IMG/VR virus record: IMGVR_UViG_3300029466_000004 | Coordinates: 9,952 to 73,951 of that record | DNA length: 64,000 nt | Source of the DNA: a virus | Lineage: Duplodnaviria; Heunggongvirae; Uroviricota; Caudoviricetes | Strand: one strand, 5' to 3' | Shown here: piece after piece, positions 1-64,000 of the stretch | Layout: every line of letters starts with the position of its first letter | Numbering within the stretch: the stretch's first letter is position 1 | Translations under genes and position numbers: made by a program | Notes under the pieces: generated by a model | Told to the model about the DNA's origin: nothing | Databases searched by the model: none | What the model saw: only the letters and a program-made list of their open reading frames with translations

Positions 1-179
1 GCGGACGCATTGCAGAAGCCCGCTCCATTGTGGACATCGTGGATTCTGTATTGGAACCGCTCAATTTCTATCGAAAATCGTTTGCCCCGTTGAATGGGCT
101 GTACAACAATTCCGTCTATCGGATTGATTGCAGCTACGGGGCAACAATCGGAGAGGACGGAATGATTTACCGAAACTAA
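1..179 (+). CDS. tail terminator / tail completion protein, C-terminal fragment (5' partial)
   Basis: ~90% nt identity to the 3' end of the ORF at 55755-56156; stop at 177-179; immediately upstream of the major tail protein. Confidence 0.5.
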   Translation, partial: GRIAEARSIVDIVDSVLEPLNFYRKSFAPLNGLYNNSVYRIDCSYGATIGEDGMIYRN

Positions 180-194
180 GGAGGTAAACATTCT

Positions 195-632
195 ATGAGT
201 ACTGCTATCTCCGGTCTGAATACCACCCTATATTGTGGCGACAGCGCAACCGCTCTGACGAAGCTGTGCGACATCAAGGATGTACCCGACCTGATCTCTG
301 AGCCGAACCTTCTGGATGCCACCACTCTGTCTGACCCCATGCAAGTCAACATCTTTGGCATTATCCAGTCTGATACCAAGTCTTTTACCGCCAACTACAA
401 CAAGACTGACTACAAGAAGGTCAAGGAAGCTGGCTACGATGAGACTTCCGAGAGCAACGCTGTGAAGTACTACGCCCTGAAGATGCAGGACGGCTCCGGC
501 TTCACTTGGCAGGGCATGCATCAGGTTGGGCTGTCCGGCTTTGGCGTGGACGAGGTTGTGGAAATGACCATCAACTGCATCTTCACCAAGAAGCCTGAGT
601 TCAGCGAGACCCTGACTGTTGCTGGCGGCTAA
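195..632 (+). CDS. major tail protein (siphovirus-type)
   Basis: ATG with GGAGG RBS; position before the G/GT chaperones and tape measure; ~85% aa identity to 56172-56609. Confidence 0.55.
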   Translation: MSTAISGLNTTLYCGDSATALTKLCDIKDVPDLISEPNLLDATTLSDPMQVNIFGIIQSDTKSFTANYNKTDYKKVKEAGYDETSESNAVKYYALKMQDGSGFTWQGMHQVGLSGFGVDEVVEMTINCIFTKKPEFSETLTVAGG

Positions 633-716
633 ACCGCAAAAATCGAATCAATCAAACTGGGCAGAACTGAACAACGGATTTGGCTCTGCCCCTATTTATA
701 AAGGAGAACATTTATT

Positions 717-1064
717 ATGGCTGCAAAGGTTATCAATTTTCATTCCCCCGATGGCAAGAACACTTATGAGCTGACTTTCACCCGTGACAGCGTGGAAGCT
801 ACCGAACGTGCAGGTTTTCAGATTGGCCAGTACACTCAGATGACCAATCTGCTGTCCAACTCCCGTGCCCTGTTCTACGGCGCTTTTATCGCACGGAACA
901 AGGGCATCAAGCGCAAGGTCGTTGATGAGATGTTCCAGCACATCGAGGAGAAGGAAGATCTGATGGGCATTCTGCTTGAGATGTTCATGGACGCTTCCAA
1001 GTCCCTGCTGGCAACTGATACTGAGGACAAGACTGCAAAAAACGCAACGTGGGAGATTGTGTAA
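717..1064 (+). CDS. tail assembly chaperone (gpG-like)
   Basis: 115 aa ORF directly upstream of the tape measure; overlapped by a -1 frame ORF; slippery heptamer near its 3' end. Confidence 0.6.
   Translation: MAAKVINFHSPDGKNTYELTFTRDSVEATERAGFQIGQYTQMTNLLSNSRALFYGAFIARNKGIKRKVVDEMFQHIEEKEDLMGILLEMFMDASKSLLATDTEDKTAKNATWEIV
1037..1043 (+). promoter_or_regulatory. programmed -1 ribosomal frameshift slippery heptamer A_AAA_AAC (G/GT chaperone)
   Basis: gca AAA AAC in the zero frame fits X_XXY_YYZ; the -1 frame continues into ORF 1049-1471; same motif conserved at ~57014-57020 in the second copy. Confidence 0.5.
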
Positions 1065-1471
1065 CCGCACAATCTCAGGAATCAGACGGAGAAGGAGAAC
1101 CGGTTTCCTTCTCCAAGCTGTTCCACGATGTAGAAGCCTATTACATCTCCATCGGTATGACATACGAACAGTTCTGGCACGGCGATGTCTGGCTGGCTAA
1201 GGTATACCGTGACGCAGAGGAGCTGCGAGAACGCAGAGCCAATGCAGAAGCGTGGAGAAATGGTTTTTACATGGCATCCGCGCTTTCCTCTACGGTTGGC
1301 AATATGTTCCGAAAGAAAGGGACTAGACCTATCAAGTACATGGATAGACCGATTCCCCTTACTCAAAAGGAGAAGGAAGAGTATGAATACCAACGTGCTG
1401 CGGAAGCACAGGAGCGAATCAAACGCATGATGTTCTCCATGATGGAAAAGGATGGTGGTAGTGATGGCTGA
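1049..1471 (+). CDS. tail assembly chaperone -1 frameshift extension (gpT-like part of the G-T fusion)
   Basis: ORF in the -1 frame overlapping the end of 717-1064; ends at the tape measure start; canonical siphovirus arrangement. Confidence 0.5.
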   Translation: MGDCVTAQSQESDGEGEPVSFSKLFHDVEAYYISIGMTYEQFWHGDVWLAKVYRDAEELRERRANAEAWRNGFYMASALSSTVGNMFRKKGTRPIKYMDRPIPLTQKEKEEYEYQRAAEAQERIKRMMFSMMEKDGGSDG

Positions 1472-4400
1472 TGTTGATATTACAAGCTTATCCGTAGAAA
1501 TCTCTGCGGAATCGCAGGGCGCAGAGCTTAATATCGACAAGCTCGCTACCGCCATTTCTAATTTGCGCACAAAGGGCAACGTGGCAAAGGTTTGCAGTAG
1601 TCTTGATAAGTTATCTGCTTCTATTTCCGCTCTTAAATCTGCATCTACTGGGCTGGACGGCCTTAGCAAAATCACGTCTTTTATGAACGGCCTTGCTAAT
1701 GTAGACCTTACTCAAAGTGCAAAGGGCATCCGCTCTGTTGCTAATGCTTTGAACAAAATTTCGTCCGTCAATCTTGGAAACATGGATTTTTCCGGACTTG
1801 GCAGCAGGATGAACAGCTTGAAGAACGGCCTTTCCCCTATTTCTTCTATTAGCGATTCTTCCATTAAGAGTTTGCGTGGCGTAAGCAGTGCAATCAATTC
1901 CATTGCTAAAATCCCAAGCATTACAAAGAAGCTGGACTCTAAAACGCTTGATGATTTTGCGGAAGTTTGTAAGAAAGTGGCATCCGCTATTTCTCCACTC
2001 GCTTCCAAACTGGACAAGGTAGGGCGCTCTTTTTCTTCACTCCCATCTAAAATTAAAAGTGCTGTCAATTCTACAACCCGCTTTTCTTCGGCAAACCAGA
2101 AAGCAAGTACTAGCCTTTCAAGTTTGGCAAGCCAGTTAGAAACCATCAAGAAACGTGCAGCACAGCTAGTTTCTCTTAAAGCTATTGCCACTTATCTTGC
2201 CAATGCCGTTACTAAGTTCAATGACTTTTATGAAGCAACAGACTTGTTCAATAACGCAATGGGCGAGTTAAGCGGTCAAGCAACAGAGCTTATCAATAAG
2301 ATGGAGTCTCTGCTTGGCATCGACCCGACAGAAGCAATGACAAATATTGCTACGATCCAAAGCCTTGCAACTTCGTTCGGTCTAGCAAGCGATAAAGCGT
2401 ATATCTTATCCAAGAACCTGACCCAACTTGCCTATGACGAATCGTCCTATTGGAATAAAGATACTGCTACCACCTTTACCGCAATTGCTTCTGCTATCTC
2501 TGGAGAACTTGAGCCTATTCGCCGTTTGGGCGTTGATCTGTCTCAGGCACGGTTACAGCAGGAACTTCTTTCTTTGGGATTTAACAAACAGGTTTCTAGC
2601 CTGTCCCAGGCAGATAAAGCAGTTCTGCGTTACATTGCCATTATGAAGCAGACCGCCAATGTGCAGGGCAACCTTGCACAGACCATTAGTAGCCCCGCCA
2701 ATATGGTACGCATTTTGAAGTCTGAAATTTCACAGCTTGCAAAAGCTGTTGGTCAGCTTCTTTATCCCGCATTTAAGGCGATTCTCCCCGTTCTGATTGC
2801 GGCAGTTGACCTTATCAAAGAATTTGTGGTCTCTCTTGCATCTGTGTTCGGACAGAAAATTGAATTTACTGATTTTAGCAAGACACAGAAAGATATTGGT
2901 GGCGTGGCCAACGCTATGGATGACACCGCCGATGCTACAAAATCGGCAGCAAAAGCAGCCAAAGACTATACGATGGGTTTTGATGAATTAAACATTATCG
3001 ACCCTTCACAAAACTCTGGTTCTTCCGGTTCTGGTGGCGGCGCTACTGGTAATTTGCTCGGTGATGTTGACCTTTCCCAGTATGATATGTTCAAAGATTA
3101 TGCTGGAAGCGCTGTTGATGAGATTAAGGCGAAATTAAAATCTCTCGATTCTTTTCAAATCGGAACCCAAATTGGTGAACAGCTAAATAAACTTATGGGC
3201 ATGATTTATGATGCCATCCATTCTGTTGATTGGGCCTCGCTTGGAGCGGTTTTTGCAGATGGCGTTAACGGGCTCGTGGATTCTGTAGACTGGGATTTAT
3301 TTGGCCGATTACTTGCAGACCGATTCATTATCGAGTTTGAGCTTCTTGGCGGCTTTCTGTCTCGGCTTGACTGGACATCTGTATTAAATGCCTTTATTGA
3401 TGGTTTTTCTGGATTCTTTCACGAACTTTCAGATTGGATAGCAACAGTAGATTGGACTGGTGTTGGGAAGCAATTAACTGATAAGCTTTCCGATGCTTTC
3501 CAAAATGTTGAGATTGAAAAGCTTGCAAGAGTTCTTTTCAACTTTATCACTGATAGCATTAACGCTGTTTCTGATTTCTTGGCTGGAACAGATTCTTACC
3601 AGCTCGGTCAAGACCTCGTTGACTTTGCTATTAGAGCCGTTACTTCTGTAGATTGGGCCGGGCTAGCTCAAGCCATAGGTCGTTTCTTTGGCGAAGCGTT
3701 CATTGAAGCGCTCGACTTCATGGGTGGTCTAGTTTCTCGAATTGCCGATTATTTTGAAAAGAAAGTAGCAGAGGGGCCGTTCGATAATGTTGGCCTGAAT
3801 ATCGTCTACGGTATTTATTACGGCATTCAAGACGCAATCACGAATGTTGCTTCTTGGATTGTTGAAAATGTGTTCAATCCGTTTATCAATGGCTTTAAGT
3901 CTGCCTTTGGAATAAATTCCCCATCTACCGTAATGGCCGAACAAGGCGGATACATTATCGCCGGATTGAAGAAAGGTATCACTGACGCTATCTCTGGCGT
4001 AACTGAAACTGCGAAGAAAATTCTTTCTGCAATCAAGAGCGCATTTGACAATTTTAGCCTTTTTGATATTGGCAAGAACCTGATTCAGGGTCTTATTGAT
4101 GGCGTGAACAACATGATTGAAACGGCCAAAAATGCTGTTGCAAATGTTGGAAACGCAGTTATCGACAAGGTTAAGAACGTTCTCGGCATCCACTCCCCTT
4201 CTACGGTGTTTGCAGAGATTGGCGGTTACATCGACCAAGGCCTTGCAAACGGCATTGCTGCGGCTGTCTCCTACGTCACCGCTGCTATGCAGGGTGTTGT
4301 AGATGCTGTGCAGGAGAAGGGACAGGCACTGATTGATGCTGGCTCTACTCAGGTTACCAGCTACGTTACCGGGTTCTTGAACGGTCTGGATACCCAGTGG

Positions 4401-5405
4401 CAGCAGATTGATCAGAGCTTACAATCTGATTTCTTTGGTAGCATCGGCACTCTGTGGGATGCGATTTCTAACGGAGACCTTGAAAAGCTCGGCACATGGG
4501 CGGCTTCCTATTTCTATCATGCAATGGATGATGAGCAGCGAAAGCAAATCAAGTCCATTGCCAATAACAGTTTGCAGTGGCTGACGCAGGGGTTGAGCAG
4601 TGTTTGGAACAACATTGCCGGTATGGCATCGAGCTTTATCAGTCAGTTCGTCCCTTCTGCTATGGCTGCAACGTCTGCTCAAACGAGTTTGAACATTGCA
4701 ATGGACGCAAACCCTGTTATGCTGGTTATTTCCTTGATTGGCATGTTGGTTGGCGCTCTTGTCAATTTTGCCAATAAGAACAAGAGCATCGCTTCGTTCC
4801 TGTCTAATCTTTGGTACGGAATCGGCGATTTCTTTTCGATTGTTTTTGAGGGGATTCTCCGCGTTCTCGGAACGGCAATTCAAGGCATCGTTGCCGGAAT
4901 AAACGTTTTAATTGATGCACGCAATTTCTTTAATCCCTTTGATAAATGGGGGCATATCAGCAACCCTCTTTATGATTGGGCTGACAATGTTAAAAGCAGT
5001 CGTGAGGAGAGCCAGCGTAAACGCCAAGAAGCAGCCAATGGCAGCTTCGATGATTCTAAAGACCAGACCGATTACGAACGGCAGTACAAGGAGCTTCTGG
5101 AAAAATACAAAAATGGTTCTTATCCTGGCACAAAAGAGTGGGATAAAAACAACGGAACATCCTCCGGCTCTTATGGCGGCACCACCAGTGTAAATGTCAA
5201 CATCAACGAAGAGGAAATGCGCGAATCTGTCTACAATGGCACTTACAACGCATTCCTCGATATCTTCCAGCGGTATGGTAACGAGCTGACCGGTGGCAAG
5301 GAACTCAAAATTTATCTTGACGGAAAGCAGATTACAGCATCTGTTGAGAAACGGCAGAACGCCCGTGGACAGTCTTTGATGGGCAGTGAGGTTTATAGCT
5401 ACTAA
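1464..5405 (+). CDS. tail tape measure protein (1313 aa)
   Basis: very long Ala/Ser/Leu-rich protein after the chaperones; N-terminus near-identical to the 57441-61523 copy, then mosaic. Confidence 0.85.
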   Translation: MADVDITSLSVEISAESQGAELNIDKLATAISNLRTKGNVAKVCSSLDKLSASISALKSASTGLDGLSKITSFMNGLANVDLTQSAKGIRSVANALNKISSVNLGNMDFSGLGSRMNSLKNGLSPISSISDSSIKSLRGVSSAINSIAKIPSITKKLDSKTLDDFAEVCKKVASAISPLASKLDKVGRSFSSLPSKIKSAVNSTTRFSSANQKASTSLSSLASQLETIKKRAAQLVSLKAIATYLANAVTKFNDFYEATDLFNNAMGELSGQATELINKMESLLGIDPTEAMTNIATIQSLATSFGLASDKAYILSKNLTQLAYDESSYWNKDTATTFTAIASAISGELEPIRRLGVDLSQARLQQELLSLGFNKQVSSLSQADKAVLRYIAIMKQTANVQGNLAQTISSPANMVRILKSEISQLAKAVGQLLYPAFKAILPVLIAAVDLIKEFVVSLASVFGQKIEFTDFSKTQKDIGGVANAMDDTADATKSAAKAAKDYTMGFDELNIIDPSQNSGSSGSGGGATGNLLGDVDLSQYDMFKDYAGSAVDEIKAKLKSLDSFQIGTQIGEQLNKLMGMIYDAIHSVDWASLGAVFADGVNGLVDSVDWDLFGRLLADRFIIEFELLGGFLSRLDWTSVLNAFIDGFSGFFHELSDWIATVDWTGVGKQLTDKLSDAFQNVEIEKLARVLFNFITDSINAVSDFLAGTDSYQLGQDLVDFAIRAVTSVDWAGLAQAIGRFFGEAFIEALDFMGGLVSRIADYFEKKVAEGPFDNVGLNIVYGIYYGIQDAITNVASWIVENVFNPFINGFKSAFGINSPSTVMAEQGGYIIAGLKKGITDAISGVTETAKKILSAIKSAFDNFSLFDIGKNLIQGLIDGVNNMIETAKNAVANVGNAVIDKVKNVLGIHSPSTVFAEIGGYIDQGLANGIAAAVSYVTAAMQGVVDAVQEKGQALIDAGSTQVTSYVTGFLNGLDTQWQQIDQSLQSDFFGSIGTLWDAISNGDLEKLGTWAASYFYHAMDDEQRKQIKSIANNSLQWLTQGLSSVWNNIAGMASSFISQFVPSAMAATSAQTSLNIAMDANPVMLVISLIGMLVGALVNFANKNKSIASFLSNLWYGIGDFFSIVFEGILRVLGTAIQGIVAGINVLIDARNFFNPFDKWGHISNPLYDWADNVKSSREESQRKRQEAANGSFDDSKDQTDYERQYKELLEKYKNGSYPGTKEWDKNNGTSSGSYGGTTSVNVNINEEEMRESVYNGTYNAFLDIFQRYGNELTGGKELKIYLDGKQITASVEKRQNARGQSLMGSEVYSY

Positions 5406-5419
5406 GGAGGTGGCGGTTT

Positions 5420-5794
5420 ATGGCGATTCCAGCACTGGTAACGGTAAACGGCGTAGAGCTGCCAGAGCCAAGCTCCTATGAAGCGACAACTAGTACCATT
5501 GTAGATTCTGGACGAAACGTTCAAGGCAAAGTAGTCGGCTCTGTTGTGCGGCATGATGTAGCAAAGGTGTCCCTGAAGTGGAACTACCTCACCGCACAGC
5601 AGTGGGCCGCTATCCTCAGCCTGTTCACGACACGATTTTACTGCACTGTTCGCTTTTATAATCAGGCAAAGGCCGGGTATGATACGCGGCAGATGTACGT
5701 TTCAGACCGCACATCTGGTATGTGGCGGCGTGGGCCGAAAACCGGCAATGTGATGGGCTGGACGGATTGCTCGATTGCGCTTGTGGAGGTGTAG
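5420..5794 (+). CDS. small tail protein (post-tape-measure position)
   Basis: GGAGG RBS; homolog at 61530-61916; position after tape measure. Confidence 0.4.
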   Translation: MAIPALVTVNGVELPEPSSYEATTSTIVDSGRNVQGKVVGSVVRHDVAKVSLKWNYLTAQQWAAILSLFTTRFYCTVRFYNQAKAGYDTRQMYVSDRTSGMWRRGPKTGNVMGWTDCSIALVEV

Positions 5795-5797
5795 CCT

Positions 5798-7405
5798 ATG
5801 GTACAACCTTCTCAGAAGTGGGTTGAAAAGTTCTCCGAAACGCTTGTACCGGAGATGTTTGTACGCATCACCTATGGCGTTACGGAACCGGGTCTGCAAG
5901 AAGATGCAATTCCTAGCACAAACGGCGAAACATTCTTCAGCAATGTATCCTCTATTGTTGACAGTAAATTGCAGACTTACACAAAATATTCTACTGGTGA
6001 ATTGAATTTCACTGTTTTGGACGGCAATTATACCTTGCTAGACAAAAACGTGGAATTACAAGAAGCTGGTTACGTTAGTGAAAATTGCGTTTCGATTTCA
6101 AACCACCCGATCATTACGCTCTCGTTCAGCAAAGTTCATACCGTGACGATTCCTGGCATTACCATTACATGGTCGTCAACATTCAATGAATGGCCAACAA
6201 GTTTCAAGCTGACTGCTTATTCTGGAAGCACAGTCGTATCTACCAAAACGGTGTCGGACAATTCTTCTATCACCACTGACATTGACTTTGAAATTGCAAA
6301 TTACGATTCCATTTCCATTCAAATCTTGTCGTGGTGTTTGGAAAATCGGCGTGCACGAGTTGAGCAGGTAAAACTGGGCCAATTCATTGTGTTTGAGAAG
6401 AAAGACATCTTTTCGTATAAGCATGATTCCACAAGAGACCCGATCAGCGGACAACTTCCGAATGATAGCATTACTTTTACGGTGGATAACAGCACACAGA
6501 AGTGGAATCCAATAAACCCGGAAGGCCTTTACAAATACCTATACGAGCGTCAGCCTATCTCTGTGGAGTACGGCATGGACTTGGACGGAACGGTAGAATG
6601 GATTACAGGCGGCAAGTTCTTCTTGTCTGAATGGAATGTTCCATCTAATAGTATCGAAGCCAGCTTTACCGCCCGTGATGCTTTTGGCTATCTTATGGTT
6701 TCCAACTACACAGGAAGAATGTACGGCACTCTTTATGAGATGGCCTACGATGCGCTGGAGCTTTTGAGCGATAACGTGGCAACGTTTCAGATTTCCGATG
6801 AACTGAAACAATATAGCACGGATATCACAAAGCAGGATAAAGGCAACTATAAGGATTCTGATATTTTACAGATGGTTGCCAACGCAGCTGGCATGGCGAT
6901 GTATCAAACCAGAGAAGGCGTGATCGTAATCGGTCGCATTCCTGATATCTCTACTGCAAAAGCAAACATTGCCGGTGAAATTGATATTGTCAACAACTTC
7001 AGCTGGCCTGAAATTGCATTTTCTTCCCCTTTGAAAAATGTAACCTGTTCGATTGATGTGAAATCTTCCGATGGCTCGAGCACTACAAGCAAAACGTATT
7101 CTTACCCAGAAAACCCGGCAGGGGGTGGAGCAACGCAGACTGTCAACAATGAAATGCTGTCTCAAAGCATTCTCGGCCAAAGCAGGAATATTTTGACAGA
7201 AGCGTACAAAGTGCTTTCCAACCGCCGCAAGGTCACATTGGAATATCGTGCAAGCCCGCACTTTGATGCGCTGGATTACGTCCTTGTTCATCACCAGTTC
7301 GGCTATTCCTCTGTACTGCTGACTACAAGTTTTTCTTATCAGTATTCCGGCTGTTTTCACGGGACGGTCGAAGGGTATCTCTTGGAAGGAGCTGATGTTC
7401 GTTGA
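5798..7405 (+). CDS. distal tail / baseplate protein (535 aa)
   Basis: position after tape measure; homolog begins at 61921 with a longer C-terminus. Confidence 0.45.
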   Translation: MVQPSQKWVEKFSETLVPEMFVRITYGVTEPGLQEDAIPSTNGETFFSNVSSIVDSKLQTYTKYSTGELNFTVLDGNYTLLDKNVELQEAGYVSENCVSISNHPIITLSFSKVHTVTIPGITITWSSTFNEWPTSFKLTAYSGSTVVSTKTVSDNSSITTDIDFEIANYDSISIQILSWCLENRRARVEQVKLGQFIVFEKKDIFSYKHDSTRDPISGQLPNDSITFTVDNSTQKWNPINPEGLYKYLYERQPISVEYGMDLDGTVEWITGGKFFLSEWNVPSNSIEASFTARDAFGYLMVSNYTGRMYGTLYEMAYDALELLSDNVATFQISDELKQYSTDITKQDKGNYKDSDILQMVANAAGMAMYQTREGVIVIGRIPDISTAKANIAGEIDIVNNFSWPEIAFSSPLKNVTCSIDVKSSDGSSTTSKTYSYPENPAGGGATQTVNNEMLSQSILGQSRNILTEAYKVLSNRRKVTLEYRASPHFDALDYVLVHHQFGYSSVLLTTSFSYQYSGCFHGTVEGYLLEGADVR

Positions 7406-7866
7406 CCCGGTGGATCACAGACAGAACCGATGATGATGTTGCGCAAGTCAAGGCGCTTGCATCAAAAGCAAAAGCAGGAACGTGGACAGAGGAAGAGCAG
7501 GCAGAGTGGGCTTCCGGCATGAAAGGTGCTCTAAGCTACATGGACTACAACCGCATTGAAAGCGGTATTCAAGAGATTGCTGCCATCCTGAATGCGCCTG
7601 TTTCAGTCAAAACCGACTGGGATGTAAACGGATACCTGACTGTCGCAGATGCTTCCCGGTGGCTTTCCAATATCAAAGTTATTCGTTCTTTGTGCAGTGG
7701 CAAAAACGATACTCCCGAAACTCCCGCTTCCCTCAATTATCTGCATTATACGATTATCAACCAGGTCGAGGAAATTTTGCTCGATATCGAAACGATAGCC
7801 AACAACCATCTAATCTACTGCTCAGAGCCGGTCTGTGGAGGTGAACCTTACTATGCACTTTGTTGA
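7402..7866 (+). CDS. tail-associated protein
   Basis: TTG start overlapping the upstream stop (operon coupling); tail module context. Confidence 0.3.
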   Translation: MTRWITDRTDDDVAQVKALASKAKAGTWTEEEQAEWASGMKGALSYMDYNRIESGIQEIAAILNAPVSVKTDWDVNGYLTVADASRWLSNIKVIRSLCSGKNDTPETPASLNYLHYTIINQVEEILLDIETIANNHLIYCSEPVCGGEPYYALC

Positions 7867-8281
7867 CCGAGAAGCGAAGTACCCAAACCGATGGACAATG
7901 ACTAAGCCGGACGGTTCGTCCGAAGTCGTCACCCTTGTTCGCAATGACGAGCCAATCGTTGAAGGCACTCCTATGAATGCCGAAACGTTGAACACTCTTT
8001 CAGATGTTGCAGGTGCGGACATTGCAAGAATTGCTGCCGAAAAAGCAGAACTGAACGCAAAACGGTCTGAAATAAATGCTGAAACATCCGCGCAAGAATC
8101 TCAGAAGCAAGCCGAAAAGTCTGCTGAAAGCGCCCGTCTTGCAGAACAGAGTGCAAATAAAGGCGGCTGGATGGATTTCGAGCAGAAGAACGGCATCCTT
8201 TATATGGTCAAGAGTGATAGCTTAACCGAAATAAATATGCAAGACAATGGCTCTGGAATTTTGGAGGTGACGTTTGAATGA
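7853..8281 (+). CDS. tail fiber-associated protein (Ala/Glu-rich coiled coil)
   Basis: ATG with GGAGG RBS; precedes the tail fiber; coiled-coil composition. Confidence 0.35.
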   Translation: MHFVDREAKYPNRWTMTKPDGSSEVVTLVRNDEPIVEGTPMNAETLNTLSDVAGADIARIAAEKAELNAKRSEINAETSAQESQKQAEKSAESARLAEQSANKGGWMDFEQKNGILYMVKSDSLTEINMQDNGSGILEVTFE

Positions 8282-9396
8282 GCAAAACAATCGAAATTGG
8301 CCCTTATAGCGCCTATGCCATTGCTGTAAAGTTTGGCTATGTGGGCACAGAAGAGGACTGGATTAAAGCAGTTGAAGCGGCTCGAAAGAGCGCAGAAACA
8401 AGTGCAGCCAATGCAAAGCGGGAAGCGGACAAGGCTTTGGCTTCTGCCAATACTGCCATTGAACGGGCTGGAATTGCAACCACAAAAGCTGGAGAATCTG
8501 CCGCATCCGCTGATGCTTCTGCATCCAGTGCATCTGCCGCTGCAATCAGTGAAGCCAATGCAAAGAAATACTCGGAAGAGGCCGGGGCCAAAGCAAATAC
8601 CGATAAGACCCTGAGCATCGAAAACGCCCCTGCCGACGCAAAGGCTACCGGTGATGCGCTGGCGGGCAAAGCAGACTCCGTTGATCCACATGATCTTTCC
8701 ATTCCGATTACGGGGTGGCAAACAGACACGGAGGTTGCAGAGTACCCGCATTACATTGATATTACAGCAGATGTTACGTCCACGACTGTGGTATCTGTCA
8801 GCATCGACCCTGCAAGCGCAGACGTAGCCGGTAAAGCTATGCTTGTAAACCCTGAAACTCGAACCGGAGCTATCCGCATCCGTGCACACAACATTCCGAC
8901 TGCGGAAATTTCCGCCCGGTGGTATCCCATCAAGTATGGCGGTCAGTTCTATGGTGACGGCTCCATCTACTCCAACTTCCTGCTTGCGGCACATCCTGTG
9001 GGCAGCATTTATCAAACTATTAGCCCTGAAAATCCGTCCGTAACTTTTGGCGGCGGCACGTGGGAACGAATTGAAGGGCGCTTTATCATGGGTGCAAGCG
9101 ATACCTACCCGGAAGGGAGTACGGGTGGCGAAGCGGAGCACGCTCTGACTGAAAGTGAACTGCCAAATGTAACTGGTCGTTTTGACTTTCAATCAGACGG
9201 AAATAGTCAGGGTATTGTAACTGGAGCAGATGGTGTATTTAGTTTTGGCCAAATGTCTATTGGGGGTTTCCGACCGAACAATAAAATAGATGAATCGGGT
9301 TGTGCTCGGCAAATTATAATGTCTTTTGGCTCTAACTCACCTCACAACAACCTACCCCCATACATCGCCGTGTATATCTGGCGCAGAGTAGCATAA
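8278..9396 (+). CDS. tail fiber protein with C-terminal collar-like receptor-binding domain
   Basis: Ala/Ser-rich shaft then ...HPVGSIYQT...GGGTWERIEGRF...HALTESELPNVTG... collar-like motif; ends YIWRRVA. Confidence 0.6.
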   Translation: MSKTIEIGPYSAYAIAVKFGYVGTEEDWIKAVEAARKSAETSAANAKREADKALASANTAIERAGIATTKAGESAASADASASSASAAAISEANAKKYSEEAGAKANTDKTLSIENAPADAKATGDALAGKADSVDPHDLSIPITGWQTDTEVAEYPHYIDITADVTSTTVVSVSIDPASADVAGKAMLVNPETRTGAIRIRAHNIPTAEISARWYPIKYGGQFYGDGSIYSNFLLAAHPVGSIYQTISPENPSVTFGGGTWERIEGRFIMGASDTYPEGSTGGEAEHALTESELPNVTGRFDFQSDGNSQGIVTGADGVFSFGQMSIGGFRPNNKIDESGCARQIIMSFGSNSPHNNLPPYIAVYIWRRVA

Positions 9397-9411
9397 CCGA
9401 AAGGAGAAACA

Positions 9412-9891
9412 ATGGCACTAGGAGAACTCAAAAATGGCATTGGCCCTGATGCCTATGCTATCTATCAGCAAGTCCTTGCGGCGGTAGTCGAGCGAGACCA
9501 CCCCGTGGGCAGCCTGTACATCAGCGAAAACGCTACCAGCCCGGCAGAGCTTTACGGCGGCACATGGGAGCGCATTGAGGATTGCACTATCTGGGGTGCA
9601 AGCGATACACATCCAGCCGGTACGACGGTTGAGGCTGGACTGCCGAATATTACAGGCAGTTTCGCGTTTTCTTCCTACTCTGGCTCTGGGGGATGGCTTC
9701 ATGTCGCTAGTGCTACAGGTGCTTTCGGAGGCAGAACAGGTTCTGGCGCGGTGGCTCAGGCAGGTGTTGCTGGCTATAGCGGCCCCATAGCCGTTGGTAT
9801 GGATGCTTCCAAGGAGAGCCAAATTTACGGCAACAGCGATACCGTCCAACCCCCGGCATACTGCCTATACCTATGGCGAAGAGTGGCATAA
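9412..9891 (+). CDS. second collar-domain tail fiber-like protein (paralog of the fiber C-terminus)
   Basis: HPVGSLYIS...GGTWERIED...LPNITG...; ends YLWRRVA like the upstream fiber. Confidence 0.5.
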   Translation: MALGELKNGIGPDAYAIYQQVLAAVVERDHPVGSLYISENATSPAELYGGTWERIEDCTIWGASDTHPAGTTVEAGLPNITGSFAFSSYSGSGGWLHVASATGAFGGRTGSGAVAQAGVAGYSGPIAVGMDASKESQIYGNSDTVQPPAYCLYLWRRVA

Positions 9892-9906
9892 CCGAAAGGA
9901 GCACAC

Positions 9907-10278
9907 ATGAAAATTATTGACAGCAACGGCGTAGAAATCGCCACCCCCGACCTGACAAAAGGATACCTCAAGCCCGAGACCCAGACCATCCATCACGATG
10001 CTGTGGCGGGCGTGAAAGAGGTCAGCCACTACGAGTACAAGACATATCCCAACGGCGGCAAAGACCGCTGGAAGGTGGTGGACGTGCCCGGTGTGGCCGC
10101 AAAGGAAGCCTATGACGAAGAGGTGGAAGTGCAGCGGTATGTGCTGTACACCGCCGAAGAGCTGGCTGCACAGGAAAAGGCCCGCAAGGAAGCAGAAGAA
10201 AAGGCACAGTTGCCCACCGCAGAAGAGCGCCTTGCCGCTCTGGAAGCGGCTATGCTTGACCTGCTGGCCGCACAGTAA
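9907..10278 (+). CDS. hypothetical tail/lysis-module protein (XkdW-like position)
   Basis: ORF with RBS between the fibers and the lysis genes. Confidence 0.3.
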   Translation: MKIIDSNGVEIATPDLTKGYLKPETQTIHHDAVAGVKEVSHYEYKTYPNGGKDRWKVVDVPGVAAKEAYDEEVEVQRYVLYTAEELAAQEKARKEAEEKAQLPTAEERLAALEAAMLDLLAAQ

Positions 10279-10290
10279 GAGGAGGATACT

Positions 10291-18668: not shown

Positions 18669-18929
18669 TTATTCTTTCGGTTCGTCAGGAAGTGGCATCC
18701 AATGGGTTACATGATATAACACATTATCATCAATCAGTTGGGTTTCACTATTGTTTCCATAGAACGCATCCGTCAACACATCATCTGTATACCATTTTTC
18801 GCCTTTGAAGTCACCATAATAACCGAAAGTAACGCCCATCACTTTATCATAAATGATAATCTGAACGTACTTGTCTGGCATCTTATCTTTTACGCTAATC
18901 CAACCCATTCTCGCTCCTTTCTGCATCAT
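18669..18929 (-). CDS. DUF551-family phage protein
   Basis: C-terminal ...VTHWMPLPDEPKE motif. Confidence 0.5.
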   Translation of the reverse strand: MMQKGARMGWISVKDKMPDKYVQIIIYDKVMGVTFGYYGDFKGEKWYTDDVLTDAFYGNNSETQLIDDNVLYHVTHWMPLPDEPKE

Positions 18930-18951
18930 CTGCTCAATGTGCTACATCTGA

Positions 18952-20073
18952 CTATTTCAAGAAGCTATCATCAAACGTAGCATAATCGTCAAGGTCTGCA
19001 TCTTTCAAAATTGAATACATATAAGCGCCGGGGTCTTTTTCAATCCTATCAAGTCGCTCGCTGACAAGAATCCTGTATGCATTCTCAATGATGTTCACAA
19101 CAGCTTCTTTTTTCTTGTTGGGCTTGATGTTCGGATACTTCTCCGGCAATCTCTTTGCCACCAGCTTTGCGGTCAAGATACACTGGCTTTTAGACATCTC
19201 CGGCGCAATAGATGCCCAATCAACATCCTCGTATGCGCCGCTGCGGGGCTTTCTGGCAGGTCGTTGGCTCTTTGGAACATCTTTTAGCTCTACGCTTTCA
19301 ACCTCGTTAGCTTCCACGTCTATGACTGGCTCATTAGACTTGAAAGCTACATTGAACTTTACAGCAACCGCATTGCGACCTCTCATAACCTTGTCATATT
19401 CAACGCACAGGTCTGATACTTCGTTTATTTCAGCTACCGCAATATCAATGACACGCCGCCTAAGATGCTTGAACTCTTGATAGCTAGGTTCTCTTGCACC
19501 AAGCTGTTCCCTTAATCTATCCAACGTAATTTCGGGCTGGCTCACGCCACGTCCGATGAACTCTCGGAGAATTGAATACAGCAAAATGCTATACTGCGAT
19601 TTCATATTCGCTGTGTAGCGCAAGCGATACTTGACATATCCACGCTCTGCAATGTCGAAGAAAACGGGTTGTAGAAGTGGGTTACAGCACAACGACACAG
19701 TAATGTTCATCAAACTAGGTTCAAAATTTACAGTTGCTCTGCTGAACAGGGGATACAGGTCAAACGAGCCTGAACCGTCACCTCTAGGAACTTCAACAGA
19801 GTTGTCGATGAAATGCTTAACCTGTGCTTTCAAATTCCTAGAGTTGATTTTTAACCCTAAAAATTCGCAATATTCTTGTAACGTAAACTGAACCGTTGAA
19901 GTTTCGGGGTCTCTCGGATTGATACGGCTAAGATACACTTCAAGCAGCCGAAGCTCTCCTGCTGTATAGTCAGTGAACTTTGCCCAAACAAGCTGTCTGC
20001 TTTTTTCAACCAAGTTCCCGCCTTTAATATCAGACAATCCTATCACGCCTCCTCTCGTATAAGAGTATATCAC
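18952..20073 (-). CDS. replication initiator protein (plasmid RepA/Rep_3-like, winged-helix)
   Basis: 373 aa; N-terminal wH-like region; immediately downstream of an iteron array and AT-rich region. Confidence 0.55.
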   Translation of the reverse strand: MIYSYTRGGVIGLSDIKGGNLVEKSRQLVWAKFTDYTAGELRLLEVYLSRINPRDPETSTVQFTLQEYCEFLGLKINSRNLKAQVKHFIDNSVEVPRGDGSGSFDLYPLFSRATVNFEPSLMNITVSLCCNPLLQPVFFDIAERGYVKYRLRYTANMKSQYSILLYSILREFIGRGVSQPEITLDRLREQLGAREPSYQEFKHLRRRVIDIAVAEINEVSDLCVEYDKVMRGRNAVAVKFNVAFKSNEPVIDVEANEVESVELKDVPKSQRPARKPRSGAYEDVDWASIAPEMSKSQCILTAKLVAKRLPEKYPNIKPNKKKEAVVNIIENAYRILVSERLDRIEKDPGAYMYSILKDADLDDYATFDDSFLK

Positions 20074-20080
20074 AAACAGG

Positions 20081-20193
20081 TGTACAAATCAATAGCGAGT
20101 GTACACCTGTTTCCACTTCTTGTACACCTAACTGTCCACATTTTGTACACCCGTTTCCACAATCTGTACACCTATATCCATTTTTTGTACACC
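20081..20193. repeat. iteron array: TGTACA(C/A)C x6 at ~21-22 bp spacing (origin of the Rep replicon)
   Basis: copies at 20081, 20100, 20121, 20144, 20165, 20186, followed by an AT-rich stretch; further gtgtacaaaaagtgga copies at ~20388 and ~20558. Confidence 0.6.
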
Positions 20194-20605
20194 TCTTTAC
20201 ATTATATAAAACAAGACTATTAACAGGATTATAAAATAACTTCTACTAATAGCAGAAGAAGAAAATTTTCCACAAAATCTTTTCTTTCTCTCTTAAAAAG
20301 TGGAAAACGCAAAGCGAATACTACTAAATAAACAGCTGTTCAACATCCAAAAGGTTGAAGCGTTTAACGGTTAGCTTTACCTAACGTGTACAAAAAGTGG
20401 ATGAAAAACTTTTAATTCAATGCTATGGGGGACAGATTGACAAGCCAACCAATCGCAGACAATAGATTGACGGTAATTCGTTATTTATTCCGCACGAATG
20501 TTGTCGATTTACAGTTCATGGGGGACGGATTGACAAGGTAAATTTGCCCGATAGGTGTACAAAAAGTGGACAAAATGTTCTTCAAAAACTGCGATAATTC
20601 GACAA

Positions 20606-21201
20606 TCAGCCAGTTATATTATTTGGATTCACGGTATAAGAATCGTTGGACTTCATAGCAGCTTCCGTTCCAGCGTCCTGTGCCTGATAGAGAATTTCCA
20701 TCTTCGGGGCGGTTCCATTCGGGTCTGGGTCTGTTCCGGTAGCTTGCGCTATCTCGTAGTTGCCCGATACCATCCGGCAAACAGAGACCCTGTCCTTCAA
20801 CGGTGTGTGGAGGTTTGCCAGAACCTCCGTCAGCACACCCATATGGTCTGATCCGTGATCTCCGTACCGGATGTACAACAAGGCATCTATTTCGTAGGAA
20901 GAACATTCCATCATAGCATCTATGAGAATCTGCCGCCTCTCCAGACCAGGAAGGTCATCTTCCAAATGTTCCAGCAGCCCCGGGTAAATGCAAGCGTCCA
21001 TGTATCGAGCCGCCGATACGCCGCAACAGGTAAACCAGCGCATAGCCATTGGCAGGGAAATGGCTGCCAGACCTTGCTCCCAGTTGGCAATCGTGCCACG
21101 ATTCACGCCCATTCGTGCTGCTAATTTCTGCTGGCTTAAGCCGGAACGCATCCGTGCCATCTCTAATGTTTTGGCCGTTCTTACTAAATATTCATCCATA
21201 A
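20606..21201 (-). CDS. XRE-family HTH repressor with C-terminal domain (CI-like)
   Basis: RMRSGLSQQKLAARMGVNRGTIANWEQG HTH; leftward gene with a divergent intergenic region. Confidence 0.6.
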
Positions 21202-21335
21202 ATTCACGCCCTTTCAACAAAATTCTGCAAAACTGCCGGATTCGACAAGCCAAAAAATGGAAAAAGCTGCTATGGAGAACCAACAGCAGCCTGTGTTATA
21301 ACTGTATTGTCAAAAAATTCCAAATAGAAAGGAAA

Positions 21336-21452
21336 CACAAAATGAAAGAAACTGCAATCTGGAACCATGAACGTATGCCGATCATCGACGGAATGCCCGC
21401 CAGCGTTACCGATGGGCAGCCACACACACCTGAACCATGGGAGGAAAGCTAA
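21336..21452 (+). CDS. small hypothetical protein (38 aa)
   Basis: short ORF with a weak RBS opposite the repressor. Confidence 0.2.
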   Translation, partial: HKMKETAIWNHERMPIIDGMPASVTDGQPHTPEPWEES

Positions 21453-21658
21453 TGAACCGAACTGTAGATGCTCTGATTGTCCCATACGCCCGCAGACGGA
21501 CGCTGGAGCTTGTCCTGAGCCTTTCTGGGTATGAAGCTGATAAAGATGCTTACCTCGAAGCAAAAGGCATCCTGGAACGCGCCGTAGCCGCCTTAGACGA
21601 TGGGCGAGACCCGGCAGACAGCATCGAACGCATTGACGGACAGCTCGTAGAGCTGTGA
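21452..21658 (+). CDS. hypothetical small protein
   Basis: ORF after the divergent promoter region. Confidence 0.3.
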   Translation: MNRTVDALIVPYARRRTLELVLSLSGYEADKDAYLEAKGILERAVAALDDGRDPADSIERIDGQLVEL

Positions 21659-21774
21659 TTGGAGGAAAAATGGATAGGCGTTGTCCCTTTTGACTTGAAC
21701 GCTCGTGGCTTCCCCGATGTAAAGTAACGGATGTGAAGAAAACGTTCGATTTTTGCGAAGTTGTTCAAATTGCA

Positions 21775-21802
21775 TTGACTACACAACCAAAAGATGTATA
21801 AT
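21775..21802 (+). promoter_or_regulatory. sigma-A-like promoter (TTGACT-16-TATAAT with TG immediately upstream of the -10)
   Basis: ttgact acacaaccaaaagatg tataat. Confidence 0.5.
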
Positions 21803-21849
21803 CATATCAAATGAACATTCGTATTTACTGATCGGGAGGATATGCTGCA

Positions 21850-21951
21850 ATGAGCGAACAAGAAAGAGCTAAGATTGACAGGTTTATCGCATGGCTGTTG
21901 GAACACCCTGATAAGATTCCGGCAGCGGAGCAAGCCTTAGGCCTAGAATAA
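21850..21951 (+). CDS. orphan 33-aa ORF with its own promoter and terminator
   Basis: GGGAGG RBS; MSEQERAKIDRFIAWLLEHPDKIPAAEQALGLE. Confidence 0.35.
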   Translation: MSEQERAKIDRFIAWLLEHPDKIPAAEQALGLE

Positions 21952-21958
21952 CAGAAAA

Positions 21959-22005
21959 CCCCTTGCGCAGAGCTACACCAGCCCGGCACAAGGGGTTTTT
22001 ATTTT
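21959..22005 (+). terminator. Rho-independent terminator
   Basis: ccccttg...caagggg hairpin followed by tttttatttt. Confidence 0.65.
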
Positions 22006-22155
22006 ACCGGGTCAGAACCATTTCTTTTTTCGGTTTCTACGGTAACGATATTTTCTGCTGTTGCCATATAGCACACGGTCATTGCCTTTTAACAAGGCCT
22101 GCATGAACCAAAAGCAAAAGGCGCAGCCGCACAACAAGTAATACACGGGCTTACC

Positions 22156-22485
22156 TCACATCTTCTCGATCAGGTTCATCAGCGCTTCACGCTGCGCTGT
22201 CGGCATAGATTCAAGCTTTTTTCTAATCCGCTCCACTGCTGCATCGACTTCACTTTGTGGCTGCTGGGGCGGGTTTTCTTTTTGCTCGCCAGAAACCAAA
22301 GCATCCACGCTTGTTTCAAAATAAGAAGCTATCTTATCAAGCGTTTCATATTTCAATGTTTGCTTTCTTCCGTTCTTCAAATCGGTCAAAGACCCACGGC
22401 TTGCGCCCGATTCCTTGCACATAGTGGTCACGTTTACTCCACGCTGCTTGCAGAGTTTTTCAATATTTTCGTACAAGTTTGCCAT
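22156..22485 (-). CDS. XRE-family HTH repressor (short CI-like)
   Basis: CKQRGVNVTTMCKESGASRGSLTDLKNGRKQ HTH; divergent from the Cro-like gene. Confidence 0.6.
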   Translation of the reverse strand: MANLYENIEKLCKQRGVNVTTMCKESGASRGSLTDLKNGRKQTLKYETLDKIASYFETSVDALVSGEQKENPPQQPQSEVDAAVERIRKKLESMPTAQREALMNLIEKM

Positions 22486-22661
22486 AATTCCAGTCCTCGC
22501 ATTGTAAGGTTTGCTGAAATTACGCGAACGCTTAAAAAGGTCTTGCATTTTACGCGAAAGCGTATTATACTAAGACCGTACCGCGAAGGCGTAATGAATG
22601 ATTTCTAGCAACTTCATTATATTACACTTATGCGTAAAAATCAATAGCCGGAGGTGAAATA
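22486..22661. promoter_or_regulatory. genetic switch region with three operator palindromes (TTACGCGAA-GCGTAA consensus)
   Basis: aattacgcgaacgcttaa, ttttacgcgaaagcgtatta, taccgcgaaggcgtaa between divergent repressor and cro-like genes. Confidence 0.5.
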
Positions 22662-22883
22662 ATGGCTGAAAAAAAGCCTCTGTGTGACTTTGGCAAACAA
22701 ATCGAGATTGCTCTTATCCAAAAAGACAAGACCAATGACTGGTTGATTGAAAAAGTCAAGGAGGACACCGGACGATATTTTGACCGTTCTTACCTTTTCA
22801 AGGTTAAGACAGGGAAGCTGGAAACGCCCGGCATCAAGAAAAGCATCTGCCGGATTTTGAATATTCAGGATTCGAGCGAGTAA
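22662..22883 (+). CDS. Cro-like small regulator
   Basis: 73 aa, first rightward gene of the switch, GGAGG RBS. Confidence 0.45.
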   Translation: MAEKKPLCDFGKQIEIALIQKDKTNDWLIEKVKEDTGRYFDRSYLFKVKTGKLETPGIKKSICRILNIQDSSE

Positions 22884-22896
22884 GAAAGGAGCAAAA

Positions 22897-23673
22897 ATGA
22901 ATGACATCATCTTATCCAACCAGAACGGCGAGCCGGTAGCATCTAGCCGTCAGATTGCAGAGAATTTCGACAAGAATCACCGTGACGTTCTTAGAGCGGT
23001 GGATAACCTCAAAGAAGATGTGCGCAATTTTGCGCAGATGTTCTTTGAAACCACCGTGCCGGACAGCTACGGCAGGGAACAGAGGGCTTACCTAATGAAC
23101 CGTGACGGTTTCACCCTGCTGGCTATGGGATTTACCGGAAAGGCGGCTCTTGAGTGGAAGCTCAAGTACATTGCAGCGTTCAACGAAATGGAGAAGAAGC
23201 TGGCTAAACAGCCGCAGCTTACCCGCTCGCAGCTCCTTGCAACTGCGCTGATCGCAGCGCACGAAGAGCTGGAAGAGAAGGACAAACGGATTGCAGAGCT
23301 GACACCTGATGCAGAGTTTGCTCGTGCTGTGTGCATTGCAGACAACTGCCGGACAGCCACCAGCATTGCAAAGGACTACGGTTTGACTGCTGAAAAACTG
23401 AACAAGCTGCTTTACAGCCAGCGAGTCCAGTACAAAGACAGCGATGGTCAGTGGGTGCTGTACAAGCCCTATCAAGGCAAGGGATACACCAAGAATCGAA
23501 AAGGCAAAGCCATTCAGCGCTCTAACGGCAAGACTTATATCCCGAACACGACGGTCTGGACGGTCGAGGGCGAAAAGCTCATCCATGAGCAGCTTAAGAA
23601 GCTGGGCATCACGCCGAGAATCGAGACCAAAGCTGTTGCAGAACAGCAGGATTTCGGTGGATGGGAGGACTGA
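22897..23673 (+). CDS. phage regulatory protein Rha / antirepressor
   Basis: N-terminal ...SSRQIAENFDKNHRDVLRAVDNL... Rha-like; paralog at 42722-43501. Confidence 0.65.
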   Translation: MNDIILSNQNGEPVASSRQIAENFDKNHRDVLRAVDNLKEDVRNFAQMFFETTVPDSYGREQRAYLMNRDGFTLLAMGFTGKAALEWKLKYIAAFNEMEKKLAKQPQLTRSQLLATALIAAHEELEEKDKRIAELTPDAEFARAVCIADNCRTATSIAKDYGLTAEKLNKLLYSQRVQYKDSDGQWVLYKPYQGKGYTKNRKGKAIQRSNGKTYIPNTTVWTVEGEKLIHEQLKKLGITPRIETKAVAEQQDFGGWED

Positions 23674-23675
23674 GC

Positions 23676-24062
23676 ATGGAACAGATTTTGACATTGAAGG
23701 TAGACCTTGAGCACCCGGACGATGCGAAGTTCGCCATTGACAAGGCGGTGGACGCTTACGAAGCGGACAAACTGAAGTGGACAGAAGAGGAGATTGCCGA
23801 AGCAAAGCATCTGGCGATGAAGATTATGACGCAGCTATGCTTGGACGGGTACGACATTAATTGGTGCAACACCGGAGAAGCCTACGGATTTATCTCGATC
23901 ACCTTGTGGCTCAGGTCTGAAAACGACAAAAAAACGGACTGCGCTTGTTTGATGAGCCTGGATAAATGGAATCTGTGGATTGCAAAGTGCATCTGCTTGT
24001 GTCGAACTACCGGCAGGAACGTGCCTGCGTTCATCGTCAAAAAGGCTGGTGAGTGCTGGTGA
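23676..24062 (+). CDS. hypothetical protein
   Basis: coupled ORF. Confidence 0.35.
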   Translation: MEQILTLKVDLEHPDDAKFAIDKAVDAYEADKLKWTEEEIAEAKHLAMKIMTQLCLDGYDINWCNTGEAYGFISITLWLRSENDKKTDCACLMSLDKWNLWIAKCICLCRTTGRNVPAFIVKKAGECW

Positions 24063-24244
24063 TGGAATTTCGCAAAGCGCAAAGCCGCAAACGCAGAATG
24101 AAGCTGGCAATGGCTGCTGGCGTATCACGAAACGATGCCAACAAGGTGCTTTGGATGGAGAAGTCCATCAACCAGTGCTTTGAACGCCATAATCGAGAAG
24201 CCAGACTGAAAGAGAGTGGTCGCATTGGAAGAAAAGTACTGTGA
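24062..24244 (+). CDS. small basic protein
   Basis: ATGA coupling. Confidence 0.3.
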   Translation: MEFRKAQSRKRRMKLAMAAGVSRNDANKVLWMEKSINQCFERHNREARLKESGRIGRKVL

Positions 24245-24635
24245 GCGCTGCGGCCTGTATCTTGGGGTTGTCAGACCGACAAGACGGTATTGCACGGAAT
24301 GCAAGAGCGAGGCAAGCAAGGAACGTAGTAAAGAGCGAAAAAGGGCAGAGACTTCCTTCAAGCTGAAGAGTACTTTCTGTGCATGGTGCGGCAAGCCGAT
24401 GCTAAAAAAATCAGCGGCGCAAAAATATCACAAAGAATGCGCTGTGGAAGCGAATAAGGCAAAGTCGGGGATGGCCGCAAAAGCCGCTTACAGAGCGAAA
24501 AAACAAGAAACAAAGAAACAGGAAAAGACGTTCCCATCTATCGGAGAAGTTCAAGCTTTCGCCGATAAGCTCGGCAAGCATTACGGCGAAGTATCACGGA
24601 TGCTCGCAACAGGAGAATTGACTTATGAACGGTAA
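24216..24635 (+). CDS. zinc-finger protein (CxxC x3)
   Basis: CERCG...CTEC...CAWCG; Lys-rich C-terminus. Confidence 0.35.
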   Translation: MVALEEKYCERCGLYLGVVRPTRRYCTECKSEASKERSKERKRAETSFKLKSTFCAWCGKPMLKKSAAQKYHKECAVEANKAKSGMAAKAAYRAKKQETKKQEKTFPSIGEVQAFADKLGKHYGEVSRMLATGELTYER

Positions 24636-24715
24636 ATACTACGGCAAGCGAGAAATCCGCTGGCACGGCCGGGAGAAAGAACGGCTGGAACACATCAACA
24701 AGCGAAAGGAGAAAA

Positions 24716-24916
24716 ATGAAAGCACTTGTGGAAATCGCCCTAATCTGGGGCATCATTCTGGCGTTGATTCTTGCAGCGTTCCTTTTGAACCTGTGGCTGG
24801 TACACCTCATTGAACTACTGGTCGGCGCAAAAGGCACATGGGGGATCATCGTGGCGGCCGCTGTAATGGCAACAGGATGGATTTTTAGTTTTGGAAGCAA
24901 AAAGGAGAGCAAATGA
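24716..24916 (+). CDS. small membrane protein (2 TM)
   Basis: hydrophobic segments ALIWGIILALILAAFLL and GIIVAAAVMATGWIF. Confidence 0.4.
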   Translation: MKALVEIALIWGIILALILAAFLLNLWLVHLIELLVGAKGTWGIIVAAAVMATGWIFSFGSKKESK

Positions 24917-25176
24917 AAACTTTGAAAGGCATGGTGTTGTCAATGCTCGGTCTGGTTGCGGCAATCGCATCAGTCGGGTGCGGAGACACGATTCAGGGCT
25001 GTCAGACCACCTCGCAGATGTTCGGATGGGCGATTGTATCTTGCGGTCTGCTTGCGGTGGCTATCGTTCTGTGTGCTCTGGCTGTTAGCGCCGAAGAAGA
25101 AAAACGCCGCGAACGCGAGCGCCGGAAAATCAAGCATGTTGCCTACCACACGAACGAGTGGAGGGATGCTCGATGA
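24913..25176 (+). CDS. small membrane protein (2 TM)
   Basis: VLSMLGLVAAIASVG and AIVSCGLLAVAIVLCALAV. Confidence 0.4.
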   Translation: MKTLKGMVLSMLGLVAAIASVGCGDTIQGCQTTSQMFGWAIVSCGLLAVAIVLCALAVSAEEEKRRERERRKIKHVAYHTNEWRDAR

Positions 25177-25367
25177 AATGCCCGTTATGCGGTAGCGACA
25201 ACATCACAACGGTTGACAGCCGGTCTGCCCCCGACAGCATCGTTCGCAGAAAAAAGTGCCTTGTATGTAACTACCGGTGGTCTACCATTGAAATCGACAA
25301 AGACCAGTGGTACAGCGCACTGCAAATCAAAGAGGAACGTAAGAAGGGGAGACCGAAAGATGATTAA
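25173..25367 (+). CDS. NrdR-like zinc-ribbon-only protein (no ATP-cone)
   Basis: MKCPLCGSDNITTVDSRSAPDSIVRRKKCLVCNYRWSTIE resembles the NrdR N-terminal zinc ribbon; only 64 aa. Confidence 0.4.
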   Translation: MKCPLCGSDNITTVDSRSAPDSIVRRKKCLVCNYRWSTIEIDKDQWYSALQIKEERKKGRPKDD

Positions 25368-25554
25368 CCTCGACAGATTCGGTGGCGTGACAGAGCCGGA
25401 GGACGGCGTGTATTTTATGACCAACGAGCAGATGGCAGAAGCCAAAAAAACTGACCGTATGGCTGAGATTGAGGACTTGCAGTCTGAGATTGAGGGCAGA
25501 GAAGCAGAGCTGAAAAACCTCCGCGCACAGTTGGCAGACCTGATGGCTGGTTGA
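25360..25554 (+). CDS. small coiled-coil protein
   Basis: overlapping coupled ORF. Confidence 0.3.
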   Translation: MINLDRFGGVTEPEDGVYFMTNEQMAEAKKTDRMAEIEDLQSEIEGREAELKNLRAQLADLMAG

Positions 25555-25626
25555 TTTTGTACAGCCAAATTAAGCCAAAGTAAGAACAATGAAGCCTAAT
25601 AAAGCCGAAGAAAGGAGGACGATTCC

Positions 25627-26151
25627 ATGACCGATAAGGAACTTGTCGAGTATCTTTGCAAATGGTTTTACGTTGATTCTGGAGGTACGTTACACAGAAA
25701 AGACAGGAAAAACAGTGCAGGAAGCTACGATAAAGACGGTTATTTGATTGTAAAAATCAAAGGGAAACAATACAAAGCACACCGCCTTGTATACGCACTT
25801 CATTATGGGCTAATGCCTATTGGAGTAATCGATCATATTAATGGAATCAGGACAGACAACAGGATTGAGAATCTTCGCTGCGTAACCCAAGCTGATAATG
25901 TTGCAAATACTGTTCAGGCCAGAAACACTTTAACTGGCGAGTACGGAATCTACGAAGACCGTTCAACGAAAGGTTTGAAACGCAAATATTCGTTCCACTT
26001 TAGCGGCAAAACATACCGATTCAAAACCATAGAAGAAGCTAAGAAAGCAAAAGATGCTTTATGGAAGGAGAAATATGGAAACACTTGTGAAGCTTTCCAA
26101 AATTCAAGGCGAGCTGAAAGCCCCAAAAAGCCAGCGCAATTCTTTTGGTAA
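25627..26151 (+). CDS. HNH homing endonuclease (HNH_3-like)
   Basis: YKAHRLVYALHYGLMPIGVIDHINGIRTDNRIENLRCVTQADN; 3' end overlaps the ERF start. Confidence 0.6.
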   Translation: MTDKELVEYLCKWFYVDSGGTLHRKDRKNSAGSYDKDGYLIVKIKGKQYKAHRLVYALHYGLMPIGVIDHINGIRTDNRIENLRCVTQADNVANTVQARNTLTGEYGIYEDRSTKGLKRKYSFHFSGKTYRFKTIEEAKKAKDALWKEKYGNTCEAFQNSRRAESPKKPAQFFW

Positions 26152-26677
26152 GTACAATTACCGCAGCTGCGAAGACATTCTGGAAGCAGTAAAACCACTC
26201 CTTGCGAAATACGGAGCCTGTCTTGTTCTTGAAGACGAGCCTGTACAGAGTGGCGAGTACCACTATATCAAAGCGACTGCAACAATCTACGATTCGGAGA
26301 CCGGAGACAAAATATCTAACACGGCATACGCCAGAGAGCCAAAGCAACAATCTGGTATGTCAGATTCCCAACTTACCGGCACTGCAAGCAGCTACGCCAG
26401 AAAGTACGCACTGAACGGTTTGTTCTGCATTGACGATACGAAGGACGCTGACACGGACGAGTACCAGAAGCAGACCACAAGCAGGGCAAACAAGCCTGCG
26501 CAGAAGCAAACGGAAGCGGAAACCATCCCCCCATGCGCTTGCTGCGGAAAGCAGTTGCAGCCTATTCAGTACAACAACCGCACAGTCACTCCGCTGGAAA
26601 CTGCAAGAAGCACGAAGAAACGCTTTGGGCGTGTCCTGTGTTGGGACTGTGCTCAGAAACAACCGAAGGAGGGCTAA
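26075..26677 (+). CDS. ERF-family single-strand annealing protein
   Basis: LSKIQGELKAPKSQRNSFGKYNYRSCEDILEAVKPLL typical ERF N-terminus; followed by SSB. Confidence 0.65.
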   Translation: METLVKLSKIQGELKAPKSQRNSFGKYNYRSCEDILEAVKPLLAKYGACLVLEDEPVQSGEYHYIKATATIYDSETGDKISNTAYAREPKQQSGMSDSQLTGTASSYARKYALNGLFCIDDTKDADTDEYQKQTTSRANKPAQKQTEAETIPPCACCGKQLQPIQYNNRTVTPLETARSTKKRFGRVLCWDCAQKQPKEG

Positions 26678-26680
26678 ACA

Positions 26681-27100
26681 ATGCTTAACTCTATCGCAAT
26701 TCAGGGGCGTCTGGTTCACACGCCTGAAGCTAAGGTCACGAAGTCTGGCAAGGATGTTTGTACGTTCAGCATTGCTTGCGACCGCCAGAGTGGCGGTCAG
26801 AAGGAAACCGACTTCTTTAACTGCACCGCATTTGGCAATACGGCGCTGTTTGTTTCCAAGTGGTTCCAGAAGGGTAGCCTAATTCTGGCGACTGGCAGCA
26901 TCCAGACCCGGAAATATACCGACAAGCAGGGGAACAACCGCACTGCAACAGAAATCATGGCGAACAAGGTTGACTTCTGCGGTGGAAAGTCTGACAGCAA
27001 GCCCGCCGATCGGGCGCAGGATGCACCGCAAAATTACTCTCAGGGCGACACGGACGATTTCTCTGTGATTGACGACAGTTCTGATCTCCCTTTTGACTAA
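26681..27100 (+). CDS. ssb: single-stranded DNA-binding protein
   Basis: OB-fold N-terminus, Gly/Gln-rich linker, acidic tail ...DDSSDLPFD. Confidence 0.8.
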   Translation: MLNSIAIQGRLVHTPEAKVTKSGKDVCTFSIACDRQSGGQKETDFFNCTAFGNTALFVSKWFQKGSLILATGSIQTRKYTDKQGNNRTATEIMANKVDFCGGKSDSKPADRAQDAPQNYSQGDTDDFSVIDDSSDLPFD

Positions 27101-27180
27101 CGGTTACGCTACCGGAACAAAAGGCAAACCGCCTACCTTATATAAGAGCTGCGCTATCTGGCTGGACGGGCGTTTGGAAG

Positions 27181-27399
27181 ATGATTACCTGTTGTCTCAA
27201 CTGCAAATCACGCCACACAGCTTGCCACGACACTTGCGAGAAGTACAAGACAGAGAAGAAAGACTTTGAGGATCGCAAGGCATTCGTGCATGAGTTGAAC
27301 CACAGCCAGAGCGTGTACCACCGCAACTACGAGGATAAGCACCGGGAACGCGGCAAGAAGCGGTTTCTCGGAAGTGAATTTAGAGGTGAACAAGGATGA
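27181..27399 (+). CDS. small Cys-rich protein
   Basis: CCLNCKSRHTACHDTCEKY. Confidence 0.3.
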   Translation: MITCCLNCKSRHTACHDTCEKYKTEKKDFEDRKAFVHELNHSQSVYHRNYEDKHRERGKKRFLGSEFRGEQG

Positions 27400-27584
27400 A
27401 CGAATGGAGAGATATAGTAAAAAATCCACCTCACAAATTGGATGGAGATTCGAGGGGGAACATTTTGGTTTGGTATAGCAATACGAAACGCGCAGAAGTT
27501 GTGAAAATGACCGTTGCGGTGTCGTTTCCTGACATTATGCCGTTCTGGATGCCACTCCCCAAACAACCAAAAGACAACGAATGA
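27396..27584 (+). CDS. DUF551-like small protein
   Basis: ...MPFWMPLPKQPKDNE C-terminus. Confidence 0.35.
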   Translation: MNEWRDIVKNPPHKLDGDSRGNILVWYSNTKRAEVVKMTVAVSFPDIMPFWMPLPKQPKDNE

Positions 27585-28114
27585 ACACCGGCAAGCAGTT
27601 TGAAGCGGACTTCAAAGCATCCGTTCCACCCGATGCGTGGTGCTACCGCCTGAAAGACAGTGCTGCCACATATTATGGCGGCAACGAGAACCTGTCATTC
27701 TCCATCGACAACATCTGTGACTTCCTTGTGTACCGTTACCCGATGAACCACCTGTTTGAACTGAAAACCATTGAAACGCCCTCTATCCCTCTGGAAAAGG
27801 TGTTCGGCAAGTACGACAAGGCAAAGTGCAAATACCGCAAGGAAAAGCACATCACAGACATGGTGGAAGCAATGGGGTACAGCGGTCAGACCGCTCATGT
27901 GATAGTCAATTACCGGGCAGTCAACCGCACCTTTGCAATCCCTGCCAGCAATGTTCTGGCGTTCCGATACAATGAAAGCCGCAAGAGCATCCCTTGGCAA
28001 TGGGCAGAGCAAGAGGGGATAGAGGTCAAAGCAAAAATGATGCGTGTCCATTGGCGGTATGACGTGGATGCGCTGTTAAAGAGATTGGAGAAAGAACATG
28101 GCAATGGTATTTAA
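27581..28114 (+). CDS. RecU-like Holliday-junction resolvase
   Basis: D..F...E.K pattern (DNICDFLVYRY...FELKTIE), size ~177 aa, recombination-module context. Confidence 0.4.
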   Translation: MNTGKQFEADFKASVPPDAWCYRLKDSAATYYGGNENLSFSIDNICDFLVYRYPMNHLFELKTIETPSIPLEKVFGKYDKAKCKYRKEKHITDMVEAMGYSGQTAHVIVNYRAVNRTFAIPASNVLAFRYNESRKSIPWQWAEQEGIEVKAKMMRVHWRYDVDALLKRLEKEHGNGI

Positions 28115-28502
28115 GTGCGACCGATGTGGAGAGATTTTTAATCGGAAAGTGCCTGGCATAAACGAGTGCTACGGAACAGCAAATTCGATTTTGTTCTTGG
28201 ATTGTACGGTGGAACGAAACCGCTTTGGACTGGGCGAAGAACCAGTTCAACTTTGTCCGTCCTGCATGAAAGAACTGAATGACTGGTTAGAGCCAAATAA
28301 AGAAATACTAGACAACGGAAACAAGAACGAATGGAACAACATGACTACTCAACCGCAATGTAACGTGGCTGTCGAAATAAAGCTTGAAAATGGAGACCTC
28401 GACATTGCGTACCGCAGATATAACGATAAACGCTGGTTTCAAAGTAGTGGCGAGTGGGTTTCGAGCGATGCCAAAATTGTTGCATGGCGGTACATCGACT
28501 GA
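28098..28502 (+). CDS. zinc-ribbon protein
   Basis: CDRCGE...CPSC. Confidence 0.35.
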   Translation: MAMVFKCDRCGEIFNRKVPGINECYGTANSILFLDCTVERNRFGLGEEPVQLCPSCMKELNDWLEPNKEILDNGNKNEWNNMTTQPQCNVAVEIKLENGDLDIAYRRYNDKRWFQSSGEWVSSDAKIVAWRYID

Positions 28503-28515
28503 AAGGAGAACAGAA

Positions 28516-28848
28516 GTGAGCAATCATCGTTTTATCTGTCTTGTGATTACAATTCTGGCACTGTCACTCACACTGTTATTTACATCCTGTGGTTCAACAT
28601 CTGCTGATGCCGAAACTAAAACTGAAACCGCTGACCACCCTTGCTACCATGTTACAGTTTATTCCCCGGAAATTGAAAAAGTAGGTTACGGTAGCGCACG
28701 GCATCCAAAGTACACCATTACGGTGGAAAGCTTTAACGAGCTGATTCCGATCTCTAGTGCAAGAGATTACAAACTACTCCAAATACCTCTGGGAGACGGT
28801 CGATTTGAGCTTGTATCCACTTCAATGGTTGAAATCGAATACTACTGA
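28516..28848 (+). CDS. predicted lipoprotein (signal peptide plus lipobox LFTSC)
   Basis: GTG start with AAAGGAG RBS; HRFICLVITILALSLTLLFTSCGS. Confidence 0.45.
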   Translation: MSNHRFICLVITILALSLTLLFTSCGSTSADAETKTETADHPCYHVTVYSPEIEKVGYGSARHPKYTITVESFNELIPISSARDYKLLQIPLGDGRFELVSTSMVEIEYY

Positions 28849-28955
28849 AAATGGTTGGGCAGTTCAAGAACGAGGACATGACCCCGACGAGTTTGCGGAT
28901 TACATCACTGCAAAGTCAGAACAGGTCGAAAAAGAGCTGAGAGAAAGGTGGAACT

Positions 28956-29838
28956 GATGGATAAGGAACAGCTTGCAATCGCACGGTTGCAGGACGCTGC
29001 AAAGCTTTCAGAGCATCGGTACAAGAAATCGTTGATGGTCACATACTCTGGCGGCAAGGATTCACAGGTGCTTGTGGCTCTGGCTGAACGTGCTGGAATC
29101 AACTTTGAGGTGGTCAACAGCCACACCACAGCAGATGCGCCGGAGACGGTCTATTTCATCCGTGAGCAGTTCAAGGAGATGGAAAAGCGTGGAATCAAAT
29201 GCTCCATCGCCATGCCACAATACAAGGACAAACCCGTGTCCATGTGGACGCTGATTCCGCAAAAGCTGATGCCGCCTACAAGACTTGTACGCTATTGCTG
29301 TGCCGTTCTCAAAGAAAATACTGGCCGCGATAGATTTATCGCTACCGGCGTTCGCTGGGCTGAATCAACAAACAGAAAGAAAAACCGTGGAACGATGGAG
29401 TTTAGCCATCGTGACAAGGAAAAGCGAATCATCCTCATGGGCGACAACGATGAAAAGCGGCAACTGTTCGAGACCTGCAACCTCAAGGGCAAGATGACTG
29501 TCAATCCTATTGTGGACTGGTCTGACGATGATGTGTGGGACTACACGCACAGCGAACACTTTCCCATCAATCCGCTTTACTGCGAAGGACAGAAGCGTGT
29601 TGGCTGCATCGGCTGCCCTATGGCTGGTAGGGGGGGCAGACAGCGTGAGTTTATGCGCTGGCCTTCTTATGAAAAAATGTACATCTCGGCGTTTGAAAGA
29701 ATGCTTGATGCCAGAAAAGCAAAAGGCTTGCCGTGCGACTGGCAAACTGGAATGGACGTTTTTCGCTGGTGGATGGAAGATGCCAACATCAGCGGTCAGT
29801 TGAGCATGGACGATTTGATGGAGGATAACAATGTTTGA
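28956..29838 (+). CDS. PAPS reductase-like PP-loop ATPase family protein
   Basis: VTYSGGKDSQVLVALA PP-loop; ~295 aa. Confidence 0.65.
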
Positions 29839-30013
29839 ATTTGTAACCCGCTGGCTGGTCTGCTTAGTCCTACTGGCGGTAGTAGTTCAGTCTGAACGGA
29901 CAATCAAGGGCATGGTAGACAACCTGTTTGAGGAACGGCAGGCAATGCTCGTCTGGGCGTTCATCAACGTGTGTCTGGTCGTTTGTACGGCAATTGTGAT
30001 GGGGTGGAAATGA
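29831..30013 (+). CDS. small membrane protein
   Basis: two hydrophobic helices. Confidence 0.3.
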   Translation: MFEFVTRWLVCLVLLAVVVQSERTIKGMVDNLFEERQAMLVWAFINVCLVVCTAIVMGWK

Positions 30014-30231
30014 TGGAAATTTGCGACATTGAGAGAAAAGAAATCAATTTTGGGTGTCTGGAGTATGGAGATGTGTTTGAGATTAACGGCGAAATTCTTG
30101 TGAAAGCTAACGTGAACCTTTCGGTAAGTAAATTGTCTGGCGGTGTCAGCTTAAAAAGCGGAGAGTTTTTGCAGATAGATGAGCTTTTCCCCGTCAAGAT
30201 GGTAAACGCTCATCTCCAGTTGGAGGGCTAA
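30010..30231 (+). CDS. hypothetical protein
   Basis: ATGA coupling. Confidence 0.3.
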   Translation: MMEICDIERKEINFGCLEYGDVFEINGEILVKANVNLSVSKLSGGVSLKSGEFLQIDELFPVKMVNAHLQLEG

Positions 30232-30408
30232 GAAAAATCATGGACAATGAACTTTACTGCCCGATGAAGTTAACCAGCAATCCGCTTGGTCGGTGCATCT
30301 GTGAGAAAGAAAAGTGTGCTTGGTGGCGGCAGTTGGATAGCTGCTGCTCTATCTGGCAGATTGCATGGAAGCTGGACAACATTGAAAAGAAGATGAAGAG
30401 GTGAGAGT

Positions 30409-30735
30409 GTGAAAAAGCGGATTTACCTTGTTCTTGAAACCGAAACGGATGAGGATGACAACAGCATTCGCAGCGATATTGAGCAAGAACTTGGAATGGC
30501 TACGCATTATTTCAAAACCTGCTCTTATAGTGAAATCGGGTTTGATGGCTTGTGGAGAAGCACATTCGAGCAGCCGCCTAAGAAAGAAGATGCAGATGAA
30601 AACGGCTATGTGATGGCGATTGCCGGGCCGATTACAAAGTCCGATTGCGTAGGCTATCCATACAAGTGGTTGTGGAATGTCGTTGCAAAGCATCCATACG
30701 CATACCCTGTTTGGAAGCGCATCAAGGAGGTCTGA
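30409..30735 (+). CDS. hypothetical acidic protein
   Basis: GTG start with GAGG RBS. Confidence 0.3.
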   Translation: MKKRIYLVLETETDEDDNSIRSDIEQELGMATHYFKTCSYSEIGFDGLWRSTFEQPPKKEDADENGYVMAIAGPITKSDCVGYPYKWLWNVVAKHPYAYPVWKRIKEV

Positions 30736-30738
30736 CAC

Positions 30739-31491
30739 ATGGCAACACCTCCGAAGCGTGGTCGTGGTAGACCGCCACTGACCGAAGCTGAAAAGAAAAA
30801 GCGTGAGAAGCGGGCGCAAAAGTCGAAAGAAGAAGCCGCTGCGAAGCGTGAGAAAGAGCGAGAGAAGAAAAAACAACAGATGCTTAACAAGCGGAAATCT
30901 ATCCGATCACAGGTGAGTAAAAAGGTGAAAGAACAACAGGAGTTAGCGATTACGAGGTCTAAGATGCTGAACACAGGCGATTTGCAGTCAAGAATCGGCG
31001 ATGAAGAAGACAAGAAGGTTATCGGCATGATTGCCGCAAAGTATTTTGGCGACCTTCCGAGCGTGGACATGAACAACCCCATTGAAGTGCAGCAACGTCT
31101 TGACTTCTTCTTTGACGCTTGCATCGAAGCCAGAATCTCCCCTGTGGTGGAATGGATTGCATTGGTTCTTGGCATCGAATGGCCTAGCCTGAGACAGATT
31201 ATGACAGGCAAACGCCGTGACGACAGCTTGCAGCAGAAGTACATCTTGAAGCTGATTCTGCAAATGCAGTCCATGTGGGCATACAACGGTATGTATGGTC
31301 AGGAGAACCCGGCAGAGTGGATTTTCCGAGCCAAGAACTACTTTGGTATGCGTGACAACGTGGAAGTCACCGTTGCGCCGCCTGAACAGCCGTTGGGCGA
31401 TGCCCAGAGCGCAGAACAACTCGCCCAGAAGTACCAGACGGCTTTGCCGAAAGGGATTGACGTAGAGTACAGAGAGGTAGCGGAAAAATGA
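30739..31491 (+). CDS. DNA-binding protein with N-terminal GRGRPP (AT-hook-like) basic region
   Basis: MATPPKRGRGRPPLTEAEKKKREK..., Lys/Glu-rich coiled coil, C-terminal globular domain. Confidence 0.35.
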   Translation: MATPPKRGRGRPPLTEAEKKKREKRAQKSKEEAAAKREKEREKKKQQMLNKRKSIRSQVSKKVKEQQELAITRSKMLNTGDLQSRIGDEEDKKVIGMIAAKYFGDLPSVDMNNPIEVQQRLDFFFDACIEARISPVVEWIALVLGIEWPSLRQIMTGKRRDDSLQQKYILKLILQMQSMWAYNGMYGQENPAEWIFRAKNYFGMRDNVEVTVAPPEQPLGDAQSAEQLAQKYQTALPKGIDVEYREVAEK

Positions 31492-31571
31492 AAGAACTCA
31501 TAACTTTCTTCTTATTATCTTGGGCGGTTGCTTTTTTGATTATCAACAATTTTAACGATAAGGAGTAAAAC

Positions 31572-32435
31572 ATGAAAAAGGTAGCAACTATTATTTCTTC
31601 TGTGGTAGCAGCGTTTTTTGTTGCAGTGGTTCTTTTGCTGTGTTTGGAGAGAGTGCCTGTTGGGTATGTCGGCGTTGTTTATTCCGCACGAGGTGTTGAG
31701 CAGAACACTTTGTCGCAGGGCTGGCACTTCCTCTCGCCGATGAAACACGTTAGCAAGTTCCCTATCAGCCAGCAGCAGCTAATTTTTTCAGATGACCCAG
31801 CAGATTATAACGCAAAAGAACACGCAGATTGGCACATTGATGCTCCTGCAAGCGGTGGAATGGTTGGAGTAAACCTTACCGTAAATTATAACTTCATTCC
31901 AGACCGTGTTGTTGAACTTTACAGCCGTTTTAATGGGATGGATGGCGAAACGCTTGTCGAAAGCCGTATTCAGAACAGCATTATCGCCTATGTCAAGGAA
32001 GTTACGCCACAGTTTTCTGTGATGGACATTTACTCCGAAAAGAAAACGGAAGTAAACAACGCAATCACAAACTATTTGAATGAAAAGCTTACCAATGAAT
32101 ACGGAATCAACGTTTCAAGTGCCCTCGTGATTGACGTAGAGTTGGATGACACCCTCACCGAAAAGATTAGAGCGAAAGAACAAGCAAAGCAGGACGCAGA
32201 GATTGCTGAACTGAACAAGCAGACCGCTCTTGCACAGGCTGAAACAGACAAGGTAAAGGCTCAAGCGGAAGCCGATGTGAAAGTGATCGAAGCTCAAGCA
32301 GAAGCCGAATCGAACCGTATTGTGTCTGAATCCATCACACCTGAACTGATTCAGATGAAAGAAGCTGAAGCCAGACTGAAGCACGGATGGGTCACTGTCA
32401 ATGGAGCAGATACAGTCGTAACAAAAGCTGATTGA
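31572..32435 (+). CDS. SPFH/band-7 (stomatin/prohibitin-like) membrane protein
   Basis: N-terminal TM; PVGYVGVVYSARGVEQNTLSQGWHFLSPM band-7 core; C-terminal Ala/Glu/Gln coiled coil. Confidence 0.65.
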   Translation: MKKVATIISSVVAAFFVAVVLLLCLERVPVGYVGVVYSARGVEQNTLSQGWHFLSPMKHVSKFPISQQQLIFSDDPADYNAKEHADWHIDAPASGGMVGVNLTVNYNFIPDRVVELYSRFNGMDGETLVESRIQNSIIAYVKEVTPQFSVMDIYSEKKTEVNNAITNYLNEKLTNEYGINVSSALVIDVELDDTLTEKIRAKEQAKQDAEIAELNKQTALAQAETDKVKAQAEADVKVIEAQAEAESNRIVSESITPELIQMKEAEARLKHGWVTVNGADTVVTKAD

Positions 32436-32516
32436 TGGGGAACATATTCCGTGCAAAATCAAAGGCTGAAAAGCTGACAAAGAAATTCTGTTTAAGGATG
32501 TTGGGGAGAACGAACA

Positions 32517-32717
32517 ATGAAAATCATTACATATCCTGACGGTCGTTCGGAACAGGTTGGAACGCCATTAGAACTAGCGCAGTTCATGTTTGGCTTGATT
32601 GAATATCAAACTGTGCAGAAGTTCAAGAATCTGATTGATTCTATTCCACAGCAGATTGAAAGACCAAATAAAAAACGCGCACCTAAAAAGAAAGCAGGAG
32701 AATCTAATGCAAACTGA
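32517..32717 (+). CDS. hypothetical small protein
   Basis: ORF with RBS. Confidence 0.3.
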   Translation: MKIITYPDGRSEQVGTPLELAQFMFGLIEYQTVQKFKNLIDSIPQQIERPNKKRAPKKKAGESNAN

Positions 32718-32907
32718 CAGAGGAATCTACCACAAGAGAGTATGCGACCGCTGCGGAGCGGTTCTTGGCAGCAGGATGATGAACCCTGACGAATACTTCA
32801 AGGACTGGGCGTGGCGCAGGGACACAGGCGACTTGTGTCCGGAGTGCTATGCAGAGTATAAGCGAGTGATCGGGCGGTTCAATGCCAACAGAAGGAGGAA
32901 AAAATGA
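32707..32907 (+). CDS. zinc-ribbon mini-protein (CDRCG...CPEC), paralog 1
   Basis: tandem paralog set with 4-nt overlaps. Confidence 0.35.
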   Translation: MQTDRGIYHKRVCDRCGAVLGSRMMNPDEYFKDWAWRRDTGDLCPECYAEYKRVIGRFNANRRRKK

Positions 32908-33110
32908 GAATTAACGGCATGATGTTTGTTTGCAACAGATGTGGGGAAAAGGTGTTCGCAGAACGGTATAACGATGGCGAGTTCGATTGGAAAGCGTTAC
33001 AAGGTTGGGAAACCGGCTTGGGAAGCTTTTTCAACGTTGGAGAACTGTGCCCTGAATGCCGTGAAGAATACGGAAAACTGATGCAAAAATTTATGGGGGA
33101 TAAGAAGTGA
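32904..33110 (+). CDS. zinc-ribbon mini-protein (CNRCG...CPEC), paralog 2
   Basis: paralog of the upstream ORF. Confidence 0.35.
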   Translation: MRINGMMFVCNRCGEKVFAERYNDGEFDWKALQGWETGLGSFFNVGELCPECREEYGKLMQKFMGDKK

Positions 33111-33331
33111 TGCTTTACGGAGTTTATCGGTGCAAACAGTGTGGCGCAGTCCTTAACGCTGAAAACGAGCTTGACGGTATTTTTGAAGATGGTCTGAAAT
33201 TTGCTTTCATAAATGAGAACCCGATCATCTCCATTTCACCCTACAAGAGTTCTGGTAAAGCTATTGCTCACCGATGCAATGATTCGACCATAGGAATGTG
33301 TGAGCTGATAGGCTGGAGGAAAATCAAATGA
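33107..33331 (+). CDS. zinc-ribbon mini-protein (CKQCG...), paralog 3
   Basis: tandem array member. Confidence 0.3.
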   Translation: MMLYGVYRCKQCGAVLNAENELDGIFEDGLKFAFINENPIISISPYKSSGKAIAHRCNDSTIGMCELIGWRKIK

Positions 33332-33570
33332 ACTTCTATTGCACCACCGAACATTGCTCTTGCATGGGCATCAAACAGTTCTCTGCTGGCAAAGTCATCC
33401 GATGCACGGCAGAATCCTGCAAGAACAAATCTGAGCCGTTCTGTGGCTCTTGCAAATGGTACGCAGAGTCGGAGGGCGTGTGCGTGAACGACCAGTCAGA
33501 ACACGTTGCAGACTTCGTGTGGAACGAACGCGGATGCAAGGAATGGGAGAAGAAAGATGAGCGAAAGTAA
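33328..33570 (+). CDS. Cys-rich mini-protein (CGSCKW...CKEWEKK), family 2 paralog 1
   Basis: shares its C-terminal motif with the next ORF. Confidence 0.3.
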   Translation: MNFYCTTEHCSCMGIKQFSAGKVIRCTAESCKNKSEPFCGSCKWYAESEGVCVNDQSEHVADFVWNERGCKEWEKKDERK

Positions 33571-33772
33571 TGTAATCAGGCTGGGCAATGGCATTCTACT
33601 GGACAGCAAAGGGAAACTTTTATGCCAAACTGTGGACAAGTCCTGCTCAAACTGTAAATGGCACGACAGATTCTCGTGGGTCTGTTACAACGGTCTGTCT
33701 GAGTGCCGGGCTGATTTTACAGACCCAGAAGATGTGTGCAAAGAATGGGAGAAAAGAGAAAATGACAGCTAA
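33557..33772 (+). CDS. Cys-rich mini-protein (CSNCKW...CKEWEKR), family 2 paralog 2
   Basis: paralog of the upstream ORF. Confidence 0.3.
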   Translation: MSESNVIRLGNGILLDSKGKLLCQTVDKSCSNCKWHDRFSWVCYNGLSECRADFTDPEDVCKEWEKRENDS

Positions 33773-33998
33773 AGAAACATTTTCCATATTTGTTTTGGGG
33801 TCGCTCATAACATTCTTTGTTGGAGCCTTTGTCACGATTTTTGAAATGTTTCTTTGGGATATGACCGATGACATTTCGCTTGGATGGTCGTGGAAGCATC
33901 CAGAATATTCAACAATTATTCATGCAATGATAGTGGCAGCTATTAACGCTACTGTCTTTGGCGGTGGTCTTTTAGCTGTATGGCTGGCGAAAGGATGA
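33762..33998 (+). CDS. small membrane protein
   Basis: two TM helices. Confidence 0.3.
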   Translation: MTAKETFSIFVLGSLITFFVGAFVTIFEMFLWDMTDDISLGWSWKHPEYSTIIHAMIVAAINATVFGGGLLAVWLAKG

Positions 33999-34003
33999 AA
34001 AAA

Positions 34004-34369
34004 ATGAGTTATGATATTTCACTGTGCGACCCTGTAACGCATAAACCGCTCAAAGCGGATAGTACGCATTTTATCGCTGGTGGTATGCGCGCTATGGGCG
34101 GAACGAAAGAACTATGGCTCAACGTCACCTATAATTACGGCCACTTCTATTATCGACCGGAAGTGTTTGGGGATGGCGGCATCCGTTCCATTTACGGCAA
34201 AACAGGCGCAGAGAGCATCCCGATGCTGGAAAAGGCTATTTCTGCATTAGGTGACGATGTAGACGATAGCGACTACTGGCACGCAACAGAAGGCAATGCG
34301 AAACGTGCGCTGTACGGACTGCTGGCGTTTGCAAAGATGCGCCCGGATGGCGTATGGGACGGAGATTAA
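34004..34369 (+). CDS. hypothetical protein
   Basis: ORF with RBS. Confidence 0.3.
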   Translation: MSYDISLCDPVTHKPLKADSTHFIAGGMRAMGGTKELWLNVTYNYGHFYYRPEVFGDGGIRSIYGKTGAESIPMLEKAISALGDDVDDSDYWHATEGNAKRALYGLLAFAKMRPDGVWDGD

Positions 34370-34382
34370 AGAAGAAAGGACA

Positions 34383-34628
34383 ATGCTTGATATTGCATTA
34401 AAAGCAGTTCAAATCATAGCTTGCGCTGTTATTGTGATTCTCTTGATTTTTCACAATGCACTAGAAAAGCAAACGTCTATTTGCGACCGGTGCAAGAACC
34501 TATATTGTAAGCGTTCCGCAAGAGATAGAGAATATTACAGATACGTTTGTAAAGTGCCGTTCAAAAAGCCGTTTGACATTCCACCTGAATATTGCGCAAA
34601 TTTTGAAGAAAGGAAAGACAATGGCTAA
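34383..34628 (+). CDS. small membrane-anchored Cys-containing protein
   Basis: N-terminal TM then CDRCKNLYCK. Confidence 0.3.
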   Translation: MLDIALKAVQIIACAVIVILLIFHNALEKQTSICDRCKNLYCKRSARDREYYRYVCKVPFKKPFDIPPEYCANFEERKDNG

Positions 34629-34854
34629 CACACTTTGGCATCCAGCAAGCGAACCGCCACGAGAGCGGGCGCAGCCTTTGTTGCTTGCGACTAAGAGAAC
34701 GTGGCGTGATAAAAATGGAAATTTGTTGCAAGGAATCTCGCCAACAGCGTACTTTCTTGGCTGTTACGCAGACGGTCAGTTCTGGGATGAGATAGGCGAG
34801 AGACTGCCAGAAGGTGTGACTGTGACGCATTGGATGACGTTTCCGATGGCATGA
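34621..34854 (+). CDS. DUF551-family protein
   Basis: ...VTHWMTFPMA C-terminus. Confidence 0.4.
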   Translation: MANTLWHPASEPPRERAQPLLLATKRTWRDKNGNLLQGISPTAYFLGCYADGQFWDEIGERLPEGVTVTHWMTFPMA

Positions 34855-34864
34855 GGTGATGTAG

Positions 34865-35113
34865 ATGGATAAGTATGCATGGCATTCTGTGCGAGATGAA
34901 TTGCCGCCGTCAGATGCTCCGATGTTGATTCTGATGGTAAAACATATCTACCAAAACGAAAATGACTATGAGCGATACATGAGACTTGGATTTTATGCGC
35001 CAGCATTCGGTAAAAAGGCGTGGCGGGATGAATTCAATGACCCACTAGAACACGACGATTGGTATGTTGTGACGCACTGGACGTATGCGCCAGAAGAGCC
35101 AAAGGAGGCTTGA
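34865..35113 (+). CDS. DUF551-family protein
   Basis: ...VTHWTYAPEEPKEA C-terminus. Confidence 0.4.
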   Translation: MDKYAWHSVRDELPPSDAPMLILMVKHIYQNENDYERYMRLGFYAPAFGKKAWRDEFNDPLEHDDWYVVTHWTYAPEEPKEA

Positions 35114-35115
35114 AT

Positions 35116-35292
35116 ATGACGAACAAGAAGTTTGGCATCATAATTATGGACTTGAGCCTTTTTGACTTCGGGCCGAAACCGCCCTGTGGGTACATCAAGG
35201 CGAAGCATATTCGCCCAGCATACGGCAAAGGCGAAAAGCTTGTAAAGGTGCATAAGCGAATCACGAGAACGAAAGAGGGATTTAGAAAATGA
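35116..35292 (+). CDS. small basic protein
   Basis: ORF with AAGGAGG RBS. Confidence 0.3.
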   Translation: MTNKKFGIIIMDLSLFDFGPKPPCGYIKAKHIRPAYGKGEKLVKVHKRITRTKEGFRK

Positions 35293-35471
35293 CAGAACTC
35301 AAGAGATGTCCGTTCTGCGGTGCGGAACCGCCGACTGTAAAAGTGCTTCATCCACTTGACATTAACATGGCTAATTGGGTAGTCTGCGGAAAATGCGGGG
35401 TGAGCACTTCTGTAACATTTGGCAAGGAAAAAGCCATCGAAGCATGGAACAAACGCTACAAAGAGGATTAA
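35289..35471 (+). CDS. Lar-family restriction alleviation protein
   Basis: LKRCPFCGAEPPTV...WVVCGKCG...AIEAWNKR matches Lar-family architecture. Confidence 0.55.
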   Translation: MTELKRCPFCGAEPPTVKVLHPLDINMANWVVCGKCGVSTSVTFGKEKAIEAWNKRYKED

Positions 35472-35473
35472 GT

Positions 35474-36154
35474 ATGGAGCAGGAACACAAGCCGAGAATA
35501 TCAATGATTCTTCTGTTGGAACACGTCCATGCAATGGACGAGCTGACAGACGAGGAATTTGGAGCATTCATCCGCAACTACGCACAGTATGTTGAGACTG
35601 GACTTGAGCCAGCATACGACAACGATCGTGCTATGCGGATGCTCTGGAAAGTCGTTAAGGCGTTTGATGATATGAACGTGCAGAAGATGGAAGAACGTGA
35701 TAAGCGTAGACGAGAAGCAAACAAGAAAAATATAAACAAGCGTTGGAACGATAAAAAATACGAAAGCATACCAATGGTATCACAGGATACGAATGGTATA
35801 AATGGTATACCAAACATACCAACTGATACGAATGGTAGCTTATCTGTATCTGATTCTGTATCTGAATCTGATAAAAAAGAAAAATGTGAAAAGAAAAATA
35901 CCAACGAAGTCAAACGCTTCAAAGCTCCGACTATCGAGCAAGCCAAAGAATACTTTGCTGACAAGGGCTACATGGAATCGGAAGCAGCGCGGTTTGTTGA
36001 CCACTTCACGGCAAATGGCTGGAAGGTCGGCAAGTCACCCATGAAGGACTGGAAAGCTGCTGCACGGAACTGGATGCGTAACGTGAAGGACTGGAACGGT
36101 GGCTATCAGCAGACGATGGCTGAATTGCCTGACGAGGGAGACTTTCTGCGGTGA
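35474..36154 (+). CDS. replication initiation / helicase-loader-like protein
   Basis: immediately upstream of and overlapping dnaB; C-terminal W-rich motif. Confidence 0.4.
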   Translation: MEQEHKPRISMILLLEHVHAMDELTDEEFGAFIRNYAQYVETGLEPAYDNDRAMRMLWKVVKAFDDMNVQKMEERDKRRREANKKNINKRWNDKKYESIPMVSQDTNGINGIPNIPTDTNGSLSVSDSVSESDKKEKCEKKNTNEVKRFKAPTIEQAKEYFADKGYMESEAARFVDHFTANGWKVGKSPMKDWKAAARNWMRNVKDWNGGYQQTMAELPDEGDFLR

Positions 36155-45587: not shown

Positions 45588-45893
45588 ATGCAGGGAGAAG
45601 AACTGATTTTTAAGAACGGAAGCATCACGCTACGGTCTATGCTTGATTTTGGTGGTTTCCTCGAAATCAAGCGGTTCTTGGAAGCCTGTCATTCGGAAAA
45701 CTGCACCGTGACTTTTGCAAACGAGGAAATTGTCATTTTTCCGAATGAATACGATGCTGCTAAAGATGCTCTCGTCTTTATTTACGGTACACTGGCAGAA
45801 AGACACGGCATTATCGAAAAGTATCTCCGCTATAAGCTGATGCTAGGAGATGAGCAACCAAAACCTACTTTACATAGTCAAAGAAAGGAATAA
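45588..45893 (+). CDS. hypothetical protein
   Basis: coupled ORF. Confidence 0.3.
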   Translation: MQGEELIFKNGSITLRSMLDFGGFLEIKRFLEACHSENCTVTFANEEIVIFPNEYDAAKDALVFIYGTLAERHGIIEKYLRYKLMLGDEQPKPTLHSQRKE

Positions 45894-46120
45894 AGCATGA
45901 AACCCGTAAAATTGTCAGAACAGAGTTTGAAGCTGATTGAAACGTTGTGCGATTACACCGACAAGCCCGATATCCTCAATGCCATCGCAGATGCCTTGTA
46001 CTATGACGCAGATGAATTGAAGCGCAGGCTAAACCAGCTTGCGGAAGAAGTCAAATAAACAGTGTGGCTTATTTGTGAAGATGAATTTTAGCAAATAATT
46101 TTCTAAAACAACATCATAAA
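45890..46120. repeat. direct repeat, left copy (~85% identity to 47370-47600)
   Basis: alignable over the 53-aa ORF plus ~60 bp downstream. Confidence 0.6.
45897..46058 (+). CDS. 53-aa protein, copy 1 (within the left direct repeat flanking rtcB)
   Basis: MKPVKLSEQSLKLIETLCDYTDKPDILNAIADALYYDADELKRRLNQLAEEVK; paralog at 47377-47538. Confidence 0.4.
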   Translation: MKPVKLSEQSLKLIETLCDYTDKPDILNAIADALYYDADELKRRLNQLAEEVK

Positions 46121-46143
46121 ATAAAATTGGAAAGGAGAACACA

Positions 46144-47358
46144 TTGAAAGCAATTTACGGTAAATATGCGTCTGCAAAGGTTTTTACGGACAATATTGAA
46201 GATAAGGCATCCGAGCAGATTCTAACGCTTTGCAATCAGAGCTTTGTTGATGGATGCAAGATTCGCATTATGCCAGACGTTCATGCTGGCTCTGGGTGCG
46301 TAATTGGGTTTACGGCAGACTTGGGAAAGAAAGTTATTCCCAATATTGTCGGCGTTGACATTGGCTGCGGAATGCTTGTTGCTGAACTCGGAATTGAACA
46401 TATTGACCCGGAAAAACTGGACAAAGTGATTAGAGAACGAGTTCCGGCTGGAATGAATGTTCACGAATCGCAGAAAATGTCGGATGCTTTCCTCCGTCAG
46501 CTTGATTGCAAAGATAGCCTTCATAATGTTGACTGGATTCTTCGCAGCATGGGCACTTTGGGCGGCGGAAATCATTTTATCGAGCTGGACGAAGATGAAG
46601 AGAAAAACCAGTACCTTGTTATCCATACTGGAAGCAGGAATCTCGGTAAACAAGTTGCAGAATATCATCAAAACGTAGCAATTTCTAATATCAAAGGAAA
46701 GAACAAAAGAAAAGAAGCTACGGAACGACTGATTGAGGAACTGAAAAAGCAAGGCCGTGAACAGGAAATTTCGAAAAAAATCAAAGAGCTGGATGTTCAG
46801 TTCCCCGATATTCCGAATGAGCTTTGCTATCTTGAAGGGAAAGAACGTGATTCTTACCTTAACGATATGCGGATTTGTCAGGCATTTGCGAAAATGAATC
46901 GGGCAAGAATTATGCATACCATTTTAGACGGCGTTGGAATAAATTCTATACTGACCCATGCGTCCTTCTTTGAAACCGTTCATAACTATATTGATGAATC
47001 GGATGATATTATCCGAAAAGGCTCTGTATCCGCTAGAGATGGTGAGAAGCTGATTATTCCTCTTAATATGAGAGACGGAAGCCTTATCTGTGTTGGCAAG
47101 GGCAATCCTGATTGGAATTTCTCTGCTCCGCATGGAGCTGGTAGGCTGTATAGTAGAACAGCGGCTAAAAAAGCATTCAGCGTTGAAGAATATCAAAAGC
47201 AGATGAACGGAATTTACACTACCTCAGCCGATGAATCCACGTTAGATGAATGCCCGATGGCATATAAGCCAGCACAGGAGATTATCAACGCAATCTCCCC
47301 AACAGTTGATATTGTAAAACACATTAAGCCCATTTACAATTTCAAAGCGGGAGAATAA
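46144..47358 (+). CDS. rtcB: RtcB-family RNA 3'-phosphate ligase
   Basis: MPDVHAGSGCVIG, VGVDIGCGM, GGGNHFIELDED, HTGSRNLG, PHGAGR motifs; TTG start with GGAAAGGAG RBS. Confidence 0.85.
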   Translation: MKAIYGKYASAKVFTDNIEDKASEQILTLCNQSFVDGCKIRIMPDVHAGSGCVIGFTADLGKKVIPNIVGVDIGCGMLVAELGIEHIDPEKLDKVIRERVPAGMNVHESQKMSDAFLRQLDCKDSLHNVDWILRSMGTLGGGNHFIELDEDEEKNQYLVIHTGSRNLGKQVAEYHQNVAISNIKGKNKRKEATERLIEELKKQGREQEISKKIKELDVQFPDIPNELCYLEGKERDSYLNDMRICQAFAKMNRARIMHTILDGVGINSILTHASFFETVHNYIDESDDIIRKGSVSARDGEKLIIPLNMRDGSLICVGKGNPDWNFSAPHGAGRLYSRTAAKKAFSVEEYQKQMNGIYTTSADESTLDECPMAYKPAQEIINAISPTVDIVKHIKPIYNFKAGE

Positions 47359-47369
47359 AACCGAAAGGA

Positions 47370-47600
47370 AAACGACATGAAAACCGCAAAATTGTCAGAT
47401 CAAAGCTTGAAGCTCATTGAAACGTTGTGTGATTACACCAACAAGCCGGATATTCTCAATGCCATCGCGGACGCTTTGTACTATGATGCAAACGAGTTGA
47501 AACGCAGGCTCAACCAGCTTGCAGAAGAAGTCAAATAAACTGTGCAACCCATTTATTAAGATGGATTTTAGTAAATAATTTTCTGAAGTGAAATTATAAA
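47370..47600. repeat. direct repeat, right copy
   Basis: see 45890-46120. Confidence 0.6.
47377..47538 (+). CDS. 53-aa protein, copy 2 (within the right direct repeat)
   Basis: MKTAKLSDQSLKLIETLCDYTNKPDILNAIADALYYDANELKRRLNQLAEEVK. Confidence 0.4.
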   Translation: MKTAKLSDQSLKLIETLCDYTNKPDILNAIADALYYDANELKRRLNQLAEEVK

Positions 47601-47669
47601 ACCGAATATTTGATTTTTGTGCAGTTGTAGGCACTCTTTACATTTTCAGGTAGGGGGTGCCTATTTTTT

Positions 47670-49337
47670 ATGCAGCCAAAACAGTGCATTGCCATCATCA
47701 ACAGCATCAAAGCGTATGCAAAGCAGAATCCGACAGAAGCACAGGTCTACGAGGACTGGTTTCAAGCGGTCGTGAATTTGAGGGACGCTCTGTCGCAAGA
47801 CAAGCGGTTCGATGCCTACAAATATTCTGGCGAGTTGCGCTCTGTCTGTGCAACCATGATGGGCAAGATGAAAACAGGTGAGGACGTGGCAAAAGTCTAT
47901 GACATTATCAGCCGAACGTACCTGTTTGAAGCAAAGGATGTATTTGACAGCTATTGCATCTACCTTGAATGGAACCGTGCGCCGGAAAAGAAGTTCTATC
48001 AGCCGAGAAGAAAGGTTCTTCTGACGTTGGTTCGTGACCTAGAGGACTTGTTTTTTCATCGTGTAGAATTTCTGGGAGTAAGTCAACCTCCGAGAACTGG
48101 AAAAAGTACGCTCTGTATATTTTTTATCACATGGCTGATGGGCAACCGCCCTGACGTTGCATCGGTTATGAGCGGACATTCCGACAAGCTGACCAATGGC
48201 TTCTATGGAGAAGTTCTGTCTATCATCACTGACCCCGTGACCTATAACTGGGGCAAAATCTTCCCTGACGTTCAGCTTGTAGATAAGAGTGCAAAAGACG
48301 AAAGCGTTGACCTGAACCGCAAAAAGCGTTTTCCCACTTTGACTTGCCGCTCCATTGGCGGTACGCTGACTGGCGCAGTTGAAATCGGCGAGGGCGGCGT
48401 TCTGTACAGTGATGACCTGATTGAGGACTTGGAGGAAAGCCTGAATGTTGAGCGTTTGAACAACAAATACGATGCCTACTTGAACCAGCTAAAAGACCGT
48501 AAAAAGCAGGGTGCATTGGAGCTGATGGTCGGCACACGCTGGAACGTGCTTGACCCTCTTGGACGCATCCAGAACCAGTATGCAGACAACCCAAAGTACA
48601 GATTTCGGGTGATTCCTGCGGTGGATGAGAACGGACACAGCAACTTCAATTATGACTATGGCGTTGGCTTTGACGATTCCTACTATGCCGACATGAAAGC
48701 CAGCATTGACGATGCAACATGGTGGGCAAAGTACATGGGTAAGCCCTATGTGCGTGAAGGCCTGCTGTTCCCTGCTGACGAACTGCGGTACTTCAACGGT
48801 GTTCTGCCTGACGGGGAACCTGATCGGAAGCTCATGGTCATGGATATTGCATGGGGTGGCGGTGACTTTACCGCCTGTCCTATCGCTTATGTGTACGGCG
48901 ATGCCGTGTTCATTCCTGACCTTGTGTTCAATAATGGCGATAAGACCTTGACCAGACCGGAAGTCGTGGGCAAAATCATCCAGCACAAAATCAATGTGGT
49001 GCGTGGCGAAGCCAACAACGGCGGCGATGAATACTGTGACGTAGTGGATAGCCAGCTCCGGCAGCAGGGCTATCACTGCTCTGTTCGCAGCCAACGTGCG
49101 CCCAGTGGTCAAAGCAAGCTGTCCAGAATTATCCAGTATGCGCCGGACATCAAGCGGTTTTACTTCCTTGACGAGAAACACCAGTCGAAAGAGTACAAGG
49201 CGTTCATGGAGCAGGTGACGATGTTTACGCAGCTTGGCAAAGTTTCGCACGATGATGCACCGGATAGTCTGGCACAGCTTGCCGATGAACTTTACAACGG
49301 AATCAGTAAAATCGAGCCTGTCAAGCGTCCATTTTGA
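47670..49337 (+). CDS. terL: terminase large subunit
   Basis: GVSQPPRTGKST Walker A; 555 aa; precedes the portal. Confidence 0.85.
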   Translation: MQPKQCIAIINSIKAYAKQNPTEAQVYEDWFQAVVNLRDALSQDKRFDAYKYSGELRSVCATMMGKMKTGEDVAKVYDIISRTYLFEAKDVFDSYCIYLEWNRAPEKKFYQPRRKVLLTLVRDLEDLFFHRVEFLGVSQPPRTGKSTLCIFFITWLMGNRPDVASVMSGHSDKLTNGFYGEVLSIITDPVTYNWGKIFPDVQLVDKSAKDESVDLNRKKRFPTLTCRSIGGTLTGAVEIGEGGVLYSDDLIEDLEESLNVERLNNKYDAYLNQLKDRKKQGALELMVGTRWNVLDPLGRIQNQYADNPKYRFRVIPAVDENGHSNFNYDYGVGFDDSYYADMKASIDDATWWAKYMGKPYVREGLLFPADELRYFNGVLPDGEPDRKLMVMDIAWGGGDFTACPIAYVYGDAVFIPDLVFNNGDKTLTRPEVVGKIIQHKINVVRGEANNGGDEYCDVVDSQLRQQGYHCSVRSQRAPSGQSKLSRIIQYAPDIKRFYFLDEKHQSKEYKAFMEQVTMFTQLGKVSHDDAPDSLAQLADELYNGISKIEPVKRPF

Positions 49338-49376
49338 TTAAAAACACAATATATTGTGTTCGCTGGGTCTATTTAT

Positions 49377-49406
49377 TTGATTTCACCACTTGACAAGGCT
49401 TATAAT
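49377..49406 (+). promoter_or_regulatory. sigma-A-like promoter (TTGATT-18-TATAAT) driving the non-coding/tRNA region
   Basis: ttgatt tcaccacttgacaaggct tataat. Confidence 0.4.
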
Positions 49407-49551
49407 GTACGCAGGAAGTTTTGCAGCTTCCCTTAAAGGAATAGCTTTCACGCGGGGTTTTGTCATTTTACTCGCGTGCGTGTCAACAAGCATATTCCTC
49501 CTTTCACCGGTGGAGGTTTTCTCACTCTTTCGCCTTCACCGGGCTTTATAT

Positions 49552-49632
49552 GTTGCGTTTCCAATTGTAAGGGGAATGCCAGCCTGTCTCCCCCACGGCT
49601 GGCAAGCAACGGTTCGATTCCGTTACGCAGCA
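49552..49632 (+). tRNA. tRNA-like element with canonical T-arm (GGTTCGATTCC) and acceptor pairing but oversized anticodon arm
   Basis: acceptor GTTGCGT/ACGCAGC; T-arm AACGG TTCGATT CCGTT; anticodon region folds as a 6-bp stem with a 12-nt loop. Confidence 0.25.
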
Positions 49633-49765
49633 CAACGATTCACTTCTGTTTTCATGGAAATTTTCCTTTTACAACCTCCAATCGTTATTCCCGGCTCTCG
49701 ATGAAATGGGTTTTGTGACATTTTACCATTTCAAAGAGCAACGATGAATTAAGCCGGGTACATGA

Positions 49766-49842
49766 CACAGAGTGGAGCAGTCTTGTAGCTCGTCGGGTTC
49801 ATAGCCCGAAGGTCGGTGGTCCAAATCCATCTTCTGTGCCCA
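49766..49842 (+). tRNA. tRNA with CAT anticodon (Met/fMet/Ile2-type), CCA encoded
   Basis: hand-folded cloverleaf: acceptor CACAGAG/TTCTGTG, D-stem GAGC/GCTC, anticodon stem TCGGG/CCCGA with loop TTCATAG, T-stem GGTGG/CCATC, discriminator C plus CCA; atypical D- and T-loops (no G18G19). Confidence 0.5.
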
Positions 49843-49993
49843 TCAGCGATTTGCTCCAGTCGGGGCAATCGTGGCTTTTGACACCCGACAAGTCAGAGCC
49901 TAGCACGGCTGGAAGTGCGAACAGTTTCCCAGTAGCTTCTGACAGGTCTGTGCTCAACAGCCTGTTTCCAGAAATTCAGCGAAAGGAGCGCTC

Positions 49994-50176
49994 ATGCTAG
50001 TTAGAATCTGTTGCCCTTGTATTAGGCAAAACCCAATCTATAAGAACGTCCGCTGCAATCGCTATCTTGGTGAAGTAGACGGACGATACCATTTCAAGTG
50101 CGACAGATGCAAGGGCGTTATCGAAGGAGACACAAGGGAAGGATGGGTAAAAATTATCCATCCACCGGAAAAGTAA
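49994..50176 (+). CDS. small zinc-ribbon protein
   Basis: CCPC...CNRY...CDRCKG. Confidence 0.3.
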   Translation: MLVRICCPCIRQNPIYKNVRCNRYLGEVDGRYHFKCDRCKGVIEGDTREGWVKIIHPPEK

Positions 50177-50267
50177 ATAGCTTTTGAAGCGCAGTTTTGG
50201 CGCAGTGAGATAGACCTTAACAGGTTTGTCTTGCTGCGCTTTTTATTTTGCCGGAAAGGAGGAACGC

Positions 50268-51770
50268 ATGGCTGAGTATCAGATGGTCGTTGGCGGTTTT
50301 TTGAATAATCCGCTGACCGGACGCAGACCGATTGAAACGCCGGAGACGGAAATCAATCGGGAGAACGTGCTGAAAGTGGTCATGGGCAAGGCAGAGCCTA
50401 TTCATCTGCTGAACAAGAATGAGATTCGCTTCTTGCACAATTACTACTTGGGCAGTCAGCCTGTTCTCCTCCGCACGAAGGAATATCACGCTGAAATCAC
50501 GAACCGCATTGTAGAGAACCACGCCAACGAGTGTGTGGGCTTCTACACAGGCTATATGAGCGGTACGCCGTGCTCTTATGTGCGGTCTGAAACGGCAACA
50601 GGTGACGGCGAGGAAATCGCCCGGCTGTCTAACGCCTTGCAGTATGAGGGCAAGGACGCGCTTGATCGGCGGCTCTGGCAGTGGATGTTGGAGTGCGGAC
50701 AGGGATACCGCATTGTTCTTCCTGACAAGGGGTATGGCGGTAACTACCCGGACGAAACACCCCTGCTGGTGGACGTTCCCGACCCGGACATGGCGTATGT
50801 GATTTACAACTCCGGCATCGGTCACAAGCCGATTGCCAACGTGCTGCACATTCCACGCAATTATCAGAACGACTTGAACGACCTGATTTGCGTGTACACG
50901 CCAAACCAGTACTTTGAAATCGACAACGGCAAGGTCACAAAATCGGAGAATCATTCTCTTGGAATGCTGCCGATGGTCGAATACAAGCTGAACCCGGAGC
51001 GTATGGGTCTGTTTGAACCGGCTATCCCCGTGCTGAATGCCATCAACGACCTTGAAAGCAACCGGCTGGACGGCGTGGCGCAGTTCATTCAGTCCATCAT
51101 GGTGTTTACGAACTGCCTTGTGGACGAGGATGCGCTCAACAAGGTTAAGAAACTTGGCGCAATGTGTCTGAAGTCCACCGCTGGTCTGCCTGCTTCTGTC
51201 TCACAGATTGCAAACGAGCTTGACCAGCAGCAGAGCCAGACCCTGCTTGATTCCATGTTGAACGTGTACCGCAGCCTGACTGCCATGCCTAGTGCAACCG
51301 GTAGCGAGAATGCAACGTCTGACAACGTGGGCGCAGTTATCGTCCGTAATGGCTGGAATCACACCGAAGCAAGGGCTCAGCAGTACGAGAATATGTTCAA
51401 GTTCTCGGAACGTCAAAGCCTGTCTGTGATGCTCAAAATTCTGCGTGATACGGCTGGTTCTAAGCTGATGGCAAGCGACATCAATATCAAACTGCCCCGC
51501 CGTCAGTACGATAACCAGCAGAGCAAGGTTCAGATTTTTGCACAGATGCTTAATCAGAGCATTGACCCGCAGTTGGCGTTTACTACGCCCGGTCTGTTCC
51601 CTGACCCGCAGGCTGCTTACGAAATGAGCAAGCCCTTCCTGATTGCCGCCGGAAAGCTAGGCAAGGATGGGAAAGCACCGAAGCCGCAGGAACAGCCCAC
51701 AGACCATATTGTTGACACCAACAAAATGGTCGGCGAACAGACTAATGCAAAGGAAGGAGAGCAAAAATGA
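50268..51770 (+). CDS. portal protein
   Basis: ~500 aa ORF immediately after TerL with AAGGAGG RBS; followed by scaffold and capsid. Confidence 0.7.
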   Translation: MAEYQMVVGGFLNNPLTGRRPIETPETEINRENVLKVVMGKAEPIHLLNKNEIRFLHNYYLGSQPVLLRTKEYHAEITNRIVENHANECVGFYTGYMSGTPCSYVRSETATGDGEEIARLSNALQYEGKDALDRRLWQWMLECGQGYRIVLPDKGYGGNYPDETPLLVDVPDPDMAYVIYNSGIGHKPIANVLHIPRNYQNDLNDLICVYTPNQYFEIDNGKVTKSENHSLGMLPMVEYKLNPERMGLFEPAIPVLNAINDLESNRLDGVAQFIQSIMVFTNCLVDEDALNKVKKLGAMCLKSTAGLPASVSQIANELDQQQSQTLLDSMLNVYRSLTAMPSATGSENATSDNVGAVIVRNGWNHTEARAQQYENMFKFSERQSLSVMLKILRDTAGSKLMASDINIKLPRRQYDNQQSKVQIFAQMLNQSIDPQLAFTTPGLFPDPQAAYEMSKPFLIAAGKLGKDGKAPKPQEQPTDHIVDTNKMVGEQTNAKEGEQK

Positions 51771-52150
51771 AGAAGCTGTTTATTTCTTGCCCGATGAAGA
51801 ATCGGTCGGAAGAAAATATTCGGATGACGTTTGACCGTTTGCACAAGATTGCCGAAGCAGTGTACGGTGAAAGTCTTGAGGTTATCCCGACCTATATCGA
51901 AGATAACCCGCCTAAGTGCAGAACTGAAGGACTTTGGTATCTTGGAAAGAGCATCGAACTTCTCGCACAGGCTGATTATTTTATCGGCATTTGCGGCGAT
52001 AATGCCTTTCAGTATAACGGCTGTACTGTAGAAATTGATGCTGCAAAGTTGTATGGCGTTCCAGTCTATCTTGTCCCGACCGTTTTCGCCGCTCCTGATG
52101 CTGCGAAAGAAGAACTGGTTTACAACGGCGCAGGGGAACTAATCGACTAA
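51767..52150 (+). CDS. DUF4406-like protein (nucleoside 2-deoxyribosyltransferase-like fold)
   Basis: KLFISCPMKN...; ...ADYFIGICGDNAFQYNGCTVEIDAAKLYGVPVYLV pattern. Confidence 0.4.
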   Translation: MKKLFISCPMKNRSEENIRMTFDRLHKIAEAVYGESLEVIPTYIEDNPPKCRTEGLWYLGKSIELLAQADYFIGICGDNAFQYNGCTVEIDAAKLYGVPVYLVPTVFAAPDAAKEELVYNGAGELID

Positions 52151-52260
52151 AAATCAATCCGCGTAAGCGGGCTGATATATTCCGGCAGGGAAGCCGGGAT
52201 ACAAATTTCGCAGCGTTGCAGGGAAGCAACGGTAAAAAAACGCAGGAGGAAATTAACGAT

Positions 52261-52842
52261 ATGAAACTCAATGTGTTGCTTGGTGATGCCTACAAAGAGG
52301 GCATGACCGCCGATGAAATCATTTCTGCGCTTGAAAAGGTTGCAGACCCTAACGCAGAAGTTGAGAAGCTGCGCAACGCCGTGACGAAAGCCAATGGCGA
52401 AGCTGCCGAGTATAAGAAGCAGCTCAAGGCAAAGCGTACCGATGACGAGAACGCCGCACAGGAACAGGCTGACAAGCTGGCAGAGATGCAAAAGCAGATT
52501 GAAGCCCTGACTGCCGACAAGGAAAACCTCATCAAGGAAAAAACTTTTGCATCTTACCGTGAGAAGTTTGTTGCACAGGGTTATGATGCTGAACTGGCTG
52601 GCAAGGCTGCATCTGCACTGGCTGACGGCGACGTGGACAAGGTGTTTAAGTTCCAGTCGGAGTTTATGATCGCCCACGACACCGCTTACAAGGCTTCTCT
52701 GCTGAAGGATATGCCCACACCTCCGGGCGCGGATGGCAAGGGCGGTTCTGATAGCGAAGGCGTGGCGTTTGCTAAGAGCCTTGCACAGCAGAACGCAAAT
52801 ACTTCTAAGGCATCGAGTGACGCAATGAGTGCTTTCCATTAA
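52261..52842 (+). CDS. head scaffolding protein
   Basis: Ala/Lys/Glu-rich coiled coil between portal and capsid. Confidence 0.55.
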   Translation: MKLNVLLGDAYKEGMTADEIISALEKVADPNAEVEKLRNAVTKANGEAAEYKKQLKAKRTDDENAAQEQADKLAEMQKQIEALTADKENLIKEKTFASYREKFVAQGYDAELAGKAASALADGDVDKVFKFQSEFMIAHDTAYKASLLKDMPTPPGADGKGGSDSEGVAFAKSLAQQNANTSKASSDAMSAFH

Positions 52843-52855
52843 CAAGGAGGAAAAC

Positions 52856-53224
52856 ATGAAGTTTACCCGAAACACGGTCAACGGAATCAACGATACCATC
52901 CTTGCTTCCAATGACTATACCGCCATCCCCTTTACCGTTGCTGGTACTGACGTGGTAAAGGCCGGTTATCCCATGACGCTGGCTGGCGCGAAAGCTACCG
53001 CGTCCGGTGACACTGGCGCAAAGACCATCAACGCTGATGGCATTTTGCTGTATGACGTTGACCCGAACGAGAACCCCAACGCTTCTCTGCTGATTCGTGG
53101 CGTTATCGACACCAAGAAAGCAGCTGCAAGTTCTGGCTTCACCTTTGACGCTGACGCAATCAAGGCACTCAAGACCGCCGTCCCCGGCATCTTCTGCCGT
53201 GACAACATCAGCGTGAACGCTTAA
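52856..53224 (+). CDS. small head protein (decoration/accessory candidate)
   Basis: AAGGAGG RBS; between scaffold and major capsid. Confidence 0.35.
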   Translation: MKFTRNTVNGINDTILASNDYTAIPFTVAGTDVVKAGYPMTLAGAKATASGDTGAKTINADGILLYDVDPNENPNASLLIRGVIDTKKAAASSGFTFDADAIKALKTAVPGIFCRDNISVNA

Positions 53225-53240
53225 TAGGAGGTAAAACAAC

Positions 53241-54320
53241 ATGGCACTGAATCTTAAGGAAGTCTTTGCCCCGGCTGCGATTGCCGCCTATTGGACGAAT
53301 GACCCTACCAATGCGATGCCTTTTGCATCTGACGCACTGTTCCCCGCAAAGAAGAAGGCTGGTCTCGACCTGAAGTGGCTGCGTGGCCACAAGGGCGTTG
53401 GCGTATCCCTGATGCCCAGCGCATTTGACGCAAAGGCTACGTTCCGCACTCGTGAGGGCTTCAAGTTCGATGAGACTGAGATGCCGTTCTTCCGTGAGGG
53501 CTACCATCTGGGCGAGAAAGACCGTCAGGAAATCCTGCGTGTTCTGGACAGCAACGACCCTTACGCTCGTGACGTGATGAACCGCCTGTACGATGACACC
53601 GCACAGCTTATCACTGGCGCACGTATCGTACCTGAGCGCATGATCTGGCAGCTGCTGGCTCCCGCCAATGGCGTTCCCGGCATCACCATCAAGGCAAACG
53701 GCGTGAACTACACCTACAACTACGACCCAGACGGCGGCTGGAAATCCACCAACTTTAAGGATATCAGTGGTGTCGCCAAGTCTAAGTGGTCTGCTGCCAC
53801 CGCAACTCCCATTGCAGACCTGAACGCCGCAAAGGACGCTATTCTGGCAAGCGTGGGCGAAGTCGTGACTGAGGTGTACATGAACACCTCTACCTTCCGC
53901 AACATGATTGCTGCGGATGAGGTGAAGAACCGGTTCATGACCGTCACCGCAAAGGCAAACGCCGTTCTGCTGGACGCTGAAGCACGGCAGATTATCGAAT
54001 CTGCAACCGGTCTGAAGATTCATCTGTACGACAAGATGTTCAAGGCAGACCAGTACAGTGCAAGCGAGAAGTATCTGCCTGACGGCATGGTGGTTATCAC
54101 CCCCGCTGGCGCGCTGGGCAATGTCTGGTACGGCACTACTCCTGAGGAAGCCGACCTGCTGTCTGGCCAGTCTGGTGCATCCGTGTCCATCGTGAACACC
54201 GGCGTTGCCATCACCACCGAGCTGACCGTTCATCCGGTTAATGCCAACGTCTACGCTTCCGAAATCGTCCTGCCGTCCTTTGAGCGCATGGACGCTGTGT
54301 ACTGCATCAAGGCTTACTAA
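53241..54320 (+). CDS. major capsid protein
   Basis: 359 aa; AGGAGG RBS; position after scaffold. Confidence 0.7.
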   Translation: MALNLKEVFAPAAIAAYWTNDPTNAMPFASDALFPAKKKAGLDLKWLRGHKGVGVSLMPSAFDAKATFRTREGFKFDETEMPFFREGYHLGEKDRQEILRVLDSNDPYARDVMNRLYDDTAQLITGARIVPERMIWQLLAPANGVPGITIKANGVNYTYNYDPDGGWKSTNFKDISGVAKSKWSAATATPIADLNAAKDAILASVGEVVTEVYMNTSTFRNMIAADEVKNRFMTVTAKANAVLLDAEARQIIESATGLKIHLYDKMFKADQYSASEKYLPDGMVVITPAGALGNVWYGTTPEEADLLSGQSGASVSIVNTGVAITTELTVHPVNANVYASEIVLPSFERMDAVYCIKAY

Positions 54321-54331
54321 GGAGAAACATC

Positions 54332-54505
54332 ATGCCTGTACCTATGTGCGGCATTATTGCCGCTTCCGCAAACGCCATGAATCAGGCTCGTAAACGCAAG
54401 CGAGTATGTAATCTCAAGGGTGATAATAACGAGTTCTGCAAGTATTGTCTTCTTGGAAAAGATGGCGAGTGCATTGAAAAGCAGGCAGATGAAAAGAAAA
54501 CCTGA
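54332..54505 (+). CDS. small Cys-containing protein (57 aa)
   Basis: GGAG RBS. Confidence 0.25.
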   Translation: MPVPMCGIIAASANAMNQARKRKRVCNLKGDNNEFCKYCLLGKDGECIEKQADEKKT

Positions 54506-54525
54506 GGCGAAAGGAGGAAGGCAGC

Positions 54526-54870
54526 ATGGGAGACCAGTATTCCGAAGCGGCAGTCAAGCTGGGACAGTACATTGCTCCTGCACTTGACCGTGAAGTCACG
54601 GACGAGGACTACCCACTCTTCGACCTGCTGCTTGATTTCGCCAAAGACAAGATATTTGCACAGGGCTACCCCTTCGGCAACAGACCGGACGAGCTGCCTT
54701 TGCAGTATCAGTCGTTGCAGATACGCATTGCAGCGGAACTGTACAACCACATCGGCGCAAACGGACAGACGAGCTATACCAATAATGGCATTACTCGTGT
54801 GTGGGAATCGTCCGATGTAGCGCAGTCCCTGCTGAACGAAGTAGTTCCGAGAGTAGGTGTTATCGGCTGA
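54526..54870 (+). CDS. head-tail connector/adaptor protein
   Basis: AGGAGG RBS; position after capsid. Confidence 0.4.
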   Translation: MGDQYSEAAVKLGQYIAPALDREVTDEDYPLFDLLLDFAKDKIFAQGYPFGNRPDELPLQYQSLQIRIAAELYNHIGANGQTSYTNNGITRVWESSDVAQSLLNEVVPRVGVIG

Positions 54871-55247
54871 TGTTCAATGGAAGCCCTCTGGACAAGCGCC
54901 CGCTTTGGTATTCAAACCCTATCGGCGAGAAAACGCCTGTTGTGGACGAGTGGGGAAATGAGACTGGCGAATCCGCATACGAATCGTGGAGCGACCCCGC
55001 AAAGCTGATGCTGAATGTCAGCCCGCCTACTGGTTCTGCGGAAGCAAACCCTTTTGGAGCGTTCACGGATTACAGCTACGTTGTCAGTTCGTCGAGCAAA
55101 AAGCGCAACACACCGCTTTACGAAGGTACACACGTCTGGTTTCAAACGGACGTTTCAAAGCCCTTCAATTACACTGTGGTCAAGGTCGCAGAGCATATTA
55201 CAGACACGCTGTATGCGCTGAAAGAGGTGGCTGCAAGTGAAAATTAA
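54870..55247 (+). CDS. head closure / neck protein
   Basis: ATGA coupling. Confidence 0.35.
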   Translation: MFNGSPLDKRPLWYSNPIGEKTPVVDEWGNETGESAYESWSDPAKLMLNVSPPTGSAEANPFGAFTDYSYVVSSSSKKRNTPLYEGTHVWFQTDVSKPFNYTVVKVAEHITDTLYALKEVAASEN

Positions 55248-55758
55248 AGTGAGACTGAGCGATGCCGGACTTCGTGATACGGAACGTCAGATACAGGAGT
55301 ACAAGACCGCCCTGAACAAAAAGGCGCAAAAGTTTGCAAAGTCGTTGGCTGACAAAGGGCTTGATGTGGCGAAAGTTCGCTTTGCAAATGCAGAATATGC
55401 CGGTAGCAACGATGTCTCTTGTCGTGTTGAGCAGAACGGAAACATTTGCACCATCATTGCAGAGGGCAAGTCAGTCGCCTTTATCGAGTTTGGTACCGGT
55501 GCGCATCACAACGGATATGGCGGCGAACTGCCGCCCGGTGTTGGTGCGCATGGCTCCTATGGTCAAGGCAAAGGTGCTGGCAGACGTTGGTACTACTACG
55601 GTGACCCCGGTAATGCCGGAACCTATGTGGATACCGTTCCCGTCAAGGGACGGTTGAATTACACCAGCGGTAACGAACCAGCTATGGCTATGTGGGGAGC
55701 TGTTGAAGAAATGGCTTCTCAAGTTGAAGCAACGTGGAGGGAGGTTTGGAATAGTTGA
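55237..55758 (+). CDS. tail component / neck protein
   Basis: structural-module position. Confidence 0.35.
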   Translation: MKIKVRLSDAGLRDTERQIQEYKTALNKKAQKFAKSLADKGLDVAKVRFANAEYAGSNDVSCRVEQNGNICTIIAEGKSVAFIEFGTGAHHNGYGGELPPGVGAHGSYGQGKGAGRRWYYYGDPGNAGTYVDTVPVKGRLNYTSGNEPAMAMWGAVEEMASQVEATWREVWNS

Positions 55759-56156
55759 TTGATTATTTCAATTCCATCTACACGGCTGTTGCTAAGGAAC
55801 TGCGAAAGCAAGTTCCCGGTATCTTCGTTACTAGCGAAATTAGTGACAGCCCTGTTAAGAGGTTTCCGTGTGTGCAGATAGAGGAAAATAACAATTTGCC
55901 TGTGCATCTTGATTCTGCCGATCACAGCAAGTACGCCGCCGTTTCCCTGCGTGTGCGTGTCTACTCTAACAAGAACCCCGGGCGCAGTGCAGAAGCACGC
56001 TTTATTGTTGGAATCGTGGATTCTGTTCTCGAACCCAAAAAGTTCTATCGCAAATCGTTTGCCCCGTTGAATGGGCTGTACAACAATTCCGTCTATCGGA
56101 TTGATTGCAGCTATGGGGCAACAATCGGAGAGGACGGAATGATTTACCGAAACTAA
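55755..56156 (+). CDS. tail terminator / tail completion protein
   Basis: immediately upstream of the major tail protein; C-terminus homologous to 1-179. Confidence 0.4.
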   Translation: MIDYFNSIYTAVAKELRKQVPGIFVTSEISDSPVKRFPCVQIEENNNLPVHLDSADHSKYAAVSLRVRVYSNKNPGRSAEARFIVGIVDSVLEPKKFYRKSFAPLNGLYNNSVYRIDCSYGATIGEDGMIYRN

Positions 56157-56171
56157 GGAGGTAAACATTCT

Positions 56172-56609
56172 ATGAGTACTGCTATCTCCGGTCTGAATAC
56201 CACCCTGTATTGTGGTGCTACCGAGTCTGCATTGACGAAGTTGTGTGACATCAAGGATGTCCCGGATATGATTTCCGATCCGAACCTTCTGGATGCCACC
56301 ACCCTGTCTGATCCGATGCAGAAGCAGATTTTTGGTATTAACCAGTCCGATATTAAGGCGTTTACCGCAAACTACAACAAGGAAGATTACGAATCGGTTC
56401 AGAAAGCTGGCTACGATGAATCTGCCGAAGAGAACCCCGACAAGTACTATGCAATTAAGATGCAGGACGGCTCCGGATTCACTTGGCAGGGTATGCATCA
56501 GGTTGGTCTGTCCGGCTTTGGCGTGGATGAGGTTGTGGAAATGACCATCAACTGCATTTTCCACACCAAGCCGAAGTTCGTTAAGGCGCTGACCATCAAC
56601 GGCGGCTAA
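56172..56609 (+). CDS. major tail protein (second copy)
   Basis: ~85% aa identity to 195-632. Confidence 0.55.
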   Translation: MSTAISGLNTTLYCGATESALTKLCDIKDVPDMISDPNLLDATTLSDPMQKQIFGINQSDIKAFTANYNKEDYESVQKAGYDESAEENPDKYYAIKMQDGSGFTWQGMHQVGLSGFGVDEVVEMTINCIFHTKPKFVKALTINGG

Positions 56610-56693
56610 ACCGCAAAAATCGAATCAATCAAACCGGGCAGAACTGAACATTGGATTTGGTTCTGCCCCTATTTATAAAGGAGAGCATTTATT

Positions 56694-57041
56694 ATGGCTG
56701 CAAAGGTTATCAATTATCATTCCCCCGATGGCAAGAACACTTATGAACTAACTTTCACCCGTGACAGCGTGGAAGCCGCCGAACGTGCAGGTTTTCAGAT
56801 TGGTCAGTACACCCAGATGATCAATCTGCTGTCCAACTCCCGTGCTCTGTTCTACGGCGCTTTCATTGCACGGAACAAGGGCATCAAGCGCAAGGACGTT
56901 GACGAGATGTTCCAGCATACCGAGGAGAAGGAAGAACTGATGGGCATTTTGCTTGAGATGTTCATGGATGCTTCTAAGTCTCTGCTGGCGACTGACACTG
57001 AGGACAAGACCGCAAAAAACGCAACGTGGGAGATTGTGTAA
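56694..57041 (+). CDS. tail assembly chaperone (gpG-like)
   Basis: homolog of 717-1064; conserved slippery AAAAAAC. Confidence 0.6.
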   Translation: MAAKVINYHSPDGKNTYELTFTRDSVEAAERAGFQIGQYTQMINLLSNSRALFYGAFIARNKGIKRKDVDEMFQHTEEKEELMGILLEMFMDASKSLLATDTEDKTAKNATWEIV

Positions 57042-57448
57042 CCGCACAATCTCAAGAATCAGACGGAGAGGGAGAACCGTTTTCCTTCTCCAAGCTGTTC
57101 CACGATGTAGAAGCCTATTACATCTCCATCGGCATGACCTACGACCAGTTCTGGTACGGCGATGTCTGGCTGGCTAAGGTATACCGTGACGCAGAGGAGC
57201 TGCGAGAACGCAGAGCCAATGCAGAAGCATGGAGAAACGGTTTTTACATGGCATCTGCGCTTTCCTCTACGGTTGGCAATATGTTCCGAAAAAAAGGGTC
57301 TAGCCCCATCAAGTACATGGATAGACCGATTCCCCTTACTCAAAAGGAGAAAGACGAGTATGAATACCAACGCGCAGTTGAAGCGCAGGAGCGAATCAAG
57401 AGAATGATGTTCTCTATGATGGAAAGTGATGGTGGTAGCGATGGCTGA
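57026..57448 (+). CDS. tail assembly chaperone -1 frameshift extension (gpT-like)
   Basis: homolog of 1049-1471. Confidence 0.5.
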   Translation: MGDCVTAQSQESDGEGEPFSFSKLFHDVEAYYISIGMTYDQFWYGDVWLAKVYRDAEELRERRANAEAWRNGFYMASALSSTVGNMFRKKGSSPIKYMDRPIPLTQKEKDEYEYQRAVEAQERIKRMMFSMMESDGGSDG

Positions 57449-60400
57449 TGTTGATATTACGAGCTTATCCGTAGAAATCTCTGCGGAATCGCAGGGCGCA
57501 GAGCTTAATATCGACAAGCTCGCTACCGCCATTTCTAATTTGCGGACAAAGGGCAACGTGACAAAGGTCGTCAACAGCCTTGATAAGCTGTCCGCTTCCA
57601 TTTCTGCGCTGAAACAGGCGTCTGCTGGCCTGTCTGGGCTGGACAAAATCACCAGCTTTTTGAATGGAATTTCCAATGTCAACACGACTGCAAGCACAAA
57701 GAGCATCAACACGGTCGTAAATGCAATCAAGAAGATTCCTACGGCAGTCTCCGGCTTGAACGGCGTGGACTTCTACTCCATGTCTGGAAGCATTACTCAG
57801 CTCACCAACGCTTTGGCTCCGCTGTCTATTTTGGACGCATCAAACCTTAAAGCTCTTGGCAGCGCTTTCAATGCGATCGGAAAAGTTCCTGATCTGACCG
57901 ACAAGCTGAAAGCAACAGACCTTGATTCTTTTGCAAGCTCTTGTCAGAAGATTTCTGCTGCCCTTACTCCCCTTGCATCTCAGCTTGACAAGGTTGGCAA
58001 CGCTTTTGCAAAGCTGCCGCCGCAGTTGAGCAAGGTGGTCACACAGGCAAACCGTGTGACTGCTGCCAACGAACGACAGAAAAAAAGCTATCTCAGCCTG
58101 TCTAACCAGCTGAATGGTTTCATGCTGTCTGCGAAAAAGCTGGTTTCGCTGAAAGCTATTGCTGAGTATCTTGGCAAAGCTGTTGCGAAATTCAATGACT
58201 TTTACGAAGCGACAGACCTGTTTCATAATGCTATGGGCAATTTGAGCGGTGAAGCAGATACGCTCATTAGCAAGATGCAAGGCCTGCTTGGAGTTGACCC
58301 GACCAAAGCGATGACCTACATGGCCACCATCCAGAGCTTAGGTACTTCGTTTGGTTTGGCCAGCGACAAAGCTTACGTTCTGTCTAAGAACCTGACTCAG
58401 CTTGCCTATGACGAAGGTTCCTATTGGAACAAGGACGTTGCAGAAACCTTTACCGCAATGTCTTCCGCAATCTCTGGCGAGATTGAGCCTATTCGCCGTT
58501 TGGGCGTTGACTTGTCTCAAGCACGGTTACAGCAGGAGCTTCTTGCTTTAGGCTTTAACAAACAGGTTTCTAGTCTGTCTCAGGCAGATAAGGCGGTTCT
58601 GCGTTACATTGCCATTATGAAGCAGACTGCCAACGTGCAGGGTAATCTTGCGCAGACCATCCAAAGCCCTGCGAACCAGATTAAGATTCTGAAAGCTCAA
58701 CTTGATATGTTGGCAAAGTCTGTTGGTTCTCTGCTCTACCCTGCCATGAAATCCATTCTTCCTCCGCTGATTGCCGCCGTGCAGCTCATTCGAGAGTTCG
58801 TTGAATGGGTGGCAAAGCTGATGGGTGTGAAGGTCGTGTTCACTGATTTCACCAAGAGCGCTGACAGTGTTGGCGGTATCGGCGACGCAATGGATAATAC
58901 AGCCGATTCGACAAAGAAAGCCGCCAAAGCCCTCAAGGACTACACGATGGGCTTTGATGAATTGAACATCATTGACCCCACACAGGGAAGCTCTGGCTCT
59001 GGCAGCGGCGCATCTGCTGGCAACATCTTGGGCGATGTAGACCTGTCCGGCTACGATATGTTCAAGCAGTACAATGAAGAGTTTGCAAAGCAGATTGACG
59101 CTATAAAGCAGAAAATCAAAGATATGCTGCCGGTTATTGGCGCTATTTCTGCTGCACTCGCATTGTGGAAAATCACCAATTTCCTGACGAACATTGCAAC
59201 AGCAATTTCTAAAATGACGGATTTGCAAAAGTTGGCTCTTTCGATTGCAACAGTTGTTGTCGAAGCATCGTTAGTATTCAGTTTTGCAAAAGGCTACGCA
59301 TCTAGTGGAAATCCTCTTGAGCTTTTAGGCGAAGTGGTGTCTGCTGCGTTTGGCTCTTTTGTTCTTTGGCGCACAATGGGCGCGGATGGCGTTACGCTTG
59401 GCATGGGCATCGCTTTTGTGGCGAGCCTTGCAGGTCTTACTTATGCACTTGGTACTGGCGAAGCCAATCTTGGCGATGCAAGCACATGGATTCAGGCTGC
59501 TTTAACAACGGCATTCGGTTCTATTACTGGTATCACACTGCTCACCAATCTTGGAGCAGCCTCTGGTACAGCCGCAACGCTTTCTATCGGTCTTGCAGGT
59601 CTTATTACCTTTGCGGGAATTACATTCTCGCTTGGTGAAAAGCTGAAAGAATTTCCCGTTCTTGACACCATCATCACTGCTCTGATGGGGATTTTTGGCG
59701 GTGCTGCTGGTGCTGGCGTTGCATTGCTTGTTGGTGCAAGCCTTCCTGTTGCTGGGGCCGTTGCCGCTGCTGGTGTCGGTATTGGCCTTGTTCTTCACTG
59801 GGCTGGTATCAAATGGGGCGCTAAAGAGAGCGGCGAAAAAACAGATGCTGCCGCAGAAGCCGACATTAAAATGCATTATGTCGAAAATGTTTTTGAGCAG
59901 CGTATCGATGCCATCAAACAAATCATTGTCACTAAGTGGAACGCTGTCATTGACTTTATGACTTCTCTGCCTGAAAAGGTTGGGAACATCGTAAGTAGCA
60001 TTGGCGAGTGGTTCAGCTCTCTTCCTGAAAAAATCGGCTATGCCCTTGGCTTTGCCGTCGGCAAAATCGGGGAGTGGGTCGAAAACATGATCGTTACTGT
60101 AACAACCGAAGTTCCAAAAATCGTTTCGTCTGTTGTTAAGTTTTTTGAAGAACTGCCGGGGAATATTTGGACTGCAATTCTCAAAGCTCTTGACGTTATT
60201 TCTAAATGGCGGGAGCGCATGATAGCTTTCGTTGTTATTGAAGTTCCAAAAATCATTTCGTCTATTGTCGGCGAGTTCAAAAAGCTTCCTGACAAATTGA
60301 GAAAGCTTGGAAAATTCATCTGGGATGGCCTAATCAACGGCCTAAAAGATGCATGGAGTACCGTTACAAATGGTATTAAGAGCTTCACTGATGGCTTTGT

Positions 60401-61523
60401 CAATGGCTTCAAAGATGCGCTTGAAATTCATTCTCCTTCGCAAGTGTTTCACCAAATCGGTGTTTATGTCGTTCAAGGCCTTGCAAACGGCATCACTGGC
60501 TCCCTCGGTTATGTCAACGATGCTACGAATAAACTCGTAGACGCCACCAAGCTCAAGGGCGAAGAGGTGGTGGATTATGGCATCGAATGCGGTACCGGCT
60601 ACGTCAACGGAATCATTTCCGGGCTAGACTCTAAGTGGGCCGAACTCGACAACAACCTCAAAACCAACTTCTTCGGTACGGTGCAAACTTTCATTCAGGC
60701 CGCGCAGAGTGGCGACTGGAAAACAGTCGGCACTACTATTGCTGCTTCCATCTGGGGCGCTATGGGCGATGAGCAGCGTAAACGCGTCAAGTCCGTTGCA
60801 AGCGATTTGCTTGGCAGACTGAGCAAAGAATTGAAAAGCCAAGCTTCTTCCCTGCTGAATACAGCCGCTACCATTGGCAAAAATCTGGTGAGCGCACTGA
60901 CTCAGAATTTTGGCGCTGCCACACAAAATACGGCAAAGATGGTCGAGAACATTACCAGCGTGTTCACTAAATCGAAGACTCCGCTCTCGACCGCAGCGCT
61001 TGCAATCAGTAAAGGCTTGTCTGGCGGATTACTGAGCCAGTTCCCGAAGATGCTTGCTGGCGTAGCTGGTTTGATTACTACGATTGGCGGCGCTTTTACC
61101 GCCATGCTGGAAGCAATCGGTGGCACGTTGTCTGTACTTGGCATTCCTACTGGCTTTGCAATGGTTGCCGGTGGCGTGGCGATTGCCGCTGCTATCGCAG
61201 GCATTATTGGCAGTATCAGCCGTTCTAACTATAGCGACAGTTCTCAGTATGCTGGCACATCCAGTTATGACTCTACCTATGGGTCTGGTTCGTATAGTGG
61301 CACCTATTCTGCCGCAAGTGGAAACTCCGAAGAGATGAGAGATGCTGTGTACAACGGCTGCTACAATGCATTTCTTGACATCTGGCAGCGGTACGGAGAA
61401 GCAATCTCCGATGGCAGAGATGTGAAAGTGTACCTCGATGGCAAGCAGCTCACTGCTTCCGTTGAAAAAACGCAGAAAGAACGTGGCATGTCCATTATGG
61501 GTACTGAAGTTTACTCTTACTAA
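57441..61523 (+). CDS. tail tape measure protein (1361 aa)
   Basis: N-terminal 40 aa near-identical to the 1464 copy, diverged central region, conserved C-terminus ...GTEVYSY. Confidence 0.85.
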   Translation: MADVDITSLSVEISAESQGAELNIDKLATAISNLRTKGNVTKVVNSLDKLSASISALKQASAGLSGLDKITSFLNGISNVNTTASTKSINTVVNAIKKIPTAVSGLNGVDFYSMSGSITQLTNALAPLSILDASNLKALGSAFNAIGKVPDLTDKLKATDLDSFASSCQKISAALTPLASQLDKVGNAFAKLPPQLSKVVTQANRVTAANERQKKSYLSLSNQLNGFMLSAKKLVSLKAIAEYLGKAVAKFNDFYEATDLFHNAMGNLSGEADTLISKMQGLLGVDPTKAMTYMATIQSLGTSFGLASDKAYVLSKNLTQLAYDEGSYWNKDVAETFTAMSSAISGEIEPIRRLGVDLSQARLQQELLALGFNKQVSSLSQADKAVLRYIAIMKQTANVQGNLAQTIQSPANQIKILKAQLDMLAKSVGSLLYPAMKSILPPLIAAVQLIREFVEWVAKLMGVKVVFTDFTKSADSVGGIGDAMDNTADSTKKAAKALKDYTMGFDELNIIDPTQGSSGSGSGASAGNILGDVDLSGYDMFKQYNEEFAKQIDAIKQKIKDMLPVIGAISAALALWKITNFLTNIATAISKMTDLQKLALSIATVVVEASLVFSFAKGYASSGNPLELLGEVVSAAFGSFVLWRTMGADGVTLGMGIAFVASLAGLTYALGTGEANLGDASTWIQAALTTAFGSITGITLLTNLGAASGTAATLSIGLAGLITFAGITFSLGEKLKEFPVLDTIITALMGIFGGAAGAGVALLVGASLPVAGAVAAAGVGIGLVLHWAGIKWGAKESGEKTDAAAEADIKMHYVENVFEQRIDAIKQIIVTKWNAVIDFMTSLPEKVGNIVSSIGEWFSSLPEKIGYALGFAVGKIGEWVENMIVTVTTEVPKIVSSVVKFFEELPGNIWTAILKALDVISKWRERMIAFVVIEVPKIISSIVGEFKKLPDKLRKLGKFIWDGLINGLKDAWSTVTNGIKSFTDGFVNGFKDALEIHSPSQVFHQIGVYVVQGLANGITGSLGYVNDATNKLVDATKLKGEEVVDYGIECGTGYVNGIISGLDSKWAELDNNLKTNFFGTVQTFIQAAQSGDWKTVGTTIAASIWGAMGDEQRKRVKSVASDLLGRLSKELKSQASSLLNTAATIGKNLVSALTQNFGAATQNTAKMVENITSVFTKSKTPLSTAALAISKGLSGGLLSQFPKMLAGVAGLITTIGGAFTAMLEAIGGTLSVLGIPTGFAMVAGGVAIAAAIAGIIGSISRSNYSDSSQYAGTSSYDSTYGSGSYSGTYSAASGNSEEMRDAVYNGCYNAFLDIWQRYGEAISDGRDVKVYLDGKQLTASVEKTQKERGMSIMGTEVYSY

Positions 61524-61529
61524 GAAAGG

Positions 61530-61916
61530 ATGGTTCAGATGGCCAATATTCCTGCACTGGTTACGGTGAATGGCGTAGAGCTGCCGGAACCCTCCTCTTA
61601 TGAGGGAACGACTAGCACGATCGTGGACTCTGGGCGAAATGTTCAGGGTAAAGTTGTTGGCGCTGTCGTACGACATGACGTAGCAAAAGTCTCCATGTCA
61701 TGGAACTACCTCACCGCACGGCAGTGGGCCGACATCTTGAGTCTTTTCACTACGAATTTTTACTGCACTGTTAAATTCTATAACCAAGCCACAGCCGGTT
61801 ATACCACCCGTCAGATGTACGTCTCCGACCGCACCGGCGGAATGTGGCGTAGAGGGCCGAAAACCGGTGGCGTGATGGGATGGACGGGGTGCAAACTTTC
61901 TCTTGTGGAGGTATGA
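61530..61916 (+). CDS. small tail protein (homolog of 5420-5794)
   Basis: ~80% aa identity. Confidence 0.4.
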   Translation: MVQMANIPALVTVNGVELPEPSSYEGTTSTIVDSGRNVQGKVVGAVVRHDVAKVSMSWNYLTARQWADILSLFTTNFYCTVKFYNQATAGYTTRQMYVSDRTGGMWRRGPKTGGVMGWTGCKLSLVEV

Positions 61917-61920
61917 CACA

Positions 61921-64000
61921 TGGTTGAAGTCTCCGATAAGTGGAAAGAAAAATTTAACGAAACGCTCGTCCCGGAATCTTTTGTAGAGATTACCTGTGGA
62001 ATTACTGAACCTGGCATCAACAAAAAGGCTACCATCGTCACGTCATCGGCGGCCCCGTTCTCCACCTTTCACAATATTGCGCTTTCTGATAACGCTTCCA
62101 TTTCAAGATATTCCACAGGAGAGCCCAATCTCACTGTTCTTGATGGAAGCTGTAGCATCGTTCCTTCTTCTCCTCCGTATGGAACTACTGGTTTTTTGAG
62201 CGCCGAGATTTTTGACGATTCAAGTCACCCTGTTATTCGGCTTGAGCTTCCGAGCGAAAACAAATCTTCGATTCCCGGTGTTTCAATTTGCTGGTCTACA
62301 GCGTTTAACGAATACGCTACAGATTTTTCGGTCAGCGCATATCTTGGAGCCAAAAAGCTGAAAACCGTGACTGTGAACGGAAACAAATCCATTCGTTCTG
62401 ACGTTGAAGTAGAACTTTCCGGGTTTGATGCTGTAGAGCTAGAGGTGCTGAAGTGGTGTCTCCCCGACCGAAGAGTAAGGGTCGAGCAAGTGAAAATCGG
62501 AAGGTATCTGGTGTTTGACAAGACCAAAATCTTGTCCTACAGCCATTCTTCTGCAAGAGACCCTATCTCCGGGCAGCTTTCTCAGGAGTCGATTTCCTTT
62601 AGTTTAGACAACAGTGACCGCGCATGGGACTCCGTAAACCCTCAAGGGATTTACAAGTACATCTATGAGCGCCAGCCTGTCACCGTTCGTTATGGAATGG
62701 ATGTTGATGGAAAGACTGAATGGGTGAGCGGAGGAATGTTCTTCCTGTCGGAGTGGAGCGTCCCTGCCAACAGTATTGAGGCGTCCTTTCAGGCGCGAGA
62801 CGCTTTCCTGTATCTATCCAGCACGAAGTACACCGGAAGAAAATACGGCACGCTCTATGAGATGTGCTACGATGCCTTGGAGCTGTTGGAAGCGGATGAA
62901 ATTACCTTCGATATTTCGGATGAACTGAAAGATTACTCCACCGACATTACAAGCGATGAGTCTACTTATCACAATTCCGATATTTTGCAGCTTGCGGCAA
63001 ACGCTGCTGGAATGGCTTTGTACCAGACTCGTGATGGCGTGATAAAAATTAACAGAGTCTACGGAGCCGATACATCCAATCCCGTGTTGGACATTCCAGT
63101 ACTGAACAATTATTCTTGGCCGGAAATCACCTTTGCTCAAAATATGCTCAACGTGGTGACCACCGCAGGTGGCGTTACCTACGCTTATCCCGAAAGCCCT
63201 TCGGGCAAAGGCGTCAGCCAGACTTTGAGCAATGTTATGCTCACAAAGGACATCCTTGCAAAATCCAGGAATGCCCTTACAGAGTCTTATGGAGTCCTTT
63301 CCAACCGCCGCAAGGCTTCTCTCACATATCGGGCAAGCCCTACTATTGATGCTCTTGATATGGTAAAGATTCACCATCAGTTCAATTACGATGCTGTCTT
63401 GCTGGCAACCAATGTAAAGTACACTTTCAATGGGTGTTTCAAAGGTACTGTAGAGGGGTACATGATGGCAGATGCTCAGGCTATGTCTCTTGACCATACC
63501 AGCGAACAGCTTGGATGGGGCGAGTCCGTTATTTTGTCTGCTACCCTCTCCCCTGCTTCTATTGACTCTCCTAAAATCAACTGGGCAGCTTCTCCCGAAG
63601 GAATCGTCTCCCTTCACGTTCTGACGAATGCAGAAGGAAAATCCACCTGCCAAGTCAAGTGGAACTCTCCGGGCAAGGCTGTTGTCACAGTTTCAGCAGG
63701 CGGCGTCTCCGCAGAATGTTCCTTCGCTACGGCGTCGTACAATCTGTTTGATGTTGCGGAAGGCAGCACCGTTCTTATGAATGAGGGTGGCAACGTGGCC
63801 GAGTTCATCGTTGCAAAACATGACTACGAAAGCGAGCTGAATGGAGTCGGGCGAACTCTTCTGGTTCGAAAACACTACGCGGCTATCATGGCTTGGAGCT
63901 CTACATGGTCTACTTACGCCAGCAGCAGCGTAAACAGCTGGCTCAACGGAGAGTACTTCAACTCTTTCAGCTCCGCCCAGAAGCAAGCTATCGACAAGAC
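61921..64000 (+). CDS. distal tail / baseplate protein, 3' partial (homolog of 5798-7405 with extra C-terminal Ig-like region)
   Basis: MVEVSDKWKEKFNETLVPESF... aligns with MVQPSQKWVEKFSETLVPEMF...; open to the window end. Confidence 0.5.

Follow-up and report, generated by a model that had tools for sequence, protein, structure and literature searches.

A human-gut phage-plasmid contig with two diverged tail modules, probably assembled through two co-resident strains

Over-long viral contigs that hold repeated genomes are documented in metagenomes, and the authors of CheckV consider such multi-copy contigs to be probable metagenomic assembly artefacts (PMC8116208). Assembly graphs are likewise documented to contain variant genomes of mosaic phages that stay unresolved (PMC10563150). 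Phage-plasmids of the P1, N15 and SSU5 kinds, which belong to the groups surveyed in PMC7969092, combine a full set of tailed-phage genes with a plasmid replication initiator and ParA. The element studied here resembles them in these respects, and further resembles phage-plasmids in having no integrase, a unit of about 56-59 kb and a variable, exchangeable plasmid-lysogeny region (PMC7969092). It differs from P1 and N15 in using a Rep_3 initiator with iterons, where P1 has RepA and N15 a protelomerase.

The window, by which we mean the whole stretch of 64,000 nucleotides that was analysed, carries a tail module at each end. A preliminary description of this DNA proposed either polylysogeny at one locus or two co-resident relatives joined by assembly, and it is the second of these options that the evidence presented below favours.

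The element and its replicon

Judged from its genes, the element represented in the window is a widespread, siphovirus-like phage-plasmid of the human gut. Its anatomy can be observed directly: the phage gene set is complete (TerL, portal, major capsid protein, major tail protein, tape measure, tail fibres and GH25 endolysin), and the assignment to phage-plasmids follows from the presence of a Rep_3 initiator with iterons and of ParA. The replicon, recombinase and packaging/head features are as follows.

16740..17366, minus strand: RHH/NikA-like protein, candidate centromere-binding partner of ParA from its operon position with ParA (PF21983, 25.0 bits, below the cutoff of 27)
17883..18653, minus strand: ParA partition ATPase, 256 aa (PF13614, AAA_31, 1e-53; PF01656, 2e-24)
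18952..20073, minus strand: Rep_3-family plasmid replication initiator (Rep3_N, 1.6e-21, 77.6 bits; Rep3_C, 6e-16, 58.9 bits; both above the Pfam cutoffs)
20100..20198, no strand: iteron array directly upstream of rep, 4.6 copies of a 21-22 bp unit
20606..21283, minus strand: HTH_3 repressor-like protein (PF01381, 7.7e-10)
45005..45586, plus strand: small serine recombinase of the resolvase/invertase type, 193 aa (PF00239, 1.6e-35)
47670..54320, plus strand: single-copy packaging/head module, comprising the four features below
47670-49337, plus strand: TerL
49766-49842, plus strand: tRNA-Met
50226-51770, plus strand: portal
53241-54320, plus strand: major capsid protein

The lysogeny module thus appears to be the plasmid replicon itself (Rep_3, iterons and ParA), by which a temperate phage would persist in the form of a circular plasmid measuring about 56-59 kb. 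Inverted iteron copies are found at 20386-20406 and 20555-20575. Within the partition system the ParA member is clear and its NikA-like partner is a candidate with a sub-threshold score; no centromere repeats were identified in the window. The 193-aa serine recombinase, a candidate multimer-resolution enzyme, is the sole recombinase among the scanned window ORFs, and the window also encodes ERF and SSB recombination proteins. No integrase, whether of the PF00589 tyrosine or the large serine type, was found among the window ORFs scanned against Pfam and PHROGs, a set from which some ORFs shorter than 100 aa were left out. A relative bearing an integrase does exist, namely scaffold_72, which has in place of the plasmid module a block with a PF00589 integrase at its end.

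Dozens of independent human-gut contigs of 55,975-59,628 bp, circularly permuted, were observed directly to carry one tail module each, either A or B. Type A is marked by a tape measure of 1313 aa, a protein of 535 aa and fibres with Gp10_C; in type B the tape measure has 1364 aa and is accompanied by the DUF6273 protein of 871 aa. The same 128-aa tail gene was located in nine contigs, eight of them 57-59.5 kb long and one 62.3 kb, at distances of 13.5, 19.1, 20.4, 23.0, 30.3, 31.4, 46.2, 50.1 and 51.8 kb from their starts, and these permuted positions in near-unit contigs point to a single circularly permuted genome unit of about 56-59 kb. The stitched type-B path measures 59,464 bp. That unit-length contigs are circularly permuted and have no host flanks suggests that the element is circular, and A and B would be alternative, exchangeable tail or host-range modules, of which there are at least two kinds, with one per real genome. 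Some contigs of the family reach 75-106 kb.

A search of PLSDB returned no DNA match to the element and only distant capsid matches (best 25-37% identity, to phage-plasmids of Clostridium, Lysinibacillus and lactobacilli). The relatives in INPHARED are all unannotated fragments from faecal viromes, and among GTDB genomes TerL matched only a Bacillota MAG, at 61% identity, and a probable mis-binned fragment. The host is probably a member of the Bacillota. Taken together, the sequences describe an uncultured lineage, very prevalent in the human gut and equipped with a Rep_3/ParA replicon, whose genomes are extremely clonal across cohorts, whose tail types A and B often co-reside in one gut, and whose plasmid module has been exchanged for an integrase module in at least one relative.

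Two tail modules at the ends of the window

The tail genes of the two copies, and the conserved block that follows the lysis genes of the first, are listed below.

1..179, plus strand: copy A, 3' end (last 58 codons) of the 133-aa head-tail gene; the frame-3 translation aligns to the C-terminus of the 55755-56156 product
195..632, plus strand: copy A major tail protein, 145 aa, 79% amino acid identity to the 56172-56609 product (itself a phrog_158 match)
717..1471, plus strand: copy A tail assembly chaperones, G of 115 aa (DUF5055) and an overlapping GT ORF of 140 aa (homologues with PF16478)
1464..5405, plus strand: copy A tape measure, 1313 aa; the exact protein occurs in 24 contigs read, mostly type-A contigs of unit length (54-59 kb)
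5420..7405, plus strand: copy A DUF6711 protein, 124 aa, and 535-aa distal-tail/baseplate protein (phrog_13879)
7402..12001, plus strand: type-A-specific tail-fibre genes (154, 142-148, 372 and 159 aa; PHROG tail and tail-fibre matches) and small lysis-region genes
10412-11212, plus strand: GH25 endolysin (PHROG endolysin match)
12986..15860, plus strand: conserved block of five genes (171, 83, 290 and 123 aa, and DUF7841 of 212 aa) found in both A and B genomes
14745..15197, no strand: stretch containing the switch from A to B, inside the conserved five-gene block
55755-56156, plus strand: copy B, complete 133-aa head-tail gene
56172-56609, plus strand: copy B major tail protein (phrog_158 match)
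56694-57448, plus strand: copy B G/GT chaperones
57429..61523, plus strand: copy B tape measure, 1364 aa; the exact protein occurs in 11 contigs, every one of which has type-B genes downstream
61530..64000, plus strand: copy B DUF6711 protein, 128 aa, and the first 693 codons of the 871-aa DUF6273 distal-tail protein

The window starts in the middle of the copy A head-tail gene, upstream of which type-A contigs extend for a further 3.5-8.5 kb carrying head genes, and its end truncates the 871-aa DUF6273 protein of copy B. The gene set of 7402..12001 is identical in type-A unit genomes, and Gp10_C is carried by the 372-aa and 159-aa tail-fibre products.

Comparison of the window with itself, for which the preliminary description had suggested a dot-plot, was run as a self-BLAST and bore out the diverged, collinear repeats reported there: positions 1-7.4 kb are collinear with 55,978-64,000, in direct orientation and at an offset of about 55,977 bp. 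The order of genes is also as described, running in both copies from the 133-aa head-tail gene (of which A holds only the 3' end) through the major tail protein, the G/GT chaperones, the tape measure and DUF6711 to the large distal-tail protein. Nucleotide identity is 88.0% between 2-1730 and 55979-57707, 73.0% between 2164-3094 and 58138-59065, 71.6% between 5207-5892 and 61328-62014, 67.8% between 6389-6924 and 62511-63043, and 70% between 7136-7276 and 63219-63359; with E-values from 0 to 3e-7, this similarity is far above chance. The previously estimated identity of about 85-90% consequently applies to the first 1.7 kb, and beyond it values fall to 68-74%, with no DNA-level alignment over 3.1-5.2 kb, that is, over most of the tape-measure gene. 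Nor is identity near 100% in the first 180 bp, as had been stated: identity to copy B is only about 76% over the first 74 bp, and the near-identical stretch, with one mismatch, is 75-229. The longest exact run common to the two copies is 92 bp.

At the protein level, identity between A and B is 79% for the major tail protein, 95% for G, 94% for GT, 87% for the DUF6711 protein and 53% for the next protein downstream. In the tape measure it drops from 65% over the N-terminal 560 aa to 34% at the C-terminal end; of the two lengths given earlier for this protein (1313 and 1361 aa), the first is correct and the second should read 1364 aa. A contig 100% identical to 48829-64000 (L038) extends past the end of the window, where it is 70-75% identical to window 7.4-8.0 kb and 84-86% identical to the lysis genes at 10.5-12.3 kb, indicating that collinearity runs on beyond the window.

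Parentage of the segments and the switch between them

The parentage of each segment can be traced to the base, and this was observed directly. A type-A contig of 58.8 kb matches window 1-12,410 at 100% identity, and 1-15,197 is contiguous in several type-A unit genomes with 0-2 mismatches. To the right of this point the same genomes depart from the window, with about 40 mismatches within 670 bp, the first at 15,198. Conversely, the type-B unit of the 100-kb contig scaffold_85 (L010) matches 14,745-28,610 with 0 mismatches, and the contigs 100% identical to 46,628-59,337 (L008) and to 48,829-64,000 (L038) carry the packaging/head module contiguous with tail B. B-type genomes are 93-95% identical to the window over 12.9-14.7 kb and 100% identical from 14,745 or 15,034 onward, the last B mismatch lying at 14744 (L010) or 15033 (L011, L012). 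The interval of the crossover is thereby directly delimited, and from these alignments the A-to-B switch falls inside a stretch of 164-453 bp that is exactly common to both types, within conserved genes.

These results agree with the earlier statement that the copies represent two different relatives and not one genome wrapped on itself, the segments being base-identical to distinct A and B genomes. The accompanying statement that the layout is "not a circular wrap" holds only in that sense: the offset is about one genome length, so that the window is in effect a wrap with a different tail allele. The junction between elements that had been placed at 12.2-16 kb is not a phage end, as the contiguity of 1-15,197 in type-A unit genomes shows, the switch lying instead at 14,745/15,034-15,197. 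A phage end at 12.2-12.9 kb is ruled out on the same ground. This region is a gene-poor gap in the window and holds an HTH gene in B types.

The join of an A-type left side to a B-type right side appears in the window only, among the contigs examined. The right side of the window was present in none of about nine independent type-A contigs with enough right flank. Among 10 of the 14 contigs with the exact DUF7841 protein of the window, none had an A-type left flank, and all seven with enough upstream gene context had a B-type left side. A pattern search of IMG/VR returned 0 matches to the A-left/B-right junction; this search had low power, given that the A-left/A-right control also returned 0 and B-left/B-right 5. 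Among the contigs listed for exact protein matches, none had the layout of the window. An exact 40-mer from window position 40,000 recurred 11 times in IMG/VR, never in a contig identical to the window, once in JGI metagenomes, in a contig other than the source, and not at all in GTDB genomes.

Branch signatures were observed directly in matching samples. Three MEGAHIT k127 contigs from sample ERZ917702, assumed here to be the sample from which the window derives, are 100% identical to the window, and four of their five ends lie exactly k=127 from SNPs known in other strains, some to the left and one to the right (15071 = 15198-127; 36051 = 36178-127; 46729 = 46602+127; 46628 = 46755-127). The first of these offsets is the start of contig L014. 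A k119 contig likewise starts at 48829, 119 bp before 48948, the first base past a 120-bp exact stretch shared by A and B. Contig ends at such offsets, that of 15,198 included, indirectly suggest that the graph branches exactly at the switch point of the window, and those at k=127 from strain SNPs imply that strains co-reside in ERZ917702. Types A and B co-occur in several samples.

Origin of the join and comparison with known systems

The explanation that best accounts for these data, to which we give a probability of about 0.7, is that the assembler walked from the A module through the shared backbone into the B module. For each segment there is a different natural genome of identical sequence, and the two types share exactly the stretch in which the switch occurs, as is characteristic of a chimeric walk through strains. 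The path would start in a type-A genome (tail A and lysis A, up to 15,197), enter a type-B genome within the 164-453 bp exact shared stretch, and then follow the B genome round, by way of its genes for replication, recombination, packaging and the head, as far as tail B. The two "copies" would accordingly be alleles of one locus from two co-resident genomes, set end to end, in a sample holding at least two strains, and the window would be a path longer than one turn of the genome. We infer that the join was made by the assembler, in a figure-eight or bubble walk through the de Bruijn graph, and not on one DNA molecule.

Alternatively, the join may be that of a real heterodimer or cointegrate, in which two co-infecting phage-plasmids of the same incompatibility fused at 14,745-15,197 into a circle of about 115 kb with both tails. 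Fusion would proceed by homologous recombination, possibly through the phage's own ERF/SSB system. We regard this as improbable, despite several points that speak for it. One crossover between two circles, placed in perfect homology, gives exactly the observed layout; the short-read graph of a heterodimer is identical to that of two monomers; ERF, SSB and a resolvase-type recombinase are what a replicon that forms and resolves multimers would be expected to encode; the two types are found together in several samples; and the 164-bp node is shorter than a typical insert, such that read pairs should have phased it if the join were false. Against these stand the capacity of a head of this size class, which packages about 56-59 kb, the single tail module of all other examined near-unit contigs with these tail genes, and the absence of the junction from the other contigs examined. 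Resolution by homologous recombination across some 40 kb of near-identical backbone would also be expected to be quick. The only other confirmed two-unit contig, scaffold_85, is independent and joins an A unit to a B unit, but its switch lies elsewhere, the A-type right side being kept at 15.2 kb, which counts against a dimer of conserved architecture. In the second unit of scaffold_85 the DnaB and SPFH proteins of the window have no exact counterpart. The window itself contains a single Rep/Par copy and a single junction (A-left/B-right). The stronger proposition, that the window is a slice of a cointegrate of about 115 kb through which fused, incompatible strains both persist in one host lineage with two tail modules on one replicon, is slightly less probable again. 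Were it true, the cointegrate could package either virion type, or recombinants, and a real join would show that incompatible phage-plasmids can coexist in nature by forming a cointegrate.

Dedicated multimer-resolution systems include Cre/lox of P1, cer/Xer of ColE1 and the resolvases of the Tn3 type. Plasmid multimers and cointegrates with such systems resemble the present case in pairing a recombination-proficient circular replicon with a small serine recombinase and in the one-crossover layout; they differ from it in that no res site was identified in the window and the dimer is here a postulated molecule. The argument from the 164-bp node also bears on another reading. Were only parental monomers present, a paired-end-aware assembler should phase that node correctly, and the join may then be a real recombinant junction in a monomeric genome combining an A tail with the whole B backbone; the two-tail layout would still be an artefact.

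Tandem prophages at one chromosomal site, the polylysogeny of the preliminary description, would make the window the right end of a first prophage and most of a second. Lambdoid and Stx double lysogens do set two related phage genomes head to tail, the window has two diverged, collinear tail modules about 56 kb apart, and scaffold_72 attests to integrase-bearing (PF00589) relatives. Tandem prophages at one att site nonetheless need an integrase, hybrid att junctions and chromosomal flanks, and all three are absent from the window: the scanned ORFs include neither a tyrosine nor a large serine integrase and encode a Rep_3/iteron/ParA replicon instead, the switch occurs inside conserved coding sequence with no att-like boundary found, and no host genes are present, every segment occurring inside unit-length (56-60 kb) phage contigs of other samples. 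Single type-A genomes, moreover, run without a break, base for base, through the junction proposed at 12.2-16 kb as far as 15,197. We consider polylysogeny very improbable. A single larger genome with two tail sets, or a self-wrapped genome whose ends differ by sequencing error or hypermutation, is the least credible reading: the 75-106 kb contigs of the family would speak for the former, but unit genomes carry one module and two of the contigs of about 100 kb (scaffold_72 and probably scaffold_97) are unlike the window downstream of the lysis genes, where scaffold_72 has its integrase; as to the latter, independent contigs from other samples reproduce each copy at 100% identity, and 12-35% divergence, indels and different downstream gene content are far too much.

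On the assembly reading favoured here, counting this contig as a case of polylysogeny or as a genome of 64 kb or more would be wrong. More generally, a contig that re-enters a circular phage genome by way of a co-resident strain mimics tandem prophages or a duplicated tail module. The window resembles the concatemers described by the CheckV authors in that it exceeds the length of the genome and rounds a circular genome more than once (PMC8116208). Those concatemers repeat the same genome, with a k-mer frequency above 1, whereas the second pass of the window is through a different strain. A concatemer of one genome in the CheckV sense was rejected, the copies being only 68-88% identical, and with a longest exact repeat of 92 bp the window would not be flagged by the k-mer test. 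It appears, then, to be the variant-genome form of the concatemer artefact and not the identical-copy form. The bubbles that Phables finds in phage assembly graphs are a further likeness, in that co-resident strains share unitigs, differ in module-sized ones and are left unphased by assemblers; what is described there is the general structure of such graphs, and neither this family nor this contig (PMC10563150).

Two tail modules about one genome turn apart

Self-comparison of the window bears out the duplication: a tail module lies at each end (copy A, left; copy B, right), the copies being collinear, in direct orientation and approximately 55,977 bp apart. The preliminary description put their identity at 85-90%, a figure that holds for the first 1.7 kb (88.0%) but not beyond, where aligned segments drop to 67.8-73.0% and most of the tape-measure gene yields no DNA-level alignment between the copies.

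Matches between copies A and B in the window self-comparison
2-1730 with 55979-57707, 88.0% identity
2164-3094 with 58138-59065, 73.0% identity
5207-5892 with 61328-62014, 71.6% identity
6389-6924 with 62511-63043, 67.8% identity
7136-7276 with 63219-63359, 70% identity

The window starts mid-gene, with the last 58 codons of a 133-aa gene whose full copy lies at 55755-56156; its first 74 bp agree with copy B at about 76% of positions, the near-identical stretch is 75-229, and the longest exact run common to both copies is 92 bp. At the protein level, the copies share 79% identity in the major tail protein, 95% and 94% in the tail assembly chaperones G and GT, 87% in the DUF6711 protein and 53% in the next protein, while their tape measures (1313 versus 1364 aa) are 65% identical in the N-terminal part and 34% in the C-terminal part.

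Exact-protein look-ups recovered more than 100 loci of the same family from human-gut assemblies. Most of the long contigs measure 55,975-59,628 bp and carry a single tail module, of one of two types.

Proteins of the two tail types
Type A: tape measure of 1313 aa; DUF6711 protein of 124 aa; proteins of 535, 154, 142, 372 and 159 aa; GH25 protein of 266 aa
Type B: tape measure of 1364 aa (variants 1270-1368); DUF6711 protein of 125/128 aa; DUF6273 protein of 863-872 aa; protein of 307 aa; variable fibres

Contig starts are circularly permuted, the same 128-aa gene being found 13.5 to 51.8 kb from the start in nine contigs (62.3 kb long in one case, 57-59.5 kb in the other eight), and a type-B circle of 59,464 bp closes when window 15,034-64,000 is extended by a 100%-identical continuation (relative contigs L038, then L070). 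The ~56-kb offset between the copies thus corresponds to about one genome turn, which makes the earlier statement that the layout is "not a circular wrap" misleading: it is a wrap, albeit one in which the allele switches on the way. All parts of the window recur within unit-length contigs of other samples, and host DNA is therefore absent from it. Across many unrelated cohorts and assemblers (L026, L033, L047, L049 and L052 compared), the type-A tail and lysis genes with their adjoining block (window 1-15197) are 99.9-100% identical over 11-15 kb, which implies that this module either spread worldwide very recently or is strongly conserved.

Parentage of the segments and the switch point

The 58.8-kb type-A contig ERZ27255907 k141_296875 is 100% identical to window 1-12,410, and several type-A unit genomes show 0-2 mismatches over 1-15,197; from 15,198 these genomes accumulate about 40 differences over 670 bp, after which homology ends. 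The type-B unit of LIUR17-1 scaffold_85 (L010) matches 14,745-28,610 without a mismatch, as do two other B-type contigs from 15,034 on, and identity is again 100% to L083 at 36,051-46,729, L008 at 46,628-59,337 and L038 at 48,829-64,000. This segment-by-segment identity, to A and then to B genomes, indicates that in the window a type-A segment runs into a type-B genome. The switch falls inside a 164-453 bp stretch exactly common to both types, within a conserved five-gene block and not at a phage end. Around it, A-left alleles lie at 14,525-14,744 and 14,820-15,033, and B-right alleles at 15,198, 15,204, 15,206, 15,214 and beyond.

Three MEGAHIT k127 contigs from one sample (ERZ917702, run ERR1190577, PRJEB12123), spanning 15,071-21,933, 36,051-46,729 and from 46,628 onward, are 100% identical to the window, and four of their five ends within it sit exactly 127 bp from SNPs that separate other strains of the family.

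Ends of the ERZ917702 contigs on the window
15,071 = 15,198-127, at the switch point
36,051 = 36,178-127
46,729 = 46,602+127
46,628 = 46,755-127

Likewise, a k119 contig from a different sample begins 119 bp ahead of the first base past a 120-bp exact A/B stretch. Such k-offset ends are signatures of branches in the de Bruijn graph, and they show that several related strains, A-type and B-type sequence included, co-reside in these guts.

Outside the window, the A-left/B-right join was not encountered. All of the roughly nine independent type-A contigs whose right flank is long enough keep the A-type right side, which encodes a 156-aa protein (in one contig, 76 aa) plus a DUF551 protein of 165 aa. 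The exact DUF7841 protein of the window occurs in 14 contigs; of 10 among these, none is identical to the window's A-type left flank, and all seven with enough upstream context have a B-type left side (HTH gene, B-type lysis and tail genes). The junction pattern found no match in IMG/VR, a weak test in that the A/A control likewise returned 0 (B/B control, 5). The independent scaffold_85 (100,156 bp) also strings together a type-A and a type-B unit; since its right side at 15.2 kb is still A-type, it must switch at another place, hence there is no conserved dimer architecture.

A plasmid replicon and its exchangeable modules

No integrase was found among the ORFs scanned in the 12-22 kb region, where a prophage junction had been expected. 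The region carries the following instead.

Features of the 12-22 kb region
16740-17366, NikA-like ribbon-helix-helix protein
17883-18653, ParA ATPase
18952-20073, minus strand, Rep_3-family initiator
20100-20198, iteron array immediately upstream of the Rep_3 gene, its 21-22 bp unit (TGTACACCTnTTTCCAC...) repeated 4.6 times
20386-20406 and 20555-20575, inverted iteron copies, 190-360 bp beyond the array
20606-21283, HTH repressor

The iteron array and its inverted copies are likely to constitute the origin and autoregulation site of the replicon. The remainder is a normal temperate siphovirus gene set: two Rha/ANT antirepressors, ERF, SSB, a PAPS-reductase-domain protein, an SPFH protein, DnaB with DUF6291, a 193-aa resolvase-type serine recombinase (45005-45586), RtcB, TerL, tRNA-Met (CAT; 49766-49842, between TerL and the portal gene), portal, major capsid protein, tail and GH25 endolysin. 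Judged on gene content, the element would fit the working definition of a phage-plasmid (PMC7969092). It has no close relative in PLSDB or among deposited phage genomes, where matches are confined to unannotated faecal virome fragments; distant capsid relatives (25-37%) reside on plasmids of ~48-94 kb and larger replicons of Clostridium, Lysinibacillus and lactobacilli. Although undescribed, it would be a conventional representative of the phage-plasmids.

A number of its modules vary within the family. In L101 (ENA ERZ28621324 NGSI22-1 scaffold_72, 106,077 bp; locus 12976-20138), whose type-A tail/lysis module is 99.98% identical to that of the window, the entire plasmid-maintenance block is exchanged for other genes ending with a 377-aa tyrosine integrase (PF00589) that adjoins an HTH repressor; on this basis, lysogeny in the lineage appears to alternate between plasmid and integrative modules. 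The RtcB RNA ligase gene (46144-47358) lies between 83%-identical, 239-bp direct repeats (45883-46121 and 47363-47601), each containing a near-identical 53-aa ORF (45897-46058 and 47377-47538), and looks like inserted cargo just upstream of TerL since L004 and L005 lack it at the equivalent spot. TerL itself has 889 aa in type-A relatives (L046-L055) versus 555 aa in the window (47670-49337): the last 413 aa match window residues 143-555 at 98.8%, and at least 291 aa before this match have no window counterpart. This insertion of ~334 aa at residue ~142, absent from the window TerL, is a candidate intein-like element in size and position. The HNH_3 ORF (25627-26151), which adjoins and overlaps the ERF gene, resembles a mobile endonuclease of the homing type; the window, L010, L012 and L013 have it, and in L011 the interval has the ERF gene call only.

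The portal-scaffold gap is a cargo hotspot, occupied in the window (51767-52150) by a 127-aa nucleoside deoxyribosyltransferase-like ORF (phrog_355). In some relatives, Acb2/Tad1-hairpin (anti-CBASS/Thoeris sponge) ORFs sit either in this gap (L022-L024, locus about 540-825) or after the lysis genes (L029, L103). Beyond the window end, type-B relatives L019, L021, L023 and L075 have 398-aa ORFs (1052 aa in L019) next to tail-fibre genes, with weak or faint reverse-transcriptase (RVT_1) matches that may reflect a diversity-generating retroelement with the receptor-binding protein as its target. The Rha/ANT paralogues (22897-23673, plus strand; 42722-43534, minus strand) are oppositely oriented ~20 kb apart, and a 113-bp stretch recurs between them in inverted form (23089-23201 and 43285-43173, 85%).

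Origin of the two-tail arrangement

Most economically, and with a probability we place at roughly 0.7, the window represents the route of an assembler through mixed, co-resident strains of a single circular replicon; such a route would run from the A module through shared or near-identical backbone into the B module. The A-then-B parentage and the strain branch signatures favour this half of the original proposal, which had offered two co-resident relatives joined by assembly or polylysogeny at one locus. A real heterodimer produced by one crossover at the common stretch would yield the same short-read graph, but we regard it as improbable: unit size is limited by the capsid, the A-left/B-right junction is unique to the window among the contigs examined, scaffold_85 has a different switch site, and a dimer with ~40 kb of near-identical backbone is expected to be unstable. 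As a sub-variant, tail A on the B backbone may have existed as a real, monomeric recombinant beside the B genome in the sample, in which case the two-tail layout would remain artefactual. Tandem chromosomal prophages are essentially excluded by the absence of an integrase among the ORFs scanned, of an att site and of host DNA, and by the presence of a Rep_3/ParA replicon; polylysogeny at one locus is not supported. The two-tail arrangement is thus most likely not a real molecule.

Assemblers are known to leave variant genomes of mosaic phages unresolved (PMC10563150), and over-long, genome-repeating viral contigs have been described as probable assembly artefacts (PMC8116208). The window differs from the latter in that its second pass follows a different strain, and k-mer duplication tests would therefore miss a case of this kind.

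Follow-up and report, generated by a model that had tools for sequence, protein, structure and literature searches.

The DNA stretch analysed here (64,000 nucleotides, hereafter the window) carries, on the plus strand at positions 31572..32435, a gene for a membrane-anchored SPFH (Band-7) protein which, judged by profile searches and by a structural model, is of the prohibitin type rather than an HflC, a stomatin or a flotillin. The gene is an ordinary and already catalogued member of a large phage SPFH family, and not a new kind of element; its carrier is a ~56 kb temperate-type Clostridia gut phage. Regarding its function, there is in our view an even chance that the product is a scaffold of the prohibitin type, which would form a homo-oligomeric cage at the outer surface of the host membrane and act on host membrane proteins during lytic growth.

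SPFH/Band-7 ORFs have appeared in phage genome papers since 2006, among them those on T4-like (PMC1524935) and Vi01-like (PMC3220722) phages, and in Burkholderia phage CSP3 (PMC10269572) and in a Pseudomonas satellite prophage (PMC4936722) the SPFH gene was listed together with the guess of an HflC-type function in lysogeny. In the searchable literature no functional experiments on phage SPFH proteins were found, only annotations and guesses, and a paper from 2026 still says of the reason that it "remains unclear".

The gene and its genomic context

An earlier reading of the window, made from the sequence only, had placed a phage SPFH ORF at these coordinates, and the list of open reading frames gives exactly that ORF on the plus strand, with an ATG start, 287 amino acids plus stop, and a strong ribosome-binding site (AAGGAG, 31560..31565, plus strand, 6 nt 5' of the ATG) read from the sequence. 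The gene is under strong purifying selection and is far from a chance ORF: its dN/dS is 0.027 (dN 0.007, dS 0.276) in the comparison with a relative that is 98% identical, and its synonymous sites are saturated in comparisons with relatives at 62-77% protein identity.

That the gene is phage-encoded, as had been claimed, is borne out by the TerL, portal, major head, tape-measure, Rha/ANT, ERF, resolvase and DnaB genes of the same element. This element includes a minus-strand block (~16.7-22.5 kb) with a NikA-like gene, ParA, a replication initiator and two Cro/CI-type HTH genes, and a switch at which an HTH repressor gene (22156-22548, minus strand) and Rha/ANT (from 22897, plus strand) diverge. 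From 22897 to ~38.6 kb a plus-strand array follows, made up of Rha/ANT, ERF, a Holliday-junction resolvase, a PAPS-reductase-like gene, orf250 and the SPFH gene and, 3' of the latter, a run of small ORFs, DUF6291 and DnaB. Between 38 and 46 kb there is an accessory region of mixed orientation with a Sie-like gene (41700-42317) and a second Ant, and beyond it come RtcB, TerL, a tRNA-Met, portal, major head protein and tape measure. From the divergent switch it is 9 kb downstream to the SPFH gene. Of the "early operon" attributed to it the co-directional replication/early array stands; "early" is to be read as a description of position. Promoter and terminator signals flanking the gene occur at chance frequency (14 against 12.1 expected; 12 against 9.9 expected), and the view of the gene as a self-contained moron is therefore unsupported.

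The gene directly upstream, orf250 (30739..31491, plus strand), encodes a TerS-like (GP3_package-like) protein whose N-terminal half is rich in Lys and Glu and which has 34% identity (E=3e-15) with a GP3_package protein that adjoins TerL in L006; orf250 has no Pfam or PHROG match of its own and no PDB sequence match. In relatives at least 98% identical it always occupies this place and the outer flanks vary, which makes it the only recurrent neighbour, within the close clade; in more distant phages it is unlinked to the SPFH gene. Across 54 loci no conserved partner gene was found, and no gene of the window co-travels with the SPFH gene. Given this lack of a travelling companion, the varying replication and packaging modules around the homologues (RecT or ERF; DnaB or IstB-like; different terminases) and a GC3 of 0.451, against 0.55-0.68 in core phage genes, the SPFH gene behaves as a single-gene cassette moving among mosaic phages.

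Domain architecture and membrane topology

A band-7 HMM match, on which the earlier assignment had been made to depend, is provided by Pfam Band_7 (PF01145), which covers residues 27-226 (31650..32249, plus strand) with E=9.6e-23 and 81.6 bits (gathering cutoff 23.6). The protein has one hydrophobic segment only (residues ~4-25; 31581..31646, plus strand), which follows MKK, ends at Cys24 and reaches a Kyte-Doolittle 19-residue maximum of 3.0; an N-terminal transmembrane (TM) helix is likewise present in 88 of 96 diverse full-length relatives. An AlphaFold2 monomer model, computed with a 64-sequence alignment of diverse relatives, has a mean pLDDT of 91.8 and a pTM of 0.76 (an earlier model from 18 close homologues of at least 76% identity, with a pLDDT of 61.8 and residues 24-95 unmodelled, was discarded). 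It consists of a TM helix (residues 2-24) that joins the first SPFH beta-strand without a linker, the alpha/beta SPFH domain itself (pLDDT >90), two helices (193-254 and 257-271) and a Gly-rich tail. Regarding the TM anchor and the band-7 core, Pfam match, hydropathy, model and Foldseek all agree with what the sequence-only reading had described.

The "long coiled coil" of that reading has a counterpart in the 62-residue helix of the model (residues 193-254; 32148..32333, plus strand), which is rich in Ala, Glu, Lys and Gln; that it forms a coiled coil is deduced from the fold matches and from the profile match, where it aligns with the coiled coil of prohibitin, and a simple heptad periodicity count over residues 190-270 is not decisive on this point. 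On that basis, we infer that the helix is the equivalent of the CC1 coiled coil, i.e., of the cage wall in SPFH proteins. The second helix (257-271) and the Gly-rich, beta-like C-terminal tail (together 32340..32432, plus strand) contain a conserved motif, MKEAEARLKHGWVTV (residues 262-276), which is invariant within the close clade; it is kept as MKEAEARLKHGWVTVQG even at 32-46% overall identity (Amboise, phi3396), and is retained in 14 of the 96 representatives. In the monomer model the pLDDT of the tail is low, which would be compatible with an inter-subunit strand, and by analogy the motif and tail may form an inter-subunit cap in the cage. This clade is set apart from the other phages of its protein family by two further features: Cys24, which closes the hydrophobic segment, does not vary among 18 close relatives and is missing in Amboise and phi3396, and a KEHADWHIDAP loop is likewise invariant. 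None of the models proposed below accounts for the invariance of either feature.

Of 88 relatives, 59 have an enrichment of Lys and Arg just N-terminal to the TM helix and 11 have the reverse distribution (Wilcoxon p=7.6e-6). By the positive-inside rule, this excess predicts an N-in/C-out anchor, with the SPFH domain and the helices outside the cytoplasm. SPFH proteins of the stomatin, QmcA and flotillin types face the cytoplasm.

Affinity within the SPFH superfamily

A profile built from the 64-sequence alignment and run against all PDB sequences ranks prohibitin first (E=7.8e-26 to 5e-23), followed by erlin (~1e-15; 1.6e-15), QmcA (6e-10) and HflK (2e-9), and at the weakest end by HflC and stomatin (~1e-6, stomatin 2e-6) and flotillin (7e-5). 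Foldseek, run with the model, also places the human prohibitin complex 8rrh first (8rrh_A, 8rrh_B; E=7e-15), ahead of the erlin, HflK/C, stomatin, QmcA and flotillin cages; its probability is 1.00 for all of these and for the vault shoulder. Prohibitin (PHB1/PHB2; PDB 8rrh, 9o9z, 9unl, 9urz) is hence the best match by family profile and by fold, and it shares with the phage protein a single-pass N-terminal anchor, the SPFH domain, the long (here putative) coiled coil and a C-terminal segment. The soluble part of prohibitin is on the trans side of the membrane, in the intermembrane space, and that of the phage protein is predicted to lie correspondingly outside the bacterial cytoplasm. The phage protein differs from it in a sequence identity to PHB of only about 17-18%, in a C-terminal KHGWVTVQG confined to the clade of phage and bacterial proteins, and in being the product of a single gene, in contrast to the obligatory PHB1/PHB2 pair with its hetero-oligomers. 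No second SPFH paralogue was found in the window or in related loci.

HflK/HflC, the modulator of FtsH (PDB 7vhp, 7wi3, 9cz2), has in common with the phage protein the superfamily, the predicted N-in/C-out topology and a cage-type architecture, but in the profile search prohibitin surpasses it by 15 to 20 orders of magnitude in E-value, and it consists of two paralogues in a hetero-oligomer. An identity as HflC was rejected with the NCBIfam equivalog TIGR01932 (hflC), which scores 17.3 bits against a cutoff of 134.4. Nor is there an hflK-hflC pair at the locus, where the neighbours are orf250 and small ORFs without an SPFH domain. The public labels, i.e., [quoted passage not shown], given by JGI to an identical protein in a public collection, and [quoted passage not shown], given in NCBI nr to one member of the 90% cluster of the protein, are over-specific.

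Proteins of the stomatin/QmcA type with an NfeD partner (PDB 8z5g, 3bk6) are alike in their SPFH fold and homo-oligomeric cage, but the profile matches them more weakly, and the topology of QmcA is opposite to the one predicted here. A stomatin-NfeD operon was rejected, Pfam detecting no NfeD domain in the ten neighbouring ORFs or in related contexts. Two other candidates were discarded as well. The label "lipoprotein" given by PHROG does not fit, since VLLLC is not a lipobox ([LVI][ASTVI][GAS]C): the residues before Cys24 in the close clade (LLL, VL, IT, II) are not canonical, with L, I or T at -1, and even a permissive pattern finds a lipobox-like motif in only 12 of 96 relatives. A defence-system SPFH protein was rejected with PADLOC, whose best match is NsnC (E=0.067, 10.6 bits).

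Distribution of homologues

The protein matches phrog_200 (the family labelled "lipoprotein") over its full length (residues 2-281, E=1.2e-54), which makes it kin to Kayvirus MbpS, Phb1 of Streptococcus phage phi3396, the "lipoprotein" of Clostridium phage Amboise, and the Band-7 ORFs of T4-like phages (RB43/44RR/Aeh1) and Vi01-like phages. By tblastn, homologues are present in 518 of 50,697 deposited phage records, whose carriers are, by organism name, phages of Staphylococcus (275), Enterococcus (53), Bacillus (52) and Streptococcus (18), haloarchaeal ones (26), and further ones of Salmonella, Escherichia, Aeromonas, Cronobacter and others; none of these deposited homologues exceeds 60% identity, and the best is that of Amboise (46%). 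Judged by these names and by the usual lifestyle of the phage groups concerned, the majority of the 518 carriers are presumably virulent. Many phage and giant-virus Band-7 models in BFVD match the structure, and an exhaustive search of 1.84 billion cluster representatives gave 2704 clusters at E<=1e-3 and 52 at E<=1e-30.

Closer to the window, the 90% cluster of the protein has 560 members and extends over thousands of gut metagenome contigs. The member deposited in NCBI nr is present on at least 1000 contigs and indexed in 2093 blocks, many of which have contigs of 54-59 kb. With a stretch of this DNA, megablast returns nothing but unannotated contigs from human faeces, named "Bacteriophage sp.", at 88-93% identity. 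A Clostridia host is indicated by relatives 56-76% identical in genomes of gut Oscillospiraceae and Lachnospiraceae. Four isolate genomes (Gemmiger gallinarum, Blautia celeris, Mediterraneibacter hominis and Clostridiaceae bacterium Marseille-Q4145) carry the gene in loci that are prophages, as can be told from the adjoining integrase, Sak annealase, methyltransferase, replication initiator and primase/helicase genes.

The position of the gene recurs in relatives. In Amboise the homologue has an exonuclease on one side and RNA ligase/DNA polymerase III alpha on the other, and in phi3396 (phb1) it is likewise in the replication module, co-directional in both; the same holds for every metagenome contig examined (ten contexts) and for the four isolate genomes. 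The Amboise and phi3396 homologues resemble the present protein also in the TM-SPFH-helix architecture and in the motif, which reads KHGWVEVQ.

Proposed mechanism and alternatives

In the scaffold model, the anchor would be inserted N-in, so that the SPFH domain and the helices would project from the outer surface of the cytoplasmic membrane, an arrangement like that of prohibitin and HflK/C. By analogy with solved SPFH proteins, the protein would assemble as a homo-oligomeric ring or cage fencing a membrane patch. It would be made alongside the early/middle (replication) genes in lytic growth, and the cage would enclose at least one host membrane protein, altering the access of its substrates or partners to the benefit of the phage. 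The best-precedented client would be a protease of the FtsH type (AAA+), because prohibitin and HflK/C, the nearest relatives of the same topology, regulate such proteases; this is the weakest and least secure step. The further-reaching statement that an early cage on the outer face of the host membrane captures a host membrane machine, be it the FtsH protease or a membrane-acting defence effector, is doubtful.

Several observations favour a role in the lytic cycle: the gene has the same orientation as the replication genes that surround it here, in Amboise, in phi3396 and in the ten metagenome contexts; the flanking promoter and terminator signals are at chance; and the apparently virulent majority of the carriers would be left unexplained by a role confined to lysogeny. 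Since neither a conserved neighbour over the 54 loci nor an NfeD neighbour exists, the protein appears to act with host factors and not with a phage partner. Against the model stands the fact that prohibitin and HflK/C are hetero-oligomers of two paralogues, and here there is a single gene.

Might the same protease be engaged for another purpose? The protein could modulate FtsH in the lysis-lysogeny decision, as HflK/C do with phage lambda, so that a CII/CIII-like regulator or a repressor would be stabilised or degraded and lysogeny or induction biased. The closeness and the shared predicted topology of HflK/C and prohibitin suit this idea, as do the temperate-type element with its CI/Cro-like HTH regulators and Rha/ANT, and the same guess is found in public annotations and in the two papers (PMC10269572; PMC4936722) already mentioned. 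It is nonetheless unlikely: the HflC equivalog score is far below its cutoff and the HflK/HflC pair is missing, the gene sits amid replication genes at a distance from the genetic switch, and the carriers that appear virulent by name have no lysogeny decision to make, which renders a lysogeny-only role unlikely as a general one.

The sequence-only reading had suggested that the phage copy could protect the membrane or interfere with abortive-infection (Abi) membrane effectors; in such a scheme the cage would allow the infection to be finished, either by stabilising the membrane or by sequestering effectors that form pores. The early position is in keeping with many anti-defence genes, the cassette-like mobility and the GC3 below that of core phage genes would fit, and host SPFH proteins take part in membrane-stress responses, e.g., YdjI/SamI of B. 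subtilis, which links PspA to the membrane (PMC8581546; bioRxiv 10.64898/2026.02.06.704340). Nevertheless, the PADLOC defence models give no match, the 54 loci show the gene tied neither to known anti-defence genes nor to hotspots of defence genes, and the protein is highly conserved across hosts, whereas arms-race genes are usually fast-evolving. Moreover, an SPFH domain facing outwards, as predicted, would have its contacts limited to the TM and outer parts of effectors. Specific support for the anti-Abi idea is thus absent, and we regard it as quite improbable.

A third alternative, a long shot in the present case, is that the scaffold organises the holin, the endolysin or Sec-dependent export and thereby sets the timing of lysis. 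It derives from Kayvirus (whose homologues are detected by tblastn), where mbpS lies between lysK and tgl beside a holin-like gene and has been proposed to aid the Sec-dependent export of the Tgl lysin (PMC7150955). In contrast to that location in the lysis region, the gene is found here, in Amboise, in phi3396 and in the gut-phage contexts in the replication module, far from the tail/lysis end, and no holin or endolysin neighbour is conserved over the 54 loci; given the Kayvirus arrangement, members of the family may differ in role. Finally, superinfection exclusion or lysogenic conversion, in which the prophage-made protein would block the entry of incoming phage DNA from the outer membrane face, is highly improbable, since the predicted extracytoplasmic anchoring (reminiscent of Ltp- and Sie-type exclusion proteins), the PHROG label and the clade-invariant Cys24 are outweighed by a position outside the lysogeny module and co-directional with lytic genes, flanking signals not above chance, the placement of accessory genes such as the Sie-like one elsewhere, the want of a canonical lipobox, and the frequency of the family in phages that appear virulent by name.

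Significance

The analysis gives experiments sharper targets, namely a protein of the prohibitin type, probably outward-facing, with no phage partner and encoded among early/replication genes, and this copy rides on a very prevalent human-gut phage lineage (~56-59 kb, in more than 2000 blocks of public assemblies). If the doubtful capture of a host membrane machine by an early cage were true, it would amount to a viral takeover of the axis formed by prohibitin/HflKC and AAA proteases, and the recurrence of SPFH genes in giant viruses and in hundreds of unrelated phages would have its explanation in the same logic. Should a client such as FtsH be found, a general explanation would be at hand for this recurrent phage gene.

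The SPFH protein and its neighbouring genes

Two features of the SPFH protein are invariant within its close clade, namely Cys24 (codon at 31641-31643), at the outer end of the transmembrane helix, and a His/Asp-rich loop, KEHADWHIDAP (residues 82-92, encoded at 31815-31847). Cys24 is missing from the more distant phage homologues of Amboise and phi3396, and the loop motif is retained only in part in Amboise. Metal binding, disulphide formation and acylation are all possible roles for the cysteine and the loop.

The gene directly upstream, orf250 (30739-31491, plus strand), encodes a protein with a Lys/Glu-rich N-terminal half, whose C-terminal 140 residues share 34% identity (E=3e-15) with the GP3_package small-terminase-like protein that adjoins TerL in another phage (locus L006). 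The TerL of the window's phage has no small-terminase gene visible beside it, so orf250 may represent either a TerS that has been displaced or a DNA-binding protein of TerS origin. Just 3' of the SPFH gene, five small ORFs (68-90 aa) lie in a row at 32635-33772; they are rich in paired cysteines, and among them are what seem to be two pairs of paralogues, the first sharing the motif CxxCG...CPEC and the second C..CKW...CKEWEK. No family assignment was obtained for these five ORFs, which look like genes for zinc-ribbon-like proteins.

Genome period and organization of the window

When the two ends of the window were compared (1-7000 with 55979-64000), the first 1.7 kb showed 88% identity to 55979-57707, and past that point the identity drops to 73%, 72% and 68% across two differing tape-measure genes (1452-5405 and 57426-61523), whose products share 65% amino acid identity in their N-terminal half. 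The window therefore holds approximately 1.14 periods of a genome of about 56 kb, which implies that two related phage genomes lie in tandem or else that the assembly went full circle on a circular genome and continued into a variant strain. Many contigs of 54-59 kb carry relatives.

The region at 10000-16000 has a GC content of 0.556, as opposed to 0.476 in the remainder of the window. Searches of its large ORFs against Pfam and PHROG matched only a DUF7841 ORF (15222-15860), leaving the three on the minus strand at 10343-11221, 13644-14759 and 14752-15180 with no match in either database. By its appearance this stretch is cargo of foreign composition, placed where the two phage-like genomes join.

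Putative maintenance and accessory functions

Genes for a NikA-like protein (16740-17366), ParA (17883-18653) and a replication initiator (18952-20073) lie on the minus strand next to the HTH regulators. The large ORFs from 10 to 23 kb of the window include no recognised integrase. The element carrying these genes may be maintained as a phage-plasmid instead of by integration. A further region, at 38000-46000, is accessory in character, with genes in mixed orientation. It contains a Sie-like gene that is a candidate for superinfection exclusion (41700-42317; phrog_8545, E=5e-8) and, on the minus strand, a second anti-repressor of the Ant/Rha type (42722-43534), along with several ORFs that have no family match. 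Beyond it, TerL is flanked by a gene for an RNA ligase of the RtcB type (46144-47358; phrog_1075, E=5e-133), directly upstream, and by one for tRNA-Met (49766-49842), just downstream; this pair could serve in tRNA repair and tRNA supply, countering host anticodon nucleases.

SPFH genes in a single host genome

The isolate genome of Blautia celeris NSJ-34 contains two SPFH gene copies at different loci on two contigs (L027 and L029), and the copy on L027, the one of the two whose surroundings were checked, lies in a prophage-like setting. Co-resident prophages may therefore each bring an SPFH copy of their own.

Follow-up and report, generated by a model that had tools for sequence, protein, structure and literature searches.

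Why would a phage carry an RNA-ligase gene between two copies of the same short gene? This question is raised by a 64,000-nt stretch of DNA from a tailed phage, referred to here as the window. Just upstream of terL, the gene for the large terminase subunit, the window holds rtcB, and on each side of rtcB lies one copy of a direct repeat that carries a 53-aa gene, called p53. The original prediction, made from the sequence of the window, read this anatomy as an insertion hotspot or a mobile cassette with rtcB as counter-defense cargo. At issue is how the double arrangement arose.

The Repeat Pair and Its Surroundings

The genes and signals of the locus are as follows:

44649 to 44677, + strand: sigma-70-like promoter candidate, TTGACA-17-TACAAT, with 11/12 consensus matches
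44676 to 45005, + strand: HTH109, a 109-aa ORF, first gene of the operon, kept at 30-99% in relatives
45005 to 45586, + strand: small serine recombinase of the resolvase/invertase type, 193 aa (Pfam Resolvase 1.6e-35, phrog_125 3.4e-52)
45561 to 45893, + strand: orf110, a variable-slot gene, from sequence comparison with relatives
45883 to 46121, + strand: left direct repeat, with ribosome-binding site, p53-L (45897-46058), and 5' part of the terL leader (46059-46121)
46144 to 47358, + strand: rtcB, RNA 3'-phosphate/5'-OH ligase, 404 aa, TTG start (Pfam, PHROG, structure alignment)
47363 to 47601, + strand: right direct repeat, with ribosome-binding site, p53-R (47377-47538), and 5' part of the terL leader (47539-47601)
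47627 to 47664, + strand: hairpin, 15-bp stem followed by a U-run (z = -4.0)
47670 to 49337, + strand: terL, large terminase subunit, conserved right border of the slot (phrog_38 4.8e-54)
49766 to 49842: tRNA-Met gene of the same element

The two repeat copies are 239 nt each, align without gaps at 83% identity, and start 1480 nt apart. Self-BLAST of the window gives the pair an E-value of 6e-67, far beyond chance. Thus, the predicted pair of p53 repeats bracketing an intact rtcB just upstream of terL is real; the predicted length (~220 bp) and identity (85%) were slightly off. The copies agree at 10/14 positions of the leader, 142/162 of the coding sequence, and 47/63 of the tail; the longest exact run shared by both copies is 17 nt. 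Each copy contains an intact p53 ORF with a ribosome-binding site, followed by 63 nt of terL leader. The sole gene between the copies is rtcB; a search of 45883-47601 found no transposase or other mobility gene and no terminal inverted repeats.

The prediction of a complete RtcB with its catalytic motifs likewise holds. The ORF matches Pfam RtcB (PF01139) at 2e-62 (212 bits versus a cutoff of 27, over the whole domain) and phrog_1075 at 5e-133. Alignment to the solved structures 2epg and 4dwr reveals conserved MPDVHAG, VDIGCG, GGGNHF, HTGSRNLG, and APHGAGR blocks, and the metal-binding Asp/Cys/His residues and the guanylylated His (HGAGR) are kept.

The promoter candidate precedes an operon consisting of HTH109, the serine recombinase, orf110, p53, rtcB, and p53, and the last three genes may all be transcribed from it. 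The serine recombinase, present in nearly all relatives with alleles 28-98% identical, marks the conserved left edge of the variable slot. In many relatives, orf110 lies immediately 5' of the single p53; neither orf110 nor HTH109 has a match in Pfam or PHROG. On the right, the hairpin sits directly 5' of the terL ATG and is nearly invariant among relatives, and profile matches place an SPP1-type portal gene after terL. The same element encodes ParA and Rep_3 and possesses a 32-bp perfect palindrome upstream of the serine-recombinase operon; the phage family to which it belongs, with genomes of ~56 kb, probably consists of phage-plasmids. A 113-nt inverted repeat with its arms 20 kb apart was considered as an invertase substrate and dismissed: its arms are two paralogous Rha/KilAC antirepressor genes.

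A Hypervariable Slot Upstream of terL

Relatives of the locus are numerous in IMG/VR, with more than 590 related stretches recovered on the basis of terL. One relative of the rtcB-p53-terL type resides in NCBI assembly GCA_001292545.1, and GTDB representative genomes yielded no p53 match and only two distant TerL relatives. Among 178 distinct relatives, the order is p53-terL in 103, rtcB-p53-terL in 35, rtcB-terL in 37, and p53-...-rtcB-terL in 1, while 2 have neither gene. Thus, rtcB precedes a single p53, adjoins terL, or, in rare cases, follows p53. In all 178, p53 is single-copy or absent, and each of the 73 that bear rtcB has one p53 copy or none. The p53-rtcB-p53 order exists only in the window: neither the exact double arrangement nor a junction of the p53 tail to rtcB was found in IMG/VR viral contigs or JGI metagenome contigs.

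The interval from the serine recombinase to terL is a hypervariable accessory-gene hotspot in this large human-gut phage family, with more than 15 alternative cargo families across 170 distinct slot sequences; rtcB and p53 are two of these cargoes. In this slot, rtcB is an accessory gene, frequent but dispensable; sampling by TerL found it in 12 of 76 relatives (~16%). The original prediction expected empty sites with a single p53 and no rtcB, and these are the 103 loci counted above. It named two 53-aa genes without rtcB as the refuting observation, and no relative displays that arrangement. Its notion of an insertion hotspot is borne out by the alternative cargoes and the empty sites. A reading of the repeats as the ends of a cassette, as att sites, or as a target duplication is not, given that all 73 rtcB-bearing relatives have at most one p53.

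A Short Leader Motif at the Boundaries of rtcB

The aligned junctions indicate that what recurs at the edges of rtcB is a 12-nt motif, ATAAAACCGAAT, rather than the 239-nt repeats. The window contains these copies:

46116 to 46127, + strand: degenerate copy ATAAAATAAAAT (3 substitutions), at the junction of the left repeat and the rtcB 5' UTR
47355 to 47366, + strand: copy ATAAAACCGAAA, which holds the rtcB stop codon TAA, at the junction of rtcB and p53-R
47596 to 47607, + strand: copy ATAAAACCGAAT within the terL leader, forming the left half of a 20-bp imperfect palindrome (47598-47617)

All examined contexts of rtcB have the motif on its flanks. Sequence from relatives totaling 1.92 Mb contains 439 + strand and 7 - strand copies of ATAAAACCGAAT, with ~16 expected per strand, and nearly all copies in the examined slots sit at p53, rtcB, and terL leaders. 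Breakpoints at the motif include the join in the window, the T-type and P-type rtcB junctions, and a three-gene insertion in relative L061; the L061 insertion and the T-type rtcB loci break at the copy in the terL leader. Certain breakpoints fall off the motif, specifically one in L163 and the left edge of the P leader. The junction of the left repeat to rtcB is present with an intact motif in the T-type relatives L180, L205, and L207. A scan of the leader detected no canonical sigma-70 promoter and no hairpin at the motif, so the idea that the leader acts as a canonical promoter was rejected.

This arrangement is reminiscent of the PeSLs of T4-type phages, composite elements of early promoter and terminator stem-loops, ~50 nt or more in length and present in tens per genome, between which exchanges can duplicate, delete, or swap intervening ORFs (PMC2839356, PMC4122927). 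In both cases, a short leader or regulatory motif recurs in direct orientation around non-essential ORFs, and where relatives differ, the changes trace to recombination between copies of that motif (PMC2839356, PMC4122927). The hallmarks of PeSL-like shuffling, a one-orientation motif far above chance and breakpoints that fall at it, are present in the slot. In contrast to a PeSL, the core in the window is 12 nt (~21 nt with the ribosome-binding site), it has 2-4 copies that are found only in the slot, and it is neither a canonical promoter by the scan criteria nor a terminator stem-loop.

Origin of the Double Arrangement

Each half of the locus has its own counterpart among the relatives. Window positions 44985-46121, including the left repeat, are collinear with relatives in which the serine recombinase, orf110, p53, and terL follow one another (L098, 90.7% over 1141 nt), and positions 46116-49400 are collinear with relatives of the rtcB-p53-terL type, with 92.1% identity to L041 across 3288 nt. 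The 6-nt overlap of these stretches lies within the motif. The left junction, comprising the 5' part of the terL leader, the motif, TGGAAAGGAGAAC, and rtcB, is that of the T-type relatives L180, L205, and L207, and the right junction, from rtcB to p53, is that of all rtcB-p53 relatives. Identity changes repeatedly along the locus. Specifically, rtcB alleles are patchwork mosaics, and in the window allele positions 46600-47400 have 0-1 mismatches to IMG/VR contig L041/L144, with 8-10% divergence in the flanks. Further right, positions 47572-51688 are 98.8% identical to L308, although L308 carries different cargo.

The two p53 copies differ by a dN of 0.040 and a dS of 0.74 (dN/dS 0.055), values that suggest old alleles under strong purifying selection. 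Across 260 loci, p53-L is closer to 207 of the alleles, and p53-R to 200, than the two copies are to one another. Because each copy is nearer to single-copy alleles elsewhere, and because dS is 0.74, the pair appears to be two alleles joined by recombination. The right repeat is at most 95.6% identical to the single copy of relatives. In the case of p53-L, no sampled allele exceeds 88% identity, indicating that its lineage is poorly sampled.

We therefore favor the view that p53-rtcB-p53-terL is probably a one-off recombinant of two common genome versions, with the 239-nt repeat as its by-product. In the population, rtcB resides either in the p53 leader (rtcB-p53-terL) or in the terL leader (...-rtcB-terL, in some cases with a p53 farther 5'). 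One parent genome would have had rtcB downstream of p53 and the other rtcB upstream of p53, and they would have recombined most simply by one homologous crossover inside the 1.2-kb rtcB, or alternatively by an exchange at the 12-nt leader motif. The consequence would be two old p53 alleles, together with the 5' part of the terL leader, now side by side. Host RecA could have carried out the exchange, as could a recombinase encoded by the phage itself:

26054 to 26677, + strand: ERF-family single-strand-annealing recombinase (Pfam ERF 3.6e-46)

The ERF recombinase could plausibly mediate recombination where homology is short or diverged. Martinsohn et al. in 2008 and De Paepe et al. in 2014 are said to have traced mosaicism to relaxed homologous recombination carried out by Rad52-like annealases of phages. 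The element resembles such cases in encoding an ERF annealase, in its patchwork identity, and in having breakpoints every few hundred bases; it differs in that participation of ERF in the window is a supposition. Searches of IMG/VR and JGI metagenomes did not recover the exact left-hand parent, orf110-p53-leader-rtcB-terL with no gene between p53 and rtcB. Its near analogues include L205 and L207, in which two small genes lie between p53 and rtcB. The 3 substitutions in the left motif copy count against a recombinant origin.

Other routes to the same anatomy can be envisioned. Direct repeats around a gene are a classical outcome of duplication, and p53 could have been tandem-duplicated in place and then diverged, with rtcB either entering between the copies or being copied together with one of them. 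We find this very improbable, as the dS demands an old event, yet two copies are kept in 0 of 178 relatives; moreover, neither copy has its partner as its closest kin, and both junctions are the standard junctions of single-copy genomes. That rtcB is a mobile cassette generating or using ~220-bp repeats, either as a long target duplication or as attL/attR, comes close to untenable. The anatomy of this one window speaks for it, but the 73 rtcB-bearing relatives do not share that anatomy, the interval lacks a mobility gene and inverted terminal repeats, and the downstream 63 nt of the repeat are normal terL leader, found upstream of terL whatever gene precedes. The relatives' arrangements contradict a reading of the repeats as a target duplication or att sites. 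The join could also exist in no real molecule if, within the rtcB stretch shared by two related phages of one sample, p53-leader-rtcB-terL and rtcB-p53-terL, the assembler switched haplotype. Indeed, the window extends past one genome length across two related haplotypes (positions 2-1730 and 55979-57707 match at only 88%, offset ~56 kb), both junctions occur separately in nature, the double arrangement is unique, and the exact RtcB protein of the window is not on record anywhere. We nonetheless deem such a chimera unlikely: closely spaced mosaic breakpoints are the rule across the population, in independently assembled contigs, so a real recombinant is equally expected, and, apart from this locus, the long contig is collinear with relatives.

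A further alternative, to us decidedly unlikely, assigns the motif itself to a dedicated machinery. Here, ATAAAACCGAAT would be the core of a site-specific recombination site at which rtcB, p53, and other genes are inserted, excised, and reordered as cassettes by the always-adjacent small serine recombinase or by another phage enzyme. If so, the family would possess an integron-like cassette platform in phage-plasmids, and the window would be an array of three cassettes. Consistent with this idea, the same rtcB segment occupies two leaders that share only the motif, with the motif on both sides each time, and the different three-gene insertion of L061 breaks at the same motif. Moreover, the insertion point in the terL leader is the center of the imperfect 20-bp palindrome, between AAAACCGAAT and ATTTGATTTT. 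However, dyad symmetry exists only at that copy and not in the three other contexts, the rtcB-p53 junction falls 6 nt short of a precise exchange, and the yjcQ-like, 126-aa, and orf110 cargoes are not flanked by the motif. Nor do the diverse recombinase alleles co-vary with the motif, which is invariant. A small resolvase alongside ParA and Rep_3 is more simply a multimer resolvase, for which the 32-bp palindrome upstream of the operon is the better candidate site, and the ~21 nt shared by the P leader and the rtcB 5' UTR (motif plus ribosome-binding site) are enough for annealing-type recombination. Two known site architectures were also set aside: an integron-like array, because the neighboring recombinase is of the serine type, not IntI, and the motifs next to rtcB and p53 lack dyad symmetry; and a res/hix/gix-type site, because the loci do not all have a dyad-symmetric site of ~26-32 bp, only the 20-bp palindrome of the terL leader.

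RtcB and Its Possible Role

RtcB joins 3'-phosphate or 2',3'-cyclic-phosphate ends to 5'-OH ends. VapC-type PIN nucleases are doubtful targets for RtcB because of this end chemistry. The window enzyme would seal such ends in a GTP/Mn-dependent manner and may reseal RNAs cut by metal-independent host ribonucleases. A putative RNA-repair role in counter-defense is a plausible and reasonable inference for phage rtcB, although not a new one, as published speculation about it dates back to 2011 (PMC3203893). The literature searched contains no experiment tying any phage RtcB to a defined defense system. Known phage-encoded RtcB proteins, from mycobacteriophage subcluster K1, Bacillus SPO1-like phages, and some jumbo phages, are proposed to reseal tRNAs or other RNAs cut by host defense ribonucleases (PMC3203893, PMC7824862). 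Like them, the window gene is a stand-alone, non-core ligase gene; its element also carries the tRNA-Met gene listed above. Unlike them, it encodes a short-type protein (404 aa), adjoins terL, belongs to a temperate or plasmid-like gut phage, and showed no RtcA, Pnkp, or archease partner.

Three other connections were considered for rtcB and discarded. Ribozyme ends would be RtcB substrates, and rtcB was checked for an association with the RAGATH-5 ribozyme-candidate RNA that the element also carries; none emerged (6/10 versus 23/53). The split terL of some relatives, which reflects an in-frame intein and not an intron, exists with or without rtcB. A genomic accordion, that is, segmental amplification of a counter-defense gene, is excluded by the absence of tandem rtcB copies: the window holds one rtcB, and only the neighboring p53 is doubled.

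Implications

The slot has parallels in the accessory-gene hotspots of P2/P4 phages (PMC9122126), which are also short intervals between core genes with many alternative, mostly unknown cargoes, and its breakpoints likewise lie at conserved intergenic sequences. It differs in phage family and in position, being directly upstream of terL and inside the terL leader, and its cargo so far comprises an RNA ligase and small ORFans rather than recognized defense systems.

The mechanisms invoked here are already known ones, and little else changes. What the locus provides is a well-populated natural example, with more than 590 related contigs and four documented rtcB contexts, of one accessory gene shuffled around a short conserved leader motif beside terL. 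It also illustrates that recombination can leave direct repeats on either side of a cargo gene as a by-product; such repeats need not mark mobility. Finally, an abundant gut phage family in which rtcB is frequent and dispensable offers a convenient test bed for pitting RtcB against RNA-cleaving defenses.

A gene for RtcB between two copies of a small gene

In the interval between a serine-recombinase gene and terL, here called the slot, the window carries an rtcB gene bracketed by two copies of p53, a 53-aa open reading frame (ORF). The features are as follows:

45005-45586, + strand, serine recombinase of the resolvase/invertase type (193 aa)
45897-46058, + strand, p53-L, intact 53-aa ORF in the left repeat, with a ribosome-binding site 5' of it
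46144-47358, + strand, rtcB (404 aa, TTG start; Pfam RtcB, 2e-62; phrog_1075 "tRNA splicing ligase", 5e-133)
47377-47538, + strand, p53-R, intact 53-aa ORF in the right repeat, with a ribosome-binding site 5' of it
47670-49337, + strand, terL, large terminase (phrog_38, 5e-54)

Three genes lie upstream of the repeats: a 109-aa ORF (HTH109), the serine recombinase, and a 110-aa ORF (orf110). An SPP1-type portal gene follows terL. The original prediction of a complete rtcB flanked by direct repeats upstream of terL is borne out. Specifically, a repeat search of 44500-49000 returns one long direct repeat, 45883-46121 and 47363-47601 (239 nt, ungapped, 83% identity, spacing 1480), and self-BLAST of the whole window recovers the same pair (E = 6e-67). 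Each copy holds an intact p53 and, 3' of it, 63 shared bases. Alignment to solved RtcB structures shows that the metal-binding and guanylyl-histidine blocks are kept. The longest exact run between the repeat copies is 17 nt, and unequal crossover at the repeats would delete or amplify rtcB only rarely.

Content of the slot in relatives

Two GenBank contigs from human faeces, L001 and L002, are 85-90% identical to the window on either side. Between the recombinase gene or orf110 and terL, they hold a different 105-aa gene and neither p53 nor rtcB. Their homology restarts at window position 47561, within the tail of the right repeat; therefore, the end of the repeat is sequence that normally precedes terL. 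Another relative, L228, shows the same pattern with another upstream gene again.

Searches of IMG/VR with p53-R, p53-L, RtcB, and TerL yielded hundreds of loci on contigs of ~55-60 kb. After duplicate removal, 178 distinct relatives were classed by arrangement.

Table. Arrangements among the 178 distinct relatives
p53-terL: 103
rtcB-terL, without p53: 37
rtcB-p53-terL: 35
neither p53 nor rtcB: 2
p53-(two small genes)-rtcB-terL: 1

The order p53-rtcB-p53-terL occurs in the window and in none of the 178. In a sample of loci collected with TerL only, rtcB is present in 12 of 76 and p53 in 41 of 76, and the 170 distinct slot sequences contain more than 15 unrelated cargo families.

A shared leader motif and the junctions of rtcB

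The 12-nt motif ATAAAACCGAAT occupies three sites in relatives: 28 nt 5' of the rtcB start, 22-29 nt 5' of the p53 ATG, and 60 nt past the p53 stop (75 nt 5' of the terL ATG). The + strand of 1.92 Mb of relatives carries it 439 times and the - strand 7 times, with ~16 expected for each. The rtcB gene is found in four contexts: upstream lies either a conserved 45-nt leader (P) or the 5' part of the terL leader (T), and downstream lies either p53 or, directly, the remainder of the terL leader. In all four, a motif copy stands on each side of rtcB, and the rtcB stop codon sits within the downstream copy.

The left junction of the window (T-leader 5' part, motif, TGGAAAGGAGAAC, rtcB) is that of T-type relatives, e.g., L180, L205, and L207, and the right junction, from rtcB to p53, is that of all rtcB-p53 relatives. 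The window alone combines the two. Stretch 44985-46121 is collinear with the recombinase-orf110-p53 type (L098, 90.7% over 1141 nt), and stretch 46116-49400 with the rtcB-p53-terL type (L041, 92.1% over 3288 nt). The 6 nt common to both lie inside the motif.

Divergence of the p53 copies and mosaicism

The two p53 copies differ at 19 codons, 14 of them synonymously (dN 0.040, dS 0.74, dN/dS 0.055). Compared with single copies elsewhere, the right copy reaches 95.6% identity and the left copy 88.3%; among 260 loci, 207 lie nearer to p53-L, and 200 nearer to p53-R, than the copies lie to each other. This divergence, together with the closeness to other loci, indicates two long-separated alleles of a gene under strong purifying selection. 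The pair represents neither a recent nor a decaying duplication of p53.

Across the population, rtcB alleles are patchworks, with 85-100% identity per 135-nt window. Against L041, our window shows 0-1 mismatches over 46600-47400, with 8-16 per 100 nt before this stretch and 4-8 after it. Against L308, whose cargo differs, 47572-51688 is 98.8% identical. Thus, breakpoints fall near the borders of the units rtcB, p53, and the terL leader. The element has recombination functions of its own:

26054-26677, ERF-family single-strand-annealing recombinase (family match)
27581-28114, RecU-like protein (weak match)

Origin of the arrangement

We consider it probable that p53-rtcB-p53-terL is the product of recombination between two genome types, the crossover lying in rtcB or, as a less simple alternative, at the motif. 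One parent would have carried rtcB in the terL leader, downstream of p53, and the other rtcB upstream of p53. A single crossover within the 1.2-kb rtcB gene would join them, giving p53-rtcB-p53-terL and, reciprocally, P-leader-rtcB-terL. This reciprocal arrangement is abundant among the database loci. Searches of IMG/VR and JGI metagenomes did not recover the exact left-hand parent, and the left allele lineage is poorly sampled.

An in-silico switch between haplotypes during assembly is unlikely, although the window is longer than one genome and passes through two related haplotypes (2-1730 matches 55979-57707, 88%, offset ~56 kb) and its exact RtcB protein matches no database record. Less probable still is a dedicated site-specific recombination system acting at the 12-nt motif. 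The same segment does sit in two leaders having only the motif in common, insertion into the T leader falls at the midpoint of an imperfect 20-bp palindrome, and a serine-recombinase gene always adjoins. Moreover, L061 has another insertion at this leader motif: three genes (5221-6776; 117, 96, and 216 aa) between p53 and terL, beginning with what is left of the 3' end of orf110. However, other motif copies lack dyad symmetry, the rtcB-p53 junction is off by 6 nt, other cargo genes have no flanking motif, and the motif is invariant although recombinase alleles fall to 28% identity. With ParA and a Rep_3 initiator in the element, the small resolvase is more simply a multimer resolvase, for which the perfect palindrome at 44569-44600 is a candidate site. 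The relatives contradict the two accounts that start from the repeats themselves: in-place duplication of p53 is very improbable, and the originally predicted role of the repeats, as ends of a mobile rtcB cassette, can be given hardly any weight.

Other features of the element

On the - strand, 16740-20073 encodes a NikA-like protein, a ParA ATPase, and a Rep_3 replication initiator, and a scan of ORFs in the window revealed no integrase; by gene content, a phage-plasmid seems likelier than an integrated prophage. Window 2-7276 resembles 55979-63359 (68-88% identity, offset ~56 kb, one genome length); therefore, two related haplotypes lie along the contig, whether co-integrated, in tandem, or joined by an assembly switch. 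The 32-bp palindrome (15-bp arms, AA centre) lies 5' of the operon of HTH109 and the serine recombinase, flanked by divergent promoter-like sites at 44471 (-) and 44649 (+). It is single copy in the window, is conserved in L001 and many relatives, and is a candidate operator or res site.

Directly 5' of the terL ATG, a hairpin (47627-47664; 15-bp stem, then U6) holds the Shine-Dalgarno sequence within its stem. Over 200 relatives have it almost unchanged (z = -4.0); L226 (TerL identity 61%) has a different, weaker hairpin at the same place (z = -1.5). The hairpin may terminate transcription, be a target for antitermination, or switch translation of the late operon. In many relatives, L004 (5241-7964) among them, the Walker A loop of terL is interrupted in frame by ~330 aa (GK/ALSDDTPIL ... 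LAGLLDTDG ... THN/ST). The inserted segment, which the window terL lacks, is an intein bearing a LAGLIDADG endonuclease.

Between terL and the portal gene there is a gene for tRNA-Met (CAT; 49766-49842), found also in relatives without rtcB, and a second tRNA lies at 12337-12407. A RAGATH-5 RNA match (40206-40256, - strand; 53.9 bits, gathering score 50) falls inside a minus-strand gene cluster and occurs in about half of relatives; it shows no association with rtcB (6/10 vs 23/53). Paralogous Rha/KilAC antirepressor genes in opposite orientation (22897-23673, +; 42722-43534, -) explain a 113-nt inverted repeat (23089-23201, 43173-43285). Finally, G+C is 0.56-0.59 over 10000-16000, against 0.43-0.51 elsewhere in the window; this region includes a GH25 lysin (10412-11212) along with ORFs that match no family.

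Function and setting of rtcB

RtcB joins 3'-phosphate or 2',3'-cyclic-phosphate ends to 5'-OH ends (PMC7824862). That phage RtcB reverses host tRNA cleavage is a proposal dating from 2011 (PMC3203893); our literature search found no experimental test of it. The P leader, which precedes rtcB in most relatives, is lost in the window, and transcription of rtcB would come by read-through from the promoter-like site at 44649. For p53, no relatives are detectable outside this phage family, and its predicted structure, a confident three-helix model, has no informative structural neighbours.

Transposon, integron, and genomic accordion were each rejected for this locus on tests of their defining features. 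The role of the short repeated leader motif is like that in PeSL-mediated modular shuffling of T4-type phages (PMC2839356, PMC4122927), but its composition differs: this motif does not combine a promoter with a stem-loop. The locus behaves like known phage accessory-gene hotspots (PMC9122126). From the range of arrangements in relatives, the interval upstream of terL is a typical hotspot of this kind, and rtcB one of its cargoes, frequent but dispensable.

Follow-up and report, generated by a model that had tools for sequence, protein, structure and literature searches.

Background

The RNAs C and D of phage T4 and the tRNA-Other of Bacillus cereus are non-canonical tRNA-shaped RNAs that are encoded in tRNA clusters and whose roles are unclear or regulatory. 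GOLLD and ROOL are large non-coding RNAs that adjoin tRNAs in phages and prophages, and Gram-positive bacteria produce small RNAs with C-rich loops, such as those of the RsaE/RoxS type and the 6C RNA (RF01066). In 2007, Ponchon and Dardel reportedly engineered tRNA scaffolds for the expression of recombinant RNA, with a payload in place of the anticodon arm; such scaffolds are relied on for processing and nuclease resistance. To our knowledge, non-decoding tRNA-shaped RNAs have not been described as a conserved and recombining phage locus. YrlA and other bacterial Y RNAs resemble tRNAs in their D and T arms but do not decode, and some of them are substrates of RNase P and of the CCA-adding enzyme; these tRNA mimics also occur in phages and, in Salmonella, belong to an operon with rtcBA (PMC4201824). 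Furthermore, phage tRNAs were recently shown to neutralise tRNA-cleaving defence systems: those of T5 counter PARIS and retron effectors, and phage tRNAs with anticodon-loop mutations are documented (PMC11464382, PMC11555353, PMC10264068).

The window analyzed here is a stretch of 64,000 nucleotides from a virus of the Caudoviricetes (IMGVR_UViG_3300029466_000004). Its terL/portal interval holds a unit (49377-50251) with three components, i.e., a tRNA look-alike (hereafter TL1), an exchangeable tRNA (slot 2) and a zinc-ribbon ORF, with the following features:

49377-49406 (+): promoter of the sigma-70/sigma-A type, with −35 TTGATT (49377-49382), an 18-nt spacer and −10 TATAAT (49401-49406)
49414-49475 (+): 5′ leader hairpins H1 (49414-49418/49427-49431) and H2 (49452-49456/49471-49475), predicted by RNAalifold from 44 representative sequences
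49495-49505 (+): CU-rich motif UUCCUCCUUUC located 5′ of hairpin H3; its core CUCCUUUC is found in every leader allele, with differing flanks
49507-49542 (+): hairpin H3, with an 11-bp stem (49507-49517/49532-49542) and a CU-rich loop of 14 nt, separated by 9 nt from TL1 on its 3′ side
49552-49636 (+): TL1, non-canonical tRNA-like RNA made of a cloverleaf (49552-49631), the discriminator A49632 and a conserved trailer CAAC, without encoded CCA
49675-49758 (+): spacer domain 5′ of the tRNA, with a conserved CCUCC (49675-49679), stem S2 and hairpin S3; block conservation 0.93-0.94
49766-49842 (+): tRNA with a CAT anticodon, initiator-derived (ARAGORN tRNA-Met(cat); RF00005)
49898-49993 (+): 3′ leader with hairpins 49902-49937 and 49941-49966 and the ribosome-binding site of the small ORF
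49994-50176 (+): 60-aa zinc-ribbon ORF (MLVRICCPC...RYLGEVDG...KCDRC...), intact in 169 loci
50199-50251 (+): intrinsic terminator, with a 19-bp stem and a U-run (terminator scan)

Each of the systems cited above resembles this locus in some respects and differs from it in others. Like YrlA and the Y RNAs, TL1 is non-decoding and has tRNA-like D and T arms, but it has free acceptor ends, a closed arm and no Ro-binding stem; these RNAs gave no Rfam match at E<=10, and the scanned ORFs yielded no Ro60/TROVE gene. With the engineered scaffolds, TL1 shares an intact acceptor, D and T framework and an anticodon arm made of a longer stem and a foreign loop; however, those scaffolds are man-made, and TL1 may by analogy be their natural equivalent. 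As in the C-rich-loop small RNAs, a C run in a hairpin loop is the likely working motif, but TL1 is embedded in a cloverleaf, and the 6C model (RF01066) reaches 20.9 bits for a gathering score of 47 (E=4.9). T4 RNAs C and D and tRNA-Other are likewise tRNA-shaped with a non-canonical structure, whereas the arm of TL1 is much enlarged and lies in a recombining cassette (this comparison is one of structure, not of sequence). The unit also recalls GOLLD and ROOL by its ~580 nt of structured non-coding RNA beside a tRNA in a Bacillota-like type of phage; however, the region breaks down into individual hairpins and cloverleaves, and neither model was matched at E<=10 in 49000-50300. Finally, counter-defence tRNAs are also phage-carried, slot 2 here holds a bona fide tRNA(CAU) whose loop positions differ from those of the cellular initiator, and the locus shows a fast turnover; however, the counter-defence tRNAs are functional and cleavage-resistant, whereas TL1 and slot-2 types 4 and 5 cannot decode. 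Overall, Rfam searches of the region (gathering score and E<=10) returned the tRNA itself and matches at chance level (6C, snoRNAs and others), and full-text literature searches gave no description of TL1.

Organization and conservation of the unit

The unit is predicted to yield a transcript of ~840 nt, bracketed by a conserved promoter and a conserved intrinsic terminator, with a start that we infer to lie near 49413. A consensus promoter scan is, by itself, at chance level (1 site vs 1.0 expected). Among 146 distinct sequences, TTGAYT (49377-49382) and TAnAAT (49401-49406) are invariant on both sides of a variable spacer, even in strongly diverged alleles, and the inner TTGACA at 49391 is not conserved. 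Downstream of the promoter, the RNAalifold analysis of the 44 representatives found H1 nearly invariant and found GC<->AU and CG<->UA changes in H2. The stem of H3 occurs as at least four unrelated sequences (CCGGUGGAGG, CCCGCGACAG, CCGGCGAAUG, CCCAGCAAUGG), each forming 10-11 bp with a folding energy of -17 to -20 kcal/mol. In the spacer domain, the 7-bp stem S2 (49690-49696/49752-49758) encloses the hairpin S3 (49697-49708/49727-49738), for which RNAalifold counted pair changes at 49704:49731 (CG/UG/AU), 49707:49728 (UA<->AU) and 49708:49727 (GC<->AU). On the 5′ side of each tRNA-shaped module lie a CU-rich motif and a hairpin that covaries.

Downstream of the tRNA, the leader 49898-49993 reaches 95-98% column identity, exceeding the flanking genes, and its hairpins show a few compensatory changes (for example UA<->CG at 49910:49931, RNAalifold). 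The zinc-ribbon ORF exists as two alleles of 60 and 62 aa that have in common the Cys knuckles and RYLGEV[DE]G. Neither Pfam nor PHROGs gave a family match for this ORF, and the Com-like identity that a resemblance could suggest is not claimed here. The terminator, located directly 5′ of the ribosome-binding site of portal (ATG near 50268), is conserved in relatives, where its hairpin (-32 to -39 kcal/mol) precedes UUUUUAUUUU; its median identity is 96%.

The first-pass annotation had proposed a promoter-driven, non-coding unit at 49377-49842 holding a tRNA and a tRNA-like element. The −35/−10 footprint, the ARAGORN and Rfam calls and the pairing statistics reported below bear out an RNA unit with its own promoter, one real tRNA and one real tRNA-like element. 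However, neither the end at 49842 nor the purely non-coding character could be maintained, because the transcript continues past 49842 through a leader and the 60-aa ORF to the terminator that ends at 50251. Besides having its own promoter and terminator, as morons do, the unit is absent from the same site in distant relatives (TerL ~51% identical), in which portal lies almost directly 3′ of terL.

One alternative explanation is that the unit is a cis-acting leader or punctuation: the tRNA shapes would be cleavage signals for RNase P/Z, the hairpins would regulate the zinc-ribbon ORF and the portal/late operon (through stability, translation or terminator read-through), and the anticodon would be irrelevant and free to decay. 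The location of the unit at the head of the structural genes is consistent with this explanation, as are the two hairpins that follow the inferred start, the highly conserved leader of the ORF and the strong terminator before portal. However, the distant relatives express portal without any such unit, and the invariant acceptor and C5 tract of TL1 described below exceed the needs of a cleavage signal. Taking into account the arguments that slot 2 provides on both sides, we consider this cis-acting role quite unlikely.

TL1, a non-canonical tRNA-like element

The perfect T-arm, the paired acceptor and the 12-nt loop initially described at 49552-49632 were all recovered. The acceptor has 7 bp (49552-49558/49625-49631, GTTGCGT/ACGCAGC), the D-arm is located at 49559-49562/49572-49575 and the T-arm reads AACGG-TTCGATT-CCGTT (stem 49608-49612/49620-49624). 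A 7-bp anticodon-like stem (49578-49584/49597-49603) closes the 12-nt loop TGTCTCCCCCAC (49585-49596), which includes a C5 tract (49590-49594). With a U at position -1, a 12-bp acceptor/T stack (7+5 bp), a canonical T-loop and no encoded CCA, this predicted anatomy would suit a processed small RNA, one of the identities that had been suggested for the element.

The software check proposed at the outset gave a divided answer: ARAGORN and Rfam both call the tRNA(CAT) and both pass over TL1, which in the window has no ARAGORN call and no Rfam tRNA match even at E<=10. In relatives, TL1 of classes A, B, C and E falls below the gathering score of RF00005, the single class D contig in this test carrying an acceptor variant outside the TL1 pattern. 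Instead of the 5-bp anticodon stem, 7-nt loop and two-nucleotide 8-9 linker of canonical tRNAs, TL1 has a 7-bp stem, a loop of 10-21 nt and a D stem that begins at position 8 or 9. Its upper half keeps the 7-bp acceptor, the 5-bp T stem and a UUCRANY T-loop (TTCGATT, TTCAATT or TTCAAAC).

Taken singly, the folding energy of TL1 is a weak indicator (z=-1.75). Among 56 distinct sequences, 92.2% of the TL1 pair cells are paired, compared to 34-45% in slid controls, the paired fraction reaching 100% in the acceptor and 99.6% in the T stem. Eight pairs are changed on both sides, with compensatory changes in the D, anticodon-like and T stems, and the acceptor is invariant in sequence. Its own covariance model gives 106.9 bits on the + strand compared to 12.9 bits on the − strand, and its G-U pairs are compatible with the + strand alone; this model found no second copy of TL1 in the window. 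TL1 is carried by ~180 related phage contigs, i.e., essentially all loci, and its alignable copies are 98.8% identical compared to ~91% for the flanking genes. The acceptor stem, T-loop and CAAC trailer are fixed, whereas the length of the arm varies (element of 80-88 nt). All five arm classes retain a closed stem of the 7-bp type and four of them retain CCCCC in differing loop contexts, class D being devoid of the C5 tract. Pairing statistics and conservation together argue strongly that TL1 is a real RNA structure under selection at the RNA level.

Other identities were considered for this region and rejected. Two ORFs (49390-49704 and 49476-49718) overlap TL1, but a protein-coding role was discarded because the length differences between alleles are not multiples of three and entire segments are exchanged. 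A tRNA containing an intron spliced by RtcB was discarded in view of the lack of a bulge-helix-bulge and of any group I intron match, of the loop length (10-21 nt) and of the absence of rtcB from most relatives. A frameshift-suppressor tRNA (expanded anticodon) was discarded on anatomical grounds, known suppressors having 8-nt loops, quite unlike the 12-nt loop that TL1 carries on a 7-bp stem.

Runs of five G are found at several start sites of the phage, including that of terL, and are candidate pairing partners of the C5 loop. The run in the ribosome-binding site of terL, the only nearby one, is invariant, lies inside its own hairpin and can form 5 bp with the TL1 loop. No target covarying with the C-rich loop was found. 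In the 660-nt region, the signal of all-against-all column covariation is dominated by clade structure.

The exchangeable tRNA of slot 2

The tRNA at 49766-49842 scores 48.1 bits with RF00005 (E=3.4e-07 for the whole window; gathering score 29). ARAGORN, Rfam and the sequence itself agree with its initial description as a complete cloverleaf with an encoded CCA, a GGG/CCC anticodon stem and the T-loop TCCAAAT. It had also been said to lack G18G19, which holds for G18 but not for G19: alignment to E. coli metY assigns U18 and G19, the D-loop AGUCUUGUA retaining one G. The other particularities of this tRNA are U32, G38, C55 and a discriminator C73 followed by the encoded CCA. C55 is private to this genome, the T-loop being TTCAAAT in every related copy, and with U18 G19 and a UCCAAAU T-loop the elbow contacts G18-psi55 and G19-C56 are not both preserved.

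Several features are those of initiator tRNAs, namely the anticodon stem UCGGG/CCCGA and the D-stem GAGC/GCUC with A11:U24, but the unpaired C1xA72 followed by A73 is replaced by a Watson-Crick C1-G72 pair and a discriminator C. Furthermore, nucleotides 5-63 are 88% identical to the E. coli tRNA-Met gene located upstream of rimP, i.e., metY. Judging from its sequence, the tRNA(CAT) is derived from an initiator tRNA.

In relatives, slot 2 is occupied by six alternative types. Most alleles are ordinary tRNA(CAU) genes; therefore, the unit may in part be no more than a tRNA gene. Types 4 (UUA triloop) and 5 (GAAA tetraloop) keep the cloverleaf without any anticodon loop, and slot 2 accepts triloops, tetraloops and extended anticodon arms, a tolerance that would suit the shape-only role assumed by the cis-acting explanation. 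On the contrary, the CTCATAA/T loop of type 1 remains intact through many compensated stem changes, which points to selection for decoding and argues against that explanation. The loop of type 2 differs from that of the E. coli initiator at positions 32 and 38, and position 38 borders the reported VapC cleavage site on initiator tRNA. In the phage, ATA is a rare codon (3.6 per 1000) and the use of ATG is ordinary; therefore, there is no evident codon demand for a tRNA(CAT).

The locus could also consist of an ordinary phage tRNA gene (CAT), supplementing decoding, and of TL1 as a pseudogene of a type-1 tRNA. Indeed, six of the seven acceptor pairs are common to TL1 (GUUGCGU/ACGCAGC-A) and type 1 (GUUGCAU/AUGCAGC-A), and the tRNA of the window is mildly degenerate, with U18, the private C55 and the lowest Rfam score among the scored slot-2 copies (48.1 vs 51.4-59.7 bits). 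A decaying duplicate would, however, hardly be found in essentially all of the ~180 loci with compensatory changes, a conservation higher than that of the flanking genes and a closed 7-bp-type stem in every arm class. Considering also the lack of evident codon demand, this origin is very improbable.

Allelic reassortment and a second cassette

The lineage is represented in more than 500 gut-virome contigs with a near-constant genetic background, the flanking terL and portal being ~91% identical throughout the relatives. In this background, each segment of the unit is either highly conserved or wholly unalignable. Related phages carry TL1 in five arm classes, slot 2 in six types and the ORF in two alleles, and these variants reassort freely with each other. 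This reassortment demonstrates recombination but not the selective agent behind it.

A tRNA-like element is also carried by a second locus of the window:

12272-12535 (+): second cassette, from a promoter-like −10 (TGGTATAAT, 12272-12280, read from the sequence) to a terminator-like hairpin, with a tRNA-like element at 12337-12407

The 12337-12407 element reaches 44.5 bits with the Rfam tRNA model without being called by ARAGORN, and its anticodon region is abnormal and C-rich; related copies also have scrambled C-rich arms. In most relatives, the ends of the cassette are kept whereas its cargo is absent or replaced by hairpins of 51-58 nt. The likeness to TL1 that had been pointed out holds in that both elements combine a tRNA top half with a degenerate C-rich arm, but it does not extend to a close relationship, the 12337-12407 element scoring 17.7 bits under the TL1 covariance model.

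An RNA ligase gene lies near the unit, in a cassette of its own:

46130-47365 (+): rtcB cassette, outside the unit, with the RtcB ORF at 46144-47358 (Pfam RtcB, 2.1e-62; PHROG tRNA splicing ligase)

This cassette is flanked by a duplicated stretch of ~240 bp (direct repeats) with paralogous 53-aa ORFs. The gene is present in 13 of 82 relatives and its distribution is independent of that of the unit; a contig whose terL-portal spacer is 100% identical to that of the window (663 bases compared, 49338-50000) is devoid of rtcB. The cooperation with rtcB that had been envisaged is weak, given the separate cassette and the scattered distribution.

These data bear on another alternative, in which TL1 and the anticodon-less slot-2 RNAs would be decoys or sponges that bait host nucleases, transferases or sensors able to recognise the body of tRNAs, cleaved Met/initiator tRNA would be made good by the intact tRNAs of slot 2 and RtcB, if present, would reseal cleaved molecules. 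At two loci, the tRNA top half is kept while the anticodon region is scrambled or deleted, and mosaic allele turnover is typical of arms-race loci. The loop differences between type 2 and the initiator of E. coli (positions 32 and 38), the adjoining rtcB in this genome and the phage tRNAs on record as defeating PARIS and retron effectors (PMC11464382, PMC11555353, PMC10264068) go in the same direction. However, a pure shape bait would not need the C5 tract kept in four of the five classes, and rtcB is missing from 69 of the 82 relatives. As to the decoy for anticodon nucleases initially suggested, a 12-nt loop on a 7-bp stem imitates a 7-nt anticodon loop poorly; a decoy for factors reading the body of the tRNA is conceivable. 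Overall, we regard the decoy as unlikely.

Proposed function

The explanation that we prefer for the whole locus, to which we give somewhat less than an even chance, is that the unit is a moron (a self-contained accessory transcription unit) acquired between terL and portal by a single abundant lineage of phage-plasmids of the human gut, and that its transcript would be processed into tRNA-shaped RNAs, TL1 being a scaffold that shows a C-rich effector loop. Host RNase P and RNase Z would excise both tRNA-shaped RNAs and the CCA-adding enzyme would complete the 3′ end of TL1. TL1 may be a non-decoding tRNA scaffold whose anticodon arm was exchanged for a 7-bp stem; its enlarged loop would present the C5 tract as the working end, while the tRNA top half would supply processing and stability. 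This loop would most likely bind a G-rich partner, which may be a host protein or an RNA stretch that resembles a Shine-Dalgarno sequence. Slot 2 would provide a Met/initiator-type tRNA with an anticodon loop that is altered (U32 and G38 here) or, in some relatives, deleted. The whole unit would act on the tRNA/translation biology of the host as a fast-evolving host-interaction module. The second cassette (12272-12535) would be a parallel locus, in which hairpin cargo is swapped with a tRNA-like element with a C-rich arm, and counts in favor of this explanation. It should also be emphasized that the scaffold idea does not explain the anticodon-less variants of slot 2, which carry no payload.

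By extension, the locus could represent a new class of RNA effectors, namely natural tRNA scaffolds with a payload loop in place of the anticodon arm, or with no such arm at all, which would be exchanged as cassettes between phages and work in trans, either on host translation or against the tRNA-directed immunity of the host; this extension is conceivable but on balance rather unlikely. The natural series formed by the arm classes, slot types and ORF alleles (five, six and two, respectively) makes the role of an anticodon-less tRNA shape directly testable, and for a natural small RNA scaffolded by a tRNA, TL1 is a concrete candidate. Should the unit be merely a processing signal and an ordinary tRNA, it would still be a clean example of a moron built of RNA genes.

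Maintenance and host of the phage

The genome carries a Rep3 initiator, iterons and ParA, which point to a phage-plasmid with plasmid-like maintenance; the phage has no plasmid match, and no integrase domain was found in the ~40 ORFs scanned. It had been suggested that TL1 could be an attP-type fragment, i.e., a phage-borne integration site copied from part of a host tRNA gene, and the tRNA-like T-arm and 3′ strand of the acceptor, invariant in sequence, could be viewed in this way. This role is unlikely because no integrase was found in the ORFs scanned and Rep3 and ParA are present. Furthermore, TL1 forms a full cloverleaf kept by RNA-level compensatory changes and is enclosed in a promoter-to-terminator unit, and its T-stem alters by compensated pairs, which would not be expected of a DNA crossover site that matches a host gene exactly. 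The attP suggestion is not supported, its probability being very low.

Among genome contigs, the TerL relatives (one Bacillota MAG and one Bacteroidales MAG) are only 61-67% identical and do not carry the unit. The nearest cultured phage is Clostridium phage Maintenon (TerL 52% identical), and the host probably belongs to the Bacillota.

Organization and Boundaries of the terL-portal Unit

The first-pass annotation had placed a promoter-driven unit at 49377-49842. Although a promoter consensus scan is by itself at chance level, the promoter is upheld by comparison: its two hexamers are unchanged in 146 distinct relatives, even in alleles otherwise wholly different, while the 18-nt spacer between them varies. 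The proposed start of the unit therefore stands but its end does not, since this interval covers only roughly the first half of the unit.

Features of the unit between terL and portal
49377-49382 and 49401-49406: promoter hexamers TTGAYT and TAnAAT
49495-49505: CU-rich motif UUCCUCCUUUC, upstream of TL1
49507-49517/49532-49542: hairpin H3, upstream of TL1; at least four unrelated stem sequences, every one forming 10-11 bp
49552-49632 (+): TL1, tRNA-like element
49675-49679: CCUCC motif, upstream of the tRNA
49690-49758: hairpin domain S2/S3, upstream of the tRNA; compensatory changes
49766-49842: tRNA-Met(cat)
49898-49993: 3′ leader, downstream of the tRNA; 95-98% conserved
Downstream of the 3′ leader: zinc-ribbon ORF of 60 aa; two alleles, with 169 loci having it intact
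50199-50251: terminator hairpin (19-20 bp) and U-run, directly upstream of the portal ribosome-binding site

Upstream of each of the two tRNA-shaped elements come first a CU-rich motif and then a hairpin domain, and these two sets look like a tandem pair of modules. In relatives whose TerL is ~51% identical, portal directly follows terL. Given this adjacency and its own boundaries, the unit is a self-contained insertion (moron) of ~875 bp.

TL1 as a Selected RNA Structure

TL1 has the claimed anatomy: a 7-bp acceptor, a T-arm and a 7-bp stem capped by a loop of 12 nt (TGTCTCCCCCAC). Neither ARAGORN nor Rfam calls it as a tRNA, because its D stem starts from position 8 or 9, its arm has 7 bp, its loop has 10-21 nt and no CCA is encoded. 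Its folding energy is by itself unremarkable (z = -1.75). The pattern GTTGCGT...ACGCAGCACAA plus the T-loop was found in ~180 loci, corresponding to 76 distinct sequences. Among 56 distinct sequences, 92.2% of the pair cells of the cloverleaf are paired, compared to 34-45% in slid controls, and eight pairs show changes on both sides; none of 500 shuffles reached either the pairing or the covariation score. The changes are A-U<->G-C at two pairs of the T stem and C-G<->U-A at a third, C-G<->U-A in the D stem, and CC/GG<->AA/UU in the arm. No variation was seen in A73, in the CAAC trailer or at any of the seven acceptor pairs, not even among 82 loci picked by TerL similarity alone. The G-U pairs and the scores of the covariance model (106.9 bits on the + strand, 12.9 bits on the - strand) assign TL1 to the + strand. 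Overall, these comparisons argue strongly that TL1 is an RNA structure under selection.

Five classes of TL1 arms were found. The CCCCC tract (C5) is kept in four of them, the surrounding loops being otherwise different. This variable arm with its conserved C5 tract, borne by a fixed framework, suggests that TL1 may be a tRNA scaffold showing a payload. Furthermore, RNase P and RNase Z would be expected to release tRNA-shaped RNAs from the transcript, since acceptor and T stem stack over 12 bp, the T-loop is canonical, position -1 is U and no CCA is encoded. Because of this putative processing and of the scaffold-payload logic, we favour for TL1 the role of a stable RNA that would act in trans, its C-rich loop binding a G-rich RNA or a protein, and that would be partnered with a Met/initiator-type tRNA whose anticodon loop varies or is missing. 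The main rival is a pure decoy for tRNA-targeting immunity, which accounts better than a trans-acting RNA for the anticodon-less forms but worse for the conservation of C5. A purely cis-acting role, as leader and processing signals, ranks below both, as does the interpretation of TL1 as a decaying duplicate.

TL1 failed the tests for tRNA, YrlA, GOLLD/ROOL and 6C, and full-text searches of the literature found no description of it. It is best filed with the tRNA-like non-coding RNAs of mobile elements, its function being proposed only tentatively.

Some other sequences of the window were recorded. ATGGGGGACNGATTGACAAG is present in two copies (20425-20444 and 20518-20537), and the resemblance of its reverse complement, CUGUCCCCCAU, to the TL1 loop CUGUCUCCCCCAC may be a coincidence. 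Short C-rich tandem repeats, appearing as G5-6 runs on the - strand, are clustered at 38404-38565. Immediately upstream of the terL start (47630-47669), a hairpin conserved among relatives (TAGGCAC...GTGCCTA), bearing a U-run, and an AGGGGG ribosome-binding site are invariant across all TL1 classes.

An Initiator-Derived tRNA

The tRNA-Met(cat) at 49766-49842 is the only tRNA detected by ARAGORN in the window, in agreement with the Rfam tRNA model (48.1 bits). The encoded CCA, the T-loop TCCAAAT and the GGG/CCC pairing in the anticodon stem noticed initially are all present; of the reported loss of G18G19, only position 18 is affected (U18), G19 being kept. Its matches in E. coli are the four genes for initiator tRNA. 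With the one located upstream of rimP, known as metY, it shares 88% identity over nt 5-63, and it departs from it at U18, U32, G38, C55 (found in this genome only among related copies), the paired C1-G72 and the discriminator C73. The 1x72 mismatch is the defining mark of bacterial initiators. The match and these differences therefore indicate a tRNA that is initiator-derived but lacks this mismatch. It is an ordinary member of the phage-tRNA class with atypical details.

Exchange of Modules between Relatives

Six types of elements occupy the position of this tRNA in relatives.

Types of elements in the tRNA slot
Type 1: elongator-like tRNA(CAU), majority form; acceptor nearly identical to that of TL1
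Type 2: initiator-derived, as in the window; CAU, or UAU in some relatives
Type 3: second initiator-like type
Type 4: initiator-like cloverleaf, anticodon arm closed by a UUA triloop (Rfam, 51.4 bits)
Type 5: GAAA tetraloop
Type 6: extended arm

Six related contigs (L044, L061, L062, L072, L075 and L076) carry TAT instead of CAT on the same initiator-like body, called tRNA-Ile by ARAGORN. Another one, L096, carries downstream of TL1 an extra tRNA-Trp(cca) beside a variant tRNA-Met in the slot.

TL1 classes, slot types and ORF alleles are combined in many different ways. While terL and portal of relatives are uniformly ~91% identical to those of the window, each segment of the unit is either above this identity (TL1 98.8%, 3′ leader 96.6%, terminator 96.2%) or not alignable (TL1 in 30, tRNA in 62 and ORF in 36 of 81 relatives). 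This pattern is that expected of discrete alleles that recombine at conserved junctions. Comparison of relatives thus shows a conserved, structured unit, bounded by promoter and terminator, with recombining modules.

rtcB and the Second Cassette

Cooperation of the unit with the nearby rtcB had been suggested. This gene is present in only 13 of 82 close relatives, missing from 69, and absent from a contig that shows 100% identity in the terL-portal spacer across 663 compared bases (49338-50000). Any cooperation would therefore be at most optional. Duplicated stretches of ~240 bp flank rtcB, which looks like a gained cassette (46130-47365); the duplicates carry paralogous 53-aa ORFs (45897-46058 and 47377-47538).

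TL1 had also been likened to the tRNA-like sequence at 12337-12407. The two have a theme in common, but not a sequence family (17.7 bits with the TL1 model). Relatives of the latter also have scrambled C-rich arms. This element lies in a second cassette (12272-12535) with conserved ends, a promoter-like -10 on one side and a terminator-like hairpin on the other. In most relatives its cargo is a 51-58-nt hairpin, or there is none; the tRNA-like element, found here and in a few relatives, is the cargo of a minority allele.

Phage, Lineage and Host

The phage genome (~56 kb) encodes RtcB (46144-47358), TerL (47670-49337) and an SPP1-type portal (from near 50268) followed by an E-type capsid protein. 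Since it carries ParA, DnaB, ERF, an HTH repressor and a Rep3 initiator accompanied by iterons, but no integrase in ~40 ORFs scanned, it looks like a phage-plasmid. An attP fragment, another origin considered for TL1, ranks lower than the trans-acting RNA. Upstream of the Rep3 gene, which adjoins ParA, there are four repeats of 21-22 bp resembling iterons (TGTACACC...; 20100-20194 and 17883-20073, - strand). Such replication and partition functions, present here in a phage genome, are of plasmid type.

The start of the window is repeated ~56 kb downstream at only 89% (2-1637 and 55979-57614) and 81% identity (2164-2686 and 58138-58660). Therefore, the window consists of one genome running on into a second, related copy; an assembly join could account for this, as could genomes that are related or in tandem.

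TerL has relatives in more than 590 IMG/VR contigs. The best 80 matches share 98-100% protein identity and nearly all come from one large metagenome dataset. GenBank relatives originate from human faeces, and among cultured phages Clostridium phage Maintenon comes nearest (TerL 52% identical). The expression signals (sigma-A-like promoter, intrinsic terminators and strong Shine-Dalgarno sites) are suggestive of a host from Bacillota. The interest of this lineage lies in its abundance and in the ready-made allelic series that it offers. A RAGATH-5 match (RF02685, typed ribozyme; 53.9 bits for a gathering score of 50) was also detected at 40206-40256 (- strand).
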